Source of the DNA: an uncultured bacterium | Lineage (GTDB): Bacteria; Babelota; Babeliae; Babelales; Vermiphilaceae | Length of the DNA: 64,000 nucleotides | Assembly: GCA_963707655.1 (NCBI GenBank) | Contig: OY970172.1 | Coordinates: forward strand, 704,001 to 768,000 | Direction of reading: 5' to 3' | Part shown: positions 1-64,000 of the stretch, in pieces | Layout of the letters: the number at the start of each line of letters is the position of its first letter | Numbering within the stretch: the first letter of the stretch is position 1 | Notes under the pieces: model-generated | The model's database searches: none | Told to the model about the DNA's origin: nothing | The model's input: the letters and a program-made list of their open reading frames with translations, nothing else | Program-made: the position numbers and the translations under genes

Positions 1-631
1 AGCAATGGAAAGCCCTGCAACCCTCACTGGGGATGATATACGCACGGCACGCGCAACTCTCTTGGCGCAGGTTAATTTTGCTGACGGCATAGTGGGACAA
101 TATGACACCTATAGAGCAGAACCAGCTGTAGCAGCCGATTCAAAAACAGAAACCTTTGCTGCTGTTATAGTGACTATCAACAATGAGCGCTGGCGCGGTG
201 TTCCTTTTTATCTGAAAACAGGAAAAAAGATGTCCGCGAAACAAACGAGCATCACGATTACTTTTAAAAAAGTCGATTGCTTACTCGCAAAACAATGTCC
301 CACACAAGCCAATTCCTTAACGATACAAATTGCGCCGCAACAATTTTTTGCACTGCAAGTAAACGCAAAAAAAATGGGTACCTCGTCAGAAGTTGAACCG
401 GTATTAATGGACTTTTGCCACAACAACAGCGCGCCACTTGCCTATGAAACATTGCTGGAAGCTATTTATAAAGCAGATCAATCAGTCGCTGTCCGTTTTG
501 ACGAAATTGAATATTCGTGGAAGATTATTGACGCTATTAAGGCAGCCAACCTCCCTTTGTATTCTTACCAATCAAACACGCAGGGCCCAGAGGAATTAGA
601 AAAATTTCTACGTAAACATAAAATAAGGTAG
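1..631 (+). CDS. zwf: Glucose-6-phosphate 1-dehydrogenase, C-terminal part (5' truncated by window)
   Basis: Motifs GQY..Y, S.TETFAA, RWRGVPFYLKTGKKM, AYETLL, EIEYSWKIID typical of the G6PD C-domain; directly upstream of gnd. Confidence 0.93.
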   Translation, partial: AMESPATLTGDDIRTARATLLAQVNFADGIVGQYDTYRAEPAVAADSKTETFAAVIVTINNERWRGVPFYLKTGKKMSAKQTSITITFKKVDCLLAKQCPTQANSLTIQIAPQQFFALQVNAKKMGTSSEVEPVLMDFCHNNSAPLAYETLLEAIYKADQSVAVRFDEIEYSWKIIDAIKAANLPLYSYQSNTQGPEELEKFLRKHKIR

Positions 632-636
632 CGGCT

Positions 637-1545
637 ATGAAAATCGGATTAGTTGGATTAGGCAGAATGGGCAATGCCATAGCACAGCGAGCAATTGAAG
701 GAGGCAATCAGGTTATTGGTTTTGATCTTTCTCCCTCTTCATGTGCCGATGCAGAAAAAATTGGTGTAACGATCGCACCTTCACTTGAAGCATTGGCTCG
801 AGAGGCACGCATCATCTGGCTCATGGTTCCCGCAGGAGAAATCGTTGATACCGTGTTACAAGCTCTGCGCGCCTACCTCAAAAAAGATGACATTGTTATT
901 GACGGGGGCAACAGCAAATTTACCGATTCAATCAGGCGCGCACAAGAGTTAGAAAAGCAGGGAATATTTTTTCTTGATTGTGGTACCTCAGGCGGTTTAC
1001 AGGGCAGAGAGTTTGGTTTTTCACTCATGGTTGGCGGCGATGAAGCAAGCTATACAAAAATACATTCTCTACTTTCTGCAATTGCTGCGCCGGGAGCACT
1101 GGGGTTGGTTGGACCATCGGGCGCGGGGCATTATGTGAAGATGGTGCATAATGGCATAGAATATGCGCTACTACAAGCATATGCAGAAGGATTTATGCTG
1201 ATTAAAGAGGGAAGCTTTAAAAACAGCAATCCGGACTTGGAACAAATTAGTAGAGTTTGGAGCAATGGCTCGATTATAAGATCATGGATCCTTGATCTTT
1301 CTCATGGCATTTTTGAAAAAGATCAGGAATTTCATCATATTTCAGGATCAATCGGACAAAATGGCACCGGAAAATGGACCGTTGAAAATGCTCATGAAAA
1401 TAATATTTCATTACCGGTGATTGAAGAAGCATTAAAAGTGCGCGCCTGGTCAGAACAAACGGGTGGTAACTATGCTACCAAAATCGTTGCTCTCTTGCGC
1501 CATGCATTTGGGGGCCATGAGTTGAAAAAGCAGAAAAAATCATGA
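637..1545 (+). CDS. gnd: 6-phosphogluconate dehydrogenase, decarboxylating (short GntZ/YqeC type)
   Basis: GLGRMG Rossmann motif, IDGGNS, DCGTSGG, GHYVKMVHNGIEY, LRHAFGGH. Confidence 0.95.
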   Translation: MKIGLVGLGRMGNAIAQRAIEGGNQVIGFDLSPSSCADAEKIGVTIAPSLEALAREARIIWLMVPAGEIVDTVLQALRAYLKKDDIVIDGGNSKFTDSIRRAQELEKQGIFFLDCGTSGGLQGREFGFSLMVGGDEASYTKIHSLLSAIAAPGALGLVGPSGAGHYVKMVHNGIEYALLQAYAEGFMLIKEGSFKNSNPDLEQISRVWSNGSIIRSWILDLSHGIFEKDQEFHHISGSIGQNGTGKWTVENAHENNISLPVIEEALKVRAWSEQTGGNYATKIVALLRHAFGGHELKKQKKS

Positions 1546-2165
1546 AAATAATTGATATTAGTTGGCCCATCAGCCAGACAATAACCGGCTATAAAGATAG
1601 AATAACGGTGCGGTTTGAAACCAGAAAAACAATAGCAAAAGATGCTGTATTAGAAACCGGCATTCAGCTTGATTCGCATGCGGGCACCCATGTGGATGCA
1701 CCGGCTCATTTTCTGCCTGATGGGAAGACTATTGATGCGGTCAGCCTTAATTCTTTGATAGGCATGGCAAAGGTAATCGATTGTATAAACGTACATGAAA
1801 AAATTACCGTTGAGTTCTTACAAACCCAAAACATTGAAGCCGGAGATATTATTCTTTTTAAAACAAGCAATAGCCAGAGAGCGCCAACTGAAAAATTTGA
1901 TGCAAACTTTATATACCTAGATGCTGCAGCCGCTGAATATTTAGTAGAAAAGAAAATAAAAGCGGTGGGTATAGACTATCTTGGCATTGAACGAAATCAA
2001 AAAGAACACACAACCCATCGCGCATTGATGCAGCATGATGTTACTATTATCGAGGGGTTGCGCCTGGGCCATGTAAACGCAGGGCGCTACCAATGTATCT
2101 GTTTACCATTAGCGGTAATGGGCCTGGAGGCGGCTCCGGCACGCGCTATTTTAATAGAGGAGTAA
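1542..2165 (+). CDS. Cyclase-family metal-dependent hydrolase (kynurenine formamidase KynB-like)
   Basis: HAGTHVDAPAHF motif, VGIDYLGIE, IIEGL, EAAPARA; ATGA overlap with gnd. Confidence 0.9.
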   Translation: MKIIDISWPISQTITGYKDRITVRFETRKTIAKDAVLETGIQLDSHAGTHVDAPAHFLPDGKTIDAVSLNSLIGMAKVIDCINVHEKITVEFLQTQNIEAGDIILFKTSNSQRAPTEKFDANFIYLDAAAAEYLVEKKIKAVGIDYLGIERNQKEHTTHRALMQHDVTIIEGLRLGHVNAGRYQCICLPLAVMGLEAAPARAILIEE

Positions 2166-2167
2166 CA

Positions 2168-2677
2168 ATGAAAAAACTATTATTAATTTTTTGCCTAAGC
2201 TTAACGCAATCAGCGCACAGTAACGTCTACAGAGGTGGTGGCGGTGGCTCTCAACCGAAAACCAAACGACATGCAATCACAGTCCATTCATTATCTGAAT
2301 ACGAAACATATTATAATCAAGCTGATGAGCCCGAGCATATACATTCCCATGGATTGTCTTTAGCTGATTATCACGCGCTCTACCGCGTAGCACACGGCAA
2401 AACATCAGCAAAAAAGGCGGTTGCTCTTTTGCAAAATACCGCGCCAAAAGTTCGTCGAAAACTTTATAAAAGAATTAAGACAGAGAATGACAATTTTTTA
2501 AACAACAATGATAGCGCAAAGAAAGCTCTCTGTTTTTATACAAAGCAACAAAGACGCGCCATGAAATTGCAAAATCTTGCCCATTTTAGACCGTTGTCAG
2601 AATTTGCCCCAGAAGAAGGTCTAGTAGCCGAAGGACAATTTGAAATGAGCCCTAACGATCCCTATTATCAGGAGTGA
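2168..2677 (+). CDS. Secreted hypothetical protein, orphan family member 1
   Basis: RBS GAGGAG then ATG at 2168; signal peptide MKKLLLIFCLSLTQSAHS; motif LSLADYHALYRVAHGK shared with neighbours. Confidence 0.8.
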   Translation: MKKLLLIFCLSLTQSAHSNVYRGGGGGSQPKTKRHAITVHSLSEYETYYNQADEPEHIHSHGLSLADYHALYRVAHGKTSAKKAVALLQNTAPKVRRKLYKRIKTENDNFLNNNDSAKKALCFYTKQQRRAMKLQNLAHFRPLSEFAPEEGLVAEGQFEMSPNDPYYQE

Positions 2678-2679
2678 CC

Positions 2680-3105
2680 ATGAAACATCTATTATTCATT
2701 CTGTGCCTAGGCTTAGCACAATCGCTACACGGCAGCATTTTTTTGCCCAAACAAATCACCGTGTATTCATTACAATACTATGAAACATATTACAATCAAG
2801 CGGATGATCCAGAGCATATCTATCACAACAAATTATCTTTAGCTGATTATCACACGCTCTATCATGTGGCACATGGAAAAAAATCGTCACAGAAAGCAAT
2901 TGATATTTTGCGAAATATCAACCCAGAAGTGCGCCAGAAACTTTATGAAAAAATTGAGGAAGAGAATAACACCTTTGTAAAAAATAATGATACTCCCAAA
3001 AATTGCCTCTGTTATTACACTAAACAACAAAAACGGGCCATAAAATTGCAACTTGCTTTTGATGTCAAACATTTATTGGAAGCAATTGATACTACCCCGC
3101 GGTAA
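2680..3105 (+). CDS. Secreted hypothetical protein, orphan family member 2
   Basis: Close paralog of 2168-2677 (YETYYNQAD.PEHI, LSLADYH.LY.VAHGK, LC.YTKQQ.RA.KLQ). Confidence 0.8.
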   Translation: MKHLLFILCLGLAQSLHGSIFLPKQITVYSLQYYETYYNQADDPEHIYHNKLSLADYHTLYHVAHGKKSSQKAIDILRNINPEVRQKLYEKIEEENNTFVKNNDTPKNCLCYYTKQQKRAIKLQLAFDVKHLLEAIDTTPR

Positions 3106-3189
3106 GAATTTGTCTGGCATTAATACATTAATTTGTTTATTATAATCCTGTTTTTGACACAATGAATATCGAATAAAAAGGCAAATGTT

Positions 3190-3612
3190 ATGAAAAAATT
3201 ATTTCTGCTTTCCTGCATGTTAATGCTACAGCACATACATGGCATGGATGAAGTGGGTATGGGCGTTGAGCAGCCAAAAGGATATAACACAATATCTTTA
3301 GCGCAATGGGGTATTTTATATAATGTTGCACACTGCAAGTACTACCTTGACAGCATGAAAACTATTATTAAACCCTTATCCAAGCCCGCAAAAAAACGTG
3401 TTATAAAAAAAGTAGCTGAAGAGCATCAAAATTTTCTTAACAACTACACGCCCACTCCTATAGGGGATTTAGATGAGCCGCAGGTCAAAGATTTAAAGAA
3501 ATTTTTTAAACGTCACAAGATCACTTTTCGGTACAAAAAGATGCTTACCGAGGAACAATTTTTTGCGCTTCAAAGACTTCAGAGGATGGCGCGAGAAGAG
3601 GCACTTGACTGA
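3190..3612 (+). CDS. Secreted hypothetical protein, orphan family member 3
   Basis: Signal peptide; ISLAQWGILYNVAHC, KVAEEHQNFL. Confidence 0.8.
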   Translation: MKKLFLLSCMLMLQHIHGMDEVGMGVEQPKGYNTISLAQWGILYNVAHCKYYLDSMKTIIKPLSKPAKKRVIKKVAEEHQNFLNNYTPTPIGDLDEPQVKDLKKFFKRHKITFRYKKMLTEEQFFALQRLQRMAREEALD

Positions 3613-3650
3613 GCTTACAAAGCATCGTTAACTCTTGCCAAGTAAAATAT

Positions 3651-4058
3651 ATGAAAAAAATATTTCTCATTTCTTGCATATTAATGCTCCAACAAATAAA
3701 TAGTATGGATAGCGTGGGCGCGGGCATGGAGCGGCCAAAGAAAAACGAGTATACAACAGTATCTTTGGCGCAATGGGCTACTTTGTATAATGTTGCACAC
3801 TGCACCGCACAACTTGACGAAATGAAAGCTATTATAGCGCCTTTGTCCAGGCGGGCGAAAAAACTTGTACGGGCAAAGGTAGCTGAAGAACATCAAGATT
3901 TTCTCACGCGCGACTACACGCCCTTTTATTTTCCACACTGGCAGCAGAATGAAGTCAACGCTTTAAAGTTTTTTTTTAAACGCTACAATGTCACGTTTCA
4001 ATACAAAGCCGTGAAGACGGCACGTGAGATTCTAGAGGAGATAAAAATGGAGTGGTGA
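3651..4058 (+). CDS. Secreted hypothetical protein, orphan family member 4
   Basis: Paralog of 3190-3612 (VSLAQWATLYNVAHC, KVAEEHQDFL). Confidence 0.8.
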   Translation: MKKIFLISCILMLQQINSMDSVGAGMERPKKNEYTTVSLAQWATLYNVAHCTAQLDEMKAIIAPLSRRAKKLVRAKVAEEHQDFLTRDYTPFYFPHWQQNEVNALKFFFKRYNVTFQYKAVKTAREILEEIKMEW

Positions 4059-4080
4059 ATCTACCCACAAAAGCATTGTT

Positions 4081-4127
4081 AACTCTTGCGCAAAACGGCT
4101 TCCTGAATGGTTTGCTTTATCAGATCA
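4081..4127. repeat. Diverged copy (41/47 nt) of 4615-4661, the 3' end of the phospholipase gene
   Basis: aactcttgcgcaaaacggcttcctgaatggtttgctttatcagatca vs aacttttgcgcaaagcgacctcttgaatggcttgctttatcagatca. Confidence 0.85.
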
Positions 4128-4145
4128 GCTAATTAGAGAAAATAT

Positions 4146-4592
4146 ATGAAAAAATTATTTATGATGTCTTGCCTATTACTACTACAACAAATAAGCGGCA
4201 TGGACACAGTGGGCGCAGGTATGGAGCGGCTCAGTTATAAAACAATATCCTTAGAACAATGGGCCATTCTGTACTACGTGGCAAACTGCAACAACAACAT
4301 TGAGAAAATGCAAGCTATTATGGACCCTTTATCCAAGCACGCGAGAAAACGTGTTAGAGCGAAGGTGGCTGAGCAACACCAAAAATTTCTCGAGGTTTAC
4401 ATCCCAAAGCCTGAGGGAGATGTTTATAAGCCAGCGGTCACAAAATTAAAAAAATTTTTCAAAAAGCACGATATCTCTTTTCAATATAACCCGATGATGT
4501 CTATTGCAGAATGGCAAGCGGAAGAACAGCAAAGGGCGAGCCGGGAGAGGTACTGGCACGCAGTTGAAAGAGGCGAAATACACCTTGAGTAA
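4146..4592 (+). CDS. Secreted hypothetical protein, orphan family member 5
   Basis: Paralog (ISLEQWAILYYVANC, KVAEQHQKFL). Confidence 0.8.
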   Translation: MKKLFMMSCLLLLQQISGMDTVGAGMERLSYKTISLEQWAILYYVANCNNNIEKMQAIMDPLSKHARKRVRAKVAEQHQKFLEVYIPKPEGDVYKPAVTKLKKFFKKHDISFQYNPMMSIAEWQAEEQQRASRERYWHAVERGEIHLE

Positions 4593-4612
4593 ACTTCTCG
4601 CTCAAAACATTT

Positions 4613-6184
4613 TCAACTTTTGCGCAAAGCGACCTCTTGAATGGCTTGCTTTATCAGATCAACATTTTGCTTAATACCAAAATAGGCCAAGCCACCCAAC
4701 GTATTGATCTGCTCTTGTGAATATTTAAAGTTAAAAGTACCACAATATTCATTTTCGCAAGCAACCGGATCAAAGCTGGTTGAATAATCACTATTGCTAA
4801 TCATAGGAAAATAGATAACAATCGGACATGCGCTGTTTGTTTCATCTTTAAATACACGCACAACACTTGTCCCTAAATCGGTGTAATCAATCGGTGGAAA
4901 CGGCACATTATTGCGTTCTGCATATTCCTGTGTTTGTCTGAGCGTATCAAAATTTTGATTGCCCTCAGTGGCATCATACACAATAATAATATCAACCGCA
5001 CGCGCAGGGCGCAGCAATGGGGGAAACGGCAGGTTACATGACAAGCCGCCATCCATCAACGTAAGATGGGTTTTATCTTTAAGAGGACTTGCCACAAATT
5101 TGTATGAAAAATTTTTCTCGTTTGAAGGGGCTATGCGCACGGTGTTGGCCGCATGATTAACCTTAATATCATGCAACATAGCAGTGATAGCCGGTTGCAT
5201 AAAAGAGGGCAATGCATCAACATCGGCAAAAATAGAAGCGCTGTAGCTATTAATAAGATCGCGCACATTCGCATCATATGCTGACCCAAACACTCCCATC
5301 ATATACGCAAGGGAAAGTTCCGGCGCTTTTTCAGTTGAAACGCCATTTTCAAATGAGCGGCCATACGCGTGTGTTGGGATATAGGTTTTGGCATACGAGC
5401 TCCCCATCTCATAAGGAGTACACTCAAACCATTGATATGGGTAAACATCCGGCGTTACCGCGGTATAAATAGGCAAAGGATATGCACCGCTCTCTACCGC
5501 TTTATGAGTATCTGAGAGCGTTACAAAAAAACGGTTATCGCCAAACTCTTGCAATAAGAGATTTGCCAGAAAAGTGCTATAAATATCGATTGATGAAAAA
5601 CCTTGTCCCGACTCAACTTTTCTTATTAAATAATCTGAAATATGCCAAAGATCATCAGCCGCCTGCGAAGCATTCAATCCATTCTCTGTTTTTGCACCAA
5701 GGCCATTAATATAGGTAGGCAAATCTATGCCGGAGCTGATCCATGGCGCTAAGGCCCATGTTGAACCTGAGAGCCCTGCCGCGTATAATGCGCTATCAAG
5801 CAACCCCTCTTCTTGCGCCGCTTTTAATGCGAACAATGCAGTAATCATTGCACGAAAACCGCCACCACTAAAGCACCATGCTATGCGGGGACAAGTATCT
5901 TGATTTGTCTGAATACCCATGGCGTTCAATGCGCTGCATACTGTTGCAAGACGCTTGGCAATTACTGCTTCTTCCTCTGCGCATAGAGAGTCTGCAGCAT
6001 CATAACGAACCGCTATTTTTTTATTATTGAGTTGCCCAATATGTGCAAATAATGTTTGTAAAAATTGCGGCATCCATCGTAGCTTATGTTCATATAAAAC
6101 ATATTCTGAGGTATCATTCAAAGCGCAAGAAAACGTAGGTAATAATAAAAGACAAAAAAACAAAACAACAGGATTTTTCTTCAT
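4613..6184 (-). CDS. Secreted lysophospholipase / cytosolic PLA2-like catalytic domain protein
   Basis: SGGGFRAM, GLSGSTW (catalytic Ser), WFECTPYE, LMDGG..NLPFPPLLRPARAVDIII: the cPLA2/phospholipase B signature set; N-terminal signal peptide. Confidence 0.88.
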   Translation of the reverse strand: MKKNPVVLFFCLLLLPTFSCALNDTSEYVLYEHKLRWMPQFLQTLFAHIGQLNNKKIAVRYDAADSLCAEEEAVIAKRLATVCSALNAMGIQTNQDTCPRIAWCFSGGGFRAMITALFALKAAQEEGLLDSALYAAGLSGSTWALAPWISSGIDLPTYINGLGAKTENGLNASQAADDLWHISDYLIRKVESGQGFSSIDIYSTFLANLLLQEFGDNRFFVTLSDTHKAVESGAYPLPIYTAVTPDVYPYQWFECTPYEMGSSYAKTYIPTHAYGRSFENGVSTEKAPELSLAYMMGVFGSAYDANVRDLINSYSASIFADVDALPSFMQPAITAMLHDIKVNHAANTVRIAPSNEKNFSYKFVASPLKDKTHLTLMDGGLSCNLPFPPLLRPARAVDIIIVYDATEGNQNFDTLRQTQEYAERNNVPFPPIDYTDLGTSVVRVFKDETNSACPIVIYFPMISNSDYSTSFDPVACENEYCGTFNFKYSQEQINTLGGLAYFGIKQNVDLIKQAIQEVALRKS

Positions 6185-6214
6185 TGTGAGAATCCTTTTT
6201 TTAATCCTCTGTAT

Positions 6215-6733
6215 TTATATTTTTTCAATCATCGCCACCGATTTCTCAATGACACTATTTACATCACTAGCAGCTTCGGTAAAATTTTGCAATACATAAT
6301 CAGGAACATTTTCACGCTCTGTTGGGCGCCCAATGCCCACACGCAGTCTTTCAAAAGAATCGCCGCTGGCCGCAATAATCGATTTAAGTCCGTTGTGCCC
6401 TTTTGCGCTTCCCCCTTTTTTAATTTTAATCTGACCAAAGGGAAGTTCCAATTCGTCATGCACCACCAAAATATTGTCGGCTTTTATCCCTTTTTTGAGC
6501 AAATAAGGAATCACTCTTCCCGAGCTATTCATAAATGTTTGCGGTTTTATCAATAATAATTGAGAGCCGTTTAAAGAAATCTCGGCAATTTCCATGTCCT
6601 GGTTTTTGCGCCAGCTGCCATGATACCGAGTAGCAAGTTCATCAAGAACGCGAAAGCCGATTGAATGGCGTTGATAATAATAGGCCGAGCCGGGGTTGCC
6701 TAGCCCAATAATTGCTTTAATTGCATGATCCAT
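6215..6733 (-). CDS. pth: Peptidyl-tRNA hydrolase
   Basis: GLGNPG, KPQTFMNSSG, VVHDEL, GHNGLKSI, RLRVGIGRP. Confidence 0.96.
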   Translation of the reverse strand: MDHAIKAIIGLGNPGSAYYYQRHSIGFRVLDELATRYHGSWRKNQDMEIAEISLNGSQLLLIKPQTFMNSSGRVIPYLLKKGIKADNILVVHDELELPFGQIKIKKGGSAKGHNGLKSIIAASGDSFERLRVGIGRPTERENVPDYVLQNFTEAASDVNSVIEKSVAMIEKI

Positions 6734-6745
6734 GTTTGCTCACTC

Positions 6746-7645
6746 TTATTGTATAGAGGGTACTAATGCGCTGCTTATATCAAATATTTCTATTTTATTA
6801 TGGTGAAAAGATGCCGGTACGGAGTTTGAAACAAAAATTTTATCAAAAACATGGGTAATTAATGGCACGTTCTCTTGCTTTGAAAATATACCATGAATAA
6901 AAAAGCCATATATTTCTTTAAAACCGCGTAGCCTCAGATCATGGGCAACATGCATTGCAGTGCCACCCGTATCAATAATATCATCAATGATAATCGCTTT
7001 CTCGTGCAAAGAAAAATCGGATACCCCTGCAAGAGCAATAGTATCTGCTGAAATACGCTTTTTTTCATAAAACATGACCGGCTTATTCACTATGGCGGCA
7101 ACCGCATGTGCGCGCTCACGCGCCCCATTATCGGGCGCTACAATACAATAATCACCCACAATGCGTTGCTGTATATACTCGGCAAGCAGCTGAGTAACAT
7201 GAATAGAACGCATCTGCTTTGTAAAAAATGCCTCATCCTGGAGATCATGCAATTCTACACAGATAAAACGATCAATAGGCAACGATTCCAATAGTCGAAT
7301 AATGCTCTGCGCCGCGGGAGGAATTCCTTTAACGGTCACCTTACTGTGGCGCGAATAACCAAGATACGGAATAAGGGCAGCAAGCTCTGCGCTTCCTGCG
7401 TAGTGAATAACATTGGCCATTAATGCCAACGTTATAATTTCTTCTGCAACAGGGGGGCAGGTAGGATGAATAACAACCACTTTTTTATTGGCGAAAGATG
7501 TAAGATCATCAAAAATTATATCTCGTTCCCCATCGGCAAATACCGTTATATGAGGAACAATCAACTCTTTGCCCAGCGCGCGCGCTATTTGGTCAGCAAG
7601 ATCAAATTTACTGGAAGCAACAATGAGCACATCATCATATTTCAT
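6746..7645 (-). CDS. prs: Ribose-phosphate pyrophosphokinase
   Basis: FADGE, PYLGYSR, VAPDNGA, IIIDDIIDTGGT PRPP-binding motif. Confidence 0.92.
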   Translation of the reverse strand: MKYDDVLIVASSKFDLADQIARALGKELIVPHITVFADGERDIIFDDLTSFANKKVVVIHPTCPPVAEEIITLALMANVIHYAGSAELAALIPYLGYSRHSKVTVKGIPPAAQSIIRLLESLPIDRFICVELHDLQDEAFFTKQMRSIHVTQLLAEYIQQRIVGDYCIVAPDNGARERAHAVAAIVNKPVMFYEKKRISADTIALAGVSDFSLHEKAIIIDDIIDTGGTAMHVAHDLRLRGFKEIYGFFIHGIFSKQENVPLITHVFDKIFVSNSVPASFHHNKIEIFDISSALVPSIQ

Positions 7646-7664
7646 AAAAAACTCTTTTAAAAGC

Positions 7665-7696
7665 AAGAAGCGCGACTATTTGTAGTCGCGCTTCTT
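7665..7696. terminator. Hairpin (likely intrinsic terminator) downstream of skp
   Basis: Perfect 14-bp inverted repeat aagaagcgcgacta-tttg-tagtcgcgcttctt. Confidence 0.75.
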
Positions 7697-7731
7697 TATG
7701 TTTTATATAAATTACTGCAAGGCAGTTAATC

Positions 7732-8382
7732 TTAGCTGGCCGCTACTGCTGACACATTCTTTTTGTTATCTGCAATAGTTGCGGTTGCTTTTTTGTTAGC
7801 CGCATACTTTGTATTCATTGCGCCGATAAGTTTATCACTTACATCGGCTTTAGCTGAACTATAGAGTATTTGACCGGTTGTTTTATCAGCTATGATATCA
7901 ATGCTTTCTGCTTGAGCAATGGTTGCTGCTGATTCACGCACTTCTTTAAGAATTCTTTCTGATGCTTTTGCTTGCAACCCTTGGAACTCTTGATTTTTCT
8001 CTTCTACCAGAACTTGGTAATCACGTTTTGCTTTTACCAATCTCTTTTCTTCTTTTTCACGTGATGCTTCACTCATTGTTGCTTTTTTGCTGTCATAAGC
8101 CAAAATGTCTTGTTCTATTTCTTTGCCTTTTTGGGTTATTTCTGTGGACATTTTTTGATTTGTGTCTGACAAGCCGAGTGTTACTTCTGATCCCAATGAC
8201 GATTTTTGCATCACTTCAAATGCATCAACAACGCGTATGTTGAGCTCTTGCCCCTTTTTATCCCCAGCGGCAGCAACTTTTGCTTCAGGAGCTTTCACCT
8301 GAGCAGCCGGTTTTGAATCTGCCAATGCAGTACCAACCAAAGAAGCGCCAAGAATGGTCAAAATTATTCTGTTATTTTTCAT
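7732..8382 (-). CDS. skp: OmpH/Skp-family periplasmic chaperone
   Basis: Signal peptide, IRVVD beta-strand, long coiled coil, C-terminal IDII..K....LY....DVSD.LI pattern. Confidence 0.8.
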   Translation of the reverse strand: MKNNRIILTILGASLVGTALADSKPAAQVKAPEAKVAAAGDKKGQELNIRVVDAFEVMQKSSLGSEVTLGLSDTNQKMSTEITQKGKEIEQDILAYDSKKATMSEASREKEEKRLVKAKRDYQVLVEEKNQEFQGLQAKASERILKEVRESAATIAQAESIDIIADKTTGQILYSSAKADVSDKLIGAMNTKYAANKKATATIADNKKNVSAVAAS

Positions 8383-8470
8383 ATTATATTCCTTTGAAAA
8401 AAAGCTTAATACTCTGTTTCAGCTAATCTAATTTTTTTCAAACATTTAGTCAACTAGGGCTTTCATTCAA

Positions 8471-9058
8471 TTAATTCTCATCTTGCCCGATATCGGAATC
8501 TACCGACTCAGCAACCTCCACCATGTACTGCTCTTCAGCATCCTGGCGAGCTTTTTCTTCACGGTAGCCGGCTATTTTCTTATTGAGCTCATTTAATTCT
8601 TGCTGGGCCCCCACAAGACAATCATTTCCATTTGAAATAAGCAGCAAGTATTCATTTTCTCGCTGAATTATTTTCTTTATGCTTTCTTGTGCTTGCTTGG
8701 CAATTGCTTCCAATTCTTTTTTCTTCTCCTGACAAGGTTCTCTGTTTGGCTCTTTGCAAAAAACAAACATCTGAGCAAGCATAACCTGTTGTAATTCTCG
8801 CTGTTTTTCACTTTCTATCTCATATTCTTTTCTTGCCTGCCTCATGCGCGTACTACAGGCGTCTATATCTTCTTTTAAGTGTTTAATGGCATTGGAACGC
8901 AGCTCACTATTTTGAATTGCTTTGCGCAGTTCTTCATCATTAAGAATGGCTTGAATGACAGGAATAGATGACTGATTGGCTGATGATCCCCAAAAAGCAT
9001 TGCTTGCTTGGTAGGAGCAGAGAACAAAGAGCACTGAAAAAAAACGAATACCATTCAT
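8471..9058 (-). CDS. Secreted coiled-coil hypothetical protein
   Basis: Signal peptide and E/K/Q-rich helical sequence. Confidence 0.7.
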   Translation of the reverse strand: MNGIRFFSVLFVLCSYQASNAFWGSSANQSSIPVIQAILNDEELRKAIQNSELRSNAIKHLKEDIDACSTRMRQARKEYEIESEKQRELQQVMLAQMFVFCKEPNREPCQEKKKELEAIAKQAQESIKKIIQRENEYLLLISNGNDCLVGAQQELNELNKKIAGYREEKARQDAEEQYMVEVAESVDSDIGQDEN

Positions 9059-9169
9059 AGTAAATCCTTTTGATTTTTTCACACAAAGCATTAACGTTCT
9101 CATTGTAATCAAAGTGAACTTTAGCGCAATAAAATGATGTTTCTAAAGGAGGAGATTGATTACCAAGAA

Positions 9170-10957
9170 CTATTCGCTTTCATACGCTTGCTGGTCCCAC
9201 AGGCGCTTATAAATGCCTTGCTTGGCAAGCAGTTCTGCATGGGTACCCTGCTCGGCAACGGATCCATCTTGCAATACAACGATTTGGTCAGCATTTACCA
9301 CGGTGGAAAGACGATGCGCAATAATGAGGGTGGTTGACCCCTTGGAAATCTCTTCAATATTTTTTTGAATTTCTCGTTCAGTACGGGTATCAAGCGCTGA
9401 AGTCGCTTCATCAAAAACATACATCTTGGGAGCTTTTACCAGAACACGCGCAATGGATACGCGCTGCTTTTCACCACCAGATAGTTTGAGGCCCCGTTCC
9501 CCCACCACGGTTGAGATTCCTTCTGGCAGTGCAAAGACCAATTTATGTAACTGAGCTAACTCAATCGCCCTTTCTACTTCAGCTGCCGATGCTTGAGGGT
9601 TCCCATAAGAGATGTTGTAATACAACGTATTATTAAAGAGCACCGTATCTTGCGGTACTACCCCTATTAAGGCACGCAATGATTCTTGCGTAATATCACG
9701 TATATCAATGCCGTTAATTAAAATACGACCATCGGTAACATCGTAGAATCGCAGCAATAGGCGGGTAATAGTTGATTTACCCGAGCCGGTAGAGCCCACA
9801 ATGGCCACTGTTTTTCCTGCAGGAACTTTAAAAGATATGCCTTTTAAAATGGAGCGCTGGGGTCCATAACCAAACACTACATTATCAAAAGTGATTTCAA
9901 CGCTTTCTGGCTTGAGTGTTTGAGCATTTGGACGATCTACAATATCCGGTTTCATTTCAAGCAAATGAAGTGCATTTTCTATATCTCCAAAGCCGCGTCG
10001 TATATGGCGCAGAATAATACCGAAAAAACTCAGTGGATAGATGAACTGTAATAGATAACTATTAATCAACACAAAATCGCCGGTTTTCATCTGGCCCTTT
10101 AAAACAGCCGATCCCGAAATCAAGGTAAAGGCCAAAAGCCCGAGCCCCATAATAACCCCTTGGCCCATGTGTACCATTTCGCTGCGAATTTCTTTTTTGG
10201 TTATAGCGTCTTCAAGCTCAATAAGCGCTTGATTGCACTCATTATGTTCAAATTTTTGATTGTTAAAATATTTCACCGTCTCAAAATTCAACAGACTATC
10301 CACCATGCGCGAGGCAACTTTTTCTTCTTTTTGAATGCTTACGAGCAATGCTTTTGAAGACCATTCAATGCCCACCACGCTAAAGAGTATGTACAATCCC
10401 AAAACAATAAAAAGAAGAGCCCCATACGTGAAAGAATACAAGTACCACAAAACACCAATTGCTATAAAAATTTCTATAATAGTGGGGAGTAAAAATATAA
10501 AAATTTCCATAAAAATATCAGGAAATGCGCGCTGAAGACGTGAAATAATAGCGGCGATCGCCCCGGTTTTTCGCTCAAGATGAAAGCGCAGAGAGAGCTT
10601 GTGCAAATGGTCAAACACAGCAATGCTCAACATTCTTACCCCCCTGCCAATAACCCGTGCAAGCACGATTTCGCGCAACTGAAGAGTAATCTTACTGCAA
10701 ATCCAGGTTACCCCATACACAATGAGTAAAAGCTGCACCAAGCCAGAGGGAATAACCATGCAGGTTGATAATTTATTAATAATGTGTTCAAAGATAAGAG
10801 GGATACTCATATTCAGACAGATAGAAAGCACGACAAAAAACAATGCGCCCGCCATACGAAAACGCATATTAAAGTCATCTACCCACAGATAATGAAAAAC
10901 TAAGCGAATAATTTTACCATACTTCTTTTTCCCTGAGAGACGTAGATTAAGAGCCAT
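9170..10957 (-). CDS. ABCB-type half transporter, Atm1/ABCB7/HMT1 family
   Basis: LSLRFHLERKTG, DSLLNFETVKYFNN, Walker A GSTGSGKST, LSGGEKQR, DEATSALD. Confidence 0.92.
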   Translation of the reverse strand: MALNLRLSGKKKYGKIIRLVFHYLWVDDFNMRFRMAGALFFVVLSICLNMSIPLIFEHIINKLSTCMVIPSGLVQLLLIVYGVTWICSKITLQLREIVLARVIGRGVRMLSIAVFDHLHKLSLRFHLERKTGAIAAIISRLQRAFPDIFMEIFIFLLPTIIEIFIAIGVLWYLYSFTYGALLFIVLGLYILFSVVGIEWSSKALLVSIQKEEKVASRMVDSLLNFETVKYFNNQKFEHNECNQALIELEDAITKKEIRSEMVHMGQGVIMGLGLLAFTLISGSAVLKGQMKTGDFVLINSYLLQFIYPLSFFGIILRHIRRGFGDIENALHLLEMKPDIVDRPNAQTLKPESVEITFDNVVFGYGPQRSILKGISFKVPAGKTVAIVGSTGSGKSTITRLLLRFYDVTDGRILINGIDIRDITQESLRALIGVVPQDTVLFNNTLYYNISYGNPQASAAEVERAIELAQLHKLVFALPEGISTVVGERGLKLSGGEKQRVSIARVLVKAPKMYVFDEATSALDTRTEREIQKNIEEISKGSTTLIIAHRLSTVVNADQIVVLQDGSVAEQGTHAELLAKQGIYKRLWDQQAYESE

Positions 10958-11085
10958 ACCCAATTTCCTTTTATAACAAAACTATGCGCATCAGCCTTAT
11001 TTCATATTATAGTATGCAATCAACTTTTGGTACTAATTTTCAAAAAAATTACTGTTCTGCCCTATCGCCGCGAATGATCTTATGC

Positions 11086-11126
11086 AAAAAAGCGGATGAA
11101 AGGAAATCAATCCGTTTCATCCGCTT
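11086..11126 (-). terminator. Probable intrinsic terminator
   Basis: aagcggatgaa...ttcatccgctt stem with adjacent A-run (U-tract on - strand). Confidence 0.6.
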
Positions 11127-11182
11127 AGTTTTTAAATCCTGGTCTCTTATTTCTTCATTGTCGAATGGAGCCAATTATCTTT

Positions 11183-11270
11183 TTATACGTTTTTAAGCTC
11201 TTGCTCTAATGTAGCGATCTGTGCAATTCGCTGCGCATCGGTAGGGTGAGTAGCAGGGATTGGAAAAAAT
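11183..11270 (-). pseudogene. Remnant C-terminus of an M48-family metallopeptidase-like gene
   Basis: Manual translation FFPIPATHPTDAQRIAQIATLEQELKNV*; THP-x4-RI is the usual M48 C-terminal motif; no start codon, preceded by a stop. Confidence 0.5.
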
Positions 11271-11280
11271 CACAATGCGA

Positions 11281-11973
11281 TCATTGTTTTTTAAAGAGAT
11301 GAAATCCGGCAAAGCGAAGAATCAAGGGGGTGCAGGCCAATACGGCCATGGCAACAAAAGCGATGGTTATTTTAAGAGAAAAAACATCTTGTAGCGAATT
11401 GAGATGCTGCAATTGGTGGCCGGCAAAGGAAAAAATTAAAATTCCCGGCATCACGCCCAAAAAGGTTGTCCACGTAAAGGTCCAAAGAGAAACAGTAGTC
11501 AGCCCAGCCAGCAGATTCACGAGAAACAGAGGAACAATGGCAATAAAATGGATCAAAACCAAAAATTGAGTGCCATAATGTGCAACTGCCCGATTAAAAC
11601 TGATTAGCTGAGAGCGATAGTGCTGCTGAATAAAATTACCAATCAGATGACGAACACTCCAAAAAGCAAATGCCGCACCCAGAGTTGAAGCAATAATGCT
11701 CAAAACAGCTCCTAATAACGTACCAAAAAGGAACCCCCCGGCAATCGCAAAGAGAAAGGCAGCCGGCATAGAAATAGCCACTGATGTTGTATAGATTGCA
11801 AAAAAGCTGAACATGGATAGCCAATAGTGGCGCTCAACGTATAATTGCAAATAAGAGCTATGCTTTTTAAGCTGCTCAAAAGTAAAGAGCTGAACAATGC
11901 CTGAAAAATGAAGAAGCACAATGAGTGAGATCAATACTATGCCAAGGAATAAACGCCTTATCACTGTCTTCAT
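11281..11973 (-). CDS. TVP38/TMEM64 (DedA/VTT domain) membrane protein
   Basis: Multi-TM; AGGFLFG, STLGA, PLFLVNLLAG, WTTFLG.MPG. Confidence 0.88.
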   Translation of the reverse strand: MKTVIRRLFLGIVLISLIVLLHFSGIVQLFTFEQLKKHSSYLQLYVERHYWLSMFSFFAIYTTSVAISMPAAFLFAIAGGFLFGTLLGAVLSIIASTLGAAFAFWSVRHLIGNFIQQHYRSQLISFNRAVAHYGTQFLVLIHFIAIVPLFLVNLLAGLTTVSLWTFTWTTFLGVMPGILIFSFAGHQLQHLNSLQDVFSLKITIAFVAMAVLACTPLILRFAGFHLFKKQ

Positions 11974-11988
11974 AACACTTTTCCACTG

Positions 11989-12675
11989 TTAGATATGGTA
12001 ATTTTTTTTCACCCTTTTAATAATCAATGGCACCAAGGCGAGGAGTGCAAATATGAGTAATAAGCCCAAGGTTTGCCATGAAATAAGATCTTGCATTGAA
12101 GTAATGGTGCGCAACCGGCTTCCGGCCACCACATAAATCACCAAAAACGGCAAAGTTCCCAGCGCCGTGGTCCATATCATGGTCCTCAAAGGGAGGTCGG
12201 CCAAAATAGCAACAGCGTTAATCACAAAAAAAGGAACCACGCCCAGAAATTGTAAAACAAGCAGATAGCTTGCTCCCCCTTTTTTCATTTCATGCTCAAA
12301 TTTTGCAAATTTTGTTTTATATCTTGCATGAATCACTTGATAAAAAAAGGAACGGTACACGAGAAAAGAGACAGTGGCGCCCAGCACGGCACCCACTTCA
12401 CTATAGATAATGCCATAGCCTATGCCAAACAAATAGCCGGCAGCAAGGGCAAATAAAGGAACAAGCGGCAACCCAAACAGAAGCGCTGCGACAAAAGATA
12501 CAACATACAGAAGCACACCAAAGAAATAATGATTTGAGACAAACTCTTTAAAGACAGCACTGTGCTCTTTGAGTTGTTCGAGTGAAAAATATTTGGCAAA
12601 ACCGAATTGATAAATCAGAAAAATAATCGCCACGAAAGAAAAAATCAAAATTAATTTTTTTGGAAATCGCTTCAT
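11989..12675 (-). CDS. TVP38/TMEM64 (DedA/VTT domain) membrane protein, tandem paralog
   Basis: AAGYLFG, VPFFVINA, WTTALGTLP; same architecture as neighbour. Confidence 0.88.
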   Translation of the reverse strand: MKRFPKKLILIFSFVAIIFLIYQFGFAKYFSLEQLKEHSAVFKEFVSNHYFFGVLLYVVSFVAALLFGLPLVPLFALAAGYLFGIGYGIIYSEVGAVLGATVSFLVYRSFFYQVIHARYKTKFAKFEHEMKKGGASYLLVLQFLGVVPFFVINAVAILADLPLRTMIWTTALGTLPFLVIYVVAGSRLRTITSMQDLISWQTLGLLLIFALLALVPLIIKRVKKNYHI

Positions 12676-12751
12676 TTTTCCCCTGTCCCCTTGTTTTCTT
12701 TGTTATAATGATAAGTATATAAAAATTTTGTGCACAATTACTAGAGTTCTG

Positions 12752-13570
12752 TCAAAGACCACCCAGATCTTGACAGCCATTAAACGCTATCACTTTACCG
12801 CCTCGGTTTCGCCAACTTGCCGACATGACCAGGCTCGCAACATTTGCCGGGACGCTTGGTGCGCCCTCAATTTTTACATTCAATGCCTGCGCAAAAGGTG
12901 CAAGTGCTTCTTTAAGTATCGTTTGAAATTCGCCGACCAACTCTGCCTTTAATGTTTGTTGCGCTGTAAGAAGTGTAGCCTCGAGATTTTGGAGATCATC
13001 TCGCGTTGCGCATGCCGCTAAAAGCTCTTTTACATCCTCAACAGTCGGCAGCTGGTTAACTCTTTCATCAAAACCACTTAATAACAGACCCAAGCTTTCA
13101 AGCCGCCGCAGTGCTTCCGCGCTTGCCGCATCAACAGCATTAAATCTTGCAATGGTCATATCATGTCTATGCGCGCTCTCTTGCCTGTGCTCATCAAAAC
13201 TCCCATGCAATGCCGAATACTGTATATTTAATGCACTGATTCCTGTATTAACCGTTTCAAATTGACCTGGAATGGCATCAGTGATTAATCGCATTGCGTC
13301 AAGTGCAGATATCGCTCTATCAACATTTGTATGTATTGCTGCCGTGGTACGCTCTAAAGCATCTAGACGTGGATCGTTATAATAAGACCGCAATTTTTGA
13401 TGAACAACCATGCCGGTAACACCAGCAACACAAGCAGCCACAGGAAGCCATTTAATTACCGATGCGGCAGCATTTATCTGCTCCAAAGATTTACTCATTG
13501 CTTGTACTGATATCTGATTGAAAAGGCTCGCCATGAGGAAAAAAATTAACACTCTATTTTTAAAAATCAT
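12752..13570 (-). CDS. Secreted/membrane-anchored coiled-coil hypothetical protein
   Basis: Signal peptide ending VQA-M, hydrophobic segment, long heptad-like region. Confidence 0.7.
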   Translation of the reverse strand: MIFKNRVLIFFLMASLFNQISVQAMSKSLEQINAAASVIKWLPVAACVAGVTGMVVHQKLRSYYNDPRLDALERTTAAIHTNVDRAISALDAMRLITDAIPGQFETVNTGISALNIQYSALHGSFDEHRQESAHRHDMTIARFNAVDAASAEALRRLESLGLLLSGFDERVNQLPTVEDVKELLAACATRDDLQNLEATLLTAQQTLKAELVGEFQTILKEALAPFAQALNVKIEGAPSVPANVASLVMSASWRNRGGKVIAFNGCQDLGGL

Positions 13571-13718
13571 GTAATCCGCCTATTAAAGAGCTCTGGATCA
13601 ATATTTTTTGCGTATTATTCGCGCAAGTGTTGTAAATTATAAGAGATTTAAATTAAAATGCAAAAATAAAGAATTTTTAAATTAATGCGTATTATACGCC
13701 ATAAAAAAAGGATTACAC

Positions 13719-14396
13719 ATGTGCTTTTCTGCAAAGGTGAGTTTTATTGCCGCCGGTGTGCTTGCCCTTATAAGCCTGATGAGTTTGTATATTTCGCGCA
13801 CACGCACTGAAAAGTTGCTCTCTTTAACACCACTCTTTTTTGCCATTCAACAAGCAAGCGAAGGAGTATTATGGCTCACGTTACCCTCAGGCAACGGATT
13901 TCTTGCGTATCTGGCTACGTATATATATTTATTTTTTGTTTTTCTTTTTTGGCCGCTGTGGATGCCAATTATTGTTTCTTTTTACGAGAAAGAATGGCTG
14001 CGTAAAATGGGTATGTATTTGTGCGTCGTTGCCGGTGCATGCATTTCTCTCTATTTTTTACGTGTACTATTAATTGCCGGTGCTCATGCAAAAATTGAAC
14101 ATCATCATATATGTTATATTTTTGATTTCACTATTTCTCTCGCCTTCACTTTGCTGCTCAATGCACTCTATTGTGTTGCAACAATAATACCTCTCTTAAT
14201 CTGCAGCAGACCACGGGTGTGGCTTTCAGGGGCAGCATTAGCCATTTCTTATATTGTTTCTTACATTTTTTACTATGCTTGTTTTACTTCTATATGGTGT
14301 TTCTTTGGGGCAGTGCTCAGCTTTTTGACTCTCTACACAATCTATTACAATCAGCATGCAAAGCATACTACTGCAAAAGACGATGCATCGCTTTAA
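13719..14396 (+). CDS. Multi-pass membrane protein (MCFSA N-terminus, DUF6629-like)
   Basis: MCFSA start, PLFFAIQQASEG.LW, SIWCFF; about 7 hydrophobic segments. Confidence 0.7.
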   Translation: MCFSAKVSFIAAGVLALISLMSLYISRTRTEKLLSLTPLFFAIQQASEGVLWLTLPSGNGFLAYLATYIYLFFVFLFWPLWMPIIVSFYEKEWLRKMGMYLCVVAGACISLYFLRVLLIAGAHAKIEHHHICYIFDFTISLAFTLLLNALYCVATIIPLLICSRPRVWLSGAALAISYIVSYIFYYACFTSIWCFFGAVLSFLTLYTIYYNQHAKHTTAKDDASL

Positions 14397-15567
14397 CCAG
14401 CGCATCAACTTCTTCTATCGTATTGTAACAATAAAAGCTGACACGAATCATGGCATCAACGTTGAGAAATTGCGACAACGGCTGAGCGCAATGATTGCCT
14501 GCACGCACACAAATGCCCTGTTGCCACAAATAAGTTGCCACATCATGTGCATGGTGGCCATCAACGGTAAAACTTACCATGTGGCCGTTGTTTTTCAATT
14601 GCTCGATAGATCCTAGGATTTTTATTTTTTCAAGAGAAAGCAATCCCTCAATCAGACGTGCAGATAAATCTGCTTCATGTTTTTGCAAATCGGCAAAGTT
14701 AATGTTTTTGTTGAGATAATCTATCGCGGCACTCAGGCCAATTGCTTGCGCAATGGGTGGCGTACCGGCTTCAAATTTATGCGGCGCTTTGAGCCATGTC
14801 GCATTCTGTGCATTGGCGTGGAATATCATGCCACCGCCAAATTGATACGGCGAAATAATATCATGCAAATCTTTTTTTATATACAACACTCCAATGCCGG
14901 TGGGCCCCAGCATTTTATGTCCGGAAAATGCAAGAAAGTCGCACTTCAAATTCTTTACATCAATCTTTTGGTGCGGCACTGATTGCGCAGCATCAATCAA
15001 AAACAGTGCGCCGCTCTGACGCGCAAATTCTTGCAATATCTGCATATCATTATGAATGCCCAGAGCATTGCTCACCTGTGATACCGCAATAATTTTTATT
15101 TTTTTACTCAATAAGCCGGGCAGGCTCTCAAGTTTCAACGTACCATCAGCATGCAGGGGAATAAGCTTTAAAAGTGCCCCTTTTCTCTTGGCAAGTTGTT
15201 GCCAGGGTACCATGTTGGAATGATGCTCCATCTGCGTAATAACTATTTCATCACCTGGCTGAATATATTCATCGCCCCAAGCGCGAGCCACAAAATTAAT
15301 GCTTTCTGTTGTGCCACGGGTAAAAATTATTTCATCTGAACGAGCGCCAATAAAATGGGCAACTTTAACCCGTGCATCTTCATACAGTTGCGTTGCTTCT
15401 TCTGCCAGTTCATAGAGCCCGCGGTGCACATTTGCATTGCTCTGGCTATAAAAATGGGCCACCGCATCAATAACCGATTGTGGCTTTTGACTGGTAGAAG
15501 CGGTATCAAAATAAATTAATGGCTTTTTAAGAAGCGGAAAATCTTGTCTTAATTTCATTATATCCAT
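14368..15567 (-). CDS. sufS: SufS cysteine desulfurase
   Basis: YFDTASTSQKP, MEHHSN, FSGHKMLGPTGIG (PLP Lys), RAGNHCAQP (catalytic Cys). Confidence 0.95.
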   Translation of the reverse strand: MDIMKLRQDFPLLKKPLIYFDTASTSQKPQSVIDAVAHFYSQSNANVHRGLYELAEEATQLYEDARVKVAHFIGARSDEIIFTRGTTESINFVARAWGDEYIQPGDEIVITQMEHHSNMVPWQQLAKRKGALLKLIPLHADGTLKLESLPGLLSKKIKIIAVSQVSNALGIHNDMQILQEFARQSGALFLIDAAQSVPHQKIDVKNLKCDFLAFSGHKMLGPTGIGVLYIKKDLHDIISPYQFGGGMIFHANAQNATWLKAPHKFEAGTPPIAQAIGLSAAIDYLNKNINFADLQKHEADLSARLIEGLLSLEKIKILGSIEQLKNNGHMVSFTVDGHHAHDVATYLWQQGICVRAGNHCAQPLSQFLNVDAMIRVSFYCYNTIEEVDALVKAMHRLLQ

Positions 15568-16307
15568 TACTCTTCCTCTATTTTTTCCATTGCAGAGTTC
15601 AATAAGCTCTCCTGCATTGAATCTGGCAATTCTTTGATAATTTCTGCAATAAATCCGCGCAATAAAATATGCCGCGCCTGTGTAGAAGAAATACCTCGCG
15701 AAACAAGATATAAAAGTTGATTTTTATCTAATGGACCTGTTGCGGTACCGTGAACGCACTTCACTTCATTGGTCTTCACCTCAAGACTCGGCCGAGAATA
15801 CGCACGCGCCTGAGATGACAATAAAATATTTTTATTCTGTTGTGATGCATAGGTATCCCGAGCGGTTTTGTTAACCTCAATTAATCCTTCATGCATAAAC
15901 TGTGCAGAGCCGGCCAGCAAAGATTTGATTGCCACATCGCTTTTCGTATGCGCCGCGCGATGCTCTTGGCGCGTGGTTATGGTAACGGCTTCATCTTTGT
16001 TGAGCGCCACAATACCTCGTACCTGCGCCTGTGCTCCCTCGCCAAGCAGCAACATTTCGACCTCGTGTCGGCCTGTTTCATTCTGAAGAATATAAAGAGA
16101 CAAAGAAGCATTTTGATGCAGTGTAATATGTAACCGTGTCTTATCATAATGATCATCGCAATGCCAGACAACGGTTGCGCATGTATTGCGCTCAATATGC
16201 ATGGTCGTTATCTCATTGCCGATCGCAGGAGAAATCATTAATGGTGCAAGCGCATTCGCATCGGTAGAAATGGAGATAAAGCGATGAGAAGATTCTGTGT
16301 GCATCAT
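15567..16307 (-). CDS. sufD: SufD Fe-S assembly protein (short form)
   Basis: [24 protein letters not shown]; between sufB and sufS. Confidence 0.88.
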
Positions 16308-17656
16308 CCTATGGACCCTTCCATCTCCATGGCGATCAAGCGATTAATCTCAACCGCATATTCCATGGGTAATTCTTTTACAAATGCATCAATAAAGCCA
16401 TTTACTATCATCGCCCGCGCTTTTTCCTGACTCAATCCACGGCTGGTCAAATAAAAAATCTGTTCATCGCTAATTTTGCTTACTGAAGCTTCGTGGCCAA
16501 CATCGGCTGATTCAGCATTAACTTCAACGGTCGGATAGGTATCTGAGCGTGATAACTCATCCATTAACAATGCATCGCAATTTACGCGCGCGTGAGCATC
16601 TGTTGCTGATTTTCCAATTTTAAGCAATCCGCGATAACTGGCGCGCCCACCCTTGCTACTGATTGATTTTGAAATAATATTGGAACGGGTATGCGGAGCC
16701 AGATGGATTACTTTACCACCCGCATCTTGCTGCTGACCTTTTCCCGCCACTGCAATAGAGATAATTTGTGCTTTTGCGCCGCGCCCTTTAAGGATTACGC
16801 ACGGATATTTCATGGTTACTTTGCTCCCAAAATTACCATCTATCCATTCGACCGTAGCATTTTCATAAGCGATCGCTCGTTTTGTGACCAAATTATACAC
16901 ATTGTGTGACCAGTTTTGAATCGTAGTATAGCGAATTTTAGCACCGGGCAATGCGATCAATTCAACAACGGCAGAATGCAAAGAATTTTGGCGATAGAGC
17001 GGCGCGCTACAGCCTTCAACATAATGCACAAAACTGCCTTCGTCGGCGATAATAAGCGTGCGCTCAAACTGTCCCATACTGGCACTATTAATACGAAAAT
17101 ATGCTTGCAGTGGCATATCAATCTGCACACCTTTGGGCACATAAATAAACGAGCCCCCACTCCATACCGCGCTATTGAGTGCAGCAAATTTATTATCATG
17201 CGGTGGAATTACGGTAGCAAAATATTTTTTGAAAAGATCAGGATATTCTTTGATGGCTACACTCATATCCAAAAAGAGCACTCCTTGCTCAGCCCATTGT
17301 TTTTTGAGCTTTTTATACATCATTTCCGATTCGTATTGCGCACCAACCCCGGCCAAAAATTTTTGTTCTGCCTGAGGAATGCCCAGTTTTTCAAAAGTGT
17401 TTTTTATTTCATCAGGAATTTCTTGCCATGATGCTTTTTGCCCCTCAAGGGGTTTGATGTAATAATGGATATCTTGATGGTCCAATTCGCTCAAATCAGC
17501 ACCCCAGCCCGGCAAGGGAAGTCGCTCAAAAATGGCAAGAGCAGAAAGGCGAAAATCGGTCATCCACGCCGGTTCATTCTTTTGCGCTGACAAGGCGGCA
17601 ACAACTGTTTTGTTGAGCCCTTTGGCGAATTTATAATTATTGTTGGTAAATGCCAT
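16304..17656 (-). CDS. sufB: SufB Fe-S assembly protein
   Basis: [34 protein letters not shown]-terminal EMEGSIG. Confidence 0.97.
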
Positions 17657-18380
17657 AGCCACTCTTTTCTATTTCCAGAGCCAGTTCCGCCCCCCGCGAG
17701 GCAACCAATCTTCCCTGAACAAGAACATGCACATAGTCGGGAGTAATATATTCAAGAATGCGATTGTAGTGCGTAATGATTAAAAAAGAAGTTGATGGGT
17801 TCTCTGTACGCACAACGTTTAAAGCGGCGGTCACTAATTGTAATGCATCAATATCAAGACCCGAATCAATTTCATCAAGAACAACGAGTTTGGGTTGAAA
17901 AAGCAGCACTTGCAACATTTCAAGCCGCTTTTTTTCCCCGCCTGAAAAACCTTCGTTAACGGAACGATTGGCCAATTGAGGATCCATAGCCAGCAGCTGC
18001 ATTTTTTCATGCAAAAGTTTGGTAAAATCTGCAGCAGAAATCGTTTTTTTTGTTATAGCCTGGTACGCTTCTTTTAAAAAAGTGGCGATACTCAGACCGG
18101 GAATTTCATATGGATGCTGAAAGACCAGAAATAGACCGAGTTGTGCACGTTTATCGGGAGAAAGCCCTAGTAATGACTGGCCATCAAACAGTATATTACC
18201 GGTGGTTATTTGATATGAGGGATGACCCATGAGGGTATGCGCGAGCGTGCTTTTCCCTGAGCCGTTGGGGCCCATAATGGCATGTATTTGGCCGGGGGCA
18301 CTATGCAAAGTAAGATTATGTATGATAGAAACATCTTCTATTGCAACAGAAAGATTATCAATAACAAGGAGATTTTGCAT
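17637..18380 (-). CDS. sufC: SufC ATPase
   Basis: [37 protein letters not shown]; start chosen at MQNLL. Confidence 0.95.
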
Positions 18381-18384
18381 ACAG

Positions 18385-18834
18385 TTACTCTGGTACATTT
18401 CGTGGTTTCCATTTGAAATAACAAGCCAGAACAGCAAGGCCAATACCTGAAGCAAAGCCCAACATACCATAGCCCACGGCATAACGATCTTTTTCGCCGC
18501 GGTGCTCTATGTTAAACTGCTCTCGTTCTGCGCATCTTATGACTTCAGCGTCTTGCTCACTCATTCCATACAAAGATACCTTATATTCACGAACCTTATC
18601 ATATTGCTCATGATCGGTACCCTCTTCTTTGCGGCATTCCTCAAGAATAGCCTTAACTTTTTCAGGGTCATTGAGAATCGCATTGGCAAGCCGCTTAGTG
18701 CAAAATGAAGCAAAAACGCGTGATTTTTCTTTTTTTGCCGGCATATCGGTATTCGTTTCTGCATCATAACCCAGTGCTGTTATGCGAGCAGAAAATAAAA
18801 AACCAAAAGCAAAAAGATACAATAATTTTTGCAT
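18385..18834 (-). CDS. Hypothetical protein with signal peptide and C-terminal TM anchor
   Basis: Hydrophobic N-terminus and C-terminal hydrophobic segment followed by basic residues. Confidence 0.7.
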   Translation of the reverse strand: MQKLLYLFAFGFLFSARITALGYDAETNTDMPAKKEKSRVFASFCTKRLANAILNDPEKVKAILEECRKEEGTDHEQYDKVREYKVSLYGMSEQDAEVIRCAEREQFNIEHRGEKDRYAVGYGMLGFASGIGLAVLACYFKWKPRNVPE

Positions 18835-18921
18835 AACAATCCCCAGATAAAAAAGTAAAGATTGTAAATAATCATACTATTTATCTATAAAAAAAGCGAT
18901 TCTTAGCCAGAATTGGCTTGC

Positions 18922-20106
18922 TTAAACGGCGACTCTTAACAGTTCAGATAGGGTAATAATACCCTGCGCTACCTTGCGAGCACCGTCAACCAATAAGGGT
19001 TGCAATCCGTCATTGCGTGCCTGCGCAATAATGTCATCAACAATCGGAGAATTAACAATTAAAGAGCGCAAGTTACCGGTCATAACCAGCAACTCAAAAA
19101 TACCTACACGGCCCTTATATCCCCGGCCTTTGCAGGACCCACAGCCAATGCCTTTATATAGACATTCAACCATTAATCCCATCTGTTGTAACATGAGCTG
19201 CTCTTCTTCACTTGGTTCAACCATCACACGGCATGCCAGGCAAATTTTTCTTGCCAGGCGCTGGGCAAGCACACCGGTTAGCGAAGCGTTGATTAAAAAT
19301 GGCTCAATGCCCATATCCATTAAACGCATGATGACGCTTGGCGCATCATTGGTATGTATGGTGCTTAATACCAAATGCCCTGTCAGCGATGCCTCCAGTG
19401 CAATTTGTGCCGTTTCACGGTCACGAATTTCCCCCACCATTACGATATCGGGGTCCTGGCGCAACACAGAGCGCATTCCTTTTGCAAAAGTAAAACCGGC
19501 ATCAGGGTTTACTTGACCCTGCGTCACCCCCAAAAGGTTATATTCAACCGGATCTTCCAGCGTGATAATATGCTTTTCAGCAAGATTAAGAGTATCAAGA
19601 GCCGCATAGAGCGTGGTAGTTTTTCCCGCACCGGTGGGGCCGCATACTAATAAAAATCCCTGCTGCTTACTCAAAAGCTCCTGAACGGTAAAATACATCT
19701 GCGAATCAAAGCCCAACGAATCAAGCTTTATTGTTTGGGCGGAGCGATCCAAAATACGCACCACCATGTTTTCACCGTACAAAGAGGGAAACGTGGATAC
19801 GCGCAAATCTATTTCTTTATGTTCGTACGCGATACGAAATTTACCGTCTTGAGGAATGCGCTTTTCAGCTATGTCAATGCGCGCAAGCACTTTGAGGCGT
19901 GCGCTCAACTGACTCATAAATGCTGCTTCGATAATTTGTTGATCGTATAAAATGCCATCTACACGAAAACGGATACGTCCTGAGTGCGCTGCCGGTTCAA
20001 TGTGAATGTCTGAGGCAGATTGATCAATGGCTGCATATAACAATGAATTAACCAGCCGAACAATGGGCGCTTCTTCATGAAGTGTATGCGATTGTAATCC
20101 AATCAC
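18922..20106 (-). CDS. GspE/PilB-family secretion ATPase (N2 and ATPase domains only)
   Basis: [40 protein letters not shown], tetracysteine motif. Confidence 0.93.
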   Translation of the reverse strand: MIGLQSHTLHEEAPIVRLVNSLLYAAIDQSASDIHIEPAAHSGRIRFRVDGILYDQQIIEAAFMSQLSARLKVLARIDIAEKRIPQDGKFRIAYEHKEIDLRVSTFPSLYGENMVVRILDRSAQTIKLDSLGFDSQMYFTVQELLSKQQGFLLVCGPTGAGKTTTLYAALDTLNLAEKHIITLEDPVEYNLLGVTQGQVNPDAGFTFAKGMRSVLRQDPDIVMVGEIRDRETAQIALEASLTGHLVLSTIHTNDAPSVIMRLMDMGIEPFLINASLTGVLAQRLARKICLACRVMVEPSEEEQLMLQQMGLMVECLYKGIGCGSCKGRGYKGRVGIFELLVMTGNLRSLIVNSPIVDDIIAQARNDGLQPLLVDGARKVAQGIITLSELLRVAV

Positions 20107-20639
20107 CCTTCACCTTCTTCAATCTCTTCTATTTCTTTACGCTCCTCATCAGCTGATTCCAAATCTTCAACGAGATCATAATCATCAGTCAATGACTTGT
20201 CGTAATATTCTTTAACCGCATCTTCAATATCGCGGGCAATGCCAACATAAAATTGAATATCATCAGAGGTATATTTTCGTAACGCAGGCAACAAATCTGC
20301 ATTACCCGGATCGCTCGCTGCTATCATCAATATATCTTCATCAATCTCTACCGGAATAATGTTATTGCGTAACAAAAAATCCTTAGGGAAATCGCGCACG
20401 AGCAAATGATCAAAAAAATAACCTTCTACATCAAAAAAAGGTACTTGATAATAACTGGAAAGCGCTTTAAGAGTCTCTTCTTTATCAACAAAGGCTTCTT
20501 CCAATAAAAATTCTATGAACCAATCGTGAGACGATTGAGAGAAGCCTTTTTGCAAACCTTCTGCTTCAGACGTGGAAATAACTTTATTTTTTGCCAGTAT
20601 TGCCGAAATTGCCTGGGCAAATTCTTGCTGGTTTATCAT
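20103..20639 (-). CDS. Stand-alone GspE/PilB N-terminal (N1/MshEN-like) domain protein
   Basis: FP.DFL.RN.IIPV...E..L.IA.SDP pattern of the GSPII_E N-domain; 4-bp overlap with the ATPase ORF. Confidence 0.75.
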   Translation of the reverse strand: MINQQEFAQAISAILAKNKVISTSEAEGLQKGFSQSSHDWFIEFLLEEAFVDKEETLKALSSYYQVPFFDVEGYFFDHLLVRDFPKDFLLRNNIIPVEIDEDILMIAASDPGNADLLPALRKYTSDDIQFYVGIARDIEDAVKEYYDKSLTDDYDLVEDLESADEERKEIEEIEEGEG

Positions 20640-20658
20640 CTCCTCTCTCCTTTTTATG

Positions 20659-21037
20659 CTATGAACACTTTAATCCGATTAAAAGCCCCACAATAAAGCT
20701 AACGCTCAGTGCAGCATTGATCGTAACCCACTCCCACAACATCGAAAATGCATTGCCAGTTAGATGAGTAGCACGTATGCCAAAAAATTCTTCTACTTTA
20801 GCATCATTGATAATTACATGGATAAGTTCACATTTTTGAACAGCACCATGAGCACTAAAAAAATAACAAACGCGCATACATAATTGGCATATCTTTTAGA
20901 AAGAAGCCTGACGCAAATCCTATCCCGGCCGCAATAAAAAGTTCCAAGATTTTATGTTTTGAAAGATCGATCTTGTCAAAAAAATGATTCGCCCTATCAC
21001 CAATTTTATCTAAAAAACTCATTGGCTTTTCTTGCAT
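20659..21037 (-). CDS. FUN14-like small membrane protein, frameshifted in this sequence
   Basis: Two overlapping ORF pieces: GIGFASGFFLK and SFIVGLLIGLK resemble the FUN14 N- and C-terminal TM motifs. Confidence 0.5.
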
Positions 21038-21140
21038 ATGTGCCTCTTTTTTTATTTTTTCTGAATATAACTGTTAGTGTATAGAGATGAAAACCATAAT
21101 CTCAAGAGTATCGTCAATCTTGAGCAGTTATCTCCATCAA

Positions 21141-21168
21141 ACAGAAAGGGAGAGACATAGTCTCTCCC
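21141..21168 (-). terminator. Intrinsic terminator after HU gene
   Basis: gggagagac-ata-gtctctccc stem followed by TTTCTGTTT on - strand. Confidence 0.75.
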
Positions 21169-21194
21169 AACGAATAACTAGATAGTTTATAAAA

Positions 21195-21465
21195 CTACTT
21201 AATCATAGTGCGTAATGCTTTACCTGCTCTGAATTTAGGAACTTTCTTTGCAGGGATTTGCATTTTCTTGCCGGTTGCAGGGTTTACACCAACTCTGCTT
21301 TTTCTTTTCATCACAGTAAAGGTACCAAAGCCAGTTAAAACAACATCTTTACTTGATTTTAATGCGTGCTCACTGAGTGAATAAAAGCTTCTAAGCATTC
21401 TTTGCATGTGATTTCGACATCTTGGTCATTTTCGCCATGCTTTCAACTAATTTTGCCTTATTCAT
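21195..21465 (-). CDS. hup: HU DNA-binding protein (two apparent 1-nt deletions near 21410 and 21370)
   Basis: ATG at 21465 gives MNKAKLVESMAKMTKMSKS; frame shifts join it to VVLTGFGTF..MKRKSRVGVNPATGKKMQIPAKKVPKFRAGKAL. Confidence 0.9.
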
Positions 21466-21530
21466 GTATAAAATCCTTTTTTCTGATTCACCTGTTAAAC
21501 AGCAAACAAAAAAAGCTAGTACTAATTGGT

Positions 21531-21559
21531 AAAATAGTAACAGGATATTTTTCTGTCAA
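21531..21559 (-). promoter_or_regulatory. Sigma70-like promoter for hup
   Basis: TTGACA-17 nt-TATTTT on - strand. Confidence 0.55.
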
Positions 21560-21790
21560 GATTTTTGTGTTGCCCTATTGGCGAGTGCAATAAATATGCT
21601 TACACAACAGCATATTTATTTTTATGGGTGAAATGCTCGAATGACAAAATCAATAATGATTCGCAAATTTTTCTTCCCGATATGGACAAGGACAGTGAGG
21701 TTGGGGTAATGTAAGCTTTGTTCGTATATAAAGCCTGCACGGATCTTTCGTTCATTTGATGATGTCCTGTTATGAGAAGGTTATTCTGCC

Positions 21791-22990
21791 ATGAAAAAAT
21801 ATATACTAGTCTTGGGCATGCTTGAAATGTGCTCACTGACATGCATGGATAGTAAATCAGCCCAAAAGACCATTTCTCATTTTTTTGTGATTAACAAAGA
21901 AATGACCCTACCACAATTTGTCTCGTCCAGGTTCCAAGCACAGGGAATCAATGCTGGCTTGCAAAACTTTAAACAAAGACTGACTTGTGTCCCATGTAAT
22001 TACAAGACTGAAAGGGCTTGGGAATACGACGAACACTCAAGAACTAGAAAGCACCAAGCGCTAACAAAAATCGCTACGACAGACCAAGAGCGCCGGATTC
22101 AAGCAGCATGGAATAGACACCAGAAAAAATTCATTTGCGCTTGTAATACAACCTTTCTGAATGTGTTTCAATTTGAAAGGCATCACTGCATTGCACAAGA
22201 AACTTTAGCAAATTTCATGCATTCCGAACAAGACCTGATGTGTGTCCCTTGTAATTATTATGCTAAAAGCGCTTATGAATACAAGACGCACGTCGAAAAA
22301 ACTGTTCGACACCAAGCGCTAATAAAAATCGCCACGACTGATCAAGAGCGCCGAGTCCAAGCAGCGTGGGATAGAGAACGGAAAATATTCATTTGCGCTT
22401 GTAATAAAACTTTTCTGAATGTGTTTCAATTTGAAAATCACCAGTGCATTCCACAAAAAACTCTAGCAAGTTGCATGAATTCCGAACAAAAACTGGCTTG
22501 TGCCCCATGTAATTATGAGACTAAAAACGCTCGGGACTACATCCGACACGTTAACACATCTATGCTACACCAAGCGCTAACAAAAATCGCTACGACCGAC
22601 CAAGAGCGCCGGATTCAAGCAGCATGGAATAGAGAACTGAGAAGATTAATTTGCGCTTGCAATAAAGCTTTTCTGAACGTGTCTCACTTTGAAAGGCATC
22701 ACTGCAGTAAAACTCAATTTTTAGCAAATAACACTGATCAAAGCGATCTAGGTTTCAATGAAGAACTACAAGATGGACAGGATGTTATTAGAGATGTTCA
22801 GAGCGCTATGGATAAGCACTCGATTCAGGAAAATGGCCGGCTAGATAGTTTTTATCCAAGCATCACGTATGATGACCAAATAGATTCAACATCGTATCAA
22901 GATGAACAGGACCTTGCTCTTGGCACTGATGAGGATTTGCGTGAATGGTTGGGAAACATGACCGCATCTTCTCATGAAAAAGATGCCTAA
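21791..22990 (+). CDS. Secreted tandem double-zinc-finger repeat protein 1 (3 modules plus acidic tail)
   Basis: Signal-like N-terminus; 3x [C-x2-C-x12-H-x5/6-H]-QAL.KIATTDQERR.QAAW-[C-x-C-x12-H-x-C]; D/E-rich C-terminus. Confidence 0.88.
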   Translation: MKKYILVLGMLEMCSLTCMDSKSAQKTISHFFVINKEMTLPQFVSSRFQAQGINAGLQNFKQRLTCVPCNYKTERAWEYDEHSRTRKHQALTKIATTDQERRIQAAWNRHQKKFICACNTTFLNVFQFERHHCIAQETLANFMHSEQDLMCVPCNYYAKSAYEYKTHVEKTVRHQALIKIATTDQERRVQAAWDRERKIFICACNKTFLNVFQFENHQCIPQKTLASCMNSEQKLACAPCNYETKNARDYIRHVNTSMLHQALTKIATTDQERRIQAAWNRELRRLICACNKAFLNVSHFERHHCSKTQFLANNTDQSDLGFNEELQDGQDVIRDVQSAMDKHSIQENGRLDSFYPSITYDDQIDSTSYQDEQDLALGTDEDLREWLGNMTASSHEKDA

Positions 22991-25874
22991 CATAGATTGC
23001 TGCATGGACAAGAAGAGCTAGGTTGGGTAATGTAAACTCTGTTTGTACATAAACCCTGCACAGATCATTCATTTTGATAATGTCCTGTTATAAGAAGGTT
23101 ATTCTGCTATGAAAAAATATATACTAGTCTTGGGCATGCTTGAAATTTGCTTACTCACGTGCATGGATAATAAACCCGGCCAAAAGACCGTTTCTGATTT
23201 TTTTGTGATTAAAAAAGAAATGACCTTTCCGCGATTTGTCTCGTCGAGATGCCAGGTGCCAAGAGAACCTGGTGGCTCGCAAAGCTTTGAGCGAAGCCCG
23301 GCTTGCATCACGTGCAATTATAAGGCTAAAAGCGTTCTTGACTACAACCGACACGTCAAAAAAACTACTCTACATCAAGCGCTAACCAGAATCGCTACAA
23401 CAGATCGCGAGCTCCGGATACAAAAAGCGTGGAACAGAGATCAGAGAAGATTCATTTGCGCTTGCAATAAAATTTTTCCGAATGTACTTCACTTTGAAAA
23501 CCATGTCTGCATTTTACAAGAAAATCTGGCAAGCTTCGTGAATTCTGAGCAAAGCCTGACGTGCAGCGCCTGTAATTATAGCAATACGATGGCTTCGGAA
23601 TTCCAAACCCACTGTAACTCTAGACAACACCAAGCGCTAACAAAAATCGCTACGACAGACCAAGAACGCCGAATACAAGCAGCATGGGATAGAGACCAGA
23701 GAAAATTCATTTGCACTTGCGGCAAGGCTTTTTCGAATGTATTTCACTTTGAAACCCATGTCTGCATTTTACAAGAAAATCTGGCAAGCTTCGTGAGTTC
23801 TGAACAAAGCCTGACATGCACCACCTGTAATTATAGCAATACAATGGCTTCGGAATTCCAAACCCACTGCAACACTAGACAACACCAAACGTTAACAAAA
23901 ATGGCTACGACAGACCAAGAGCGCCGGGTCCAAGCGGCATGGGATAGAGGCAAGAGAAGATTCATTTGCGCTTGCAATAAAGTTTTTCCGAATGCGTTTC
24001 GTTTTGAAAATCATCGATGCAATGAATCTCAATTTTTAGCAAACAACACTGATCAAAGCGATCTAGGTTTCAATGAAGAACTACAAGATGAACAGAATGT
24101 TATCGGAGACGCTCAGGGCGCTATGGATGAGCATTTGATTCAGCAAAATGGCTGGCTAGATAGTTTTTATCCAAGCATCACACATTATGAACAAGACCTT
24201 GCTCTTGGCACTGATGCAGCAGTAGCTGCTTTAACCAGTCTTCAAAAAACCTGCGTCATCTGCAATTATACCGCTAAAGATGTCAGGCAATATAAGCAAC
24301 ACTCCCGCAACGCGACACACCAAGCATTAACAAAAATTGCTACGACAGACCAAGAGCGCCGGATTCAAGCAGCGTGGGATAGAGAACAGAGAAAATTCAT
24401 TTGCGCTTGTAATAGAGCTTTTCTGTACGTGCCTCACTTTGAAAGGCATCACTGCAGTAAAATTCGATTTTTAGCAAACAATACTGATCAAAGCGATCTT
24501 CTAGGTTTCAATGAAGAACTGCAAGCTGAACAAGATGTTATTAGAGACGCTCGGGGCGCTATCGATGATCAAATAGATTCAACATCGTATCAAGATGAAC
24601 AGGACCTTGCTCTTGGCACCGATGAGGATTTGCGTGAATGGTTGGGAAACATGACCGCATATTCTCGTGAAAAAGATGCCTAACACCGATCTTTCATTCA
24701 TTTTGATGGTGTCCTGTCATGAGAAGGTTATTCTGCTATGAAAAAATATATACTAGCCTTGAGCGTGCTTGAAGTTTGTTCATTGACATGCATGGACAGT
24801 GGATCCGGCAGAAATGCCATTTCCTCTTATTTTGTTCTTGAAAAAGAGCAAACGCTACGACAGTTTGCCGCACAGCGAGACAAAGATCGAGAAGCGGTAG
24901 CTGCTTTAACTAGTCTTCAAAAAACCTGCGTCACCTGCAATTATACCGCTAAAGATGCTCGGCAATATAGGCCACACTCGCGCAACGCGACACACCAAGC
25001 ATTAACAAAAACCGCTACGACAGACCAAGAGCGCCGGATTCAAGCAGCGTGGAATAGAGAACTGAAAAAGTTCACTTGCTCCTGTGGAGCACTTTTTTCT
25101 GACATGGGCCGCTTTAAAGCCCACCACTGCATTTTGCAAAAAAAGTTCGCAAATTTTATAACTCCTGAACAGCATCTGACGTGCGCCACGTGTAATCATA
25201 GCGACAGATTGCCTGCCAGCTTCCAAAGGCACTTAGAAAGCGCACACCATGAAGCACTGACAAAAATTGCCAGCACAGATCAAGAACACCGAGTTCAAGC
25301 AGCATGGAACAGAGAACAAAAAAAATTCATTTGTTCTTGTGGCAATGTTTTTTCGCGTATAGATTTTTTTCAAGGACATGACTGTATCCAAAATAGTTTT
25401 CTGGATTCTGAACAAGGCTTTGTATGTACCACCTGCAATTATAAAACCACAGAAACTGATTTATTCATAAAACATCGCAAAAACGCTATCCACTTGGCGT
25501 TAACAAAGACCGCTACCACTGACCAAGAACGCCGGGTGCAGGCAGCCTGGAACCGAGCACAGAGAAAATTCATTTGCATTTGTGATAAGTATTTTTATCG
25601 TCTATCCGATTTTGAAAACCATGAATGCATGTTGACAGATAATTTTTCTAACCTTGAAAAAGAGCTTAATTGCGCTCCATGCAATTATAAAGTCGCTGAT
25701 GGCTGGCATTGGGCAAGACACTTAAACAGCGCACAACATCAGGCATTAACAAAGACCGCCATAACTGATCAAGAACGCTGGATTCAAGCCGCATGGAACA
25801 AAGACTCAAAAACGTTCATTTGTTACTGCGATAAAGGTTTTCATGATATAACCCTTTTAAAACGACACCGCTGC
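21986..25874 (+). repeat. 11 coding repeat units of about 245-260 bp across three genes
   Basis: Recurring DNA core like caccaagcgctaacaaaaatcgctacgacagaccaagagcgccggattcaagcagcatggaataga. Confidence 0.92.
23109..24683 (+). CDS. Secreted tandem double-zinc-finger repeat protein 2 (4 modules, two acidic segments)
   Basis: Same N-terminus and module as protein 1; internal partial acidic tail after module 3. Confidence 0.88.
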   Translation: MKKYILVLGMLEICLLTCMDNKPGQKTVSDFFVIKKEMTFPRFVSSRCQVPREPGGSQSFERSPACITCNYKAKSVLDYNRHVKKTTLHQALTRIATTDRELRIQKAWNRDQRRFICACNKIFPNVLHFENHVCILQENLASFVNSEQSLTCSACNYSNTMASEFQTHCNSRQHQALTKIATTDQERRIQAAWDRDQRKFICTCGKAFSNVFHFETHVCILQENLASFVSSEQSLTCTTCNYSNTMASEFQTHCNTRQHQTLTKMATTDQERRVQAAWDRGKRRFICACNKVFPNAFRFENHRCNESQFLANNTDQSDLGFNEELQDEQNVIGDAQGAMDEHLIQQNGWLDSFYPSITHYEQDLALGTDAAVAALTSLQKTCVICNYTAKDVRQYKQHSRNATHQALTKIATTDQERRIQAAWDREQRKFICACNRAFLYVPHFERHHCSKIRFLANNTDQSDLLGFNEELQAEQDVIRDARGAIDDQIDSTSYQDEQDLALGTDEDLREWLGNMTAYSREKDA

Positions 25875-26060
25875 AATAAAAATCCATTTTTAGTACATGA
25901 CGCTGATAAAAACAATCAAGATCTTGACCAAGAAGTGGTAGACAAACAAGATATTTCTCTGCCCGGAGAAGATGATTTAGATGAATGGCTAGATAGAGTA
26001 GAAACATCTCGGGTAAAAAAGATGCTTGAAACTAGATTTAATGCGGTTAGTTCTGATTAA
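24738..26060 (+). CDS. Secreted tandem double-zinc-finger repeat protein 3 (4 modules plus acidic tail)
   Basis: Same module with more diverged fingers; tail DISLPGEDDLDEWLDRV. Confidence 0.88.
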   Translation: MKKYILALSVLEVCSLTCMDSGSGRNAISSYFVLEKEQTLRQFAAQRDKDREAVAALTSLQKTCVTCNYTAKDARQYRPHSRNATHQALTKTATTDQERRIQAAWNRELKKFTCSCGALFSDMGRFKAHHCILQKKFANFITPEQHLTCATCNHSDRLPASFQRHLESAHHEALTKIASTDQEHRVQAAWNREQKKFICSCGNVFSRIDFFQGHDCIQNSFLDSEQGFVCTTCNYKTTETDLFIKHRKNAIHLALTKTATTDQERRVQAAWNRAQRKFICICDKYFYRLSDFENHECMLTDNFSNLEKELNCAPCNYKVADGWHWARHLNSAQHQALTKTAITDQERWIQAAWNKDSKTFICYCDKGFHDITLLKRHRCNKNPFLVHDADKNNQDLDQEVVDKQDISLPGEDDLDEWLDRVETSRVKKMLETRFNAVSSD

Positions 26061-26068
26061 TTTGGCGT

Positions 26069-26116
26069 GCCAGCCGTAGTTTTGCCAAGGCGGAAACTCT
26101 GGATAAACGAAGGCTG
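26069..26116. repeat. tRNA-trailer palindromic element (related copy at 51671-51718)
   Basis: gccagccgtagttttgccaaggcggaaactctggataaacgaaggctg vs gccagacgtagtctgccaagccggtaggcctggatagacgaagactgg. Confidence 0.7.
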
Positions 26117-26208
26117 CTCTGCTTCGCTACGTGCCATAATTGCAATGGTGGCTAAGCTCTTTCCTAAAGAGGCTGGCCTACCGTACGAAGCTCTAACAGA
26201 GCGAAGTA

Positions 26209-26296
26209 TGGTGCCGAGAGCCGGACTCGAACCGGCACAGGCTATAAGCCCGAAGGATTTTAAGTCCTTTGCGTCTACCAATTCCGCCATCCCGGC
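26209..26296 (-). tRNA. tRNA-Leu (anticodon TAA)
   Basis: Reverse complement GCCGGGATGGCGGAATTGGTAGACGCAAAGGACTTAAAATCCTT...GGTTCGAGTCCGGCTCTCGGCACCA; long variable arm; encoded CCA. Confidence 0.96.
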
Positions 26297-26322
26297 ACAC
26301 CATAATAATTTCGTAGATTTTG

Positions 26323-26396
26323 TGGAGGCGGCACCCGGATTTGAACCGGGGATCAGGGTTTTGCAGACCCTTGCCTTACCACTTGGCTATGCCGCC
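26323..26396 (-). tRNA. tRNA-Cys (anticodon GCA)
   Basis: Reverse complement GGCGGCATAGCCAAGTGGTAAGGCAAGGGTCTGCAAAACCCTGATCCCCGGTTCAAATCCGGGTGCCGCCTCCA. Confidence 0.96.
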
Positions 26397-26417
26397 TTAC
26401 CATCTTCTTTTAAACGG

Positions 26418-26900
26418 TTACTTTGAGAGCAACCCTGCTTTTTCCATTTTTTCTTTTAATTCTTCTGCGCTGATCACCGGCACCTTCTCTGCCTCGCCAT
26501 GATGTTTATTTGCGGCGGTCAGATATGGTTTTTGGCAAACACCCTCTACCGGGTATCCATGCTGCGCCCAATCAGCCATTCCTGCTTCATAAGCCCAGAC
26601 ATTTTTAAAGCCATTGGCAATCAACTCACTGGCAACCTGTCCACTTGCGGTGCACAGATAATTACTGCAATAGATTACCAATTCTGTATCTTTATTCAAC
26701 TTGTCTGTAAACGAATGTACTTTTTCAAAGGGGACATGAACAGAGCCTTTAATATGACAATCATCATAAAACGGTTTATCAAGCACATTAATTATATATA
26801 ATGATGCCTTCTTTTCTTTGCCGCCCATAAGATCATTCAACCAACAACCTGGCAACAACAACAAGGGGACCGCTAAAAAGAATAAAAATTTATTGTTCAC
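26418..26900 (-). CDS. Rhodanese-domain lipoprotein
   Basis: Lipobox LLLPGC; HIKGSVHVP, VIYC (active Cys), GF.NV.AYEAGM..W. Confidence 0.85.
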   Translation of the reverse strand: MNNKFLFFLAVPLLLLPGCWLNDLMGGKEKKASLYIINVLDKPFYDDCHIKGSVHVPFEKVHSFTDKLNKDTELVIYCSNYLCTASGQVASELIANGFKNVWAYEAGMADWAQHGYPVEGVCQKPYLTAANKHHGEAEKVPVISAEELKEKMEKAGLLSK

Positions 26901-26996
26901 GTTTTTTCCTCTGCTTAAAAAGTCTTTTTAATGTAACAAAATTTCTGCATTCCGCAATAATTTCTTATATCAATCATAATACCAAACGGTATCATA

Positions 26997-27989
26997 TCAA
27001 TGAATGAATTGTAAACATCTGGCGGAGCGCACCCGTTTAAAAAAATCAATCGGGTGTTGTAGCAGATCAAAAATCCACCAATCATATTCACTATCAACTG
27101 AAAAAATCCTAAAAAGAATTCTCCCATGAATCAGCCTGCCATCCAATGGTCCAATAAAACGACAATCTCTACTTCCTTGTCTATTGTCCCCCATCACCCA
27201 ATACTGATTCTTGCCTAATTCAACATAAAATTCATCGGAACAATTCCAGCGGCTCTTGCCTTCACACCGCTCTCTGTCACAAGTCGGATTTCGTGTTAGT
27301 GGCGTTTCGGCCTCCAATAGTATCAAATCCCCTTTTTCGTCTCTAATAAGGCGATTTTCTCTTAACAAATAAAATGGTTGCTTATTGAAAGGCACTGACG
27401 GATCATACGATCGCGGATTCGTATGGTCTGCCATAAATTCTTCAACGGCATTTTTATTGGCGCGTTGCACATCTCCTTGCAACAAGGTCTTGTCTTGTTC
27501 TTGTTTAATCCGCCCGTACAAAGTCTCCGGATCTTCATCAAAGCTCATAGCCAAAGGATATTTGTTTAAATACGGCTCATCTAATTTAAGGCTATTCACA
27601 TAAACTACCGGCTTGCCATCCTCTATAACGCCCTTAACAATATCCCCCGGCACACCAATCACTCGCTTGGTCCAATTGCTTGGCCCCCATACATAATTTT
27701 GGAAAAGAGACATGCCAAAAGAAGAGGAGTAATGAAAAAGCGGATCATTGAATGAGATAATTTCGCCTCGTTGCGGCTTACGAAAAAGATAGGTTGCTTT
27801 ATCGGCAAAAAATCTTTCTCCCACGAGCATTGTTGTTTCCATTGATCCGGTAGGAACTTGATAGAGACCAAAGCCAAAGGTTCTTATTAAAAAAATAACC
27901 GTGACCCACAGCAATATCTCGCGCCAACCCCCATCTCTGCATTGTTTATATAAAGATTTGTTTGATTGCTTCTGTTTTGAATGCGCCAT
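26997..27989 (-). CDS. lepB: Signal peptidase I (paralog A)
   Basis: VPTGSMETT (Ser), TKRVIGVPGD (Lys), MGDNRQGSRDCRFIG. Confidence 0.93.
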   Translation of the reverse strand: MAHSKQKQSNKSLYKQCRDGGWREILLWVTVIFLIRTFGFGLYQVPTGSMETTMLVGERFFADKATYLFRKPQRGEIISFNDPLFHYSSSFGMSLFQNYVWGPSNWTKRVIGVPGDIVKGVIEDGKPVVYVNSLKLDEPYLNKYPLAMSFDEDPETLYGRIKQEQDKTLLQGDVQRANKNAVEEFMADHTNPRSYDPSVPFNKQPFYLLRENRLIRDEKGDLILLEAETPLTRNPTCDRERCEGKSRWNCSDEFYVELGKNQYWVMGDNRQGSRDCRFIGPLDGRLIHGRILFRIFSVDSEYDWWIFDLLQHPIDFFKRVRSARCLQFIH

Positions 27990-28010
27990 ACTAACTCTTC
28001 CTTTTTTTTA

Positions 28011-28595
28011 TTATACGTTGGTGAATAAATCTTGCGGATAAAGAGAAGGAAGCTGTCCACTCAATCTAAGCTTTTCAAATAAACGAACAACAGATCGCTC
28101 TTTGGTAGGCACTTCATCTGCATTAATATCAATCCACCGCAATTCTTTTGACTCGCTGTTTTGCACTAGCTGTTCATCGCCCACTACCTGCAATAAAAAT
28201 CTAACATCATAATGATAATGTGTTTTTTCTTTTTTATTTTCAGGAATAAGATGAATGTCTATATCAAAAATTTTGTCATGTACCGGCCTAATCGACATGA
28301 TGCCCGATTCTTCTTGTGCTTCTCTTATAGCAACAGCTAAAACATCTGGATCTCCATCGCAATGGCCCCCAAGCTGAACCCACAGATCAAGTTTGGCATG
28401 ATGCATCAAAAGAACTTTTGAACGATCTTTATTGAGCACTATTGCTGACGCAACAACATGACCGGTTTCTAAAAAGCGTTCAAAACAATCAGGATTTGCC
28501 TTTATAAAATTGATCATATCACGTTTAAATGCAATTTCTTCTGTCTCCGAGGAAGCATAATTCTCTAACATCTCTATGAGAGCTAATCTTTTCAT
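28011..28595 (-). CDS. NUDIX hydrolase
   Basis: Nudix box GGHCDGDPDVLAVAIREAQEESG; HYHYDVRF. Confidence 0.9.
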   Translation of the reverse strand: MKRLALIEMLENYASSETEEIAFKRDMINFIKANPDCFERFLETGHVVASAIVLNKDRSKVLLMHHAKLDLWVQLGGHCDGDPDVLAVAIREAQEESGIMSIRPVHDKIFDIDIHLIPENKKEKTHYHYDVRFLLQVVGDEQLVQNSESKELRWIDINADEVPTKERSVVRLFEKLRLSGQLPSLYPQDLFTNV

Positions 28596-28627
28596 GCGTT
28601 AATTCCTTTTTATAATAAATTTCTATC

Positions 28628-29602
28628 CTACTTAACAAATTGCAAGCATCTGCTCCAGCGGATACGCTTGAAAAAATCAATCGGATGACGCAAGAGATCA
28701 AAAATAATCCAGGTATGTGCGCTGTCAACAGAGAAAATTCTAAATAACATTTTTCCATGAATGAGTGAGCCGTCGATTGGTCCAAAGAAACGGCAGTCAT
28801 AGCTACCTTCGCGATTGTCTCCCATGCCCCAGTATTGATTTTTACCGAGCTCAACATAAAACTCATCAGTACCGTTCCAATAACTGTTACCTACGCGAAA
28901 TGCTTTGTGGTGCTTCGATTTTTCTAGAGGCGTGCCCGGCCAGCGCAATTCTATTTCACCTGCTTTATTTCTTCTTACTCCGCTTTCTTTAATATTATAA
29001 AACGGTTGGTGATCAAATGGCTTTGAAGGGTCGTACGTTTTCCAGCGAGTGCTGTAGCTTGCTTGTTCTGAAGAAAAACTTTGCAATTCTTCCATACTTA
29101 TTTGACCGCTGAGTACATATTTTAGATTTTCTTTTTCTATCGTTTTGGGATCTATGCCATAGATACCAATGAGAGGATATTGGTTAAGATACGGTTCATT
29201 AAGCTTTTCGCCATTGAGGTAAACCGCTGTTTTGCCATCTTCAATAACTCCCCTGATTGTGTCACCGGGAACAGCAATCAAACGCTTGGTTACGTTGGTT
29301 GGACCCCAGACATAATACTGAAAAAGTTTTTTGACAGGGTTTGAGGAATATTTGAAGGTCACATCATTTAACGAGATAATTTCCCCGCGTCTGGGTGCGC
29401 GAAACCAATAGGTCAGCTTATCAGCAAAAAAACTTTCGCCAATCAGCATGGTTGTTTCTGCCGATCCGGTTGGCACTTGGTACAAGCCAAAACCAAATGT
29501 TCTGACAGCAAAGATAACAACGATCCAAAGAAGCAATTCGCCCCAACTGTTTTTACCAAAATTTTTTTTGTAAAAAGGCGTATTCGATTTTTTTTCCAAC
29601 AT
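28628..29602 (-). CDS. lepB: Signal peptidase I (paralog B)
   Basis: VPTGSAETT, TKRLIAVPGD, MGDNREGSYDCRFFG. Confidence 0.93.
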   Translation of the reverse strand: MLEKKSNTPFYKKNFGKNSWGELLLWIVVIFAVRTFGFGLYQVPTGSAETTMLIGESFFADKLTYWFRAPRRGEIISLNDVTFKYSSNPVKKLFQYYVWGPTNVTKRLIAVPGDTIRGVIEDGKTAVYLNGEKLNEPYLNQYPLIGIYGIDPKTIEKENLKYVLSGQISMEELQSFSSEQASYSTRWKTYDPSKPFDHQPFYNIKESGVRRNKAGEIELRWPGTPLEKSKHHKAFRVGNSYWNGTDEFYVELGKNQYWGMGDNREGSYDCRFFGPIDGSLIHGKMLFRIFSVDSAHTWIIFDLLRHPIDFFKRIRWSRCLQFVK

Positions 29603-29634
29603 TAATCATCCCTTAAAAAATATTTTATACATCA

Positions 29635-30569
29635 CTATACTAAATAATACATAGGATTCACCCGTTTACCAAACTTGTACACTTCAAAATGCAGGTGCGA
29701 AGGGTCTCTGCCCGATTTGCTGCGCACAATGCCCGTGTCTCCTACTTTTCCTATGATTTCTCCCTGTTCTACTTTTTGTCCTATGCGCACCAATATAGTA
29801 TTTAAATGCGCATAACGAGTTTTATATTTATTGTTGTGCATTACCACAACGGTCTTGCCAAATCCGGCCCCGTGAGTTGCTTCAACCACCATGCCGGCAT
29901 ACGCTGCTTTTACCGGTGTTCCTTTCAATGCTGCCATATCAATACCATAATGAAAGCCCCATGCGCCGCTTGGCTGTTTGCGTGGGCCAAAGAATGAACT
30001 GAGCCAGAACTGTGAATTTTCAATCGGCCATGCAAAGTAAATATCCCGCTTGCCATCCATCACGGATGGTTTTTGGCGCATTGGTTGCTGACTCTTTATT
30101 CGCCTCGTTCTATTGCGCGTAGATGCTCTCTTTTTATTTGATGCGCTCTCTGTTAATTGCTCATTATAATCGCGCCAATCGCTCAAATTTATCTGATGGC
30201 GTATGTTGTCATGCGCATCACAAAAATCAAGCATTGATTGCTTTAGATAGAGTTGATCGCGATTAACCACAACAAATGATTCTTTTAATTCATCAGATTC
30301 TTTTTTTTTTCGCTATTCTCTTGCGTAGAATCGCCCCGATCTTGCATCTCATTATATTCATCGACTATTTTTTTCACTGCCACCACATAACTGCGATATT
30401 CTTCTTTAAGCTGAAGCAATTTCTCTGCTTGGTTTTTAAAGTAAAAATATTCGTACATCAGCAATGAACAAACCGCCGTGACCATAAGCAAAACGGCAAC
30501 AATACCTGCAACGATATAATGCGTATATATTTTTTTAACCATGTTCCCCGTAGTAATTGTATATGCCAC
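29635..30569 (-). CDS. M23-family metallopeptidase with N-terminal TM/coiled coil, split by a -1 frameshift at an A10 run (30301-30310)
   Basis: Downstream ORF has HYGID, YAHL and HLHFEV M23 motifs; upstream ORF supplies TM plus coiled coil; frames join at GAA AAA AAA AAG. Confidence 0.85.
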
Positions 30570-30570
30570 G

Positions 30571-31272
30571 CTATATTAGTAGGAGATCTTCCCGAGCCAT
30601 CCAGCCCTTAAGATGCTTGTCTTTTATTTTTATCCACTGCTCACGCTGCTCTACAATAGCAACTTCTGTTGCATGCGGCAATTGTGCAATACTTTGATAG
30701 CTCGTATCAGGACCGGTAAATATCTGTGCCTGATCTTTTGTTATTATGCCAATCTGCCGATGCATTCGATAATACTTTAGACCCACTGCTCCTGCAGCAC
30801 ACAACGCGACAAAAACAAGAATCAGCAATAACAACCATCGCCTCTTCTTGTACCACGCGCACGCGAGCCCCAAAAGTATACACCAAAAAAACAAAAATAA
30901 GAGCTGTGTCGCCAAAGGGGACCAAGAGTCAACAACGGACCATGTCGTATCAAAAAAATTTGGCTCTTTACCCAAATGCTTTTCTGCCATGCGGATGTTT
31001 GCAGCAATCGCCTGATACTGATGACCGGAGGCAGTTTTTGCTGCTTTGCGCCAATACGCGTAAGCCCTTAGATAATCTCCCTGTTGATAAAAACAGTTGC
31101 CTAGGTTATACCAAACCGCATTACTTGTATTGTTCATGCGTTCATAGCTTTTTATCGCATCGGCATATTTTTCTTGCATATATAATTGATTGCCGCGCAA
31201 AAACGTTTCTTCGTCCGCACTATTGGCGTGAAGAGCAGAAAACATACAGAAAAAAACAAATGCTATAATCAT
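30571..31272 (-). CDS. batE: BatE-like TPR plus SH3b membrane protein
   Basis: TPR YNLGNCFY, two TM segments, SH3-like EQREQWIKI...KGW; last gene of the bat cluster. Confidence 0.8.
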   Translation of the reverse strand: MIIAFVFFCMFSALHANSADEETFLRGNQLYMQEKYADAIKSYERMNNTSNAVWYNLGNCFYQQGDYLRAYAYWRKAAKTASGHQYQAIAANIRMAEKHLGKEPNFFDTTWSVVDSWSPLATQLLFLFFWCILLGLACAWYKKRRWLLLLILVFVALCAAGAVGLKYYRMHRQIGIITKDQAQIFTGPDTSYQSIAQLPHATEVAIVEQREQWIKIKDKHLKGWMAREDLLLI

Positions 31273-32984
31273 AAAGAAGCCCTTTTCTTCAAAAAGGTGA
31301 TCCACTTTTCCGCCTCGTTAAAGAGCATATCGTGTGACAATGTAGCCGTGAAAAACCGCGCTTGAGTCAGCGCTATGAAAAAATGTTGCCACTCTACCAA
31401 GTCCTGCCGCGTTGCATGTTGTTCGAACCACTGCTCAATTGCAGCCCCGGTTACTGCTGATGGCTCTTGTTTGAGAATTGCTGCAAAAAGCGCTATGAAA
31501 ACTGAATAAAGCTGGGCATAATCTTTTTTGGCGCGTGCGCTGATCAGGTCGGCGCGTGCAATGCGCATCAAGCGCCATCGTCTAAAGCTGGGTACTATTT
31601 CATCAATCATTATTTTATTGTGTATAGTGGCCACCCATACCATATATATCAGCGGCATTAGCGCCAAGAGGATAAATAGCCACCACGGCATATGAGCGCT
31701 ATGTCCGCGCATGCCATACAGATTACGAACAATCCCCTTAATTTCAGGGCGATCATTCTCGTTATGCCCTTTTTCATGTGCTTCTTCTTCATGAAAGAGC
31801 TGTTGCTGATTTTCAGATTTTAAAATTGTTACCGGCACTACATTAGTATGCATCGTGATATATCTATGCTGCTCAACATCAAAATAGGTAACTGATTGCG
31901 CAGGAATTTCTATCTCGCCCGCTTTTTTTGCCTGAATTACATATTCAAAACATTGCTTATCGCCGGCAAAATATTTTTTTGATTCATATACCTTTAATGC
32001 ATCGGGAATTTTTTGCAGCGGAAATTGCTCAAGATCAACATCTCCTTCAAGCGTTATCGTGAGAGTGGCCCCTTCCCCTTCATGCATTACTGACGGAGAA
32101 AGAGATGCATATATCTTTTGGCAATGACCAATACCATCAACTCTGCCTTTGTACGGCGGAAGCGGATCAACCATAAGAGTAGCCGCATTGGAATATATAG
32201 TTTTTGCAATACGTGTGCCAAAAAGGGTTGAAAAAAAATCATACTGCTCCGGGCGCATCGTGTAATCAATCCGGTATGCAGGGACAACTATTTGACCGGT
32301 CTTGTTGGGATATATTTCCCATTGCCATTGAATATAGTCGGCCACAACCCCGTTAACCTCTTCGCGCCCAACACGCGCTTCTTGCCGGTTTTTAATTATG
32401 TATCCCTGATCTTTCTCCGGCTCGGGTTCAACAACCGTATGAAACTCAATAGACGGGTCAAGACGATAAAAACGGAGCGTAGCATATATTTTTTCGCCGA
32501 CTACTGCTTTTTCACTACTTAAAAACAAATGAGCCAAAGCTAACTCGTCATTCTTTTTTTGATGACGCTGTTGCTGATGCCGTTGCTGCTGACGAGCAAC
32601 TGCTTGATCACTCACTACAACTTCAATCGGCTCTGAGACCAAAACAGTAGTTCCTGATTTCACTCGTGCAGGGCCAAATGTGTAGGTGCCCGGTTTGTCA
32701 ATACGCGCAGCAAAACTATAGGTAACGCGTGATACCCCATTTATACTTACCATTTTAAAGCCGGTTCGGTGCAACGGGCCAATGGGGGATTTAATTTCAG
32801 GAGTAGAAAAATCTGCGGTGCCTCCTTCAATAGTCACTTCTAAATTAAAAGGTTGCCCGATTCCAGCTGTGTCTAATTGTTCGCCATTTGCCATGCGCGC
32901 ATCTAAACTGATTTGAGCATGCGTAACAGAAATAACACATATGAGAATCGACCATATAAAATTACCAACGCGGGGCATTACCAT
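31269..32984 (-). CDS. batD: BatD-family protein
   Basis: Signal peptide, SING, GTYTFGPA, repeated Ig-like beta segments, C-terminal TM; cluster position. Confidence 0.8.
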   Translation of the reverse strand: MVMPRVGNFIWSILICVISVTHAQISLDARMANGEQLDTAGIGQPFNLEVTIEGGTADFSTPEIKSPIGPLHRTGFKMVSINGVSRVTYSFAARIDKPGTYTFGPARVKSGTTVLVSEPIEVVVSDQAVARQQQRHQQQRHQKKNDELALAHLFLSSEKAVVGEKIYATLRFYRLDPSIEFHTVVEPEPEKDQGYIIKNRQEARVGREEVNGVVADYIQWQWEIYPNKTGQIVVPAYRIDYTMRPEQYDFFSTLFGTRIAKTIYSNAATLMVDPLPPYKGRVDGIGHCQKIYASLSPSVMHEGEGATLTITLEGDVDLEQFPLQKIPDALKVYESKKYFAGDKQCFEYVIQAKKAGEIEIPAQSVTYFDVEQHRYITMHTNVVPVTILKSENQQQLFHEEEAHEKGHNENDRPEIKGIVRNLYGMRGHSAHMPWWLFILLALMPLIYMVWVATIHNKIMIDEIVPSFRRWRLMRIARADLISARAKKDYAQLYSVFIALFAAILKQEPSAVTGAAIEQWFEQHATRQDLVEWQHFFIALTQARFFTATLSHDMLFNEAEKWITFLKKRASL

Positions 32985-34044
32985 TTTTGCTCCTTTTTGG
33001 TTGCTGATTATCAATCATCATTTTAATGAGTTGCTTGTTAAGCTGTGCATCTTGTTTGTCCTGCTTTTCAACAATTTCTGCCAAAGCAGCATCAAGCTTT
33101 TCCAGGCCCTGATTTTTTCTAGTTTCCTGCTTTTGCTCACCGGCTGATTTTCCCGCTTGTTCTTCTTTTTCATCTTTCTCAGCAGCTGCTTGCCCGGCGT
33201 CCGCTTTCTCTTGCTTGGCCTGCTCCTCTTTGCTCATAGCATCGGATGATTGGGAATTATTATTTTTTTGTTTGTCAGCATTGTGTTGCGATTCAGAATC
33301 TTTTTGTTCCTGCTTTTTTCCTTTATCTGATTGTTCTTTTCCTGAATCTGACTCTTCTTCTTGCTCCCCCTGATCATCTTTTTCGTGCTCCTCGGCGCTA
33401 TTCTGCGATTGCTCTTTATTCTGTCCTTTTGATTGGTCCTGAGAACCTGATTCATTATTTTCATTTTGTTGGTTGTCTTGATCAGATCCTTCTGATTGTT
33501 CATTTTTTTGATCAAAATTTTGTTTATCTTTTTTGTCTTGTTTATTCTTTTGATTATTGTTTTTATCTTTTTGCTGCTGCTGTTGTTGCTTGTTCTGCTC
33601 TTCCTCTTGCTTCTTTTTGAGCATATCTTTCACAATCTCAAGATTTTTTTTAGCTCTTTCATTATCAGCATTCAAGCGCAATACTTCTTCATAACGCGCA
33701 ATTGCATCTTCTAATTTATCCTGCTTGGCGTAAGCATTGCCTAGATTGAATAATGCCTGCTCATGCAATAAAGAGGCCTCTTCTTTACTCAGGCGAGCTG
33801 CACGCTCAAAATAACTGACTGCCTGATCAACACTGTTTTTTTTGTACGCAATTACTCCTGCATCATACAAATAGTGCGCCTCATCAGGATGATCAACAAG
33901 TGCAGGCGTCAACAACTGCTCTGCTTTTTGCCAATCTCCTTTGTTGCCCGCAGCCACTGCGCGATCATAAGAAAATAATGGCTTTGCTTGCATAGAGCCA
34001 AAAGAAAATAAAATAAAAAATGTAGATATAAAAAAATGCTTCAT
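32962..34044 (-). CDS. batC: BatC-like TPR protein with Q/K/E low-complexity tail
   Basis: ALFNLGNAY, AKKNLE, long acidic/Gln-rich tail ending in W. Confidence 0.82.
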   Translation of the reverse strand: MKHFFISTFFILFSFGSMQAKPLFSYDRAVAAGNKGDWQKAEQLLTPALVDHPDEAHYLYDAGVIAYKKNSVDQAVSYFERAARLSKEEASLLHEQALFNLGNAYAKQDKLEDAIARYEEVLRLNADNERAKKNLEIVKDMLKKKQEEEQNKQQQQQQKDKNNNQKNKQDKKDKQNFDQKNEQSEGSDQDNQQNENNESGSQDQSKGQNKEQSQNSAEEHEKDDQGEQEEESDSGKEQSDKGKKQEQKDSESQHNADKQKNNNSQSSDAMSKEEQAKQEKADAGQAAAEKDEKEEQAGKSAGEQKQETRKNQGLEKLDAALAEIVEKQDKQDAQLNKQLIKMMIDNQQPKRSKNGNAPRW

Positions 34045-35042
34045 AGTAGCCATTCAATCACCAAACAGATAAAAGCGGACAATACAAACCAAGCATATTT
34101 TTCCTCATAGCTCTCTCTTTTAGTTTCATCAATTTTTTCTTTATCGAACGCAGACAACCGATCTATCATAACCTGAATGTCAGTCGCATCAGAAGTTGCA
34201 TGTTGGTAAAAACCACCCGTTTCTTTTACCAATTTTTTTAGCAATGGCTCATTCAAACGTGATATCACAACAGCCCCTTTGCTATCTTTTTCATAGCCGG
34301 TCTGCTGACCGCGCTGATCAAATGACGGTACCGGCGCCCCATCGGTGCTGCCCACACCAAATGCAAAAATGCGCAAATCGAGCGCTAACGCTTCTTTTTT
34401 AACCCGCGCCAAATCGTCAGAAAAATCTTCTCCGTCGGTCAAGATTACCAATAATTTATTTTTACGGTCAGCCATTTTTGAGAACAGCGCAATTCCTTCT
34501 TTAATAACCTGATCAAGAGCTGTTCCTCCCGCAGAAGTAGAATGGGAATCAACCTGATCCAAAAACATAAAAAATGAATCATAATCGGTAGTCAGCGGGC
34601 ACACAAGGCACGGAGCACCTGCAAACAAAAGCAAGCCAACGCGATCAAAAGGCAAGCTATTAACCAATGAATGAATTTTTTCTTTGGCAAATGTGAGCCG
34701 ATCAGGAGTCATGTCTTTGGCAAGCATGCTGCGAGAAATATCAAGCGCAATCAAAACATCGCGCCCCTGGTATGTGATCTGTTCCTCTTTTTTATTCCAT
34801 TGCGGGCGAAGCAGGGCAAGAATAAGTAATGTTATACCAGCGAAGAACAACAATGATTTAATAATCTGCCTACTCAATGAATAATGTTGTATCAACGAGC
34901 GTTGTTTGCCGCCCCCAGTCAGTATTGAGACAACCTTTTGTCTCCGTTGCACCATATACACAAGAAGAGTTATAACGGGAACCAAGATAAAAAAAAGAAT
35001 CGCATGCTCATACGATCCCCAATGAATATCAAATCTGTTCAT
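34041..35042 (-). CDS. batB: BatB VWA-domain protein
   Basis: ALLRPQW, MIDAS DISRSM, PLTTDY, LTDGED. Confidence 0.88.
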   Translation of the reverse strand: MNRFDIHWGSYEHAILFFILVPVITLLVYMVQRRQKVVSILTGGGKQRSLIQHYSLSRQIIKSLLFFAGITLLILALLRPQWNKKEEQITYQGRDVLIALDISRSMLAKDMTPDRLTFAKEKIHSLVNSLPFDRVGLLLFAGAPCLVCPLTTDYDSFFMFLDQVDSHSTSAGGTALDQVIKEGIALFSKMADRKNKLLVILTDGEDFSDDLARVKKEALALDLRIFAFGVGSTDGAPVPSFDQRGQQTGYEKDSKGAVVISRLNEPLLKKLVKETGGFYQHATSDATDIQVMIDRLSAFDKEKIDETKRESYEEKYAWFVLSAFICLVIEWLL

Positions 35043-36028
35043 AAACTAAACCATATCAATGATGAAAGAATTAACTCAAAACAAAGCAGTATCAAAGCTG
35101 CAAAAATAAATGGCATAAAAATATCGTGACTATGCGTGTAGCGATCAACCTCATATTTTGTTTTTTCTAGTGCATCTATCGTGTCGTATACGCCACGCAT
35201 ATCTTTTGCATCGTGCGCTTTGAAATATTGTCCGCCAGTATCATGCGCAATTGTCTGCAATAATTTTTTATCATATCCCTGCGTGGGAACCATGCCTAAT
35301 CCCGGCACGAAGAAATAGGGTTTATAACCGCCAACCCCAATCGTATATATTTTGATTCCTAATTGCTTGGCAATAGAAATGGCAACCTGAGAATCAAGAT
35401 CACTCTCGCTCGGTGCACCATCGGTTAACAAAATAATAATTTTACTTTTTGCGGGAGAATTTTTTAAACGATTAGCAGCTGTGACCAATGCGGTAGAGAT
35501 GCAGGTTTCATTTGGATCGAGCAAGCCAATTTGCACGTCGGCAATAATGTCACGCACCATTTTTTTATCAAGCGTTAATGGACAACGGGAAAATGCTTCC
35601 CACGCAAAGAGCACCAATCCTATTGAGTCGTTGGTGCGTTTGTTTACAAAATGCAATGCCTCTTCTTTTGCAATGGCAATGCGCGAGCGTGGATCTTTTT
35701 CATCATCAATTCCCTGCATACTGCCGGAAATATCAAGCACCAACACAATATCAATACCATGCATGCTGGTTTTCGAATGCACATCTACCAGCTGCGGCAT
35801 GGGGATAACAAAAATTAAAAGTAAAAATACCACCACGCGCATAAGGGCGAGAATTTTTTTATGCGGATGTGTGGAGGCATGACCATGTGTTTGTAGTTGA
35901 GCACCCAATGAGTACTTATAGACGGTCCCCGTGTACCAAAATCTTTTTGCGTACAGTATCAACAGCAAAACGGGGATAAGCAATAAAAACAAGTAAGGAT
36001 AAACAAATTGGAAAGAAGTAGTGAACAC
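35039..36028 (-). CDS. batA: BatA VWA-domain protein
   Basis: GIDIVLVLDISGSM, CPLTLD, LLTDG, IYTIGVG, TGGQYF.A. Confidence 0.9.
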   Translation of the reverse strand: MFTTSFQFVYPYLFLLLIPVLLLILYAKRFWYTGTVYKYSLGAQLQTHGHASTHPHKKILALMRVVVFLLLIFVIPMPQLVDVHSKTSMHGIDIVLVLDISGSMQGIDDEKDPRSRIAIAKEEALHFVNKRTNDSIGLVLFAWEAFSRCPLTLDKKMVRDIIADVQIGLLDPNETCISTALVTAANRLKNSPAKSKIIILLTDGAPSESDLDSQVAISIAKQLGIKIYTIGVGGYKPYFFVPGLGMVPTQGYDKKLLQTIAHDTGGQYFKAHDAKDMRGVYDTIDALEKTKYEVDRYTHSHDIFMPFIFAALILLCFELILSSLIWFSL

Positions 36029-36031
36029 TTT

Positions 36032-36754
36032 TTATTCCTTGTTCTGCTCAATGAACCAGCGATGCACTCTATCATGAAAAATTTCATCAGATTCATTGTC
36101 GCCTTTATAAAGCGGTTTGCCAACCGTCACGGTTATTGGTGCACAGTGTATCCAAAAAGTATCCGGTGGATAGGCAATGTTTACTCCTTTAATAAAGATC
36201 GGCACTACTGGGCGATTCATTTTTTTTGCCAGTATAACAAAGCCGGCAAAAAAATCATGAATTTTGCCATCATCATAGCGCCCACCCTCAGGAAAAATAA
36301 TTACATGACACCGCTTGCCATTCACCCGCTTTATTGCCGCAATCAGAGTGCGCATGCCTGCTATAGGACTACTCACATCAACCAAGACGGCAACTTTGGG
36401 CAAGATAAAGCGCAAAATAGGGGACGACATCAAGGTATTAATCGCCATCCACACATGCGGGTAGCCACGCAACGCATAAACAAGCAGAGGAATATCCAAC
36501 GATGATTGATGATTGGCCGCAATAATTGCCGGCTCATGCGGCATGTTTTCCAAACCGCTATAGCTGATCGGCATGCATGAAGTTTTGAGCATCAGCCAAC
36601 AAAAGCTATATTCGAGCCAATAATAGAATTTTGTTTCAAATCCCCACCTGCGTGGCAATAGAAAAAGAATGAGCATCGGCGCCAAATAGGTCGCCATGAG
36701 AACAAAAAGAATGAACCGAGAAAAAAGTGTTTGAGCTACTACTGCTGCTTTCAT
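36032..36754 (-). CDS. plsC: 1-acyl-sn-glycerol-3-phosphate acyltransferase
   Basis: NHQSSLD (HX4D) and FPEGGR motifs. Confidence 0.88.
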   Translation of the reverse strand: MKAAVVAQTLFSRFILFVLMATYLAPMLILFLLPRRWGFETKFYYWLEYSFCWLMLKTSCMPISYSGLENMPHEPAIIAANHQSSLDIPLLVYALRGYPHVWMAINTLMSSPILRFILPKVAVLVDVSSPIAGMRTLIAAIKRVNGKRCHVIIFPEGGRYDDGKIHDFFAGFVILAKKMNRPVVPIFIKGVNIAYPPDTFWIHCAPITVTVGKPLYKGDNESDEIFHDRVHRWFIEQNKE

Positions 36755-36763
36755 AGATTCCTT

Positions 36764-37510
36764 TTAAGACTTTTTACCATAATAAAGATTAAATTGATCA
36801 TGTATTTTTTTGACATAAAAGTTAGTTACATAGCAGATGGGTATCACGAGCGCCAATCCCCCAGCTATGAGCGTACCCGGCATTACAGATGCCGGCAAAT
36901 ATGCATAGATGGGCCAGAATATAGATTGCACCACCCACAGAGGTAAAAAATAACCAAATAACCAAAATGGCGCATTGTAGATAAACATTTTAATGGTGCG
37001 CCATAATGCCATGAAGCAATTAACAAAGCTCGGCTTGGTATCAACAAAAAAAAGAATCCAAGCCCACCACAATGGCTGATCTAATTTAAATATGAGATGA
37101 AATGAAGGGAACAACCCAAGTTTGAATAACAGAAATCCGAGAGCACTAACAGCCACACCGAACAGCGCGAGACAAACAACAAAATAAAGAAAATGCTTTT
37201 TATACGACAAGAAATAAGAAATATTTTTTTTAAGGGTTGAGGGCCGGGCAGCAAGTATTGTTGCAAAAAGTAAGAGCAACACAAATAACACAGCAAACGC
37301 AAAGACTACTACTGCATAAGCATAAGTGCGCGGAACTACGAAAGAAAAAACAAACAGCGCAGCGAAAAATAAACCAATAAACAACCCAAGACGAGTTATA
37401 AGAGTTTTGTAGGTTTGCACTATAGAATTGAGAGTGACCAATAAAAAAAGCTTAAAGTTTTTTGGTCGCAGTATCTCGAGTGAATCTTTCCATGCTTCTA
37501 ACAAATTCAT
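36764..37510 (-). CDS. Hypothetical multi-pass membrane protein
   Basis: Long ORF with about 6 hydrophobic segments, RBS GGAG upstream. Confidence 0.75.
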   Translation of the reverse strand: MNLLEAWKDSLEILRPKNFKLFLLVTLNSIVQTYKTLITRLGLFIGLFFAALFVFSFVVPRTYAYAVVVFAFAVLFVLLLLFATILAARPSTLKKNISYFLSYKKHFLYFVVCLALFGVAVSALGFLLFKLGLFPSFHLIFKLDQPLWWAWILFFVDTKPSFVNCFMALWRTIKMFIYNAPFWLFGYFLPLWVVQSIFWPIYAYLPASVMPGTLIAGGLALVIPICYVTNFYVKKIHDQFNLYYGKKS

Positions 37511-37584
37511 TTATTTCTCCTGAATATTGTATGTAAATTCAGGATTCATTTTACCTCGTTTTTTATTTTTTTAAATGTTGGCAC

Positions 37585-37617
37585 AAAAAAAGGAGGAGAT
37601 TTTGAGTCTCCTCCTTT
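37585..37617 (-). terminator. Intrinsic terminator
   Basis: aaaggaggaga...tctcctccttt stem with U-tract on - strand. Confidence 0.75.
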
Positions 37618-37670
37618 ATAAGTTATATGTACTGTTTCAATACAAAAAATTATGTTTGTTGTTGAGATTG

Positions 37671-38273
37671 TTATTGATTGGTACCACATTTTTCTTGTTG
37701 ATCATTGCCGCTTTGCGCTTGCTCAGTCGGGGTAGCATCTTTTTTGGCCATCCAGTCATAGAGCATTTTAGCAGTTATCGCAACCAGACCTGTTCCGGCA
37801 ATTGCGATTGCGAATATTGCTGCTCCTCTATTCACAGCACTCATGCGCCTTGCATGTTCAAAGTCCATTGCTGCTGCTGAGGAAAGCGCATCTCGCATCT
37901 TTTGTACCATCTCATGCTGAACGTCATTTTCTACACAAAGGTCAAGATATTCAACTATATCATGATAGTTACAATAGCAGGTCATTTTTTTTGTAACGTC
38001 CCAAAACCTAGCCTCTTTGCCGTAAAACTCGATATGGTCTATTTGAAAGGATAAAAATCGCAGCAAGCTCTCGCCCATGGTCTCAAGAGATTGAGTACTT
38101 TCTGGATTACAAAAACGCTTCTTATTCTCTAAATAAGAGTCTATGTTAAACATTTTTTGCATAGCGCTCACCGTTGCGTCTCCGGCAATCTGATCCATGG
38201 CAAAGCTGTTGCTACAAAAGGTGATCCAAGTCAAAATTACCAATGCCAGGCGATTAAATTTATTATTATTCAT
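37671..38273 (-). CDS. Secreted hypothetical protein with C-terminal TM segment
   Basis: Signal peptide ending SFA-MDQ; hydrophobic AAIFAIAIAGTGLVAI near C-terminus. Confidence 0.7.
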   Translation of the reverse strand: MNNNKFNRLALVILTWITFCSNSFAMDQIAGDATVSAMQKMFNIDSYLENKKRFCNPESTQSLETMGESLLRFLSFQIDHIEFYGKEARFWDVTKKMTCYCNYHDIVEYLDLCVENDVQHEMVQKMRDALSSAAAMDFEHARRMSAVNRGAAIFAIAIAGTGLVAITAKMLYDWMAKKDATPTEQAQSGNDQQEKCGTNQ

Positions 38274-38687
38274 AACATTCCATCCATTAAAATAATTGAT
38301 AATTATCACACTTATATATATTTTTCATTTTAGGCTGATTCAAAAAAAAGTCAACTTGAATTTAACGCGCGACTCTCATTGAAACCTTATGTCCAGGTTT
38401 TCTCCCCCATCTTAGCGGGAATGGGCCAAAAACTTTTTTGAGAGCCATAAGAGGAAAACCTTGAGTGCTCCAGCGCCCTGACCTCCCTTCAATTCCTAAT
38501 GAGCATTATTAATTGATGTTTTTTACCCATTTGGCCGATTATTTGACTTTTAGAAAATTTTTCACATATTATAAAAAAGAGTAGTAGACAAAATAAGCTC
38601 ACATGATACAAATATACATTACTTTTTACTATTCCAACCAAACACGACAAAAGGGTTTTACCCCATTATTAGGGATTATAATTATTT

Positions 38688-40941
38688 ATGAAAAAATTAT
38701 TAATTGTAGAGTCACCCGCCAAAATTAAAACGATTACCAAGTTCTTGGGAAAAGATTTCAAGATCATGTCCACTATGGGCCATGTCAAGGATCTTCCTAC
38801 CAAAGAGCTGGGGGTGACCATTAATAAATCTATAAATATTGATTATGTTCCCATTAAGAACAAAGAGAAAACTATTGCGGAAATCTGCAAAGCTGCTTCA
38901 ACTTCTGATGAAATCTATTTAGCGCCCGATCCTGACCGTGAGGGTGAAATTATTGCCTGGCACATTGAGCAGGAAATACAAAAAGTCGTTAAAAATAAGG
39001 CAAAAATTCATCGCATCACCTTTAACGAAATTACCAAACCGGCCATGCTTGAAGCAATTGATCACCCGGGAGATGTTGATCTTGATAAAGTTGCCGCTCA
39101 ACAAGCACGCCGCGTGCTTGATCGCTGGGTGGGCTATGAAGTATCCCCTATTTTATGGAAAAAATTAGCTCCGGGCCTTTCTGCCGGGCGCGTGCAATCT
39201 GTTGCTCTCCGCCTGATTGCCGATCGTGAAGAAGCTATTCGCGCCTTTAAGCCAGAAGAATATTGGACCGTTGTCGGCCAATTTTTACATGGTAAAGATT
39301 CTATTGAAGCAGAACTGACTGAAATAGGCAAAAATAAAGCTGAAATCAAAAATCAACAGCAAGCTGATGAGCTGGTTGAAAACATCCAAAAAGAAAGCTA
39401 TGTTATTGATTCGATTATTGATAAAGCAACGCACCAAAAATCCACTGCCTCCATTTATGACCAGTACTTTGCAGCAGGCAGCATTTAATCGCTTGGGCTT
39501 CAGTGTTAAAAAAACCATGCAAGTTGCCCAACAATTATATGAAGGTATGCCGCTAGAAGACGAAGCACTCCCGTTGCGTTAATTACCTATATGCGTACCG
39601 ATTCGTTCCGCCTTTCTGATACGGCGTTAAAACAAGCGCGCGATTTTATTGGCAAAAATTTTGATAAAGAATATTTGCCCAAAGAGCACAACGTTTATGA
39701 AAAAGCAAAAGGAAAAGGCAAAGCAGCTGCAGCGCAAGATGCTCACGAAGCGGTGCGTCCGATTAATGTGAACATCACTCCTGAGAAAGCACATAAATAT
39801 CTACCCAAAGATGTTGCAAAGCTTTATGAACTTATTTGGAAGCGCTTTGTTGCCTGCCAAATGAAGCCAGCATTATATGCACAGCGCCAAGTGGTTATTA
39901 AAGGGGGAGAATTTACCTTTAAAGTCACCGGTTCAACCCTCATATTTGATGGATTCTTGAAAGTGTACGCCGCGGACGAAGATGAAAAAGAAGACAAAGA
40001 ATTATTCCTCAAGGGCTTAAAGCTAAAGAAAAAGTTAATCTTAAAAAAGTGATGCCAAAGCAGCATTTTACTCAACCGCCACCACGATATACTGAAGCTT
40101 CATTGGTCAAAGAGATGGAAAAAGAGGGCATTGGCCGACCAAGTACCTATGCCACTATCATGAACACTATTCAGGCGCGCCACTATACCGCTCTTGATAC
40201 AAAAAAAGATTTACTCCGACTGAACTGGGAATGACGGTAACCAAAATTTTGGTTGAAAATTTACCAAAGATTATGGATCTCAAGTTCACGGCACATATGG
40301 AAGAAGATCTTGATAAAATTGCTCAAGGTGATCTTGATCGAGATACGTTATTGCGCGGGTTTTATGAAGCGTTCCAGCAAGATGTAAAAGAATTCAAAGG
40401 CAAAGATGGTAAAAAAGTTGCCGAACCGACCGACATTACCTGTCCAGAATGTGAAAAACCCAATCTGGTGATTCGATTTGGAAAAGCAGGAGAATTTTTG
40501 GGTTGCCCAGATTATCCTGATTGCGCGTTTACTACCAATTTTAAACGTGATGAAAAAGGGGATATTGAAATTGTAAAAACTGAGGGCCCTAAACTGCTCG
40601 ATGAAAAATGTCCAAAATGCGGCAAACATCTGCGCCAGGTTATTGGTAAGTTTGGTCCCTTCGTTGCCTGTTCAGGGTATCCTGACTGCAAATATATTAA
40701 GCAAAAAAAGGCGGAAGTTCCCTGCTTATCATGTGGCGGCTCATTGGTTGAACGTCGTTGGCGCGGCGGTACTTTCTGGGGATGTTCAAACTATCCAAAA
40801 TGTAAGTTCGCCGTATTTGGTGATATTGAAGAAACCCCATGTCCGCAGTGTTCGCGCGCTTACATGGCAAAGAAAGTTGATAAACAAGGAAACGCAACCC
40901 TGCTTTGCACCGATAAAAAATGTGGGTACAAAAGTAGTTAA
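38688..40941 (+). CDS. topA: DNA topoisomerase I with C-terminal Zn ribbons (at least 4 frameshifts in this sequence)
   Basis: [51 protein letters not shown] and C4 Zn-ribbon repeats spread over consecutive frames. Confidence 0.93.
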
Positions 40942-40975
40942 AAATAAATAACAAAAAAGAAAAAAAGGAGAAGAA

Positions 40976-41434
40976 ATGAAGAAGCTGCTCGTATTAATTC
41001 TTGGACTCTGCGCAACGCATGCTATGCAACAAAACCAAAAGCCATCTGCCGATGTTATGGCTTTACTTAATCAACATCAGCAGGAACTAAATGCGCTTAT
41101 TAGATTGGCGCGCCAAGATCAAAATCAACAGATAAAAAATGCTGCCAATCAGGTTGTGCACATTCAAAATCAACTTAACCAGATGCAGCATAGCGCAGCC
41201 GGCACCGCTTCACAAGGGGACCAACCACCTGCTGCGGTAAAAAAACTTGTTGAACAGCATCAACAAGCGATACAAAACCTTATTAAACAGGCTCAAGGGG
41301 CCGGATCTGCTCAAGTCAAACAAGCCGCACAAAAACTTGAAGCAACACAAAATAATATACGCAACAAGATGGAAAATTCATCGCAATCAAACGCCAATAT
41401 TCGCCAACGCAAATTAGCAACTAGAATTCAATAA
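40976..41434 (+). CDS. Secreted Gln-rich helical protein with internal duplication
   Basis: Signal ending THA-MQQ; two related segments LLNQHQQELNALI..A / LVEQHQQAIQNLI..A. Confidence 0.75.
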   Translation: MKKLLVLILGLCATHAMQQNQKPSADVMALLNQHQQELNALIRLARQDQNQQIKNAANQVVHIQNQLNQMQHSAAGTASQGDQPPAAVKKLVEQHQQAIQNLIKQAQGAGSAQVKQAAQKLEATQNNIRNKMENSSQSNANIRQRKLATRIQ

Positions 41435-41436
41435 TT

Positions 41437-41484
41437 AAAAAAAAGATAGCGGAGCATCTCTATAATGCCCCGCTATCTTTTTTT
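41437..41484. terminator. Bidirectional intrinsic terminator between convergent genes
   Basis: aaaaaaaagatagcgg...ccgctatcttttttt. Confidence 0.85.
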
Positions 41485-41504
41485 GTGTCTTTTTTATCGC
41501 GCTG

Positions 41505-42230
41505 CTATTTTTTTGCCGCTGGTGCTGGCGCGCTGCTGGTCGCGGCAGTCTTTTTCTTCTTTGTGCCAAAGCAACCCTTAACATCTTGCTCTACCTCTTC
41601 CACACCAATCTTAAGTCTAGCCGCCAAATCTGCTTCAAGTTCTCCTATCCTGGCTTCATATTCTTCTGCTTGTGCTGCTGCTTTCTTTCGCGCTGCAGAT
41701 AACTTTGTTTTCAGCGCAGCAATTTGTGGTGCGAACTTTGCTTCCAACGCAGCTAAATCCGCTTTCGCTGTTTCAAAATCAGTCTCTAATGTTATTACTT
41801 GTGGCGCAAGTAGTGCCGCTAAAGACAAAACCCCTTCAACCGCCGCACCGATCGCATCAACGCCGGTTTCAACTGCCGCAACTTGTGGCACGTACGTGCC
41901 TACTGTACCGGCAAAGGCATTAAATGTTGTTAATGCTGAGGCAAGATCATTCTTGTAACCATTTATCTGCGTTGCTATAGCGGCCGCTTTAGCTTCCGAT
42001 GTAGCAGCGCTGCTGCCCGGAATTGCTGGAATGGTTACGCCGGTCAGTGCCGAGCTTACTTTTGCAGTTTCTGAAGAGACGGCCGCAGCCGCTGCTTCTA
42101 CCCCTACCGCCGAGCGTGTAGTCTTTCTTCCATTACTGGCAATCTTCAGAGCCGATGATGATTTTTCTGAACCCATGCTTGAAGCTGCAAAACATATAAG
42201 AGAAACTATACATAGATAATGCATTTTCAT
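41505..42230 (-). CDS. Secreted Ala-rich coiled-coil hypothetical protein
   Basis: RBS AAGGAG, signal peptide, Ala/Lys/Glu-rich helical sequence. Confidence 0.75.
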   Translation of the reverse strand: MKMHYLCIVSLICFAASSMGSEKSSSALKIASNGRKTTRSAVGVEAAAAAVSSETAKVSSALTGVTIPAIPGSSAATSEAKAAAIATQINGYKNDLASALTTFNAFAGTVGTYVPQVAAVETGVDAIGAAVEGVLSLAALLAPQVITLETDFETAKADLAALEAKFAPQIAALKTKLSAARKKAAAQAEEYEARIGELEADLAARLKIGVEEVEQDVKGCFGTKKKKTAATSSAPAPAAKK

Positions 42231-42363
42231 AGAGAAACTCCTTAAAAAAGAGGATACCGCTACAACGACACACCATGTATACCATTAACAGTCTTCATTT
42301 TTCTACAAAATGCAATTTTCAGGCAAAAAGCTTATTAAGCTCATGCTATCGAGCATGCGTTTT

Positions 42364-42416
42364 GAAGTTTTATAGATTCAAGAATTGGCTGTATGCATGC
42401 TGAGAAATTGTTGAAG
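42364..42416. repeat. 53-bp direct repeat, copy 1 (copy 2 at 48491-48543)
   Basis: gaagttttatagattcaagaattggctgtatgcatgc[t/c]gagaaattg[t/a]tgaag; 2 mismatches. Confidence 0.92.
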
Positions 42417-42486
42417 AAAAAACATTTTTAGTTTTCTTCATAATTTGAATTTTTTTAGATTGTACAGCGCATGATATTAAAAATAA

Positions 42487-42509
42487 ACGGGCTCGATGTT
42501 CGAGCCCGT
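42487..42509 (-). terminator. Probable terminator
   Basis: acgggctcga-tgt-tcgagcccgt stem, followed by TTATTTTT on - strand. Confidence 0.7.
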
Positions 42510-42531
42510 CCAACAAAAATGTATTCAAAAA

Positions 42532-43191
42532 TTAACTAATAACGCATGAACTCCGTGGAACGAGCAAACTATCTTCATCTTCTCGACCATTTTCAACAGC
42601 ATGAGCCATTTGTTGTATACGCTGCTCAAGCGCAACAAACTCTCCTAAATCTGTAGCGTTGTTGTGTGCAAGATTGATCCTATACACATCGCCTTCCTTT
42701 AAAGCTTGGACAAGAGCTGAACGGTTCTGTGCAATGTGTGACAGCTCTTGACTTCTTATAGGGCGCAAAAAATCATATAAACGAAGCATTTGAAATTGAC
42801 TCTTATCTATCTCGCTTAAATTGTTGCGTAAATATTGCAGCCTTTCAAATCGTGACAAGCCCCATAGTTTTATCTGTACTGCCATTTGCTCATCACCATC
42901 AGCCATCCAACGCGCTATACTATTTATCCGAATTAATGTGTTATGCGCCTCTTCTAGCGAGGTTTCATATATTTGAGATGAGTCTCTATAATCATTATAA
43001 GCAAGACTCTTCTTCGTTAGCACTTCTTTTGCTTGCAATTTTCCCGCCATGAAAGCTTCTATTAATGAAATCAAGTTTCTCATGCCCGAATCTTCGACAG
43101 CATTCTGCTGAATTGCAGTTTTAGAACCGGTATCACTCATCCCATAAGCAGACAAACTCAATAGCAAGCTACACAATAAGATACTTTTCAT
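42532..43191 (-). CDS. Secreted hypothetical protein
   Basis: Signal ending AYG-MSD; C-terminus SSCVIS. Confidence 0.72.
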   Translation of the reverse strand: MKSILLCSLLLSLSAYGMSDTGSKTAIQQNAVEDSGMRNLISLIEAFMAGKLQAKEVLTKKSLAYNDYRDSSQIYETSLEEAHNTLIRINSIARWMADGDEQMAVQIKLWGLSRFERLQYLRNNLSEIDKSQFQMLRLYDFLRPIRSQELSHIAQNRSALVQALKEGDVYRINLAHNNATDLGEFVALEQRIQQMAHAVENGREDEDSLLVPRSSCVIS

Positions 43192-43550
43192 TTTTTTCTT
43201 CCTACAGTGAAATATGGTGACAAAAATTATGACATACGCCCTATATTATACATTTATACGATCTTTACGCAAAATGCTTTGAGCAAAATACATAGCTGCT
43301 AGTGCGCATAATGGTCAATTCTTTGAGACTTAAAAGACCAAGCTTACTTTTGATGGATATAGTGCAACAACATTTTTCAGAATCCTTTATTTTTCTCTTA
43401 GCTTCCTTCTATAATCATAATGCAAAGGGTTATATAACGATCAATGCAAAAAAAGAAGCTTTGAAACAGTTCAGCCCGCATCATTTATGCATATTGATGA
43501 AGTGAATATTCTGTCATAACCTTTATGAGTATTACCCCTACAATCATGAA

Positions 43551-44162
43551 CTAAAATGCATAACCCAAGCTTGCGCCAAATGCAAATCCACCTATTTGCA
43601 TCCTGCCATTGCTGAATACATTTGCCATCTTTGGACAGACTCTTTTCTTTTCATACGAATATTCGCCGAAAATGCCGAGTGAGAAACAATCGGCGAGCAA
43701 CACATTAAAACCGGTATTGGCAAATAAGCCGATACCACTGCCTTTGATTACGCAGTCAACATACGGTGAATTGTTGTGTTGATGAAAGTGGAAGTAGCGT
43801 GGCCCTATTGCAAAGAAATAGTAAAAGCGTTCACAGAAATTTACTATGGGCCTTAAACCAATATCAACCGGTACTACAGCCAAGCTTGTTTTTTCGCAGG
43901 AGTTCAATGCATGGCCCCGTGCGTGGCGATAGCCGATGCTGCCATAAAGATCAAGATAATCACATAAAGGGAGCGATACACTCCCTTGAATTTCAAAGCC
44001 ACCATGATTGTAGATGTTCTTAAGCGGAGATGCAGAAAAGAAAAAGTAGCTTGGCTTTATTTCGAGCAACGGTGTCACATCGGACGCATACTGTGTCAAT
44101 GCGCACAGCAGCAGAGAAAGTCGGGCGATTTTTTTATACATACTCATATCCTTTATTTTCAC
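43551..44162 (-). CDS. Small outer-membrane beta-barrel protein (OmpA/OmpW-like, about 8 strands)
   Basis: Signal peptide, alternating aromatic/Gly strands, C-terminal beta-signal ASLGYAF. Confidence 0.78.
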   Translation of the reverse strand: MKIKDMSMYKKIARLSLLLCALTQYASDVTPLLEIKPSYFFFSASPLKNIYNHGGFEIQGSVSLPLCDYLDLYGSIGYRHARGHALNSCEKTSLAVVPVDIGLRPIVNFCERFYYFFAIGPRYFHFHQHNNSPYVDCVIKGSGIGLFANTGFNVLLADCFSLGIFGEYSYEKKRVCPKMANVFSNGRMQIGGFAFGASLGYAF

Positions 44163-46693
44163 GGAACGGTGACGGTAACCGGTGCACTCATATTGCCATT
44201 GGCATCAAACGCAACTAACGAATATACTACCACAACGCCCGGTACCTGATTATGATCTTGGTACACGGACGTAGCGGCGCTTACCGTAGCGATTTGTAAG
44301 CCATCACGATACATAAGATAACCGGTCACTCCGGCTGATGAACTCGATGTCCATGTCAGCTGATTATAGAGTTCATATTCAAATCCAAAATTATTTTTCT
44401 TTTGCATACCCTGAAGATTTGATGGGGGTAAAATAGTTGGTGCAAAACCCAAGAAATCAAATTGCACAAACGTAGGGTTGCCGATCGGTAGATAAGAGAG
44501 CGAATAATTCGGAGTTGTTCCCGTAAAGGTTACGGAATCAAAGGTGCCGGTAATGGCAGAGGAAGTGAGAATGGTGTATGTTCCCGGAATGGCACTTGGA
44601 TCTAGGTCGATTTCCAAGGTGCCTGCTAAGGATGCAGGTCCGGTAACAGCGACTAAAGATGTGCCGCCGGAATCGATTTCGATATGGACAAGGCTTCCGA
44701 GGGTGCCCGTAACTGGATCTGCTGAATTGAGGGTCAAACTGCCAAGAGTGAGTGTTCCTCCCGCTATCTGGAGAGATCGTTCCGGAATTGACAAAGACAT
44801 TTCCGGTCAATGTCCCGGTCCCGCTCAACGTACCTCTTTGCGCGCTAAAGCCAATGTTTCTACAGACAAAAATCGATGCTGAATCGATTGATCCATTCAC
44901 TTTGAAATTCGCATTGTTGATCGTAATGTTCCCTTGATAATCAGTTGTTCCATTGTAAACAACAGTTCCATTTCCTTTGACAAAGACATTTGTTCCTCCT
45001 GCGCCGAAACTGGTGTCATCAATAAACGCGACTTGGTCTCCGAGTGTCAAAAGATCATTAGCATCGTTCGCCATGAATGTGAGAGAAGAACCTGCGCGCA
45101 GGAAAATACTATTTCCCAATGCTGATCCATCGGAGCCATCTGAACCACCACCGGAGACCGCCAGTTCCATGAGTTCCTGCTTGTGTTGTATTATTTGACT
45201 GTATTGAACGTGGTTGGAATCCCCGGAGAGTGCTTGTAGGGTGAAATTCAAACCGCTATCCACAAAGATAGCGCCTCCCAGACCGCTTCCGCCGCCACCA
45301 CCTCCGCCGCCAAAGCCTGATCCAACGGTAGCTGGCCCCAACTCCTCCAGATCCTCCACCCAGATTTCCTATATCAGTTCCACCTGAGGCAGTGGAGCCA
45401 TTAGAGGGTCCACCGCCTGCACCGCCACCGCCGCCAAGAGAATTACCACCTTCTGCAGGCGTAATACCAGATTGGTTGACTCCTCCGCCACCGCCCCCTC
45501 CGCCAACTCCTCCCGATCCACCTTGTACCGTATAAGCATATATCAGAAGCACCCGGTGCCAGCGCCACCGCCACCGCCCCCGCCATAGCCACCACTCCCA
45601 GCTTGTCCGTCAAATTCATTGCTAGAACCAGTTATGACGACTCCGCCGCCTCCGCCTCCTCCCCCATCTCCTCCATTGCCTCCGGAAGGCATAATGCACT
45701 ACCTCCTGGTGGTATAGATGCCTTGAGGCTGAGATCCATTCGATCCGGCGCTTCCACCACCGCCGCCGCCCGCATTACCGCCTCCGCTATCATCTCCACC
45801 GCCGCCGCCGCCCGCATTATTTCCTCCACTATTACCTCCTCCACCAGAACCAGCGGTAATTGAGAGACCATAACCATTTCCATCCTGTCCGCCATCTTGA
45901 TCCGAGCCTCCATTCCCCAGATTCGTGAGCGTTCCTATAGTGGCGCGAGATCCTAGGCCTCCGCCTCCGCCACCGCCGCCTCCACCGACTGTCGTCTGTC
46001 GAAAGAGTGACATCTCCACCATCTCCACCAAAACCCCTCCTCCAGCGCCTCCGGTGCTTCCGGTGGTTGTAATAGAACCTCCATTTCCGCTAAAGCCGCC
46101 GCCACCGCCACCCCCTCATTGCCTGTAAAGAGACCTAAATAACTTCCTCCATTTCCACCAACAGCAGAGCAATCGTTGATCGATACATTCATCAAGGTAA
46201 TTGAAGGATTTGAACCATTTAAAAAGGATTGAGGTGCGTAAATGGCCCCTCCGGCACCCATGCCACCGCCGCCGCCTGAAATTCCGTCTCCGCCATTGCC
46301 TCCTTTTGCGGTCAGGTTTTGAAAGATCATGTTTTGGATCGTCACATTCCCCATTGGGATAAAAAATCCGCTGTAAGCGCCGCTGTTACCGTCAATAGTG
46401 ACGGTAGGAGTAGAGCCTGGGTTGCCAATGGTGATATTCACAGGATTTGAGGAATTGTTAATAATCGGCAGAATTCCATTGAGTTGAATAGTCATCGGAG
46501 AGGCAAAAACAATCGCATAATCATCGGGTGTTGTGTTTAAACCTTGATTCATTGTATTCAAGCAATATCTCAGATCACCCACCTCTCCAATGCCACCCGG
46601 ATTATTATCTGAGCTTATTGTTACATTGAGCGTTGTTAAGGCACACAAAGAATGTGAAGTGAAAAGAAAAATCAAATATTTGAATTTGAACAT
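44159..46693 (-). CDS. Glycine-rich surface protein with autotransporter-passenger-like strands and a C-terminal FN3-like domain (multiple frameshifts in G/C runs)
   Basis: Signal peptide, GDLRYCL, GGNGG/GGAI repeats, GTLSGTGTL.G.V...SGTISP passenger motif, terminal PPSNL...LTW...VTGY.MYRDG...Y.D...YSLVAFD.NGN.S. Confidence 0.75.
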
Positions 46694-46767
46694 GAGAAAC
46701 ACCTTTAATTATTTTTTAGCGTCAGGCAACTATCTTTTTAGCATCATAGTGTGTAAGAAAAAATTAT

Positions 46768-47642
46768 TCAATGCTTAAAATTTGGAAGAGAGGAAAATTC
46801 GTTTTTTTGAGGAATGTAGTTAGGTCTCATAGCGAATGCAATCGTTGCATAGCGAATTTTGCCACTTTGTGCGACAATGTGAGGAGTTGGGTAGATGGAA
46901 AATTCTGTGAGAAGCGCTCCGGGAATGAGTAAGATAGAATTTTGATCCTAACCGCGAGAAAACTTTCTGAGAGGAGAAGAAAAATCATCGACGGTGAATG
47001 ATGATTTATACGGAGAAAGAAGAAGTGATTCGTTGTCTGTGCTATCAAGAAACAGAGAAAACGCAGTTCCATCGTAATGAGGCCTTGATGGCACTGTAAG
47101 AGGGAAGATATTTGATTACCTTGAAAAGAATAGGGGGCTGTCCGTATTGAGAAGAAAAAATCGTTTCCAAACCTAACTCAGCTGCCGCCTCATCAAATAG
47201 ATCTCCGTATGGCTTTTGAATCTCAGAACAAGCTTCAAAAAAACGGATGATTTCAGGAACTGCGTTTAAATTCTGGGTAGTGAGAGCAAATAAATTCATG
47301 GAAATGGGTCGAATAATAGAAGGAGATCTGGCTTCTTCCTTCTCTTTCTGATTCGTCGTAGAAACCAAAAAAATCAGTGGAGTAGTAATTTCTATCTTTT
47401 GAGCGAATAAAACGTTCTTTTGCGCTATATAATTTTTGTGCCCAAACGGGATTTGTTTGAAGAAATTCGATGAGCTCATCAAAATATGCATAGAGAGAAT
47501 CAAACGTTGCCGTTCCATGATTCTTATCGCAAATTTCGACATACCCTGCTTGCTTGAATTGCTCTGCCAGAGGCATTGCACAAAGAGATTGAAATGCAAA
47601 CAGGAGAAAAATATAGAGGAACAAAGTCTTTCGAATAATCAT
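46768..47642 (-). pseudogene. 2OG-Fe(II) oxygenase-like gene, disrupted (frameshifts plus in-frame TAG at 46948-46950)
   Basis: Manual frame-joining gives ...LFKVIKY...PHYDGTAFSL...LLIPG...PTPHIV...RYATIAF (HxD...H...R triad). Confidence 0.65.
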
Positions 47643-47739
47643 GAAGGAATCGTATAATTTATTCTTCGAGGTTGTCAATTAATGCACATATTTTATGAAA
47701 ATTAAGTTGGCGCGTGAATGAAGACAACTAGCAGGAAGG

Positions 47740-48387
47740 TTATGCCATCCGGGCGAGCACCTCGTCGGTAGATAGTACCGCGTGAGCCAGATAGCGGTAG
47801 TTGATCAACGCCGCCTCGTAGCCATCGCCCCATTCCGGATGGCGAGGCCCGGCGATCGCATCCTTTACAACGGCAACTTCAAAACCTTGCTCAAGGAATT
47901 CACGCAGATGGGATTCCACGCACATGTTCGCTAACATCCCGGCTAGTATGATCTTACCGATTCCTCTCTTGCGCAGCTGCAGAATCAGGTCATTGGTCTG
48001 TGGACCAAACACCTTGTGTGGGCTAACAACGGTTGTCTTGCCATCTTGTATGTACGGCTTGAAACGATCTAGCCAGTCTGCGCCAGAATTTGAAAACCCC
48101 GTCAGATCGAGCGGTCCGACCCGTGCGAAAGTGTGCGTTTTCAACTCTACCTCTTCGAGCGGGCCATTAATCTTCCAGCCATGATCGGTGGGATAGAAGT
48201 AATGGGGTGAGATGAACAGTTCATAGTCATTCGATTTCGCGGACTTAAAAAGCCGCTCTAGATTCCCGATAATACCGTTCTGAATGACGCTGGCACCAAC
48301 CAAACCCCAACTCGTGCCCTTCTCGCTTAAAAAATCATTTTGTGGATCGATTACAACAACAGCAGTATCACGATTATTGAATTTCAT
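47740..48387 (-). CDS. Isochorismatase-family cysteine hydrolase
   Basis: TAVVVIDPQNDF, PHK, AGMLANMCVESH; visibly more GC-rich than flanks. Confidence 0.9.
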   Translation of the reverse strand: MKFNNRDTAVVVIDPQNDFLSEKGTSWGLVGASVIQNGIIGNLERLFKSAKSNDYELFISPHYFYPTDHGWKINGPLEEVELKTHTFARVGPLDLTGFSNSGADWLDRFKPYIQDGKTTVVSPHKVFGPQTNDLILQLRKRGIGKIILAGMLANMCVESHLREFLEQGFEVAVVKDAIAGPRHPEWGDGYEAALINYRYLAHAVLSTDEVLARMA

Positions 48388-48490
48388 TCTTTGGGCTTCC
48401 CTTTTTTTTACTGATTTTACTGGAGTGTAATACCTCGTTGTCCCTGAGGTCAATATTTTTTTTTAGTGCAAAATAATAACTTCTTTTTTC

Positions 48491-48543
48491 GAAGTTTTAT
48501 AGATTCAAGAATTGGCTGTATGCATGCCGAGAAATTGATGAAG
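48491..48543. repeat. 53-bp direct repeat, copy 2
   Basis: Matches 42364-42416. Confidence 0.92.
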
Positions 48544-48625
48544 GATAAGTGAGTGTTACTGTATCCAGCAGTGGACGACCATTGAGCAGCGAAGAAGAAT
48601 TTTTGCGTTTAAAGCGAACAATTTT

Positions 48626-49345
48626 TTATTTTTGGAAACGTTTTTTTACTTCTGTGATTTGCTCTTTATCACCAAAAACACACGCTAAGAATAATCTCTT
48701 ACTGGTGATGTTTGGTTCTGAATGAACGGCCGCGTTGTCACAATCGCCGACTAAAAAGAAAGCGCCTTCACCTTGTTTTGGGGATACACTCTTGGCAGGA
48801 TCCAGCTGCTTTGCCGCATGGATTCTTCCGGCTTTCTCATTCTCATTGCGCAGACCGTCAAGTACTATTTCCCGCTCTTCACTTGTTGCGGGGAAAAAAA
48901 GTGTGTGCGGGCCTTGGAATGTTGCAACAAATTTTGGAGGATTCTTATCATATGGTTTGTAATATCCACCGTCAATATGCCAGCGTGGTATGGCAAAGGA
49001 ATCATTTGGCTCCGACGCACGTAAAAAAATCATGACAGCTTCTTTGTTAACCATAGTTCCTGCGTATTGCACAATGCTGTTAATTACCATGCATGCTCGA
49101 GCAATATCCTCTTCCTTGGTATTGCCAAGTTCTCGCAAAAAGGGTGCTACATGCGCTTTGATCTCTTTGATTGAGCCATAATACTCAAACTGTGGAGCGT
49201 CTTTTATTTCTAATTGCTCCAGCACAGCTATATCTTCCGTGCTAATCGGTAATGGAACAAACACAAATGGTTGAGAAGCATCGGGAAGTCCGGCAAAGAG
49301 AGAAAAGTAAAAATTGCACAGTAATATAAGGATCATTTTTTTCAT
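48626..49345 (-). CDS. Secreted protein with 2OG-Fe(II) oxygenase-like motifs (DUF1826-like)
   Basis: Signal peptide; PRWHIDG, GPHTLF, AVHSEP, KRLFL. Confidence 0.6.
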   Translation of the reverse strand: MKKMILILLCNFYFSLFAGLPDASQPFVFVPLPISTEDIAVLEQLEIKDAPQFEYYGSIKEIKAHVAPFLRELGNTKEEDIARACMVINSIVQYAGTMVNKEAVMIFLRASEPNDSFAIPRWHIDGGYYKPYDKNPPKFVATFQGPHTLFFPATSEEREIVLDGLRNENEKAGRIHAAKQLDPAKSVSPKQGEGAFFLVGDCDNAAVHSEPNITSKRLFLACVFGDKEQITEVKKRFQK

Positions 49346-49559
49346 AAAAAAACTCACTATTCAAAAGATTGATAACACAATTTTTTAGCAAATGCTCTTC
49401 CGCATTGCGATTTTAAATACTTTGCAAATTATGCTCGTCTACTAAAAAATTATCCTAGGGATACCGATGCATGGCTAATTTTAGCGATGATAGAGTGTAC
49501 TCCTCCATTGGAAAATTTGAACGAATAAGGTTTTTTATAGACAAGCCTGAACTGCTGCC

Positions 49560-51272
49560 TCAAGCCCAAGGGGTTTCTTCTCTTTTTTTAAGTAACTTAA
49601 TCGCTGTATCACCTTTTTTATTAACGTGATGAACATTAATTCCTGGAGTGTTTAAAAGAAGCTCAACAATATTTTGGCTATTTACACAATCAGCATACTC
49701 TTTTTTGTCGCTTTCTCTATACAAGGTCTTTATAGACTGTATAGCATTTATAAGAGCTGTATCCCCTGAGTCATTAGCATAGTTGATGTTAATCCCTGGC
49801 GCTTGCAAAAGAGCTCGCACCGCATCAATATTATGGCGTCGTATAGCGTGCATGAGGGGAGTATCTTTATTCTCGCCTACATGATTAACATTCGTGTTCG
49901 CTTTTAAAAGAGCCTGTAAAATTTCTGTTCTCTCCTGCTCGGGACGATAACTGTAGCTATGATGGCTCATAACTTCAATAAGAGGAGTATTTCCAACCTC
50001 ATCTGCACGATTAACATCAGCACCTGCTTGTATAAGATCTTTCACCACGGCTGCACGGCCTTCTTGTGCGGCACGTATAAGAGCTGTTGCCTTGCGTTTA
50101 CCTGCACGATTAACATCAGCACCTGCCTTTATAAGTTCTCGCACCACGCCTGCATGACCTTCTGCGGCGGCCCGCATAAGAACTGTTTCACCGAGCCCAT
50201 TTACAGTATTAACATTAGCGCCTGCTTGTATAAGCTCGCGTACCACCTCTGCATGGCCTTTTTGCGCAGCAACCCGAAGAAGACAATTGATATCATCATT
50301 TTTATTTTTTGCCTTTATGAGCTCTCTTACAATACCTACATAACCACGCGAGGCAGCATAGTATGAAAGTGGGACCGTTTCATCCCTATCCCAGTCGCCA
50401 TCGTGCAGAGAGTAAGTAATTCCTTCATTAACATTAGCACCAGCAGCCACGAGAGCTTTGAAAACTTCAGTATAGCCACCTCTTGCAGCCTCTACAAGAG
50501 GAGTCCTACCAGATTTGTCTGCGATATTAACATCAGCACCCTCAGCTATAAGAAATTTAACAGTTTCCGTATGACCGCGAGCCGCAGCCTGGAAAAGAGC
50601 ACTACTCTTAGACCCCGATGCGGCACCCGCATCTATAAGAACTTTAACAGTTTCCGTATGACCGCGATCCGCAGCTTTTACAAGAGCAGCACTACACCCA
50701 GGCCGACTATTGATATGAGCACCCTCAGCTATAAGAATTTTAACAATGTCGGTATGGCCTTCTCCGCAAGCCGCTACAAGAGCACTATACTCGGACTCAA
50801 ACCCAGCATTAATATCAGCGCCTGCCTGTACAAGAGCTTTAACAATGTCTGCATGGCCTTTTCCGCAAGCCGCTACAAGAGCCGAAAAAGCGTTCTCAGG
50901 CTTATGATTAACATCAGCCCCTTTCTGTATAAGAACTTTAACAATGTCTGCATGGCCTGCATGTATAGCCTTTATAAGAGGAGTAAGACCTCTGTGATCT
51001 CCAGCATTAACATCAACGCCCGCAGCTATAAAAGCTTTGACCGTGTCGGTGTCGCCTCCCTTTAGAGCTTCAAGGAACTTATCATGGTCATGGGGATCTT
51101 TTGTTGAAGCAGATTGGGTAAGACCAGTAAAAAAATCGCTAATTGCGCTCGAGATATAACGAATAACAAGCCCAGGGCGATCTTCTACTGGAGCAGATGG
51201 AAACAAATATTCACCAAGCCAAATACAAAAAACAAAAAGTACAGCTACAAGAATCTTTTTGGATAACTTCAC
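49560..51272 (-). CDS. Ankyrin-repeat protein with N-terminal hydrophobic anchor/signal
   Basis: More than 10 repeats of G.T.L..AA..GH...V..LI.AGADVN. Confidence 0.93.
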   Translation of the reverse strand: MKLSKKILVAVLFVFCIWLGEYLFPSAPVEDRPGLVIRYISSAISDFFTGLTQSASTKDPHDHDKFLEALKGGDTDTVKAFIAAGVDVNAGDHRGLTPLIKAIHAGHADIVKVLIQKGADVNHKPENAFSALVAACGKGHADIVKALVQAGADINAGFESEYSALVAACGEGHTDIVKILIAEGAHINSRPGCSAALVKAADRGHTETVKVLIDAGAASGSKSSALFQAAARGHTETVKFLIAEGADVNIADKSGRTPLVEAARGGYTEVFKALVAAGANVNEGITYSLHDGDWDRDETVPLSYYAASRGYVGIVRELIKAKNKNDDINCLLRVAAQKGHAEVVRELIQAGANVNTVNGLGETVLMRAAAEGHAGVVRELIKAGADVNRAGKRKATALIRAAQEGRAAVVKDLIQAGADVNRADEVGNTPLIEVMSHHSYSYRPEQERTEILQALLKANTNVNHVGENKDTPLMHAIRRHNIDAVRALLQAPGININYANDSGDTALINAIQSIKTLYRESDKKEYADCVNSQNIVELLLNTPGINVHHVNKKGDTAIKLLKKREETPWA

Positions 51273-51533
51273 GATAAAACCTCAATGAATAACGTTTTGA
51301 AAAACATGTCCAAGGCGGAGTCTATGGCCCTTTCCTAATCAGCTTCGTATGAGCTTTAGTAGGGCACCTCCCGTCACCAACATGCCAATCGGGGGGGCGG
51401 TATAGTGAAGGCCTTCCATTTGAATTAAATAGTAATACTTTAGTATACTTTTTATAGCTGAATGAGCAAATTTAGGGGCGCTTCAGGGCTATCTTGCGGA
51501 ACAAGGCGAGTCATATATCGTGTAGAAATGAAG

Positions 51534-51608
51534 TGGCGTCCCCAGGGAGAATCGAACTCCCATTACCGCCGTGAAAGGGCGGTGTCCTAACCGTTAGACG
51601 ATGGGGAC
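51534..51608 (-). tRNA. tRNA-Glu (anticodon TTC)
   Basis: Reverse complement GTCCCCATCGTCTAACGGTTAGGACACCGCCCTTTCACGGCGGTAATGGGAGTTCGATTCTCCCTGGGGACGCCA. Confidence 0.96.
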
Positions 51609-51670
51609 GCGTATAGAATTGTATTGTGCCAGTCGCATGTCCGCCGAAGCGTTATGCGAAAACTGGCAGA

Positions 51671-51718
51671 GCCAGACGTAGTCTGCCAAGCCGGTAGGCC
51701 TGGATAGACGAAGACTGG
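51671..51718. repeat. tRNA-trailer palindromic element overlapping the tRNA-Lys CCA end
   Basis: Related to 26069-26116; ccag..cgta-gtct...agac-gaag..ctgg. Confidence 0.7.
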
Positions 51719-51791
51719 TGAGCCGCGTTGGAATCGAACCAACGACCCACAGCTTAAAAGGCTGTTGCTCTACCGACTGAGCTAGCGGCTC
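51716..51791 (-). tRNA. tRNA-Lys (anticodon TTT)
   Basis: Reverse complement GAGCCGCTAGCTCAGTCGGTAGAGCAACAGCCTTTTAAGCTGTGGGTCGTTGGTTCGATTCCAACGCGGCTCACCA. Confidence 0.96.
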
Positions 51792-51849
51792 ACACAAATT
51801 ATTAAAATTTCAAAAGAAAGAAATGAATTTTTTTGCAATTCACTACTAG

Positions 51850-51878
51850 AATGTATAAATTCATCATCTTTTTGTCAA
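51850..51878 (-). promoter_or_regulatory. Sigma70-like promoter for the tRNA-Lys/tRNA-Glu operon
   Basis: TTGACA-17 nt-TACATT on - strand. Confidence 0.6.
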
Positions 51879-51907
51879 GAAAAACAATATTTTATTATAT
51901 ATGTTCT

Positions 51908-53269
51908 TTATTTGCTCGGCAGTATTAATTGACTGATATAACAGTAAATCAATGTTCCCAAAAGATCCATTAATGTTGCCAAAAATGGTCCCGCCGAAAA
52001 TGCCGGGTCTATATTAAGCCTTTTAAGCAGCAGTGGAATTAAGCTACCCAAATTTACGGCAAAAAAGACAATGGCATAGAGTGCAGAACTGATCACCACA
52101 CTATACAGCAAGCTGCCGGTCGTCAAATATGCGCGCACAAAGCCAACACTGGCGAGTGCAAACGCCAAAAGAAGCGACATGAAAAATTCTCTGCGTAAAA
52201 AACGAAAAATATTAGTTGAACGTAATTCACCGGCCATCAACCCTTGAATAACTACTGCTGAAGTTTGTGAGCTAGAATTCCCTCCAGCGCCTACAAGCAT
52301 GGTGGTAAAAAACATCAATGGAACGATCATGGTATTTTCAAACGAACGCATAATAATAGCTGCAAACGATTGGGTAATCAGCAAAGTGATTAAAATTGAG
52401 CTGCGCTCGACAAAAAGACGCAAAAATGAGGTATCAAAATAGGCATATTTCATGGGAGCCAAGGCAGACATTTTTTGCAAATCCTCGCTGGCCTCTTCAA
52501 CCAATACATGAATTAAAGTTCCGCTTGGAATCACCCCCAAAAAATGATTGCCATCGCCGACTACCGGGATAGTGATTAAATCATAGTGCACCATTTTGCC
52601 GGCAATTTGTTCACGGTCCTCATCGGCCCGCGCCACAAATTCAGTATCTTTCATAATGGTAGAAATGCGTGCATTGGGACGGTGCAACACTAAATCTTCA
52701 AGCTTAATATACCCTACCAAGCGATGGGCTCTGTCAGTTATGTAAATCTGCTGATGAATATCTTTACTCAGCTGCAGGCGCTGCATCAACTTAATACTTT
52801 TTTCTACGGTAAAGTCTTCCATCAAAGTAAAGACCTCTGTTTCCATGATACCGCCGGCAGACTCCGGATGAAATTTCATCAACGAAAGCACTCTTTGTCG
52901 CGCTTTTTTGTGGAGCAAATTTAAATTCTCTTTCAACTCATGATCAGAAAAGAGATCAAAAAGATCGGTGAGCTCATCTGCAGGGAGGCCGTTCAGTGCT
53001 TCAGCCTGTTCATGCTCCGTCATAAAAGAGAGGCTTTGTGCCTTCATAACGTCAGAAAAATCATTAAAGACATCCAGCTTGAGCGTCTTGGGAAGCCGCT
53101 CAAAGAGTTGCTGAAAAATTTCGGGTGAGCTGTCGGTAAAAAAATTTGCAATATCGGCCGGATGAAGATCAATAAATTCTTGCCAGAGAGGTTTACCCAG
53201 GGTTGGGTCTTCTTGCAAAACAGCCTGCATATTGTCTCTCATTTCTTGCAGAATATTTTTAGCATCCAT
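51908..53269 (-). CDS. mgtE: Magnesium transporter MgtE
   Basis: LHPADIA, PESAGGIM, CBS pair, GGNSSSQ, DPAFSAGPFLATLMD. Confidence 0.94.
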   Translation of the reverse strand: MDAKNILQEMRDNMQAVLQEDPTLGKPLWQEFIDLHPADIANFFTDSSPEIFQQLFERLPKTLKLDVFNDFSDVMKAQSLSFMTEHEQAEALNGLPADELTDLFDLFSDHELKENLNLLHKKARQRVLSLMKFHPESAGGIMETEVFTLMEDFTVEKSIKLMQRLQLSKDIHQQIYITDRAHRLVGYIKLEDLVLHRPNARISTIMKDTEFVARADEDREQIAGKMVHYDLITIPVVGDGNHFLGVIPSGTLIHVLVEEASEDLQKMSALAPMKYAYFDTSFLRLFVERSSILITLLITQSFAAIIMRSFENTMIVPLMFFTTMLVGAGGNSSSQTSAVVIQGLMAGELRSTNIFRFLRREFFMSLLLAFALASVGFVRAYLTTGSLLYSVVISSALYAIVFFAVNLGSLIPLLLKRLNIDPAFSAGPFLATLMDLLGTLIYCYISQLILPSK

Positions 53270-53455
53270 AAGTGCCCCCTCCAACGGTCCAGAATTTATT
53301 ATTCCACCGCCGTGAACATTGGTTTATCTGTTCTTTTATTTCTTTTAGTACCATACTAAAGCATTCACTTCTCAATGTCTATGCTAATTCACCATTTGAC
53401 TTTAAAATCCAATATTTTAAGCTAAATAAAGGGGTTTTATAAACAGAGGGACATT

Positions 53456-54439
53456 ATGACGCAACCATTATCAATACTATCAAATAGCATTTTTACCTTT
53501 CAGGTAAAAGCCGATCAGGCAGCATGGCGCCTTGACAAGTTCATGGTTACCCAATTTCCCGCATATTCGCGTACTTTTCTGCAAGAAGTCATTAGCAATA
53601 GCCTGATTACTATTAATGGTATATCAGTGAGCAAATCAAGCGCACAGCTTAAAGAGCATGACATTATTAAGGTGACGTTTCCTCCCGCTGCCACGCAAGC
53701 CACTCAAAACGCGGCCAAAAAAGATTATTCTTACAATATTTCTATTGTAGCCAAAGAGGAACACTTTCTGATCATCAATAAGCCTGCCGGCCTGATGGTG
53801 CACAAAGCAGAAGGCAGTGATAGTGAGCCTACTGTTGTTGACTGGATCATCAATAATTTTGAAGAAATCAAACACGTGGGCGCTATTGATCGTCCCGGCA
53901 TTGTACATCGCCTTGACAAAGAGACCTCCGGCCTTTTAGTTATTCCCCGCACCAACCACGCTCACACTCAGTTTGGCGCCATGTTTAAGGACCGCACCAT
54001 TCACAAAACATATCTTGCTCTTGTGCACGGAGCGCCGCCACAAGAGGGAACTATAAACCTTCCTGTTGGCCGCCATCCAACACTGCGCCACAAAATGACC
54101 ACTTTTGCCCCCCACGATCGAAAATCAGGAATTATTCGTGATGCAATAACGCACTACAAAGTTTTACGCTATTTTAAGGATGCGGCGCTGGTGGAAGCCA
54201 AGCCGGTAACCGGCCGCACCCATCAAATCAGAGTACATTTTGCTGCGTTGGGCCACAGCCTTTTGGGGGACAAAACCTACGGGAGAGCATCAAAACTGAT
54301 ACACAGACACGCGCTGCATGCCCATGCCATTGAATTTGAATTTGAAAACAAGAGCCATCTGTTCACCTGTCCACTACCACAAGATTTTGAATCAACGCTA
54401 GATAATTTAGAAGCTGTTGTGCTAAAATTGGTCCAATAA
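53456..54439 (+). CDS. rluD: RluA/RluD-family RNA pseudouridine synthase (S4 domain)
   Basis: RLDKF S4 start, INKPAGLMVH, RPGIVHRLDKETSG, TGRTHQIRVH. Confidence 0.9.
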   Translation: MTQPLSILSNSIFTFQVKADQAAWRLDKFMVTQFPAYSRTFLQEVISNSLITINGISVSKSSAQLKEHDIIKVTFPPAATQATQNAAKKDYSYNISIVAKEEHFLIINKPAGLMVHKAEGSDSEPTVVDWIINNFEEIKHVGAIDRPGIVHRLDKETSGLLVIPRTNHAHTQFGAMFKDRTIHKTYLALVHGAPPQEGTINLPVGRHPTLRHKMTTFAPHDRKSGIIRDAITHYKVLRYFKDAALVEAKPVTGRTHQIRVHFAALGHSLLGDKTYGRASKLIHRHALHAHAIEFEFENKSHLFTCPLPQDFESTLDNLEAVVLKLVQ

Positions 54440-54519
54440 AAGCGTAATTGCAACGAGATAGAGCTCTATCAAAAAGAAGCACGATGGCCTAGACTGAACC
54501 GTAGAAAAAAGGGGATTTC

Positions 54520-55071
54520 ATGAAGCAATCACGATGGCTCATTGGTATCATGTTCTACGCAGCACTATCACATGGTGCATATGTCTATAGTATGGAAGAA
54601 GCATCTGATAGGGACTCTACAAGTGGTCCGAGACGTTTTCATGACTACGTTGCATCACGCGTGAAAGATCTCGGGTCAGAAATCTCTTCCCCCATACCTA
54701 TCGACGCATTGAGCTATTGCGAAAAAAAATATCATACAAATAAACCCTTGCTAAAAACAGATTCATTTGGATTATCACTTAATGATTATCACAACTTGTA
54801 CAAAGTAGCGCATGGAAAAAAAGGTGGAAAAACATTACGACGAATCTTAAAAAGGGTGCCTTACAAATCTATTGCTATAAGGACTGATTCTGGGAGATTC
54901 ACCGCTCTTCTACGTGAAAAAGAAATTATTGTTAAGATTCTTATGGATGAACATCATGAATTCTTATCTCGCTATAAGCGTAACTGGCCCATTACCTTTC
55001 TGCAAGAAAAGCGATTCAAAGCGCTCCGCAAATATGAAAACTACCCTTTTTTTATTAATGATCCGATATAA
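54520..55071 (+). CDS. Secreted hypothetical protein, distant member of the 2168-4592 orphan family
   Basis: GLSLNDYHNLYKVAHGKK and DEHHEFL match family motifs; signal ending VYS-MEE. Confidence 0.72.
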   Translation: MKQSRWLIGIMFYAALSHGAYVYSMEEASDRDSTSGPRRFHDYVASRVKDLGSEISSPIPIDALSYCEKKYHTNKPLLKTDSFGLSLNDYHNLYKVAHGKKGGKTLRRILKRVPYKSIAIRTDSGRFTALLREKEIIVKILMDEHHEFLSRYKRNWPITFLQEKRFKALRKYENYPFFINDPI

Positions 55072-55166
55072 AAAATGAAATCGGCTGGGAACGTATTCAT
55101 GTTTGAGCGCCTGTTGGGCAACTCGTACAGATAGTGCGACGAATGATGCCCCCGAACAAACAATAT

Positions 55167-55685
55167 TCAATCAATTTTGTGTCTTGCCCGTTGCTCTGCC
55201 AAGAGTTCCACCTTATCCTCATCTTCCCAAGATAGCGCTACCATCTTCATGCCTCTTGAGGCCACCAAGACACCCAAAACAGATAAGCAAACGTACGGAC
55301 CGCATGCATAAAGATCAGTGGTAGGGATTTCTGGGCGCGTAAATAAGGCACCCCCTACTGTAGCAAACCCTGCACAACACCACAGCGCTCCACACTCGCA
55401 CCCATAAGAAGCTTTATCTCGACCTTCACACATCAAGTCTCTACTTCGATTATGAAAATCCTCGTCCTGCATGTACTCGTGAATATTTTTCCGTAGTTCT
55501 CGCAGAGAGCCAAGACTTTTAAAATCAGTTGGCAATCGGTGAGCAACGGGTCCTTGCTCAGCAAACACCACTTCTTCTTGAGGTGATTTATTTTTGTGAC
55601 GCCGCACCGTGGGGCTTTCAGAATTTTCTGATGTTCCTGCAATCGATACCACGCAGAGTAAGAAAATAATGGAGAGAGAGTTCAT
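55167..55685 (-). CDS. Hypothetical protein with signal peptide and Cys-rich hydrophobic hairpin
   Basis: Signal peptide; two Cys-containing hydrophobic segments in the C-terminal half. Confidence 0.65.
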   Translation of the reverse strand: MNSLSIIFLLCVVSIAGTSENSESPTVRRHKNKSPQEEVVFAEQGPVAHRLPTDFKSLGSLRELRKNIHEYMQDEDFHNRSRDLMCEGRDKASYGCECGALWCCAGFATVGGALFTRPEIPTTDLYACGPYVCLSVLGVLVASRGMKMVALSWEDEDKVELLAEQRARHKID

Positions 55686-55943
55686 ATACAATTTCCTTGG
55701 GCTATTTTGCATGTATTCATATTCTTGCTGCCATTGTCTTATTTGTTCGAGTGCAGTATATCCTCACTTTGAAATCATGCAAATGAAAAGCTTCTCTCTT
55801 TCGTGCAGATGCGTGCACTCATGCGCCCGCCGGTCAAATTAAATCAAAAACAGATCATGAAAATAAATTCAGAATGCACTATTCAAAACCAAAGCAAAAA
55901 AAATTTTCTTGCATTTTTCTGAAAGATCAATAGCATTGTGCTC

Positions 55944-56012
55944 GAGCTAAGAAGGAATTGTAGTAATGAAGCGGTCCCCAAAACGGACCTTTACACTCCT
56001 TAGCTCTTTTTT
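55944..56012 (+). ncRNA. Candidate small structured RNA
   Basis: TTGCAT-16 nt-TAGCAT just upstream; GAGCTAAG/CTTAGCTC closing stem, inner TGTA/TACA and GGTCC/GGACC stems, then T6. Confidence 0.4.
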
Positions 56013-56028
56013 ATGCAAATGCTATCTT

Positions 56029-56793
56029 CTAGCAAACATCCGCAGCTTTTAACCTGTTCTTCTTACGCTTATTTTTTTGATATGTATATTTCTTCGTCTG
56101 CATGTTTGATTCTTTATTGTTCTTGATGATCGCTTCTTTGATCTGATCAAATTTTTTATCATATTGCTCAACAAGGGCCGGCTCTTGAATAATTACTACG
56201 TTCTCATGGTTGCGCTCGTTTGCCGATTTGGTCAAATTAAATGAACCGGTCCAGAGTAATGCTTTATCATGCACGTTCTTTTCAAAAACAAGAAATTTAT
56301 GATGCATGATCTCAGAAAACATACCACTTTCATTTTTTGGCTCGTACAGGTACACCATCAAGCCGGCATCTTTTAACATGTTGATTTTACTAAATTTTTC
56401 TCTGCTCGAAGCCCCATTTGCAATAATCTCTAAGCGTACCCCGCGCGCTTTTGCATCAATCAATGCCTGAGCAATAGATTTATCAGTTAACATAAAGATC
56501 GTTGCCTTGATACCGCTTTTTTCTTGCGCAATAAGATCAATCAATATCTTCTTTATATCATCATCCGGACTGAAAAAAGCCTGCTTAATGCCTGCGACTG
56601 ATGACGTGAACGGTAGATTACTTGAGCCCCGCTCTGCTGCTTGCGCGTCTTGCAATACATGCTGCTCTTTGGGCAAGCCAACAATGAAGTGTGTCTTGCC
56701 AAAAGTATGTACCGCATCACTGGCTGTAGTGATGCAAAGATTGCACAACAGGCTACTTAAAATTAGAGAAAAATATATACTCATCTGCTTCAT
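56029..56793 (-). CDS. Secreted single-domain phospholipase D / Nuc-Zucchini-family protein
   Basis: FFSPDD, IAQALIDAKARGV, MHHKFLVFE, WTGSFNLT.SA...NHEN. Confidence 0.85.
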   Translation of the reverse strand: MKQMSIYFSLILSSLLCNLCITTASDAVHTFGKTHFIVGLPKEQHVLQDAQAAERGSSNLPFTSSVAGIKQAFFSPDDDIKKILIDLIAQEKSGIKATIFMLTDKSIAQALIDAKARGVRLEIIANGASSREKFSKINMLKDAGLMVYLYEPKNESGMFSEIMHHKFLVFEKNVHDKALLWTGSFNLTKSANERNHENVVIIQEPALVEQYDKKFDQIKEAIIKNNKESNMQTKKYTYQKNKRKKNRLKAADVC

Positions 56794-56869
56794 GCCACTT
56801 CCTTTCAACTTCTATTCATATGAGAGCAGCTTTTTTCTCTGCTGTTATTGAAAAGATAAAACTATCTCT

Positions 56870-59419
56870 TCAAAATTTCCAACGAAATTCAACTTCTGCG
56901 CCAATATCGCGATGCTCATCACGAAATCCACGCACGGTGATCTCATCAGAAACAGCATACTCAGCTTCAAAACGAATATCTTCTGACAGACTAAAATTTT
57001 TCTGTATAAGAGCGTGCCAACGCTCGCCAATATCAATTTCTATGGCGCCGCGCAACCCTGCTCTGCCCGTCTGATCGCTAAAGCTGGGAATAAAGTGTAC
57101 GTGTTTAAAGGGAGAAAAAAGTTGATCAATAGCCGCATGCAGTTTTGAATCGCTATGCTCACTATCAAAAATGATATGCTTTACCGCATGCATAAGCGCA
57201 CTTGATAAAGCGCCGCCCAAAGAATCTTCTGAGCCACCAAGCAAGAGTGAAACAATTTGTTCGTGCGTAAGGGGTGGTGATGATTCAAGCAGTATTGTTG
57301 GCTGCTGCAGCAAGCCGCTGAGTGACATGGTAATGTTATATTTTTTAATTTTGTTCTTTGCTACAAACTCAATATAAGGATTACTGCCGCTGTCCGGCAA
57401 AAAATTCACCACCCCTTTGGTGATAAAAAGCGGTCGATATGGCAATGCTATGCTACCGGAAAGAATAGACATGCTGCCGCTCATTACCGGCTCTTTGACG
57501 GAGCCGGTGATAATGAGTCGAGTCTTTATATTAGTATCCAGCAGTGGCGTTCTCACCCGAATGGCTTCTTTGGTTTCAATGACTAAATCAATATCTGCAT
57601 CAAAGAGCGGTAATGATGTTTTTGTTTGAGAAAAAAGTTGTTTTTGAAATGCAGGTGAAAAAATATTTTCTTTAAATTGTGAACGATCAAAAAAGATATG
57701 CCCTTTCAAAGACGGACTCGCACCTTCACGCTTTTCACATACCACTGAGCCAGAGAGTATAGTAAATAAATCTTTTTTAAAATGAAGCAATACTGAATCA
57801 AAGACCAAAGGAGCATAGACAAACGTAGGCGCAAAGTTATCCTCGGCAAAGTGACACTGTAAATTTTTGCAAACAATCTCACCCCGATGTAATGTGGCGC
57901 GTAGATCAGTGCCGGTTATTTTTCTTTTGGCGCAATCAATAATAAATGATCCGCGCAGATCACTCATGCAATTGTACGTTTGCGGCAAACGAATTACCGC
58001 CGATTCTAAAGATATAGTGCTGGTAATTTTATTATCAGCATACTGTCCTTGCACACGCATGGTGCCATCGCCTTGTATATCAAGCTGGACACACTGTTTA
58101 ATCAGCCCTCGGATAAAAACAATCGGCATTTTTAAAGTGAATGTGGAGTTTTCTCCCGCTATGTGCGCCAGGGTGGTTTTTTTATTTTCACCATCGGTGA
58201 ATTCAACAGATGCGTCGAGCGTCATGCTGTTCCAATCAGAAACGGTGCATTGCAAAGAGCAGCTGTTTTCAGGAACAGTAAGCTCTACAAAAGGAGCTGT
58301 CAGCGGCGTGACATTATTAAGCGCAAGACAAATTGTGCGATCAGTGCTGTTAACCGCATAAGCTCCCGCAACATTCCCTTGGTCGGAACGTATGACCACA
58401 GAGCCGCTGAGCTCTTGCATGTTTCCCGCAAAAGTTATTTTCGCATCAGTGGTGCAAGGCAAAGCGGCATGGCAAATGTTATTGCACGCAAGAGAACCTT
58501 CTACCTTAAAACCATTATTAAGTTGCCCTTTTGCTTCCAGCTGACACAAGCCTGAAGCTTGATCTGCTCCCAAGAGCGGGCCGCACACAGATGATAATGA
58601 TGCAGTGCCAGCTACTTGGAACAGCCACGTATCATTGCTTTTAGTGAGCGTAATGTTATCAAGCGAGAGTGATTTATCAGCAATCGCCGCGGTACATGCT
58701 AATGCGTTATCTGCATAAGAAGCTGCAAGAGAACATTGTTGAGCGCTGAGTAAGGGCGATACATACACAAGCTCCGCTTGAGCCTTTAGCGGCTCATTTT
58801 CAGTACAATTGCAACTAAAACGACCGGCGCATTCTGTTAGCAAATGAGAGCCGTTGTTCGATGCTGCCGCATGATGCAATTGCATTCTTGCATCCAAGTT
58901 TTTTCCTCGCCGCTCAATAACGCAGCCCCACGAGCAGGAAAATTCTCTTTTGTTTGCATGGTCATGCATCGCAAATGAACCGTCTTGCACTTTTACGCAA
59001 TTGAGCGCTATAGCAACCGGCAACGGTGCATCTTCTATCATTTTTTGTATGTGTTCTTCGATGGCAAATGTACCATCTGAAAAGCCAGAATGAGCTAATA
59101 AGTTCTCCACTTCAATATCAAGCGCAATCGTTTTATGTGCGAGCAATTGCCACCAAGAAATATGCAGTATGAATTTTTTGCAATGCCACTGCCAATCACT
59201 GTTTTTATCATGCGGCATCATGCGCATGTTTTCAATAGAAATCGTGGGAGATATCAAGCTAAATGTGTGCAATCTTCCTGAAACCGAGCAGCCCAGCGCC
59301 TGCGCAAAAGAATTATTAATTTTGTTCTCGAGCCACGTGTGCAACCATGGCTCATTAAGAAAAAGAGTAAAAGCAGTCAGCGCGCCAATAGCTAAAGAGA
59401 GAATAATTTTTTTAATCAT
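56870..59419 (-). CDS. TamB/AsmA-like translocation and assembly module protein
   Basis: N-terminal TM, beta-rich body, C-terminal L.SSPPL...QI.SLLL.G and EVEFRWKF. Confidence 0.75.
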   Translation of the reverse strand: MIKKIILSLAIGALTAFTLFLNEPWLHTWLENKINNSFAQALGCSVSGRLHTFSLISPTISIENMRMMPHDKNSDWQWHCKKFILHISWWQLLAHKTIALDIEVENLLAHSGFSDGTFAIEEHIQKMIEDAPLPVAIALNCVKVQDGSFAMHDHANKREFSCSWGCVIERRGKNLDARMQLHHAAASNNGSHLLTECAGRFSCNCTENEPLKAQAELVYVSPLLSAQQCSLAASYADNALACTAAIADKSLSLDNITLTKSNDTWLFQVAGTASLSSVCGPLLGADQASGLCQLEAKGQLNNGFKVEGSLACNNICHAALPCTTDAKITFAGNMQELSGSVVIRSDQGNVAGAYAVNSTDRTICLALNNVTPLTAPFVELTVPENSCSLQCTVSDWNSMTLDASVEFTDGENKKTTLAHIAGENSTFTLKMPIVFIRGLIKQCVQLDIQGDGTMRVQGQYADNKITSTISLESAVIRLPQTYNCMSDLRGSFIIDCAKRKITGTDLRATLHRGEIVCKNLQCHFAEDNFAPTFVYAPLVFDSVLLHFKKDLFTILSGSVVCEKREGASPSLKGHIFFDRSQFKENIFSPAFQKQLFSQTKTSLPLFDADIDLVIETKEAIRVRTPLLDTNIKTRLIITGSVKEPVMSGSMSILSGSIALPYRPLFITKGVVNFLPDSGSNPYIEFVAKNKIKKYNITMSLSGLLQQPTILLESSPPLTHEQIVSLLLGGSEDSLGGALSSALMHAVKHIIFDSEHSDSKLHAAIDQLFSPFKHVHFIPSFSDQTGRAGLRGAIEIDIGERWHALIQKNFSLSEDIRFEAEYAVSDEITVRGFRDEHRDIGAEVEFRWKF

Positions 59420-59438
59420 AAAAATAATCGGGTACCAA

Positions 59439-59933
59439 TCAGATTACGTGCCAGGAACCATCATAACGATATTTGCGTAAAAAAGAAATGTGCCCCACCC
59501 CGCTGGTAAGGGCATAGAGCGATTTTTTATTAACATCAACCAAGTAGACGGTGCCCGCCTGTATAGTGCCGTCGGCATAAAAAATAATGTGATCATTTTC
59601 AAAAGATAGCTGCTTGCCGATCGGCGCATGGGGTGATGATGGGGGTCCCTGAACTCCCGGTATAAAACCGTAACAAACTCTGCTGTTGAGCTGTTGTGTC
59701 CCGTCATCATAAGCGTATGATTTTCTACCGACATCAAAGCGCAAAACCTGCTTAGTTTGACTGCTCAATGCCTTCTGCTGTAAATACATGCACACGGTAT
59801 ACAGTTTTTCTATATCGGCCCGCACCATGAGCCCGTAAAATGAGCGGAGATTGCACAGCCCCAGGCCCGCTATCAAGGTAATGAGCGCAAGTACCACCAA
59901 TGCCTCGATAAGAGAAAAACCCTTATTTTTCAT
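59439..59933 (-). CDS. Type IV pilin/pseudopilin (GspH/FimT-like)
   Basis: Prepilin cleavage motif KG/FSLIEALVVLALI; C-terminal I.FYADG. Confidence 0.85.
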   Translation of the reverse strand: MKNKGFSLIEALVVLALITLIAGLGLCNLRSFYGLMVRADIEKLYTVCMYLQQKALSSQTKQVLRFDVGRKSYAYDDGTQQLNSRVCYGFIPGVQGPPSSPHAPIGKQLSFENDHIIFYADGTIQAGTVYLVDVNKKSLYALTSGVGHISFLRKYRYDGSWHVI

Positions 59934-60042
59934 ATCTTCTTCTTTTTAATTTTTAAGATACAAAAGAGGCGGCTGGTTTGTATAGAATCGGTTTTTGAGT
60001 GCGATAGAGGAGAACAGATATAGCTATTACGTTATTAATCTC

Positions 60043-60447
60043 TCAGAGCCTGTTGTTATTATTGCCGTAGGGATTGCGGAACTTGAGGAACATTACCTGC
60101 GCTTCCGGCCTTACGCCGAGCACTATATCACCCTGCCTCACCATTTGATTGTGGCGCTCAATAATGTGACGCTGCCAGTCAATAACTTCTTCTCTGTGAA
60201 TAATAGTTTTTTGCTGCAAGGCAATAGTTTGTTTCAAATTGGCGATTCTTTGGTGAACCGTTCTAATCCATATTGCGCCCAAGACTCCGCCCAAGGCCAC
60301 CAAATATATCCCTGTAGCCAATGGAACATATTTTTTGAACCATTCAGATTTGCTCGCTGTTTGTTCACCGCCATGCAATCCAGTCAGCGGTGTGAATAAA
60401 ATCGCAAGCGCCAGCGTTATTTTTATACTATTAGCTCTTATTTCCAT
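60043..60447 (-). CDS. Hypothetical protein with signal peptide, TM and coiled coil
   Basis: RBS GAGG, hydrophobic N-terminus and central TM. Confidence 0.6.
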   Translation of the reverse strand: MEIRANSIKITLALAILFTPLTGLHGGEQTASKSEWFKKYVPLATGIYLVALGGVLGAIWIRTVHQRIANLKQTIALQQKTIIHREEVIDWQRHIIERHNQMVRQGDIVLGVRPEAQVMFLKFRNPYGNNNNRL

Positions 60448-60661
60448 AGTAACCTCGTTTCTTTATCTTATGGCAGCAGAACGTGCATAATTGCCATAAT
60501 AATTTTCTGATATTTCTATTATGCATCATAATAGAAATATTTCAAACAGAAAAATCGCATAAAAAGGACAGTTTAGCGCTTAAAAAATCTGAACATTTGG
60601 CACTGCCTCCCGGCTACCTGCGTGAATGGATGTCTATTGGCGCATATCTTAAAACAGCCGC

Positions 60662-62373
60662 TTACTCTGCCAAATCTTGCTCAATAGTGGCAACAGCAAG
60701 AACTTCATCTATCGTGGTTAATCCCTGCTTGATTTTACGCAAACCGTCCTGCACCAAGAGAATCATGCCATCGGCAACTGCCTGGCGACGCAAACGAGCA
60801 GTATCGGCGCGCTCGATAGTCAGTTTGGCGATCTCACTGGTCATGCTCATTAATTCAAATATTGCAATGCGCCCCTTGTATCCCGTGTTTAAGCAGACTT
60901 CGCAGCCAACAGGAGCATAGAAAGTGATATCTTTTGCTTCTTGCGCAGTTAGCCCTATGCTCTCCAAAATTTCTTTAGAAGGTTGATATGGTTTTTTGCA
61001 GGCTTCACACAATTTGCGCACCAAGCGCTGTGCCATTGCCAAGTGTATTGAAGAAGCAATCAAAATGGCTCAACTCCCATATCAATAAGACGCGTAATGG
61101 TTGCCGGCGCACTATTGGTATGCAACGTACTGAGCACCAAGTGTCCGGTAAGCGCTGATTGAATAGCAATCTGAGCAGTTTCTGCATCACGCGTTTCACC
61201 GATCATGATAATATCAGGATCTTGACGCAAAATAGAACGCAATGCTGCAGCAAAGGTGAGCCCTATTTTTTCTTTAACCTGCACTTGACCAATACCGGGC
61301 ATCTGATACTCAACCGGATCTTCAACAGTAATAATATTTACTTCAGGAGTATTCAATTCACTCAAAATAGAATAGAGGGTAGTCGTTTTACCCGATCCGG
61401 TTGGACCGGTGATATAAATAATACCGTTGGGTTTTTGAATATTTTCTTCAAGTACTTTATAATCGCGCTGCGCTAAAATCCAGATCTTTAAGTTTTGCAA
61501 AGCTGCGTGTTTTATCAAGAAGACGCATAACCACCCGCTCACCAAACACTACCGGTAAAATAGAAACACGAATATCAATCGCCTTTCCGGCAACTTTAAG
61601 ATCGATTCTGCCCATCTTGCGGAATACGCTTTTCTGCAATATTTAAGATTGGCCATAATTTTAATACGAGAAATTAATGCACCTTGAATCCGTTTTGGTG
61701 GCGTCATGACAGGATACAAAACCCCATCAATACGATAGCGGACACTCAATTCTTTTTCAAAAGGCTCAATATGAATATCAGAAGCCCCTCGTTTTGCCGC
61801 CTGAAACAGAATATGGTTCACCAATTTAATGATGGGCGCTTCAGTTGCCATGGCCATAATATCTTTTTCTTCTATCTGGCTGAATTCAACATCTTTGAGC
61901 TCTTTGTCTTCCTCTTCTTCAAGCTCGGCAATAACCTGGCCGGCCCCCTGAATAGGATAATAGCGATTAATTGCTTCGGTAATTACCGGCTCGCTGGCAA
62001 CCATGTAGCGTGCCGAGCCGCCAAGCAAAACATTTAATTCATCAAGCGGTTGAAACTTAATAGGGTTGGCCGTGGCAATCACGAGCTTGCCGTCAATCAT
62101 GAGAGGCATTACTACGTTATCGCGCAAAAATTTAAGCGGCACTTTGGCAAGAAGAGTGAGATCTGCCATTCCATCAGTAATTTTATCTAAGTAGCCAAGA
62201 GATGCAAAATGCGCATATGCCTGGGCCAACTGAGCAGAAGTAAGCGCTTTTTTTTCAACCAAATACGCTTCAACACTCGCCGCGCCCGATGCAACGGCCT
62301 GCTCGGCTTCTTGTAATTGAGCAGGAGTAATTATGTTTTCATCAATAAGGAGTTGGCCGATAGTCTTTTTCAT
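60662..62373 (-). CDS. Full-length PilB/GspE ATPase (frameshifted into several ORFs in this sequence)
   Basis: [15 protein letters not shown] MshEN-like start, [43 protein letters not shown]. Confidence 0.9.
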
Positions 62374-62556
62374 AATAACTCCGCTTAGTACATACCTAAT
62401 TCATATTATATAGTCTCTATCTTAGCAAAAAATTAATATTCTGAGATAGAGCTCCATTGGCATGATGCTAAAAATCTAGTATGTTTTAATATATATTATG
62501 TCATCGTAACTTAAATTAAGTATAGGTATATATAAATACCCAAGCAAGGAATATCC

Positions 62557-63471
62557 ATGCATTTCTCCCGCACATGTTCCATTCTCATTATTAGCGGCCT
62601 ATTATGTATCCTTAACAGTAAAGCCCTGCCCGGCTCTGGCTACTTGTGGTCCCACAAACACAAAGAGGGTGATGTCAAACCATTCAGAGGGGGCAGAACC
62701 GCGCGACAGGCCTATGCCAAAACCCATGTAACCAAAACAATGCGTTATATGAACTTTCAAGAGATGGGGGAGCGCAAAAACCTGTTGGTTAGTTACAACG
62801 ACAAATACACTGCCATTAAATATGCGGAAAAAATGATTCCCCTGTGCAATGACCTACAAGAAAAAGGGAATATCATTCTTGAACTTGCCGATCTCTATTT
62901 TGATTGTGGCAACCTGAAAGATGCAGAATTGCGCTACAAAGAGTTCTATACTTTTTATCCGGGCAACACGAGCATAGAGTATGCTCACTATAAAGCTATT
63001 TTATGCAGTTTTCACACCATCTATTCCCCTGACCGAGATCAGACAAAGACCAAAGAAACGCTTGTTCTGACTACCGAATTCCTCAAAAACAACGAACAAT
63101 TTTCTACGTACCGCAAAGAAGTATTCAATGTTCATAGTCAATGTCAAAAGCAGATATTTGATAGCGAGGCTTCAATATTCCACTTCTACCTGAATCGCGA
63201 CAGCTTTAAAGCCGCACAAAAAAGGTTGGAAAAACTTGAAAAAGATTTTGTCGATGTATTGCCCGACGCCTCTATGCAGATAGCGCACTTTAAGCAAGAA
63301 TTTATTGCCAAGCAAAAAGAGCTTGGTCTTGCACCAACGCTGGAATTTAATCCTGACCACATGGTTACTTTCTCTGGACTCATGGCTGAAGAAGCGGCTG
63401 CAAAAAAAGAGAAAGAGGAACAGGCAAAAATGGCCTCAATCAACAAACAATCTATAGCTGACCGGCTTTAA
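62557..63471 (+). CDS. bamD: Outer membrane protein assembly factor BamD
   Basis: LADLYF, YP...EYA.Y, DRDQTKT, FY......AA..R TPR pattern. Confidence 0.8.
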   Translation: MHFSRTCSILIISGLLCILNSKALPGSGYLWSHKHKEGDVKPFRGGRTARQAYAKTHVTKTMRYMNFQEMGERKNLLVSYNDKYTAIKYAEKMIPLCNDLQEKGNIILELADLYFDCGNLKDAELRYKEFYTFYPGNTSIEYAHYKAILCSFHTIYSPDRDQTKTKETLVLTTEFLKNNEQFSTYRKEVFNVHSQCQKQIFDSEASIFHFYLNRDSFKAAQKRLEKLEKDFVDVLPDASMQIAHFKQEFIAKQKELGLAPTLEFNPDHMVTFSGLMAEEAAAKKEKEEQAKMASINKQSIADRL

Positions 63472-63474
63472 ACT

Positions 63475-63834
63475 ATGAGCAAACAACAAGGATTCGCGGC
63501 TGAAACTTTTGTTGCGCAATTTTTGGAAAAGAGCGGCTTTACCATTCTTGCACGCAACTATATGAGCCGCTATGGCGAAATTGATCTTATAGGCCTAAAA
63601 AGCGACATTCTTGTCTTTGTTGAGGTAAAGCAACGGACCAACAATTCCTTTGACCTCAGCGAGCTCATTACGGTGAGCAAACAAAAAAAAATTATTATTA
63701 CCGCCAAAGAATTTCTTACCAAACATCATTATGATGAAAAAATATGCCGATTTGACGTAGCGCTGCTTGAAGGGGCGCTGCCTGCACCGGTATTAACGTA
63801 TATTCCCAATGCATACACTGACGGTAACTCATGA
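63475..63834 (+). CDS. yraN: YraN-family (UPF0102) putative endonuclease
   Basis: G..AE..V..FL...G..IL.RNY..R.GEIDLI, VFVEVK.R, RFDV. Confidence 0.92.
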   Translation: MSKQQGFAAETFVAQFLEKSGFTILARNYMSRYGEIDLIGLKSDILVFVEVKQRTNNSFDLSELITVSKQKKIIITAKEFLTKHHYDEKICRFDVALLEGALPAPVLTYIPNAYTDGNS

Positions 63835-64000
63835 ACAATGTCACAAAACGGATAATAACCGGATTATTACTTTTTTTGTTACTTATCATATTTCTTTTCT
63901 ACCTGCCCCCATTTTATTTTTCAGCTGCATTGCTGCTTATGTTGGCAGAAGTTGTACTTGTTGAATGGCCAACGCTGGCCAGGACCAGCACATGGTTGTG
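63831..64000 (+). CDS. cdsA: Probable phosphatidate cytidylyltransferase, N-terminal part (3' truncated)
   Basis: Manual translation MNNVTKRIITGLLLFLLLIIFLFYLPP...EW resembles the CdsA N-terminus; ATGA overlap with yraN. Confidence 0.55.
   Translation, partial: MNNVTKRIITGLLLFLLLIIFLFYLPPFYFSAALLLMLAEVVLVEWPTLARTSTWL

Follow-up and report, generated by a model that had tools for sequence, protein, structure and literature searches.

Methionine at the predicted signal peptidase I cut of orphan and eukaryote-like secreted proteins in an uncultured Vermiphilaceae bacterium

Secreted proteins of the window

We analysed a window of 64,000 nucleotides (contig OY970172.1, assembly GCA_963707655.1, positions 704,001 to 768,000) from an uncultured Vermiphilaceae bacterium whose genome is 89% complete and whose host is probably a protist. 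Thirteen genes of the window encode a hydrophobic leader followed by a small residue and Met (Table 1), and all 13 junctions read as the initial annotation had given them. Signal-peptide cut sites were assigned with our own simple Met-blind predictor rather than SignalP, benchmarked on 13 E. coli proteins only. It placed the cut directly before the Met, as had been proposed, in 12 of the 13 proteins; for the product of the gene at 54520 it preferred SHG/A. The junctions had been said to span unrelated families, but not all of them do: the genes at 3190, 3651 and 4146 form one paralogue family and those at 21791, 23109 and 24738 are C2H2 zinc-finger paralogues, so that the 13 represent about nine families.

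The statement that most orphan secreted proteins carry this Met held narrowly inside the window, where 13 have it and ten orphan or ankyrin leader proteins (2168, 2680, 9058, 18834, 44141, 46693, 49345, 51272, 55685 and 60447) do not, but it failed genome-wide (66/204). Absence of Met from envelope proteins was borne out for Skp, BatD and the BatE-like protein (LHA/N), but not for an envelope-class TPR (BatC-like) gene starting at 34044 that the annotation had omitted; this reads FGS-M-QA, with the blind site one residue before the Met. The reported T2SS/T4P-like parts are present.

Table 1. Leader-protein genes, controls and secretion-related genes of the window (a slash marks the predicted cut)
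Feature	Position	Strand	Details
Orphan, 140 aa	3190..3612	+	18-aa leader, IHG/MD; +1 Met codon 3244-3246; paralogue of 3651, 4146, 2680
Orphan paralogue, 135 aa	3651..4058	+	INS/MD; +1 Met codon 3705-3707
Orphan paralogue, 148 aa	4146..4592	+	ISG/MD; +1 Met codon 4200-4202
Counter-example, paralogue of 3190/3651/4146	2680..3105	+	junction without Met; blind site AQS/L; LHG-S three residues on
Orphan, 272 aa	12752..13570	-	24-aa leader, VQA/MS; one hydrophobic segment further on
Secreted C2H2 zinc-finger array, 399 aa	21791..22990	+	LTC/MD; Pfam zf-C2H2
Secreted C2H2 zinc-finger array, 524 aa	23109..24683	+	LTC/MD
Secreted C2H2 zinc-finger array, 440 aa	24738..26060	+	LTC/MD
Orphan, 200 aa	37671..38273	-	25-aa leader, SFA/MD
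Orphan, 152 aa	40976..41434	+	THA/MQ
Orphan, 241 aa	41505..42230	-	ASS/MG
Orphan, 219 aa	42532..43191	-	AYG/MS
Orphan, 129 aa	47253..47642	-	LCA/MP
Orphan, 183 aa	54520..55071	+	VYS-ME at residue 25, 5 residues past blind site SHG/A; site ambiguous
Signal peptidase I paralogue 1, likely cutting enzyme	26997..27989	-	TIGR02227 above cut-off
Signal peptidase I paralogue 2	28628..29602	-	58% identical to paralogue 1
Control Skp/OmpH	7732..8382	-	ALA/DS, without Met
Control BatD	31269..32984	-	THA/QI, without Met
T2SS/T4P ATPase (T2SSE) and MshEN genes	18922..20639	-	more T2SS/T4P pieces at 59439-62373

Methionine at +1 in the genome and its relatives

The enrichment of Met at +1 is real, genome-wide and sharp at the predicted signal peptidase I site: the Met-blind predictor found it in 64 of 290 leader proteins, compared with 3–8 at each of positions +2 to +12 (binomial p = 8e-45). 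Gln occupied +1 in 10 of the 290. Among the 307 curated Gram-negative signal peptidase substrates that served as our reference set (PMC2638155, supplement 2), none has Met at +1.

Met was distributed by cargo class. The annotation had suggested comparing orphan and ankyrin proteins with envelope proteins genome-wide, and the comparison came out in favour of enrichment, with +1 Met in 66/204 orphan or eukaryote-like proteins and 1/78 envelope proteins and enzymes (p = 5e-10; 0/29 and 1/49, respectively). The split was repeated in a second protein set (23/95 versus 1/33) and persisted with one protein per family (50/158 versus 1/70). These are counts under the Met-blind rule; a second, permissive rule gave 87/204 orphan or eukaryote-like proteins (43%). 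The rule thus behaves as a soft, lineage-dependent preference affecting about a third, and up to 43%, of such cargo. Secreted C2H2 zinc-finger proteins all carried the Met (9/9), WD40 and ankyrin cargo of this genome hardly ever under the blind rule (0/6 and 1/10), and Met was not invariant within families. A common alternative start among cargo was Ala/Ser/Gly-Glu. Starts with M, A, S, G, T, V or P were found in 19/25 eukaryote-like and 31/78 envelope or enzyme cargoes (p = 0.002). Among non-Met cargo, A/S/G/T/V/P ends were not significantly enriched (47/99 versus 23/61), and a general avoidance of destabilizing ends by such proteins was rejected. Met proteins were shorter (median 180 versus 260 aa), whereas neither cysteine, acidic or proline content nor a C-terminal aromatic residue separated them from the others. 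Their K/R content was slightly higher.

Across 18 genomes of relatives, 69 of 417 leader proteins had +1 Met, with a patchy distribution ranging from 0/17 to 16/39 per genome. Signal-peptide ankyrins (4–16 proteins per genome) were similarly variable, with Met in 10/15 in G140, 3/16 in G070 and 3/9 in G105, although the three G105 proteins read M-Y-A and their Met may lie at −3. The sampled part of a same-genus genome yielded 30 orthologue pairs, with almost no Met-class protein among those having a partner; Met was lost in some orthologues.

Pooling this genome (64) and its relatives (69) gave 133 +1 Met junctions, 115 without near-duplicates. The +2 residue was D, E, Q or N in 97/133, compared with 45% of curated substrates, and D or E in 78/133, compared with 34%; small residues were depleted (26/133 versus 45%, p = 8e-10), as were bulky hydrophobic ones (4/133 versus 7.5%, p = 0.05). 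Such a bias would be expected from a need to retain the Met and to avoid Met-hydrophobic ends (PMC11441550). The 34% in the curated set also illustrates that an acidic +2 is common in bacterial substrates generally.

Host persistence as a proposed role, and its alternatives

Judged from composition and position, a Met, mostly Met-Asp/Glu/Gln, behind the signal peptidase I site may well let exported proteins persist in the host cytosol, a reading that we regard as evenly balanced. Signal peptidase I (LepB) would cut before the Met, and the mature protein would leave by a secretin-based (T2SS-like) route or in vesicles. Host Met aminopeptidase would not remove an unformylated Met that precedes an acidic or amide residue, and such an end would fall outside the listed Arg/N-degron and GASTC/N-degron ends, which would cover the residues that bacteria commonly have at +1 (Ala, Gln, Asp, Glu, Gly). 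More tentatively, dozens of unrelated effectors might acquire, through the cut, an unformylated Met-Asp/Glu end like that left by eukaryotic initiation and thereby escape host N-degron surveillance; phytoplasma SAP54 could have come to the same device independently, and the junction could mark host-delivered effectors in the sequences of uncultured intracellular bacteria. The N-degron rules applied here may not be those of protist hosts, and the most host-like cargo, WD40 and ankyrin proteins, stands against persistence in mostly lacking the Met.

The annotation had described these ends as substrates of the acetyltransferase NatB. Their composition agrees, with NatB-type Met-Asp/Glu/Asn/Gln in 45/64 here and 52/69 in relatives, but acetylation itself is doubtful because the accessible part of PMC11735805 describes NatB as co-translational, at the ribosome. 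Met aminopeptidases and NatA/NatB are likewise described as co-translational in the parts of PMC11735805 and PMC11441550 available, which also indicate that unacetylated NatB-type ends may be recognized by UBR1/UBR4 in animals.

Alternatively, Met(-Asp/Glu) could be recognized by the bacterium itself, either as a tag that directs proteins to one of its two secretin systems or into vesicles, or as the P1′ preference of a dedicated signal peptidase, which we consider unlikely. Such a role would fit the strict absence of Met from envelope proteins, the different −3 residue of the Met class (Ala/Ser in 13/64 versus 108/226 of the others, p = 9e-5, with mostly V, I, L or T instead), the two secretins and the lack of any match to TolC in a genome that is 89% complete, and the two LepB paralogues in the window. 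Against it, signal-peptide ankyrins range from 1/10 to 10/15 Met between lineages while all 10 genomes tested, including 5/5 Met-poor relatives, keep 2–3 secretins; paralogues differ at +1; and phytoplasmas, which lack an outer membrane, have the same junction. Nor does the number of LepB matches follow Met use, as G017 has one match and 16/39 Met whereas G019 has one match and 1/35, and a dedicated second LepB was rejected. The proposal in the annotation that Met tags proteins for a second export step is weakened by the secretins of Met-poor relatives and by the WD40 and ankyrin counts. An obligatory export tag is therefore less likely than host stability, with true export of the individual proteins being itself presumed.

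It is improbable that the Met is a functionless relic, the old initiator left at the junction when, in the making of a new effector, a signal peptide was added in front of the original start codon. Met proteins are short and fast-evolving, some orthologues lack the Met, and a signal-bearing GDP-fucose synthase-like gene has a likely relic Met at +2 in two genomes. However, enzymes with an evidently added leader (HAD, GNAT, Gmd, Ugd, Adk, GS) have +1 Met in only 1/49, and relics should smear over +1 to +5, where positions from +2 to +12 hold background only. Asp follows 36/64 junction Mets but 8/195 true starts, at which N, K, A and I prevail. Nor is a leader cassette shared: leaders of unlinked Met genes were no more alike than those of other genes (mean identity 1.98 of 12 versus 1.93), and this candidate was rejected. 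Codons at −1 and +2 were spread over synonymous choices, which, together with the differing leaders, indicates that constraint acts on the residue; a DNA-level or Kozak-like motif was rejected on the same codon spread and on the frequency of Gln at +2 in relatives.

In the Q-rule of Bacteroidetes (PMC5837995, PMC10653852), signal peptidase I substrates carry a Gln at +1 that glutaminyl cyclase then cyclizes. It seems very doubtful that the +1 Met here works in a similar way, shielding proteins while they reside in the periplasm or a vacuole, perhaps once a bacterial enzyme, for instance a secreted acetyltransferase, has modified it. Modified +1 Gln raises the abundance of exported proteins (PMC10653852, in part), and the genome encodes six leader-bearing GNAT proteins, three of them RimI-like below cut-off. 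The Q-rule, however, covers all compartments according to the accessible part of PMC5837995, whereas envelope residents here lack Met. The one secreted GNAT of the six used as a query was matched in 21/81 genomes, nearly all weakly; it is not conserved, and no conserved secreted acetyltransferase partner was found with this single query.

Finally, although our own codon-score gene caller chose the junction Met as start in 5 of the 13 window genes, it is highly improbable that this Met is an alternative or true start codon (giving a cytoplasmic isoform, with the leader an AT-rich artefact) or that the real cut lies elsewhere, since Shine–Dalgarno-like words precede 68/115 first ATGs and 0/115 junction Mets, small residues (A/G/S/C) occupy −1 in 115/175 and small or aliphatic ones −3 in 134/175 with no enrichment at −2 (38/175), and paralogous leaders have pS 0.27 and pN 0.14 (20 pairs chosen by amino-acid identity, hence biased). 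Even ordinary internal Mets are preceded by such words more often (90/1,534), and an internal start was rejected by this test. On these patterns, the leaders are probably Sec-type signal peptides that are translated from ribosome-binding sites of their own.

Related systems and significance

Like the Q-rule (PMC5837995, PMC10653852), the host-persistence reading involves a lineage-wide bias to one residue behind the signal peptidase I site, with a bearing on how stable the mature protein is. Unlike it, the residue is Met, the share is about 22% rather than about 70% of leader proteins, Met is confined to orphan or eukaryote-like cargo with a frequency that varies strongly between relatives, and no partner enzyme emerged from the one GNAT search. 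The leaders share a basic n-region, hydrophobic core, small −1/−3 residues and acidic early mature region with classical Sec/signal peptidase I peptides (PMC2638155), and differ from them in the +1 Met, shorter length (median 18–19 versus 23) and, in the Met class, frequent V, I, L or T at −3.

The closest parallel comes from phytoplasma SAP54/PHYL1 proteins (SVM signal, PF12113), which are exported by Sec, act as effectors in host cells and have Gly/Ala at the end of the leader, followed by Met-Asp/Asn. By eye, 23/25 SAP54 homologues in the supplement of PMC8026896 have a small residue followed by Met-Asp/Asn, whereas the surface protein Amp has VFA-D/N/A and SAP11 homologues start with Ala, Ser or Thr (Met in 0/24). 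Outside this order, the breadth of the pattern derives from that one supplement, and the main text of the paper does not contain the word methionine. The phytoplasma case concerns a single family of a wall-less organism, whose members share a leader cassette, in contrast to the roughly 50 unrelated families here, whose leaders are unrelated too, and three Pfam scans gave no PF12113 match. In the available parts of the reports on the Dependentiae Babela massiliensis (PMC4378268) and Chromulinavorax destructans (PMC6561590), gene sets are similarly rich in signal peptides and enriched in orphans and ankyrins, and a T2SS-type system is the sole secretion system reported; those parts do not describe the residue after the cut, and the word methionine is absent from both main texts. 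Genome size, the share of secreted proteins, ankyrins and secretins likewise suggest that the present genome belongs to this phylum. The literature searched contained no published description of a Met-at-+1 rule.

N-end-rule turnover of the Sec-secreted Listeria protein p60 in the host cytosol was reportedly described by Sijts et al. in 1997. That case concerns a single degraded protein, whereas the pattern here would amount to proteome-wide avoidance.

Because +1 Met never occurs in the curated Gram-negative signal peptides, a Met rule tied to one class of cargo comes as a surprise. If host turnover is the cause, the host N-degron code would be written into the parasite secretome, and the junction would provide a simple marker separating host-directed from envelope proteins in a lineage rich in secreted orphans. 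A practical cost is that the junction Met attracts gene callers as a false start, as it did ours in the window, thereby hiding signal peptides.

Methionine at +1 of predicted cleavage sites

Signal-peptide-like leaders were found in 403 of the 1025 genes that our own codon-model caller placed in the studied genome (single contig, 1.09 Mb, 41% G+C, 89% complete), a count made with a rule masking internal Met that includes a few false positives; 340 of the 403 lack later transmembrane segments. The window spans C1:704001-768000 of this genome. All 13 window junctions at which the initial annotation had reported Met directly behind the leader were read in the sequence, and a cut-site predictor blind to Met placed cleavage there in 12 of 13. 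The pattern also held genome-wide. After removal of lipobox-like leaders and scores <5, Met was the commonest +1 residue (64/290 leader proteins, versus 3–8 per position at +2 to +12; p = 8e-45), and other thresholds gave 69/316, 52/221 and 24/121. The predictor applies a simple rule instead of SignalP and puts some cuts in the wrong place, mostly undercounting Met; it found +1 Met in 0/13 proteins in 100 kb of E. coli, where its OmpA, TolB and CpoB cuts agree with the established sites. In a curated substrate set (PMC2638155 supplement 2), the share with Met at +1 is 0.00% for Gram-negative (n = 307), 0.6% for Gram-positive and 1.1% for eukaryotic proteins. Viewed from the Met itself, 175 Mets lay at residues 15–28; A, G, S or C stood at −1 in 115 (versus 367/1534 mature-region Mets), the −3 residue was small or aliphatic in 134, and position −2 showed no such enrichment. 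This is the (−3,−1) signature.

Distribution among cargo and relatives

The +1 Met is a real, lineage-restricted, cargo-specific rule. We assigned class labels from Pfam hits to the 307 of 403 leader proteins in fetched stretches, setting aside 25 as false positives (Met in 0/25). The proposed contrast between orphan and envelope proteins held: Met was present in 66/204 orphan and eukaryote-like versus 1/78 envelope and enzyme proteins (43/109 versus 0/45 in a first set, 23/95 versus 1/33 in a second), in 50/158 versus 1/70 with one protein per family, and in 87/204 versus 8/78 under a permissive rule. Leader-bearing ankyrin, WD40 and C2H2 proteins all occur in the genome, and the eukaryote-like class is uneven. 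Secreted C2H2 arrays, which are candidate eukaryote-type nucleic-acid-binding proteins, carry +1 Met in 9/9 (one family), ankyrins in 1/10 by the blind rule, with Met-Asp a few residues further in two more, and WD40 proteins in 0/6, starting mostly with Ala-Glu or Ser-Glu. Because Ala-Glu/Asp starts are ordinary among Gram-negative substrates (PMC2638155 supplement 2), only Met is exceptional. Glu follows at +2 in 21/38 A, S or G starts of orphan and eukaryote-like cargo, and genome-wide Ala/Ser/Gly-Glu begins most WD40 and several ankyrin cargoes, possibly a second, NatA-like start class, yet one near the bacterial default.

Sampling 20–175 kb from each of 18 same-order genomes gave +1 Met in 69/417 leader proteins (7–15 per position at +2 to +8; 58/398 without near-duplicate junctions), counts that convey breadth rather than significance because kin are not independent. 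The distribution was patchy: higher in G017 (16/39), G140 (7/20), G014 (6/19), G034 (5/27) and G085 (8/27, mostly two paralogue arrays), and low in G019 (1/35), G029, G105 and G070 (1/22 each), G036 (0/17) and G027 (0/7). In one widespread Pfam-negative orphan family (L018:10099-10638 in the table), Met lies at or beside the predicted site in 11/29 aligned leader-bearing homologues, 10 at the blind site, and in 8/12 database homologues; other members have S, G, E, D, Q, C, N or K. The family is well suited to testing gain and loss of +1 Met.

Features of the studied genome (G000; L numbers are stretches of it)
Feature	Location	Strand	Remark
Adjacent secretin pair	G000:C1 882702-889500		Same pair or trio in 10/10 relatives searched
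Six leader-bearing GNAT acetyltransferases	L008:3805-5058, L010:31-1004, L017:8891-9457, L018:6108-6608, L122:3422-4000		Three RimI-like, below family cut-off; the one searched was not conserved in the order
Signal peptidase I paralogues	window 26997-27989 and 28628-29602	(-)	58% identical, one gene apart
Pfam-negative secreted orphan family	L018:10099-10638 (G000:C1 240096-240638)		Matches in 32/151 genomes of the order, often tandem copies
Two secreted C2H2 zinc-finger tandem clusters	window 21791-26060; G000:C1 about 358600-364930	(+) for window cluster	Nine proteins
Gmd-, Fcl-, two Ugd-like, GT2, GT6 and NodZ-like enzymes	L121 (G000:C1 868001-888000)		All with signal-peptide-like leader; +1 Met absent
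Adenylate kinase, glutamine synthetase, three AAA ATPases, MutS_V protein	L128:15353-15994, L117:1552-2910, L135:9493-13406, L017:17912-19642		Signal-peptide-like leaders; normally cytoplasmic

Alternative explanations for the junction Met

The Met class has an altered −3 residue, which gives some probability to an explanation from the signal peptidase side. Duplication of signal peptidase I, of which several relatives also have two copies, showed no tie to +1 Met and was rejected as its cause. That +1 Met is an export tag, expected on host-directed cargo wherever the machine is present, is less likely: secretins number 2–3 in all 10 genomes tested (the studied genome itself has two, one best matching GspD, though below cut-off), while the share of signal-peptide ankyrins with Met varies (G140 10/15, G017 4/10, G070 3/16, G105 3/9, G019 1/4). 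The genome also has two Omp85 genes; TolC gave no match in this 89%-complete sequence. Relic start codons are unlikely to be the main source: enzymes that evidently gained leaders show +1 Met in 1/49, and visible likely relics sit at +2, not +1. Internal starts are excluded, with SD-like words before 68/115 leader ATGs versus 0/115 junction Mets, and N, K, A or I following true starts (Asp 8/195) versus Asp after 36/64 junction Mets; a DNA-level motif and a common leader cassette were also rejected.

Possible host stability and known parallels

With this genome and its relatives pooled, the residue after +1 Met was D/E in 78/133 (34% at curated Gram-negative +2, PMC2638155 supplement 2; p = 1e-8), D/E/N/Q in 97/133 (45%; p = 7e-11), small (A, G, S, T, V, C, P) in 26/133 (45%; p = 8e-10) and bulky hydrophobic in 4/133 (7.5%; p = 0.05, losing significance once de-duplicated). 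PMC11441550 gives R, K, H, L, F, Y, W, I, Met-bulky hydrophobic, N, Q, D and E as Arg/N-degrons, assigns Gly, Ala, Ser, Thr and Cys ends to a GASTC pathway, and states that Met aminopeptidases remove Met if the second residue is Val or smaller. Met-acidic therefore belongs to the few unacetylated ends that none of these lists covers. Such an end may let cargo escape N-degron recognition and Met clipping in a host, a function that the +2 bias fits. However, Met aminopeptidases and NatB are described as co-translational, animal UBR ligases may read unacetylated NatB-type ends (PMC11735805), the lists may not be those of protist hosts, and much host-like cargo manages without Met. Gene content agrees with published Dependentiae accounts (PMC6561590, PMC4378268), where we would place this bacterium, probably with a protist host.

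The nearest kind of rule is the Bacteroidetes Q-rule (PMC5837995, PMC10653852). Its Gln at +1 in most substrates and its use across all compartments are not seen here. Listeria p60 is reportedly the subject of an N-end-rule paper. In the portion of the PMC8026896 supplement available, with cuts judged by eye, Gly/Ala-Met-Asp/Asn ends the leader in 23/25 phytoplasma SAP54 homologues, SAP11 has Met there in 0/24 (Ala, Ser or Thr instead), and most Amp proteins shown have VFA-D. A literature search, whose coverage stopped short of most subscription journals and of Dependentiae supplements, turned up no paper describing Met behind signal peptides, either for Dependentiae or for any other intracellular bacteria.

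A topoisomerase I-like gene, read by eye (window 38688-40941, (+)), is broken into three ORFs, an ATPase is split at window 60662-62373 and a Met-aminopeptidase-family match contains a stop, which together suggest assembly indels. A secreted Gly-rich gene, autotransporter-like by eye, lies in several pieces at window 44159-46702 (-), adjoined by a leader-bearing orphan at 43551-44141.

Follow-up and report, generated by a model that had tools for sequence, protein, structure and literature searches.

What is the role of three tandem bacterial genes that repeat a two-zinc-finger module behind a hydrophobic leader? The genes, here called A, B and C, lie in a stretch of 64,000 nucleotides (the window) from a 1.09-Mb Dependentiae/Babeliales genome. 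Their module is a two-zinc-finger unit without prior description, and together they constitute a lineage-specific family of putative exported zinc-finger repeat proteins, which probably serve to hold on to RNA, DNA or proteins of a host. The best explanation, whose likelihood falls a little short of even, is that they are putative Sec-exported, host-directed nucleic-acid binders with recombination-shuffled modules. A preliminary description had interpreted them as diversifying, TALE-like readers delivered into a host. Its finger A type, exposed variable sites, novel linker, parasitic organism and plausible export stand, whereas the TALE analogy and diversifying selection are not supported.

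Organization of the locus

The three open reading frames (ORFs) lie in tandem where they had been placed, and all start with MKKYIL[VA]L..LE.C.LTCMD. Alignment of the upstream regions revealed that the ~54 nt preceding the ATG are near-identical among the three genes, and in gene A an RBS-like GAGAAGG sits ~10 nt upstream of the ATG. The start codons of A, B and C are fixed by this RBS-like site and the conserved 5′ leader. The features are as follows.

21737..21790, + strand: conserved 5′ leader of gene A (alignment of three upstream regions)
21791..22990, + strand: gene A, 399 aa (ORF list); hydrophobic leader (aa 1-20), basic N region, three modules, acidic tail (ORF, charge map)
21971..22225, + strand: module A1, comprising finger A, linker, finger B and spacer (pattern scan and alignment, as for all modules except B4)
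22226..22480, + strand: module A2
22484..22738, + strand: module A3
22727..22987, + strand: acidic C-terminal tail of A (net charge -17, pI 4.05; final motif EDLREWL)
23055..23108, + strand: conserved 5′ leader of gene B (same alignment)
23109..24683, + strand: gene B, 524 aa (ORF list); leader, three modules, internal acidic-tail remnant, mosaic module 4, acidic tail
23289..23543, + strand: module B1
23547..23801, + strand: module B2
23802..24056, + strand: module B3
24042..24236, + strand: internal acidic segment of B (charge -13; sequence comparison)
24237..24491, + strand: module B4, mosaic (pattern scan, nucleotide identity to C and A)
24477..24680, + strand: acidic tail of B (net charge -14)
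24684..24737, + strand: conserved 5′ leader of gene C (same alignment)
24738..26060, + strand: gene C, 440 aa (ORF list); leader, four modules, acidic tail
24912..25166, + strand: module C1
25167..25421, + strand: module C2
25410..25664, + strand: module C3
25656..25910, + strand: module C4
25896..26057, + strand: acidic tail of C (net charge -9; motif DDLDEWL)

In four public soil, wetland and peat runs, drawn from three studies, short contigs align to parts of the locus at 0-2 differences. They cross junctions between modules (22082-22517) and the boundary of genes B and C (24525-24897). This support is only partly independent because one run may be the source sample. Elsewhere in the window, topA and two T2SS-E genes look split; broken genes are therefore present in the genome or its assembly.

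Module architecture and predicted fold

Each 85-aa module consists of a Cx2Cx12Hx5/6H finger (finger A) and a CxC...HxC finger (finger B) joined by a helical linker that is nearly invariant. A pattern scan recovered the 11 modules counted previously (3+4+4 in A, B and C), with both fingers present in 11/11. The spacing of finger A is C-x2-C-x12-H-x5-H in eight of the 11 and x6 in the other three, and finger B follows C-x-C-x12-H-x-C in all 11. The first and last Cys of a module delimit 68-69 aa, and modules recur with a period of 81-86 aa. Their alignment has a mean column identity of 63% and 18 invariant columns, among them all eight putative zinc ligands, and a module profile matches each module at E 1e-38 to 1e-42, far exceeding chance. 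Linker residues L, A, T, D, E, Q, A and W are invariant, and per-site entropy is near 0 in columns 31-52, which correspond to the linker.

All ten variable heptads described earlier were located, MASEFQT being common to B2 and B3, and an aromatic Y/F/W does occur three residues ahead of the first His (+4) in 11/11 modules. By entropy, the variable sites (-1, +2, +3, +5 and +6) fall on the helix of finger A, as had been supposed, and on its exposed side, while positions +1 and +4 are constrained across the 11 modules.

Pfam cut-offs, a predicted beta-beta-alpha fold and superpositions assign finger A to C2H2 fingers of the U1/matrin/JAZ/ZNF622 kind, in agreement with the likeness to matrin/U1/JAZ fingers first proposed. 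Gene A passes zf-C2H2_REST (PF24540; 33.3 bits vs cut-off 27), gene B passes zf-C2H2_2 (PF12756; 36.6 bits vs 26.9) and zf-C2H2_jaz (PF12171; 23.9 bits vs 22.6), and gene C passes zf-C2H2_2 (31.5 bits vs 26.9). PF12756 aligns with finger A and the first part of the linker, through profile positions 48-91 of 100. AlphaFold models a single module as one compact unit (pLDDT 84, pTM 0.64) with the predicted order beta-beta-alpha, two helices, beta-beta-alpha. Two modules modelled together resemble a string of beads (pTM 0.40) joined by a disordered spacer (pLDDT <50); by this model the inter-module spacers are probably short and flexible. Finger A and the next helix superpose on the SF3A2 matrin finger with an rmsd of 1.5-2.0 Å over 31-36 residues (Z 2.6-3.0), and further superpositions of finger A were obtained with TUT1 (Z 3.1), U1C (Z 2.6) and JAZ (2mkn_A, Z 3.0). 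Structural matches of the predicted module are weak (best Z 3.4), and Foldseek gave none at E ≤0.001. Finger B aligns to the classical fingers Aart, Miz-1 and a consensus finger at E 0.005-0.1, with one inter-Cys residue fewer, and is predicted from its sequence to be a derived Krüppel-like finger with ligands changed to CxC...HxC. A PDB profile search matched ZNF622 weakly (E 0.34), and pre-60S chains are also among the weak matches of the module searches. Pfam, profile and PDB searches matched the linker to no described family, in line with its presumed novelty, and no family spanning the linker and finger B was found in the searched libraries.

Organism and distribution

Three TLC ATP/ADP translocases and the 1.09-Mb size bear out the view of the organism as an energy-parasitic, reduced-genome bacterium, which most likely lives within a protist. 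The closest named relatives of its SufB are Candidatus Babeliales/Dependentiae MAGs (71-78% identity). Two secretins and T2SS-E ATPases are encoded; no T3SS or T4SS markers were detected in the 1.09 Mb. A profile search found the module in none of 260 other genomes of the phylum, same genus included, and metagenomes yielded one clear homologue, P0094. Genome-wide there are ~51 such fingers, including a second cluster of six genes, and a sister family passes PF12171 clearly (up to 43.7 bits). Leader-bearing Krüppel-type arrays are also encoded by other Dependentiae. The window family is thus a small part of genome- and phylum-wide leader-bearing C2H2 arrays, a setting that the preliminary description missed; a literature search found no description of such arrays in Dependentiae.

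Leader, charge and localization

The leaders of A, B and C reach a best 10-residue hydropathy of 2.25-2.51. They carry a Glu within the hydrophobic core and no small-x-small (AxA) cleavage site, and could instead be uncleaved membrane anchors. The 18-25 Cys of each protein would need to traverse an oxidizing periplasm, which also counts against export. P0094, however, has a classical, cleavable-looking signal peptide immediately ahead of its first module. In other genomes of the phylum, the N-terminus reaches a hydropathy of at least 2.0 in 9/11 complete C2H2 ORFs examined, against a background of 46% of 907 ORFs in the window genome, and the remaining two are leader-like by eye. All nine other finger proteins in the window genome also start with a hydrophobic leader. 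Export, as first proposed, is plausible in light of P0094 and of these strongly hydrophobic N-termini. In the available part of the Chromulinavorax report, the share with a signal peptide is 44% among CDS and 78% among ankyrin proteins, and export is proposed to run through Sec (PMC6561590).

The arrays are basic (net +11 to +15, pI 9.0-9.2) and the tails acidic (-9 to -17, pI ~4), with single modules spanning -3 to +10. The tails bear acidic-hydrophobic motifs (EDLREWL in A, DDLDEWL in C), and P0094 terminates with a similar ELLDEFL. No classical NLS was found in the sequence of A or B; basic stretches include a weak K-R-H-R within a finger B of C and RGKRR at B residue 280.

The atypical leader (core Glu, no AxA) and the failure to find a dedicated effector injection system in the genome are consistent with proteins whose site of action is the bacterium itself, as membrane-anchored proteins, cytoplasmic regulators or periplasmic or surface zinc binders with no host target. 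Ros/MucR proteins, which are bacterial zinc-finger regulators, provide a precedent. However, Pfam matches at E up to 10 include no Ros/MucR family, and the fingers are of the type seen in eukaryotes and giant viruses. The signal peptide of P0094 is of standard, cleavable appearance, and absence from the 260 other phylum genomes, same genus included, is unlike a housekeeping regulator. A role confined to the bacterium is decidedly unlikely.

Selection and recombination

Between modules, dN/dS is 0.00-0.05 at zinc-ligand and scaffold columns and 0.17 in the linker, with dS of ~0.8-1.2. Because dS is this high and dN/dS low, the conservation of the module reflects selection, not recent copying; judged from these codon comparisons, the two-helix linker is under strong purifying selection. 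Strain specificity and the split appearance of topA and two T2SS-E genes in the window could suggest decaying or selfish, recently amplified ORFs without function. This is extremely improbable given three ORFs intact over 1.2-1.6 kb, 88/88 putative zinc ligands kept and scaffold dN/dS of 0.00-0.05 though dS is near or >1.

Recombination has left a mosaic in module B4, where finger A and linker are C1-like and finger B and tail A3-like. Nucleotide identity is 87-96% to C up to ~24390 and 84-98% to A from ~24327, and the crossover falls within the conserved linker; the A3/B4 finger B pair has dS = 0. The internal acidic segment of B is A-tail-like until ...DLALGTD and then continues as the sequence preceding C module 1, with 87-96% nucleotide identity to C 24850-25200 from ~24210 of B. 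Judging from these alignments, the segment marks the point where recombination fused two genes.

Diversifying selection on the variable helix, claimed initially, was not borne out: dN/dS is ~0.9 (0.90) over all pairs, on columns picked for being variable, and exceeds 1 in 7/10 close pairs with ~9 synonymous sites each. In a TALE-like programmable reader, each module would read a base or short word via the finger A helix, module order would encode an address in host DNA or RNA, and the tail would activate transcription. The exposed variable residues, module shuffling, layout of basic array and acidic tail and helix-region dN/dS >1 in those 7/10 close pairs are consistent with such a reader. It is nonetheless highly unlikely. 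The two-module model has no packed solenoid and no fixed inter-module geometry (pTM 0.40, disordered spacer with pLDDT <50), and finger A units 85 aa apart make continuous groove tracking of the Krüppel or TALE style unlikely. Furthermore, the dN/dS values rest on few synonymous sites and on columns chosen as variable, a code is not derivable from 11 modules without orthologues, and there is no clear NLS or T3SS marker.

Constraint is strongest on the linker and not on the putative base-reading helix, which weighs against nucleic-acid binding; such a pattern suits one shared target no less than varied nucleic-acid ones. Proteins and ribosomes, too, are bound by C2H2 fingers of this kind. The proteins could instead be exported host-directed adaptors that bind protein, in which the linker surface TTDQERRIQAAW, at 3-4 copies per protein, would clamp a single conserved target in the host, perhaps a protein of the ribosome, spliceosome or trafficking machinery. 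In that case the fingers would be scaffold only and the variable helix residues simply unconstrained. Conservation peaks in the linker (columns 31-52 with entropy near 0; dN/dS 0.17, dS 0.8), and variable-site dN/dS of ~0.9 is what relaxed sites would give. The top Pfam match, PF12756, represents the ZNF622/Rei1 pre-60S-binding factors, and ZNF622 and pre-60S chains recur among the weak matches. The phylum's ankyrin repeat effectors are likewise protein binders, according to the available part of PMC6561590. Against such adaptors, the arrays are basic (pI ~9) and paired with an acidic tail, and the sister family varies at -2, -1, +2, +3 and +6, near classical base-contact positions. Linker conservation may also reflect a core joining both fingers, the module being predicted to be compact. 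Protein adaptors are thus rather unlikely, if the most credible of the alternatives.

A model for function

As host-directed nucleic-acid binders, A, B and C would be directed unfolded through Sec by their leader and would leave the bacterium by secretin/T2SS-like machinery or vesicles, as proposed for the phylum's ankyrin effectors. Zinc would be loaded in the host cytosol. Several basic double-finger units may then grip host nucleic acid, an RNA duplex being at least as likely as DNA, while the acidic tail could recruit a host factor or mask the array until a target is encountered. New proteins would arise by duplication and by recombination in the conserved linker, swapping finger A and finger B halves among modules.

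Comparison with known systems

JAZ/ZNF346 and ZFa-type proteins share with the window proteins the Cx2Cx12Hx5H spacing, several fingers and long non-TGEKP linkers. Their dsRNA-binding fingers (PF12171; PDB 2mkn) are also linked to the family by the PF12171 match of B and the superposition of finger A on 2mkn_A (Z 3.0). However, A and C fall under the PF12171 cut-off, alternate fingers here are CxC...HxC, and the conserved two-helix linker is not in any retrievable JAZ-type protein. The matrin fingers of U1C, SF3A2 and TUT1, seated on RNA duplexes in snRNP structures (PDB titles), are those on which finger A superposes best locally (rmsd 1.5-2.0 Å, 31-36 residues), with Z only 2.6-3.1. They are single fingers of large eukaryotic complexes, neither repeated nor exported, and have no partner finger. 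ZNF622/Rei1 (PF12756) is the top-scoring Pfam family for B and C, but only the second-finger half of the model is matched, with no likeness beyond it; ZNF622 is a eukaryotic cytoplasmic 60S biogenesis factor.

Small C2H2 proteins of giant viruses (Klosneuvirinae, Marseilleviridae) are the sole whole-module matches outside the family in the profile search. The giant-virus-type P0031, P0042, P0086 and P0093, for which composition and Pfam DUF1390 matches suggest a viral origin, align weakly over profile positions 2-73 (E 1e-5 to 1e-3). Giant-virus C2H2 proteins also provide the best BFVD fold matches (E 0.025), and among ESM-Atlas clusters theirs are the nearest (score 0.94). They share the order of Cx2Cx12Hx5H finger, spacer and CxC finger, but lack the TTD...AW linker, end finger 2 in H-x3-C rather than H-x-C, and have one module only and no leader.

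Xanthomonas TAL effectors are alike in logic, as exported bacterial proteins with recombining tandem modules, a fixed scaffold, few variable residues and an acidic C-terminus. They have no sequence or fold relation to the window family: TAL repeats are helical and 33-35 aa long, whereas the window modules are 85-aa zinc units without a predicted packed superhelix. TAL effectors use a T3SS signal, in contrast to a Sec-type leader in a genome with no T3SS marker, and differ from the window proteins, which have no clear NLS and no derivable code. The signal-peptide ankyrin proteins of Dependentiae (Chromulinavorax, Babela) belong to the same phylum and also join a Sec leader to a eukaryote-like repeat domain. 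According to the available part of PMC6561590, they form expanded lineage-specific families presumed to be host-directed; that part does not name zinc fingers as effectors and uses "zinc" once, for a transporter. Their repeat fold, the ankyrin, differs from that of the window family and is protein-binding. Finally, Magnaporthe oryzae MoHTR1/2/3 combine a signal peptide with C2H2 fingers and, in the available parts of the reports, are secreted nuclear effectors that act inside the host (PMC7672089, PMC10189765). These proteins are fungal and small, with few fingers, and, unlike the window family, their NLS and DNA binding have been shown experimentally. As far as these partial accounts go, they indicate that secreted C2H2 proteins can traverse the secretory route and stay functional.

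Architecture of the tandem genes

Three tandem genes, termed A, B and C, encode arrays of a module of about 85 residues, in which finger A (Cx2Cx12Hx5/6H) is joined through a linker to finger B (CxC...HxC) and followed by a spacer. The three open reading frames sit on the + strand exactly where the preliminary description had placed them:

21791-22990, + strand, gene A, 399 aa
23109-24683, + strand, gene B, 524 aa
24738-26060, + strand, gene C, 440 aa

Its count of 11 modules, divided 3+4+4, is reproduced by a pattern scan that returns 11 finger A and 11 finger B sites forming 11 pairs. The His-His spacing of finger A is x5 in eight of the 11 modules and x6 in the other three, and finger B reads C-x-C-x12-H-x-C in all 11. 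Modules recur with a period of 81-86 aa, in which a helical linker of 27 aa separates the two fingers and a spacer of ~17 aa follows. Alignment of the 11 modules holds 18 invariant columns, including all eight putative zinc ligands; the invariant linker residues are L, A, T, D, E, Q, A and W. A profile of the module recovers each window module at E 1e-38 to 1e-42.

All three proteins share a common plan: a hydrophobic leader, whose best 10-residue hydropathy is 2.25-2.51, and a short basic stretch come first, then an array that is basic overall (net charge +11 to +15, pI 9.0-9.2), and at the end a very acidic tail (net charge -9 to -17, pI about 4). The tail ends in a conserved acidic-hydrophobic motif, EDLREWL in A and B and DDLDEWL in C, and could act as a recruiting or masking element. 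Upstream of the ATG, ~54 nt are nearly identical across the three genes, and a GAGAAGG site lies ~10 nt 5′ of the ATG within this conserved leader; the MKKYIL start is therefore considered the real one.

Pieces of the locus recur, with 0-2 differences, in small contigs assembled from four public runs on soil, wetland and peat (three studies), and these contigs span module junctions as well as the B/C junction. The tandem layout is thus not an assembly artefact, with the proviso that one of these runs may be the source sample. The sequencing runs containing the locus comprise eight DNA runs, with shares of 0.05-0.14, and no RNA run is among those listed. Eukaryotic or viral contamination was rejected, since one 1.09-Mb contig carries the genes, between HU on one side and tRNA-Leu/tRNA-Cys and signal peptidase genes on the other, and their GC of 0.42 agrees with the 0.413 of the genome.

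Predicted fold of the module and relatives of its parts

A single module is predicted by AlphaFold with pLDDT 84 and pTM 0.64, from 11 aligned sequences only. The predicted order is a hairpin and helix (finger A), two helices (linker), then another hairpin and helix (finger B). The two fingers of a module probably make up a single compact unit, with the invariant linker as their joint. Because a two-module model falls to pLDDT 66.7 and pTM 0.40 and its spacer scores under 50, modules in these models look like beads on a string rather than a solenoid. Foldseek finds no match in the PDB at E <=0.001, and VIA-align over 48,161 chains gives a best Z of 3.4; neither search covers the whole module with a known fold, a weak or absent match not being proof of a new one.

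Finger A belongs to the U1/matrin/JAZ/ZNF622-like group of C2H2 fingers, in keeping with the matrin/U1/JAZ likeness noted in the preliminary description: C-x2-C-x12-H occurs in 11 of 11 modules, and Pfam cut-offs are passed by B and C for PF12756 (36.6 and 31.5 bits; cut-off 26.9), by A for PF24540 (33.3; cut-off 27) and by B for PF12171 (23.9; cut-off 22.6), with A (19.5) and C (10.6) under the last. Its elements in the AlphaFold model are E4-6, E11-13 and H16-23, at a pLDDT of about 90. The best local superpositions are with SF3A2, TUT1, U1C and JAZ at an rmsd of 1.5-3.1 Å, the Z of only 2.6-3.1 reflecting the small size of the domain.

Finger B does not follow the classical Krüppel-type pattern (F/Y)-x-C-x2-4-C-x3-F-x5-L-x2-H-x3-5-H. 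It reads F-I-C-x-C-x3-F-x5-F/L-x2-H-x-C in 11 of 11 modules, the last His being replaced by Cys. Since it still aligns with Aart, Miz-1 and a consensus finger (E 0.005-0.1) despite a one-residue gap between the cysteines, it looks like a derived classical finger.

The preliminary description did not recognise the linker as a described family, and it is indeed uncovered by Pfam, NCBIfam and PDB sequences. An NCBIfam search gives no score close to a cut-off, and a PDB sequence search with protein C gives one match, at E 1, taken as chance. Pfam DUF2251 reaches the linker and finger B of all three proteins at 23.9, 22.2 and 16.3 bits, under its cut-off of 25; it was dropped as uninformative, the family search of the genome being empty and the controls empty too. 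Judged by sequence, the module would count as a novel form of the C2H2 finger that has hardly any relatives. Its invariant linker could also be a protein-binding adaptor, a serious rival, though an unlikely one, to the nucleic-acid binding suggested by the basic double-finger units.

Evolution of the modules

For the columns of the scaffold and zinc ligands dN/dS is 0.00-0.05, and for the linker it is 0.17. As dS is about 0.8-1.2, the modules are old and their conservation is selective. Recent gene conversion was rejected as the source of linker conservation, given a linker pS of 0.49.

The preliminary description had quoted variable heptads in finger A, with Y, F or W three residues ahead of the first His, and placed the variable residues on the recognition helix. 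The heptads and aromatic residue are as quoted, and per-column variation puts the variable residues on the exposed helix face. From the CxxC to the second His columns vary strongly, the exceptions being the aromatic +4 position and, less so, +1. Over all 55 pairs, the variable columns give a dN/dS of 0.90, a value expected of relaxed sites, in columns picked because they vary. The structure-defined helix region exceeds 1 (1.07-2.82) in seven of 10 close pairs, each with only ~9 synonymous sites. Diversifying selection on the finger A helix is therefore a possibility at most suggested by these sequences.

Several modules are mosaics. B2 and B3 (the second and third modules of gene B) have the finger A helix in common and differ in finger B; A3 and B4 have finger B in common (dS 0) and differ in finger A. 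As far as the linker, B4 resembles C1 (nucleotide identity 87-96%); beyond it, B4 resembles A3 (84-98%). Within gene B, a remnant of an A-type tail is fused to C-type sequence. These mosaic modules and the internal scar lead to the conclusion that recombination inside the conserved linker builds new modules and genes. A module that is small, predicted to be compact and naturally shuffled at a fixed linker may for these reasons interest protein engineers.

Spread of the module

The module has few relatives. Its profile finds no match in 60 relatives, the same genus included, and across the 260 other genomes of the phylum a single weak one (G220, E 7.6e-6), which lies in another kind of finger protein. 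Of 1.84 billion representative proteins, 92 match at E <=0.001, seven at 1e-10 and one at 1e-30, the last being the window's own protein. In a search for close homologues, two of 5564 candidates reach E <=0.001, both from this genome. Scanning genome contigs with the module gives 17 pattern matches, and scanning metagenome contigs gives 32 with P0094 and 140 with the module; no relative was among any of these.

The only clear outside relative is a metagenomic protein, P0004/P0094 (E 2e-24). This protein combines a signal peptide of textbook appearance with three modules built on the same plan, a single plain C2H2 finger and an acidic tail that closes with ELLDEFL. The linker of its modules retains L-T ... 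A-W-N/D ... K-x-F-x-C, and the second finger reads C-x2-C ... H-x-C. Single-module forms are P0020 and a paralogue in this genome (C1:301460-301963; C1 is the genome's contig). Other whole-module matches are AT-rich small proteins with Cx2Cx12Hx5H followed by a CxC...H-x3-C finger, some of which match Pfam DUF1390. In BFVD the best fold matches (E 0.025) come from giant viruses, Klosneuvirus-like and Marseille-like, and are C2H2 proteins; in the ESM-Atlas the closest clusters belong mostly to Nucleocytoviricota (score 0.94) and serve as leads only. The giant-virus likeness of the fingers adds another case to the proposal of a gene pool shared by amoeba-associated bacteria and viruses.

Finger arrays elsewhere in the genome and phylum

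A genome-wide scan for Cx2Cx12Hx3-6H listed 18 ORFs, of which three (179006-179188 and two antisense ORFs within finger genes) were left out; the remaining 15 carry 51 fingers. At least 12 finger genes are present, all 12 with an export-type leader. Outside the window they comprise the following (L numbers denote fetched loci):

C1:301460-301963 (L005:1363-1845), leader-bearing single-module paralogue of the window family, profile E 7e-10
C1:350152-351039 (L016:2159-3043), leader-bearing protein with two fingers
C1:358629-364926 (L016:10648-16930), six tandem genes of 265-385 aa (sister family), 34 fingers
C1:369003-369635 (L017:3000-3614), minus strand, leader-bearing protein with three fingers and the linker GLPQVAWYLR

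Each sister gene carries 4-7 Cx2Cx12Hx5H fingers with a 40-aa period, joined by LEKTGQSLPDWQAY, behind a leader of the form MKK..LACPSCWAM, a conserved N region and a KKGMKKRKIAR patch that precedes the array and resembles a classical NLS. The family passes the zf-met, zf-C2H2_jaz and zf-C2H2_2 cut-offs, and its finger aligns with window finger A at an hhalign probability of 92% (E 5e-7, 28 columns). Variability peaks at helix positions -2, -1, +2, +3 and +6, which lie close to the classical base-contact positions.

The phylum set comprises 261 genomes of one order (0.7-2.4 Mb). PF12171 fingers occur in 28 of them, 18 over the cut-off, and in none of 14 control genomes. Array loci include:

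L024 (G073:C1:237623-240691)
L027 (G003:C1:357287-360352)
L018 (G110)
L026 (G200)
L020 (G221)

Krüppel-type arrays with HTGEKPY linkers stand behind a hydrophobic leader in G073 and G003; such arrays in other genomes than this one measure 262 aa with seven fingers and 299 aa with five. Tandem gene pairs also occur, as does a protein of 831 aa that carries 13 fingers, and G073 has 14 matches to the JAZ model, most at C1:233-240 kb. Among 12 fetched loci of other genomes, leader hydropathy is >=2.0 in nine of 11 complete finger ORFs (two more ORFs, truncated where their locus stops, were excluded, and two loci yielded none), against a background of 46% of 907 ORFs in this genome. Export leaders on zinc-finger arrays are apparently a phylum-wide and undescribed habit.

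Organism, neighbourhood and possible export

The window lies in a single contig of 1,091,075 bp, with a GC of 41.3% and a marker completeness of 88.6%. The organism is taken, from its sequence, to be a Dependentiae: its SufB shares 71-78% identity with that of MAGs labelled Candidatus Babeliales or Candidatus Dependentiae, and some equally close records bear automatic labels, e.g. 'uncultured Pseudomonadota'. Three TLC ATP/ADP translocases are encoded. Secretion-related and other features of the window include:

4613-6184, - strand, PLA2_B protein (cytosolic phospholipase A2/lysophospholipase type), eukaryote-/effector-like
18922-20639, - strand, T2SS-E/PilB-type ATPase gene, seemingly split in two ORFs
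26209-26296, tRNA-Leu, and 26323-26396, tRNA-Cys, between the finger genes and the signal peptidase I genes
26997-27989 and 28628-29602, - strand, two signal peptidase I (S26) paralogues with a NUDIX gene between, just downstream of the finger genes
30571-36028, - strand, Bat-like (aerotolerance-type) operon: BatD, TPR, two VWA proteins and a TPR/SH3 protein
38688-40938, + strand, topoisomerase I over three consecutive ORFs
49560-51272, - strand, ankyrin-repeat protein of 570 aa, eukaryote-/effector-like
56029-56808, - strand, PLD-like protein, eukaryote-/effector-like
61060-62373, - strand, T2SS-E/PilB-type ATPase gene, seemingly split in two ORFs

The topoisomerase I ORFs hold, in order, Toprim and the start of Topoisom_bac, the middle of Topoisom_bac, and zinc ribbons, which suggests frameshifts, a pseudogene or assembly errors. 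Seven consecutive ORFs of 110-273 aa at 41505-47599 have no Pfam match at E <=1e-6, and within this run, at 44001-46000, window GC peaks at 0.51 (about 0.41 elsewhere). The two T2SS-E/PilB-type genes appear divided between one ORF for the MshEN N-domain and one for the ATPase, the break at 61060-62373 falling within the ATPase; these splits bear on the intactness of the secretion/pilus ATPases.

The leader of A, B and C consists of MKK and a hydrophobic core holding a Glu, and its probable end, L-T-C before M-D, is not small-x-small. A lipoprotein leader was rejected: neither Cys is preceded by residues that suit a lipobox (E-M-C, L-T-C), and two of the six sister-family leaders lack the corresponding Cys. 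A simple scan for the NLS motif K-K/R-x-K/R finds a single occurrence, within finger B of protein C, and none in the other two proteins; B carries RGKRR at residue 280. As to secretion systems, this genome has no match to VirB4 or, at its 88.6% completeness by marker genes, to FHIPEP (SctV/FlhA; T3SS/flagellar), and two secretins and T2SS-E ATPases are present. For Chromulinavorax, a cultured member, signal peptides are reported on 44% of CDS and 78% of ankyrin proteins, with Sec as the proposed export route (PMC6561590).

The tentatively favoured reading is that A, B and C may be exported through Sec, be directed at the host and hold nucleic acid with their basic double-finger units. By the type of finger, an RNA duplex is at least as likely a target as DNA. 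A role internal to the bacterium is improbable and less likely than the protein-binding adaptor. Should the proteins be exported, Dependentiae would possess, alongside their ankyrin repeats, a further group of proteins that bind nucleic acid or protein of the host, and with it a route to study how widespread, almost unculturable parasites take over protists. A parasite-like bacterium of 1.09 Mb invests at least 12 genes and about 51 fingers in these arrays.

A far bolder proposal would have Dependentiae, and above all this lineage, export recombination-shuffled arrays that read specific host nucleic-acid sequences, coupled to an acidic effector tail. The fingers would derive from eukaryotes or giant viruses and be delivered by Sec, and the window family, sister family and the Krüppel-type TGEKPY arrays found in other Dependentiae would be independent solutions to reprogramming protist hosts. 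Taken jointly, these claims are very improbable.

Comparison with known systems

Accounts of secreted C2H2 effectors of Magnaporthe indicate that the principle works in a eukaryotic pathogen (PMC7672089, PMC10189765). Searches of openly accessible article texts yielded no account of exported C2H2 arrays, bacterial or from Dependentiae.

Multi-finger C2H2 proteins are a hallmark of eukaryotes. From bacteria, the main familiar case is the lone finger of Ros/MucR, and ROS_MUCR is absent from the Pfam list of all three proteins at E up to 10. Krüppel tandem arrays have a 28-aa period and a TGEKP-like linker, neither of which is found in the window family.

The initial comparison with TAL effectors proves only loosely apt. 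Those proteins consist of 33-35-aa helical repeats with two variable residues and are delivered by a T3SS, whereas the window module is an 85-aa double zinc finger, apparently strung like beads, in proteins with a hydrophobic, putatively Sec-type leader and a genome without a FHIPEP match; the TAL_effector family is also absent from the Pfam list of A, B and C at E up to 10. Two further TAL effector traits are nuclear localisation signals, for which the motif scan gives the sparse result described above, and an acidic C-terminal activation domain, of which the strongly acidic tails would be the candidate counterpart. A strong TALE-like code is very unlikely, and less likely than the adaptor. 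If sequence-reading shuffled arrays did prove true, bacteria would have in them an equivalent of TALEs or KRAB-zinc-finger proteins.

Follow-up and report, generated by a model that had tools for sequence, protein, structure and literature searches.

Tandem cluster and its genomic site

The 64,000-nucleotide stretch of DNA analysed here (the window) holds three tandem neighbouring genes, all on the forward strand, which encode the proteins P1, P2 and P3 and lie as an inserted cluster between an HU gene and a tRNA-Leu gene:

21195..21407, reverse strand, HU gene (C-terminal part in frame), left edge of the inserted cluster
21671..21790, forward strand, conserved 5' leader of P1 with the ribosome-binding site AGAAGG
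21791-22990, forward strand, P1 gene, 399 aa, with signal peptide, three finger modules and an acidic tail of 94 aa
23109-24683, forward strand, P2 gene, 524 aa, mosaic, 4 modules
24021..24227, forward strand, P2 inner acidic-tail copy, residues 305-373, net -14
24228..24455, forward strand, P2 module 4, residues 374-449, in a stretch 69% identical to P3 residues 52-139
24738-26060, forward strand, P3 gene, 440 aa, with signal peptide, four modules and an acidic tail of 61 aa
26209..26296, reverse strand, tRNA-Leu(taa), right edge of the inserted cluster

Leaders similar to that of P1 precede P2 (about 110 nt, 22991-23108) and P3 (about 54 nt, 24684-24737). P2 begins like P1 (signal peptide, three modules and a truncated inner tail), continues with a P3-like module 4 and ends in a tail that is again P1-like; the inner tail copy ends just before the motif described below and then meets the P3-like segment, with acidity kept and the motif lost. 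The cluster was not present at the intact syntenic HU/tRNA-Leu site of a same-genus genome (G001), where about 160 bp lie between the tRNA-Leu and HU genes. Frameshifts were observed in genes near the cluster (two in HU, one in a small membrane protein), and one metagenome contig carries a stop at codon 521 of P2, which shortens the protein by its last 4 residues.

P1-P3 belong to a family of 12 members with a signal peptide in a 1.09-Mb Dependentiae/Babeliales genome, whose nearest named SufB relatives are from Candidatus Babeliales (78%) and Candidatus Dependentiae (74%, 71%). Reading frames were intact in all 12. Six family proteins form a second tandem cluster (cluster 2), in which a motif-like stretch is N-terminal and adjoins a KKRK patch that follows the acidic region and fits K[KR].[KR]. 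Homologues of P1-P3 outside their own genome were not found in the databases searched, and the family was found neither in G001 nor in the 260 other genomes of the phylum searched. Confined to one genome, missing at the G001 site and with a mosaic P2, the family is, by sequence comparison, accessory and fast-moving.

Zinc-finger modules

The finger arrays are strongly basic and are placed as follows:

21962..22705, forward strand, P1 finger array, residues 58-305, net +14, pI 9.2
23280..24020, forward strand, P2 finger modules 1-3, residues 58-304, net +12
24903..25874, forward strand, P3 finger array, residues 56-379, net +13

The repeating unit is a module of about 85 residues with two fingers, present in three copies in P1 and four each in P2 and P3, giving 6-8 fingers and 6-8 Cys/His sites per protein. 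The finger array named in a preliminary description of this DNA was borne out by Pfam C2H2 families scoring above cut-off, namely zf-C2H2_REST in P1 (33.3, cut-off 27), zf-C2H2_2 in P2 (36.6) and P3 (31.5, cut-off 26.9) and zf-C2H2_jaz in P2 (23.9, cut-off 22.6), and by an AlphaFold2 model of the module as a beta-beta-alpha finger pair (pLDDT 86.7, pTM 0.70). PF00096 was not listed for P1-P3 in the Pfam search, even at E up to 1. Finger 1 has the U1/matrin/JAZ-type spacing C-x2-C-x12-H-x5/6-H and a long helix. Finger 2 has the form C-x-C ... H-x-C and can be aligned with C2H2 fingers of the classical kind, best with PRDM9 (E 6.7e-4). A conserved helix segment of about 25 residues lies between the fingers, and TGEKP-type linkers were not found between the fingers of P1-P3.

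Comparison of the 11 modules gave the lowest dN/dS, 0.08, for the helix between the fingers and the highest, 0.84, for the canonical recognition positions, with 0.34 for the remaining columns; these ratios are rough because dS among modules is saturated (about 1.0-1.3). Variation is greatest at the recognition positions, with which classical fingers read bases, and the inter-finger helix is the most constrained element; purifying selection is strong on this helix and on the metal ligands. Judged from sequence and modelling, the genes are real and constrained, and the fingers are real.

Basic linker patches had also been described (RHQKK, RDQRR, RGKRR, RELRR). These exist but are not free linkers; they are a conserved R-x-x-[KR]-[KR] stretch leading into finger 2, observed in 9 of the 11 modules (the exceptions are RERKI in P1 module 2 and KDSKT in P3 module 4). 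Their reading as nuclear localisation signals was not supported: the patches belong to the structure of the module and do not match the strict nuclear-import pattern K-[KR]-x-[KR]. A scan with this pattern gave no match in P1 or P2 and one in P3 (KRHR), inside a finger helix.

The likeness of finger 1 to U1/matrin/JAZ-type fingers covers the spacing, the long helix and the wide separation of the fingers, and families of this group (zf-C2H2_jaz PF12171, zf-met PF12874, zf-C2H2_2 PF12756) scored above the Pfam cut-off in P2, P3 and cluster 2. Weak fold or profile matches include JAZ (2mkn), TUT1 (9j8p), SF3A2 (6qx9_A2) and ZNF622 (6lqm), with Z of 2.6-3.0 and, for ZNF622, an E of 0.84. Proteins of this type differ from P1-P3 in being eukaryotic and intracellular, RNA-binding or of the ribosome/spliceosome, and without signal peptides, and they have no counterpart of finger 2 or of the conserved inter-finger helix. 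Because finger 1 is U1/JAZ-like, we lean towards an array that binds RNA or structured nucleic acid rather than DNA; matches to the module fold are weak (Foldseek E at least 1, VIA Z at most 3.4), and the preference is therefore a lean and not a result.

Acidic tails and their motif

Counted from the last finger cysteine to the C-terminus, the tails and the motif within each are:

22706..22987, forward strand, P1 acidic tail, 94 aa, D+E 22, K+R 6, net -16
22922..22960, forward strand, P1 motif (acidic-hydrophobic helix), residues 378-390
24456..24680, forward strand, P2 acidic tail, 75 aa, D+E 19, K+R 7, net -12
24615..24653, forward strand, P2 motif, residues 503-515
25875..26057, forward strand, P3 acidic tail, 61 aa, D+E 16, K+R 8, net -8
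25962..26000, forward strand, P3 motif, residues 409-421

The preliminary description had placed an acidic tail with an acidic-hydrophobic motif on all three proteins; the tails were confirmed, with a D+E share of 23-26% against 12-13% in the whole proteins, and the quoted motif was recovered letter for letter. By net charge of the last 40 residues, the proteins rank 7th, 13th and 59th most acidic among 971 predicted proteins of at least 100 aa. Two further details had to be corrected. The tails, described as Q-rich, show no glutamine enrichment (9/94, 6/75 and 3/61, against 19/248 in the P1 finger array), and the P3 tail, described as otherwise dissimilar, is homologous to those of P1 and P2: its first 27 residues or so align with them (common F-L, D, L, E, Q-D), the middle 43 or so are missing, and a 19-residue extension is added. 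AlphaFold2 gave the P1 tail a pLDDT below 50 except for a helix at residues 380-394 (10-residue block mean 69), and the tail is predicted to be disordered with one amphipathic helix on the motif. Array and tail charges were +14 and -16 in P1, +12 and +7 against -14 and -12 in P2, and +13 and -8 in P3.

For both Leu residues of the motif, P3 uses a synonymous codon other than the one in P1 and P2. The strict pattern [DE][DE]L.[DE]W[LIVMF] matched P1-P3 only, among 3251 genome ORFs of at least 60 aa. A relaxed pattern, [DE][DE]L.[DEQ]W[LIVMFA], composed after both clusters had been seen, matched 9 of 1117 proteins, 8 of them family members, compared with a mean of 0.17 matches in residue shuffles; its position is C-terminal in cluster 1 and N-terminal in five of the six cluster-2 proteins. 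These are effectively two or three independent occurrences, because the paralogues are not independent, and a BLASTP alignment of the motif regions of the two clusters was not significant (E 1.9). As the motif is position-independent, a portable docking motif fits better than a C-terminal sorting signal.

A composition rule for acidic activation domains was taken from an excerpt of PMC10550315, its relaxed form being a charge of -13 to -8 and W+F+L of at least 6 in a 39-aa tile. All three tails passed the relaxed rule and P1 also the strict one, as did the N-terminal acidic regions of cluster 2 in four (relaxed) and three (strict) of six cases. The suggested likeness to activation domains stood to the extent that the tails pass and a helix is predicted, but 111 of 1117 proteins of this bacterium also pass the relaxed rule as excerpted, and 27 of 1117 the strict one. 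The tails resemble the acidic activation domains of p53 (TAD2) and VP16 in being negatively charged overall, with Leu and Trp scattered through the sequence, in being disordered apart from one amphipathic helix, and in not depending on a fixed place in the protein. This likeness is compositional only, and the rule has a pass rate of 10% in this bacterial proteome.

Export

Signal peptides were called from inspection and hydropathy alone:

21791..21844, forward strand, P1 signal-peptide-like N-terminus, residues 1-18
23109-23162, forward strand, P2 signal-peptide-like N-terminus
24738-24791, forward strand, P3 signal-peptide-like N-terminus

The export signal noted earlier was upheld, with a Sec-type n/h/c layout at the N-terminus of all 12 family members; a lipobox was not found in the N-termini of P1-P3. 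The genome encodes two secretins, the secretin type being the only outer-membrane export route detected, and a genome search returned no FHIPEP (T3SS), VirB4 (T4SS) or TolC-type OEP. With no T3SS or T4SS marker detected, there is no known route into the host cytosol and nucleus, and no passage to the host cytosol from the bacterial periplasm or the surrounding medium is known for this phylum. DsbA and DsbB were searched for and not found in the genome; the finger cysteines therefore need not be oxidised in transit.

Comparison with known systems

TAL effectors of Xanthomonas leave the cell by type III secretion, are built of TAL repeats of 34 residues and carry proven signals for nuclear import. 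P1-P3 resemble them in being bacterial proteins with a signal for export, in their array of modular repeats, which suits the binding of nucleic acid, in the acidic C-terminal region and in forming a variable, recombining gene family. They differ in the Sec signal peptide, the zinc-finger modules, the lack of a detected T3SS marker and an activation function that is only putative, and P1 and P2 also in having no match to the strict nuclear-import pattern.

MoHTR2 of Magnaporthe oryzae, a protein of 110 aa, combines a signal peptide with a single C2H2 domain (excerpt of PMC12488382). As presented in excerpts of PMC12488382 and PMC10189765, MoHTR1, MoHTR2 and MoHTR3 share with P1-P3 a signal peptide, a C2H2 finger and lineage restriction, and are secreted by an intracellularly growing parasite and act on host genes; they differ in coming from a eukaryotic pathogen, in being small with a single finger domain, and in their reported suppression of host genes. 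P1-P3 have 6-8 fingers and an acidic tail, and a sequence relation to the MoHTR proteins was not found. Within the phylum, the isolate Chromulinavorax destructans carries signal peptides on 44% of its genes and on 78% of its ankyrin-repeat candidate effectors (excerpt of PMC6561590). These ankyrin proteins, as characterised there, are like P1-P3 in joining a Sec signal to a repeat domain of eukaryote type, in their large lineage-specific expansion and in presumed host manipulation, the repeats of P1-P3 being zinc fingers and not ankyrin. No paper linking Dependentiae to zinc-finger effectors was found in the literature searched.

Possible roles of P1-P3

We tentatively favour, with slightly less than even confidence, a joint reading: P1-P3 are most likely host-directed effectors in a Dependentiae (Babeliales) parasite of protists, three tandem paralogues that recombine and that belong to a lineage-restricted, exported family of poly-zinc-finger proteins, and their motif helix would serve as a short motif for docking on a host protein. 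The unfolded chain would pass Sec via the N-terminal signal peptide, whose layout is seen in the sequences, and would be released through one of the two secretin-type channels. The basic array (net +12 to +14) would bind host nucleic acid with modules in which the inter-finger helix is most constrained and the finger helix surfaces vary freely between modules. The predicted amphipathic helix D/E-D-L-x-E-W-L of the disordered tail would then dock on a host protein, the same physical job as that of an acidic activation domain, and the tail would also offset the charge of the array.

The architecture of a host-directed transcription factor, as first proposed, is partly supported. In its full form, with nuclear entry, sequence-specific DNA reading and a true activation domain, P1-P3 would be a zinc-finger analogue of TAL effectors, which we consider unlikely. 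The proposal draws on the composition-rule passes in both clusters, the predicted motif helix within a disordered tail, the KKRK patch after the cluster-2 acidic region, the variable base-reading positions, the alignment of finger 2 to PRDM9 and the precedent of secreted fungal C2H2 nuclear effectors such as MoHTR2 (excerpt of PMC12488382). It is opposed by the background pass rates, the strict nuclear-import pattern matching P1-P3 only inside a P3 finger, the RNA-binding U1/JAZ-type spacing and Pfam neighbours of finger 1 with PF00096 unlisted, the conserved helix in place of TGEKP-type linkers, and the T3SS/T4SS markers that were not found. A tail that recruits no host factor, and instead folds back as an internal regulator to mask the basic array, seems less likely still. 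The acidic tail of HMGB1 folds back and masks in this way, tail and array charges nearly cancel, and the P2 inner tail copy is still acidic with the motif gone; but the motif is retained where the remaining tail diverges or is deleted, a motif-like stretch occurs at the opposite protein end in cluster 2, and simple charge masking would not need a fixed Leu/Trp/Leu pattern.

Use by the bacterium itself, in the periplasm or at the cell surface, to buffer or store zinc or to form a structural chain of mini-domains stabilised by zinc, appears improbable. A Sec signal alone indicates placement in the envelope only, and the 6-8 Cys/His sites would suit such a role, but the fold, in which two beta-beta-alpha fingers are paired, an exposed helix is strongly conserved and the surface is basic, does not favour it, this reading leaves the acidic docking-type motif without an evident role, and the absence of the family from the same-genus genome and the 260 others searched argues against a housekeeping envelope function. 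Least probable, in our view, is a recent, selectively neutral expansion heading for decay, in which the tail has no function. Restriction to one genome, the frameshifted neighbours and the P2 stop codon in one contig point that way, but all 12 frames are intact, the inter-finger helix and metal ligands are under strong purifying selection, and each gene keeps its conserved leader and ribosome-binding site.

Architecture of the zinc-finger cluster

Three zinc-finger genes were observed head to tail on the forward strand (P1, P2 and P3, together cluster 1), each encoding a protein built from a two-finger module with a period of about 85 aa.

Zinc-finger genes of cluster 1 (window coordinates)
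21791-22990, +, P1, ORF of 399 aa, 3 modules
23109-24683, +, P2, ORF of 524 aa, 4 modules
24738-26060, +, P3, ORF of 440 aa, 4 modules

The module order was finger 1 (C-x2-C-x12-H-x5/6-H), a conserved helix segment, and finger 2 (C-x-C-x12-H-x-C). The second spacing of finger 1 was H-x5-H in 8 of the 11 modules and x6 in 3, while the finger 2 ligands were found in all 11. About 27 residues separated the two fingers, including the strongly conserved helix segment, in which L, T-D, E, Q and W did not vary. An alignment of 12 rows (the 11 window modules and one from a single-module paralogue) had invariant columns C9, C12, H25, H31, L34, T40, D41, E43, Q47, W50, C59, C61 and C76, with H74 nearly invariant. 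The AlphaFold2 model from this alignment consisted of two beta-beta-alpha units with helices bridging them (pLDDT 86.7, pTM 0.70).

A conserved leader and an AGAAGG ribosome-binding site preceded each of the three genes; a promoter and terminator scan returned fewer sites than in shuffled sequence. P2 was a mosaic, P1-like up to a copy of the tail truncated just before the acidic-hydrophobic motif described below, followed by a module 69% identical to P3 residues 52-139 and by a terminal tail whose last 40 residues were 93% identical to the last 40 of P1.

Finger type

Classical Krueppel-type arrays join tandem fingers by TGEKP-type linkers of about 7 residues, and classical C2H2 metal ligands follow C-x2-4-C-x12-H-x3-5-H. 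No short TGEKP-type linkers were found between the fingers of P1-P3, and zf-C2H2 (PF00096) was not listed for them in Pfam at E up to 1. By these tests the array is therefore not of the classical DNA-reading type. The prokaryotic ROS_MUCR finger and the TAL family were likewise absent from the Pfam matches at E up to 1, the repeats being zinc-finger modules. Families that did match included zf-C2H2_REST in P1 (33.3, cut-off 27) and zf-C2H2_2 (PF12756, cut-off 26.9) in P2 (36.6) and P3 (31.5), with P1 not listed. For zf-C2H2_jaz (PF12171, cut-off 22.6) the scores were 23.9 in P2, 19.5 in P1 and 10.6 in P3.

A PDB profile search aligned finger 2, whose cysteine knuckle is shorter by one residue, to classical fingers (best E 6.7e-4, PRDM9), and finger 1 plus the helix aligned weakly with CTCF, BCL11A and ZNF622/REI1. 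Foldseek with the module found nothing at E <= 0.001 and gave rows only at E >= 1, and a VIA-wide fold search gave only weak rows (Z <= 3.4). Among the weak rows, classical arrays stood beside RNA-binding fingers of the U1/matrin type (JAZ 2mkn, TUT1 9j8p, SF3A2, U11-48K, Mod5), and JAZ (Z 2.8), TUT1 (Z 2.9) and SF3A2 (6qx9_A2, Z 2.6) were tied with the classical arrays. The best rows in the ESM Atlas were small zf-met/jaz proteins, mostly from Nucleocytoviricota, which at a score of 0.89 and with recognition below the mark serve as a lead only. Finger 1 leans towards the RNA-binding U1/JAZ type, and the nucleic-acid target may be RNA or DNA.

Acidic tails and the C-terminal motif

The preliminary description had all three proteins ending in acidic tails with an acidic-hydrophobic motif (D/E-D-L-x-E-W-L), and this was borne out: the quoted motifs were found exactly, and the tails, with lengths of 94 (P1), 75 (P2) and 61 (P3) residues after the last finger, contained 22, 19 and 16 acidic residues for net charges of -16, -12 and -8. 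By acidity of the last 40 residues, P1 ranked 7th, P2 13th and P3 59th among the 971 predicted proteins of at least 100 aa. Other details of that description need correction. The P3 tail, held to be dissimilar apart from the motif, also aligned with P1 and P2 over its first ~27 residues, and differed from them by a deletion of ~43 residues and an extension of 19. Glutamine, said to enrich the tails, was no more frequent there than in the arrays. The basic patches ascribed to linkers are an R-x-x-[KR]-[KR] run ahead of finger 2 in 9 of the 11 modules, which in the profile alignment falls at the K-P-Y/F lead-in of classical fingers. As for a nuclear localization signal (NLS), regular expressions for K[KR].[KR], for runs of at least four basic residues and for bipartite signals had no match in P1 or P2; the sole match in P3, KRHR, lay within a finger helix.

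Genome-wide, the strict motif was found only in the P1-P3 ORFs, and a general C-terminal sorting signal was rejected on that ground. Its two Leu codons differed synonymously between P1/P2 and P3. A relaxed pattern, [DE][DE]L.[DEQ]W[LIVMFA], devised after both zinc-finger clusters of this genome had been seen, matched 9 of 1117 predicted proteins (mean of 0.17 in residue shuffles): P1-P3 at the C-terminus, five cluster 2 proteins at the N-terminus and one GspF/PilC membrane protein, the matching paralogues not being independent. BLASTP between the motif regions of the two clusters was not significant (E 1.9). When AlphaFold2 was run on the last module plus tail, the tail stayed below a pLDDT of 50 outside a single helix, P1 380-394, that spans the motif (mean pLDDT of 69 in a 10-residue block). 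In a comparison by eye with known short eukaryotic motifs, none of LIR, clathrin box, dileucine, W-acidic and NES fitted all three tails.

A wider family in the same genome

All ORFs of the genome were scanned with a regular expression and the matches read. Of the 15 matching ORFs, 12 encode finger proteins with signal peptides; two of the others are antisense and the third encodes an unrelated protein. Outside P1-P3, the family comprised six genes in cluster 2 and three singletons (G000 denotes this genome).

Family members outside cluster 1
G000:C1:358647-364929, cluster 2, six tandem genes for signal-peptide proteins, 4-7 C2H2 fingers each (U1/JAZ-like), period of 40 residues
G000:C1:301484-301966, singleton zinc-finger protein with signal peptide, 160 aa
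G000:C1:350158-351042, singleton zinc-finger protein with signal peptide, 294 aa
G000:C1:369000-369614, singleton zinc-finger protein with signal peptide, 204 aa

The singleton at 301484-301966 contained one complete module of the cluster 1 type. P3 matched a cluster 2 protein by BLASTP (E 2e-5), with one cluster 1 module corresponding to two cluster 2 units. Parts of the cluster 2 proteins were ordered as signal peptide, acidic-hydrophobic region, basic KKRK patch and fingers; the N-terminal acidic-hydrophobic region was observed in each protein and the patch in most. Pfam scores were higher than those of P1-P3, and a cluster 2 protein exceeded the cut-offs of zf-C2H2_2 (51.2), zf-C2H2_jaz (34.8) and zf-met (PF12874, 27.7), with PF00096 at 20.8 bits, under its cut-off of 25.2.

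Distribution and insertion site

No homologue outside this genome was found for P3 among 5.8 billion proteins or in a genome contig collection, nor for a cluster 2 protein among the same 5.8 billion. A phmmer search with P1 of 1.84 billion cluster representatives returned P3 and a fragment of 142 aa that matches P1 258-399 exactly, and nothing else. P1 had no homologue among 40 relatives, where a single spurious match (in relative G016) contained 6 internal stops. The module profile found no outside homologue among proteins of 46-151 aa and none in viral contigs; among 261 genomes of the phylum (this one included; 189 of high quality) it matched this genome alone. For a cluster 2 protein no homologue was located in viral contigs, one tblastn relative being reported without a locus. 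About 1% of the 1.09-Mb genome is given to a family for which the protein and genome collections searched yielded no relatives. The sequencing runs listed for the locus included no RNA run. Short contigs from four metagenome runs (soil, wetland and peat) matched parts of the locus, most with an identity of at least 99%; none spanned the locus, and none reached the P1 or the P3 motif.

The syntenic contig of a same-genus genome (G001) contained PilB, MshEN, a small membrane protein, HU, tRNA-Leu, tRNA-Cys, rhodanese and LepB. The gap between HU and tRNA-Leu measures about 160 bp there and ~4.8 kb here, where it contains the 4.3-kb cluster. Since synteny is intact in G001, absence of the cluster from that genome is real, and the comparison therefore identifies the cluster as an accessory insertion adjoining a tRNA gene.

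Genes to the left of the cluster
21195-21560, -, HU (Bac_DNA_binding)
20659-21037, -, small membrane protein, read as overlapping ORFs of 72 and 60 aa
18922-20639, -, PilB/GspE-type ATPase, two ORFs with a 4-nt overlap

HU reads in three frames against an intact 112-codon ORF in G001, implying two frameshifts, so that it is either a pseudogene or affected by assembly indel errors. The small membrane protein, a single 125-aa ORF in G001, is split by another frameshift in this neighbourhood. The ATPase comprises an MshEN domain of 178 aa and a T2SSE domain of 394 aa with a GTG start, and its split is probably genuine because G001 shows the same one. Just downstream of the cluster, a NUDIX gene lies between two paralogues encoding signal peptidase I (S26; 26997-27989 and 28628-29602, -).

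Probable export and the host

The N-termini of P1-P3 began with MKK and a hydrophobic stretch of 13-14 residues (10-residue hydropathy mean of 2.25-2.5), then L-T-C before a Met. Sec (SPase I) signal peptides combine a basic n-region, a hydrophobic h-region and small residues at -1/-3. Judged by inspection, the N-termini of P1-P3 have the layout of a putative Sec signal peptide without a lipobox; a crude hydropathy count gave signal-peptide-like N-termini for 405 of the 1117 proteins of this genome. A lipoprotein reading was rejected, as the residues ahead of the Cys misfit the lipobox, a canonical example of which is present in the neighbouring rhodanese. The closest named SufB relatives were from Candidatus Babeliales (78%) and Candidatus Dependentiae (74% and 71%). 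The genome, one contig of 41% GC and 88.6% complete by marker count, contained two secretins; FHIPEP (PF00771, type III secretion, T3SS), VirB4, TolC-type OEP, DsbA and DsbB were not found in it. TAL effectors have a T3SS, TAL repeats and an NLS, whereas this genome gave no T3SS marker, P1-P3 no TAL repeats, and P1 and P2 no NLS by regular expression.

Intracellular bacteria export eukaryote-like repeat proteins, such as those with ankyrin, F-box or TAL repeats. To our knowledge, almost nothing has been established about host manipulation by Dependentiae. In the literature searched, secreted C2H2 effectors appeared in fungi only (MoHTR1-3), with no exported multi-C2H2-finger effector from a bacterium. 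A study of the Dependentiae isolate C. destructans reports signal peptides on 44% of genes and on 78% of its ankyrin-repeat candidate effectors (PMC6561590).

Function of the tails

The tails had been likened to eukaryotic activation domains. Two composition rules for acidic activation domains (Eq. 3, relaxed, and Eq. 1, strict), from PMC10550315, were applied to 39-aa tiles. All three tails and 4 of the 6 cluster 2 acidic regions satisfied the relaxed rule, whose background in the proteome was 111 of 1117 proteins. The strict rule was satisfied by P1 alone among the tails and by 3 of the 6 regions, with a background of 27 of 1117. The likeness is real in composition yet unspecific.

In our reading the tail is a disordered, acidic stretch bearing a single predicted docking helix, carried on a putative nucleic-acid-binding protein, and P1-P3 are probably exported and host-directed. 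A true activation domain would be one form of such a docking region, and an unlikely one. Less likely still, the tail may be an internal charge mask, a rival on which the opposite net charge of the finger arrays (+12 to +14) bears, and a complex prediction between the module and the last 50 tail residues (score 0.01, mark 0.32) spoke neither for nor against binding. An envelope role is a second rival, also unlikely, and neutral decay of P1-P3 a third and very unlikely one. A wetland-metagenome contig (run X2, depth 3.4) carries G>T at window 24669, a stop at P2 codon 521 by which the protein loses its last 4 residues but keeps the motif. Across the 11 modules, dN/dS was 0.08 in the inter-finger helix, 0.34 in other columns and 0.84 at positions -1, +2, +3 and +6 of both finger helices (chosen beforehand), ratios that are rough because dS was saturated at about 1.0-1.3.

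The most far-reaching form of host-directed export would make the family the parasite's own zinc-finger counterpart of TAL effectors. Twelve Sec-exported proteins would bear an acidic Leu/Trp activation motif that is portable, at the C-terminus in cluster 1 and, beside a KKRK import signal, at the N-terminus in cluster 2. They would enter the protist nucleus and activate chosen host genes, the variable finger helices setting specificity; we consider this improbable. If P1-P3 do reach the host, they would be effectors of a new, nucleic-acid-directed class in Dependentiae and a natural case of modular zinc fingers working across kingdoms. For the question of how Dependentiae become suited to given protist hosts, the family expansion is a clear lead.

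Other features of the window

The segment 44001-46000 had a GC content of 0.51, compared with about 0.41 elsewhere, and contained no Rfam family at gathering score. A tandem pair of VTT/DedA-domain membrane proteins was observed at 11281-11973 and 11989-12675 (-).
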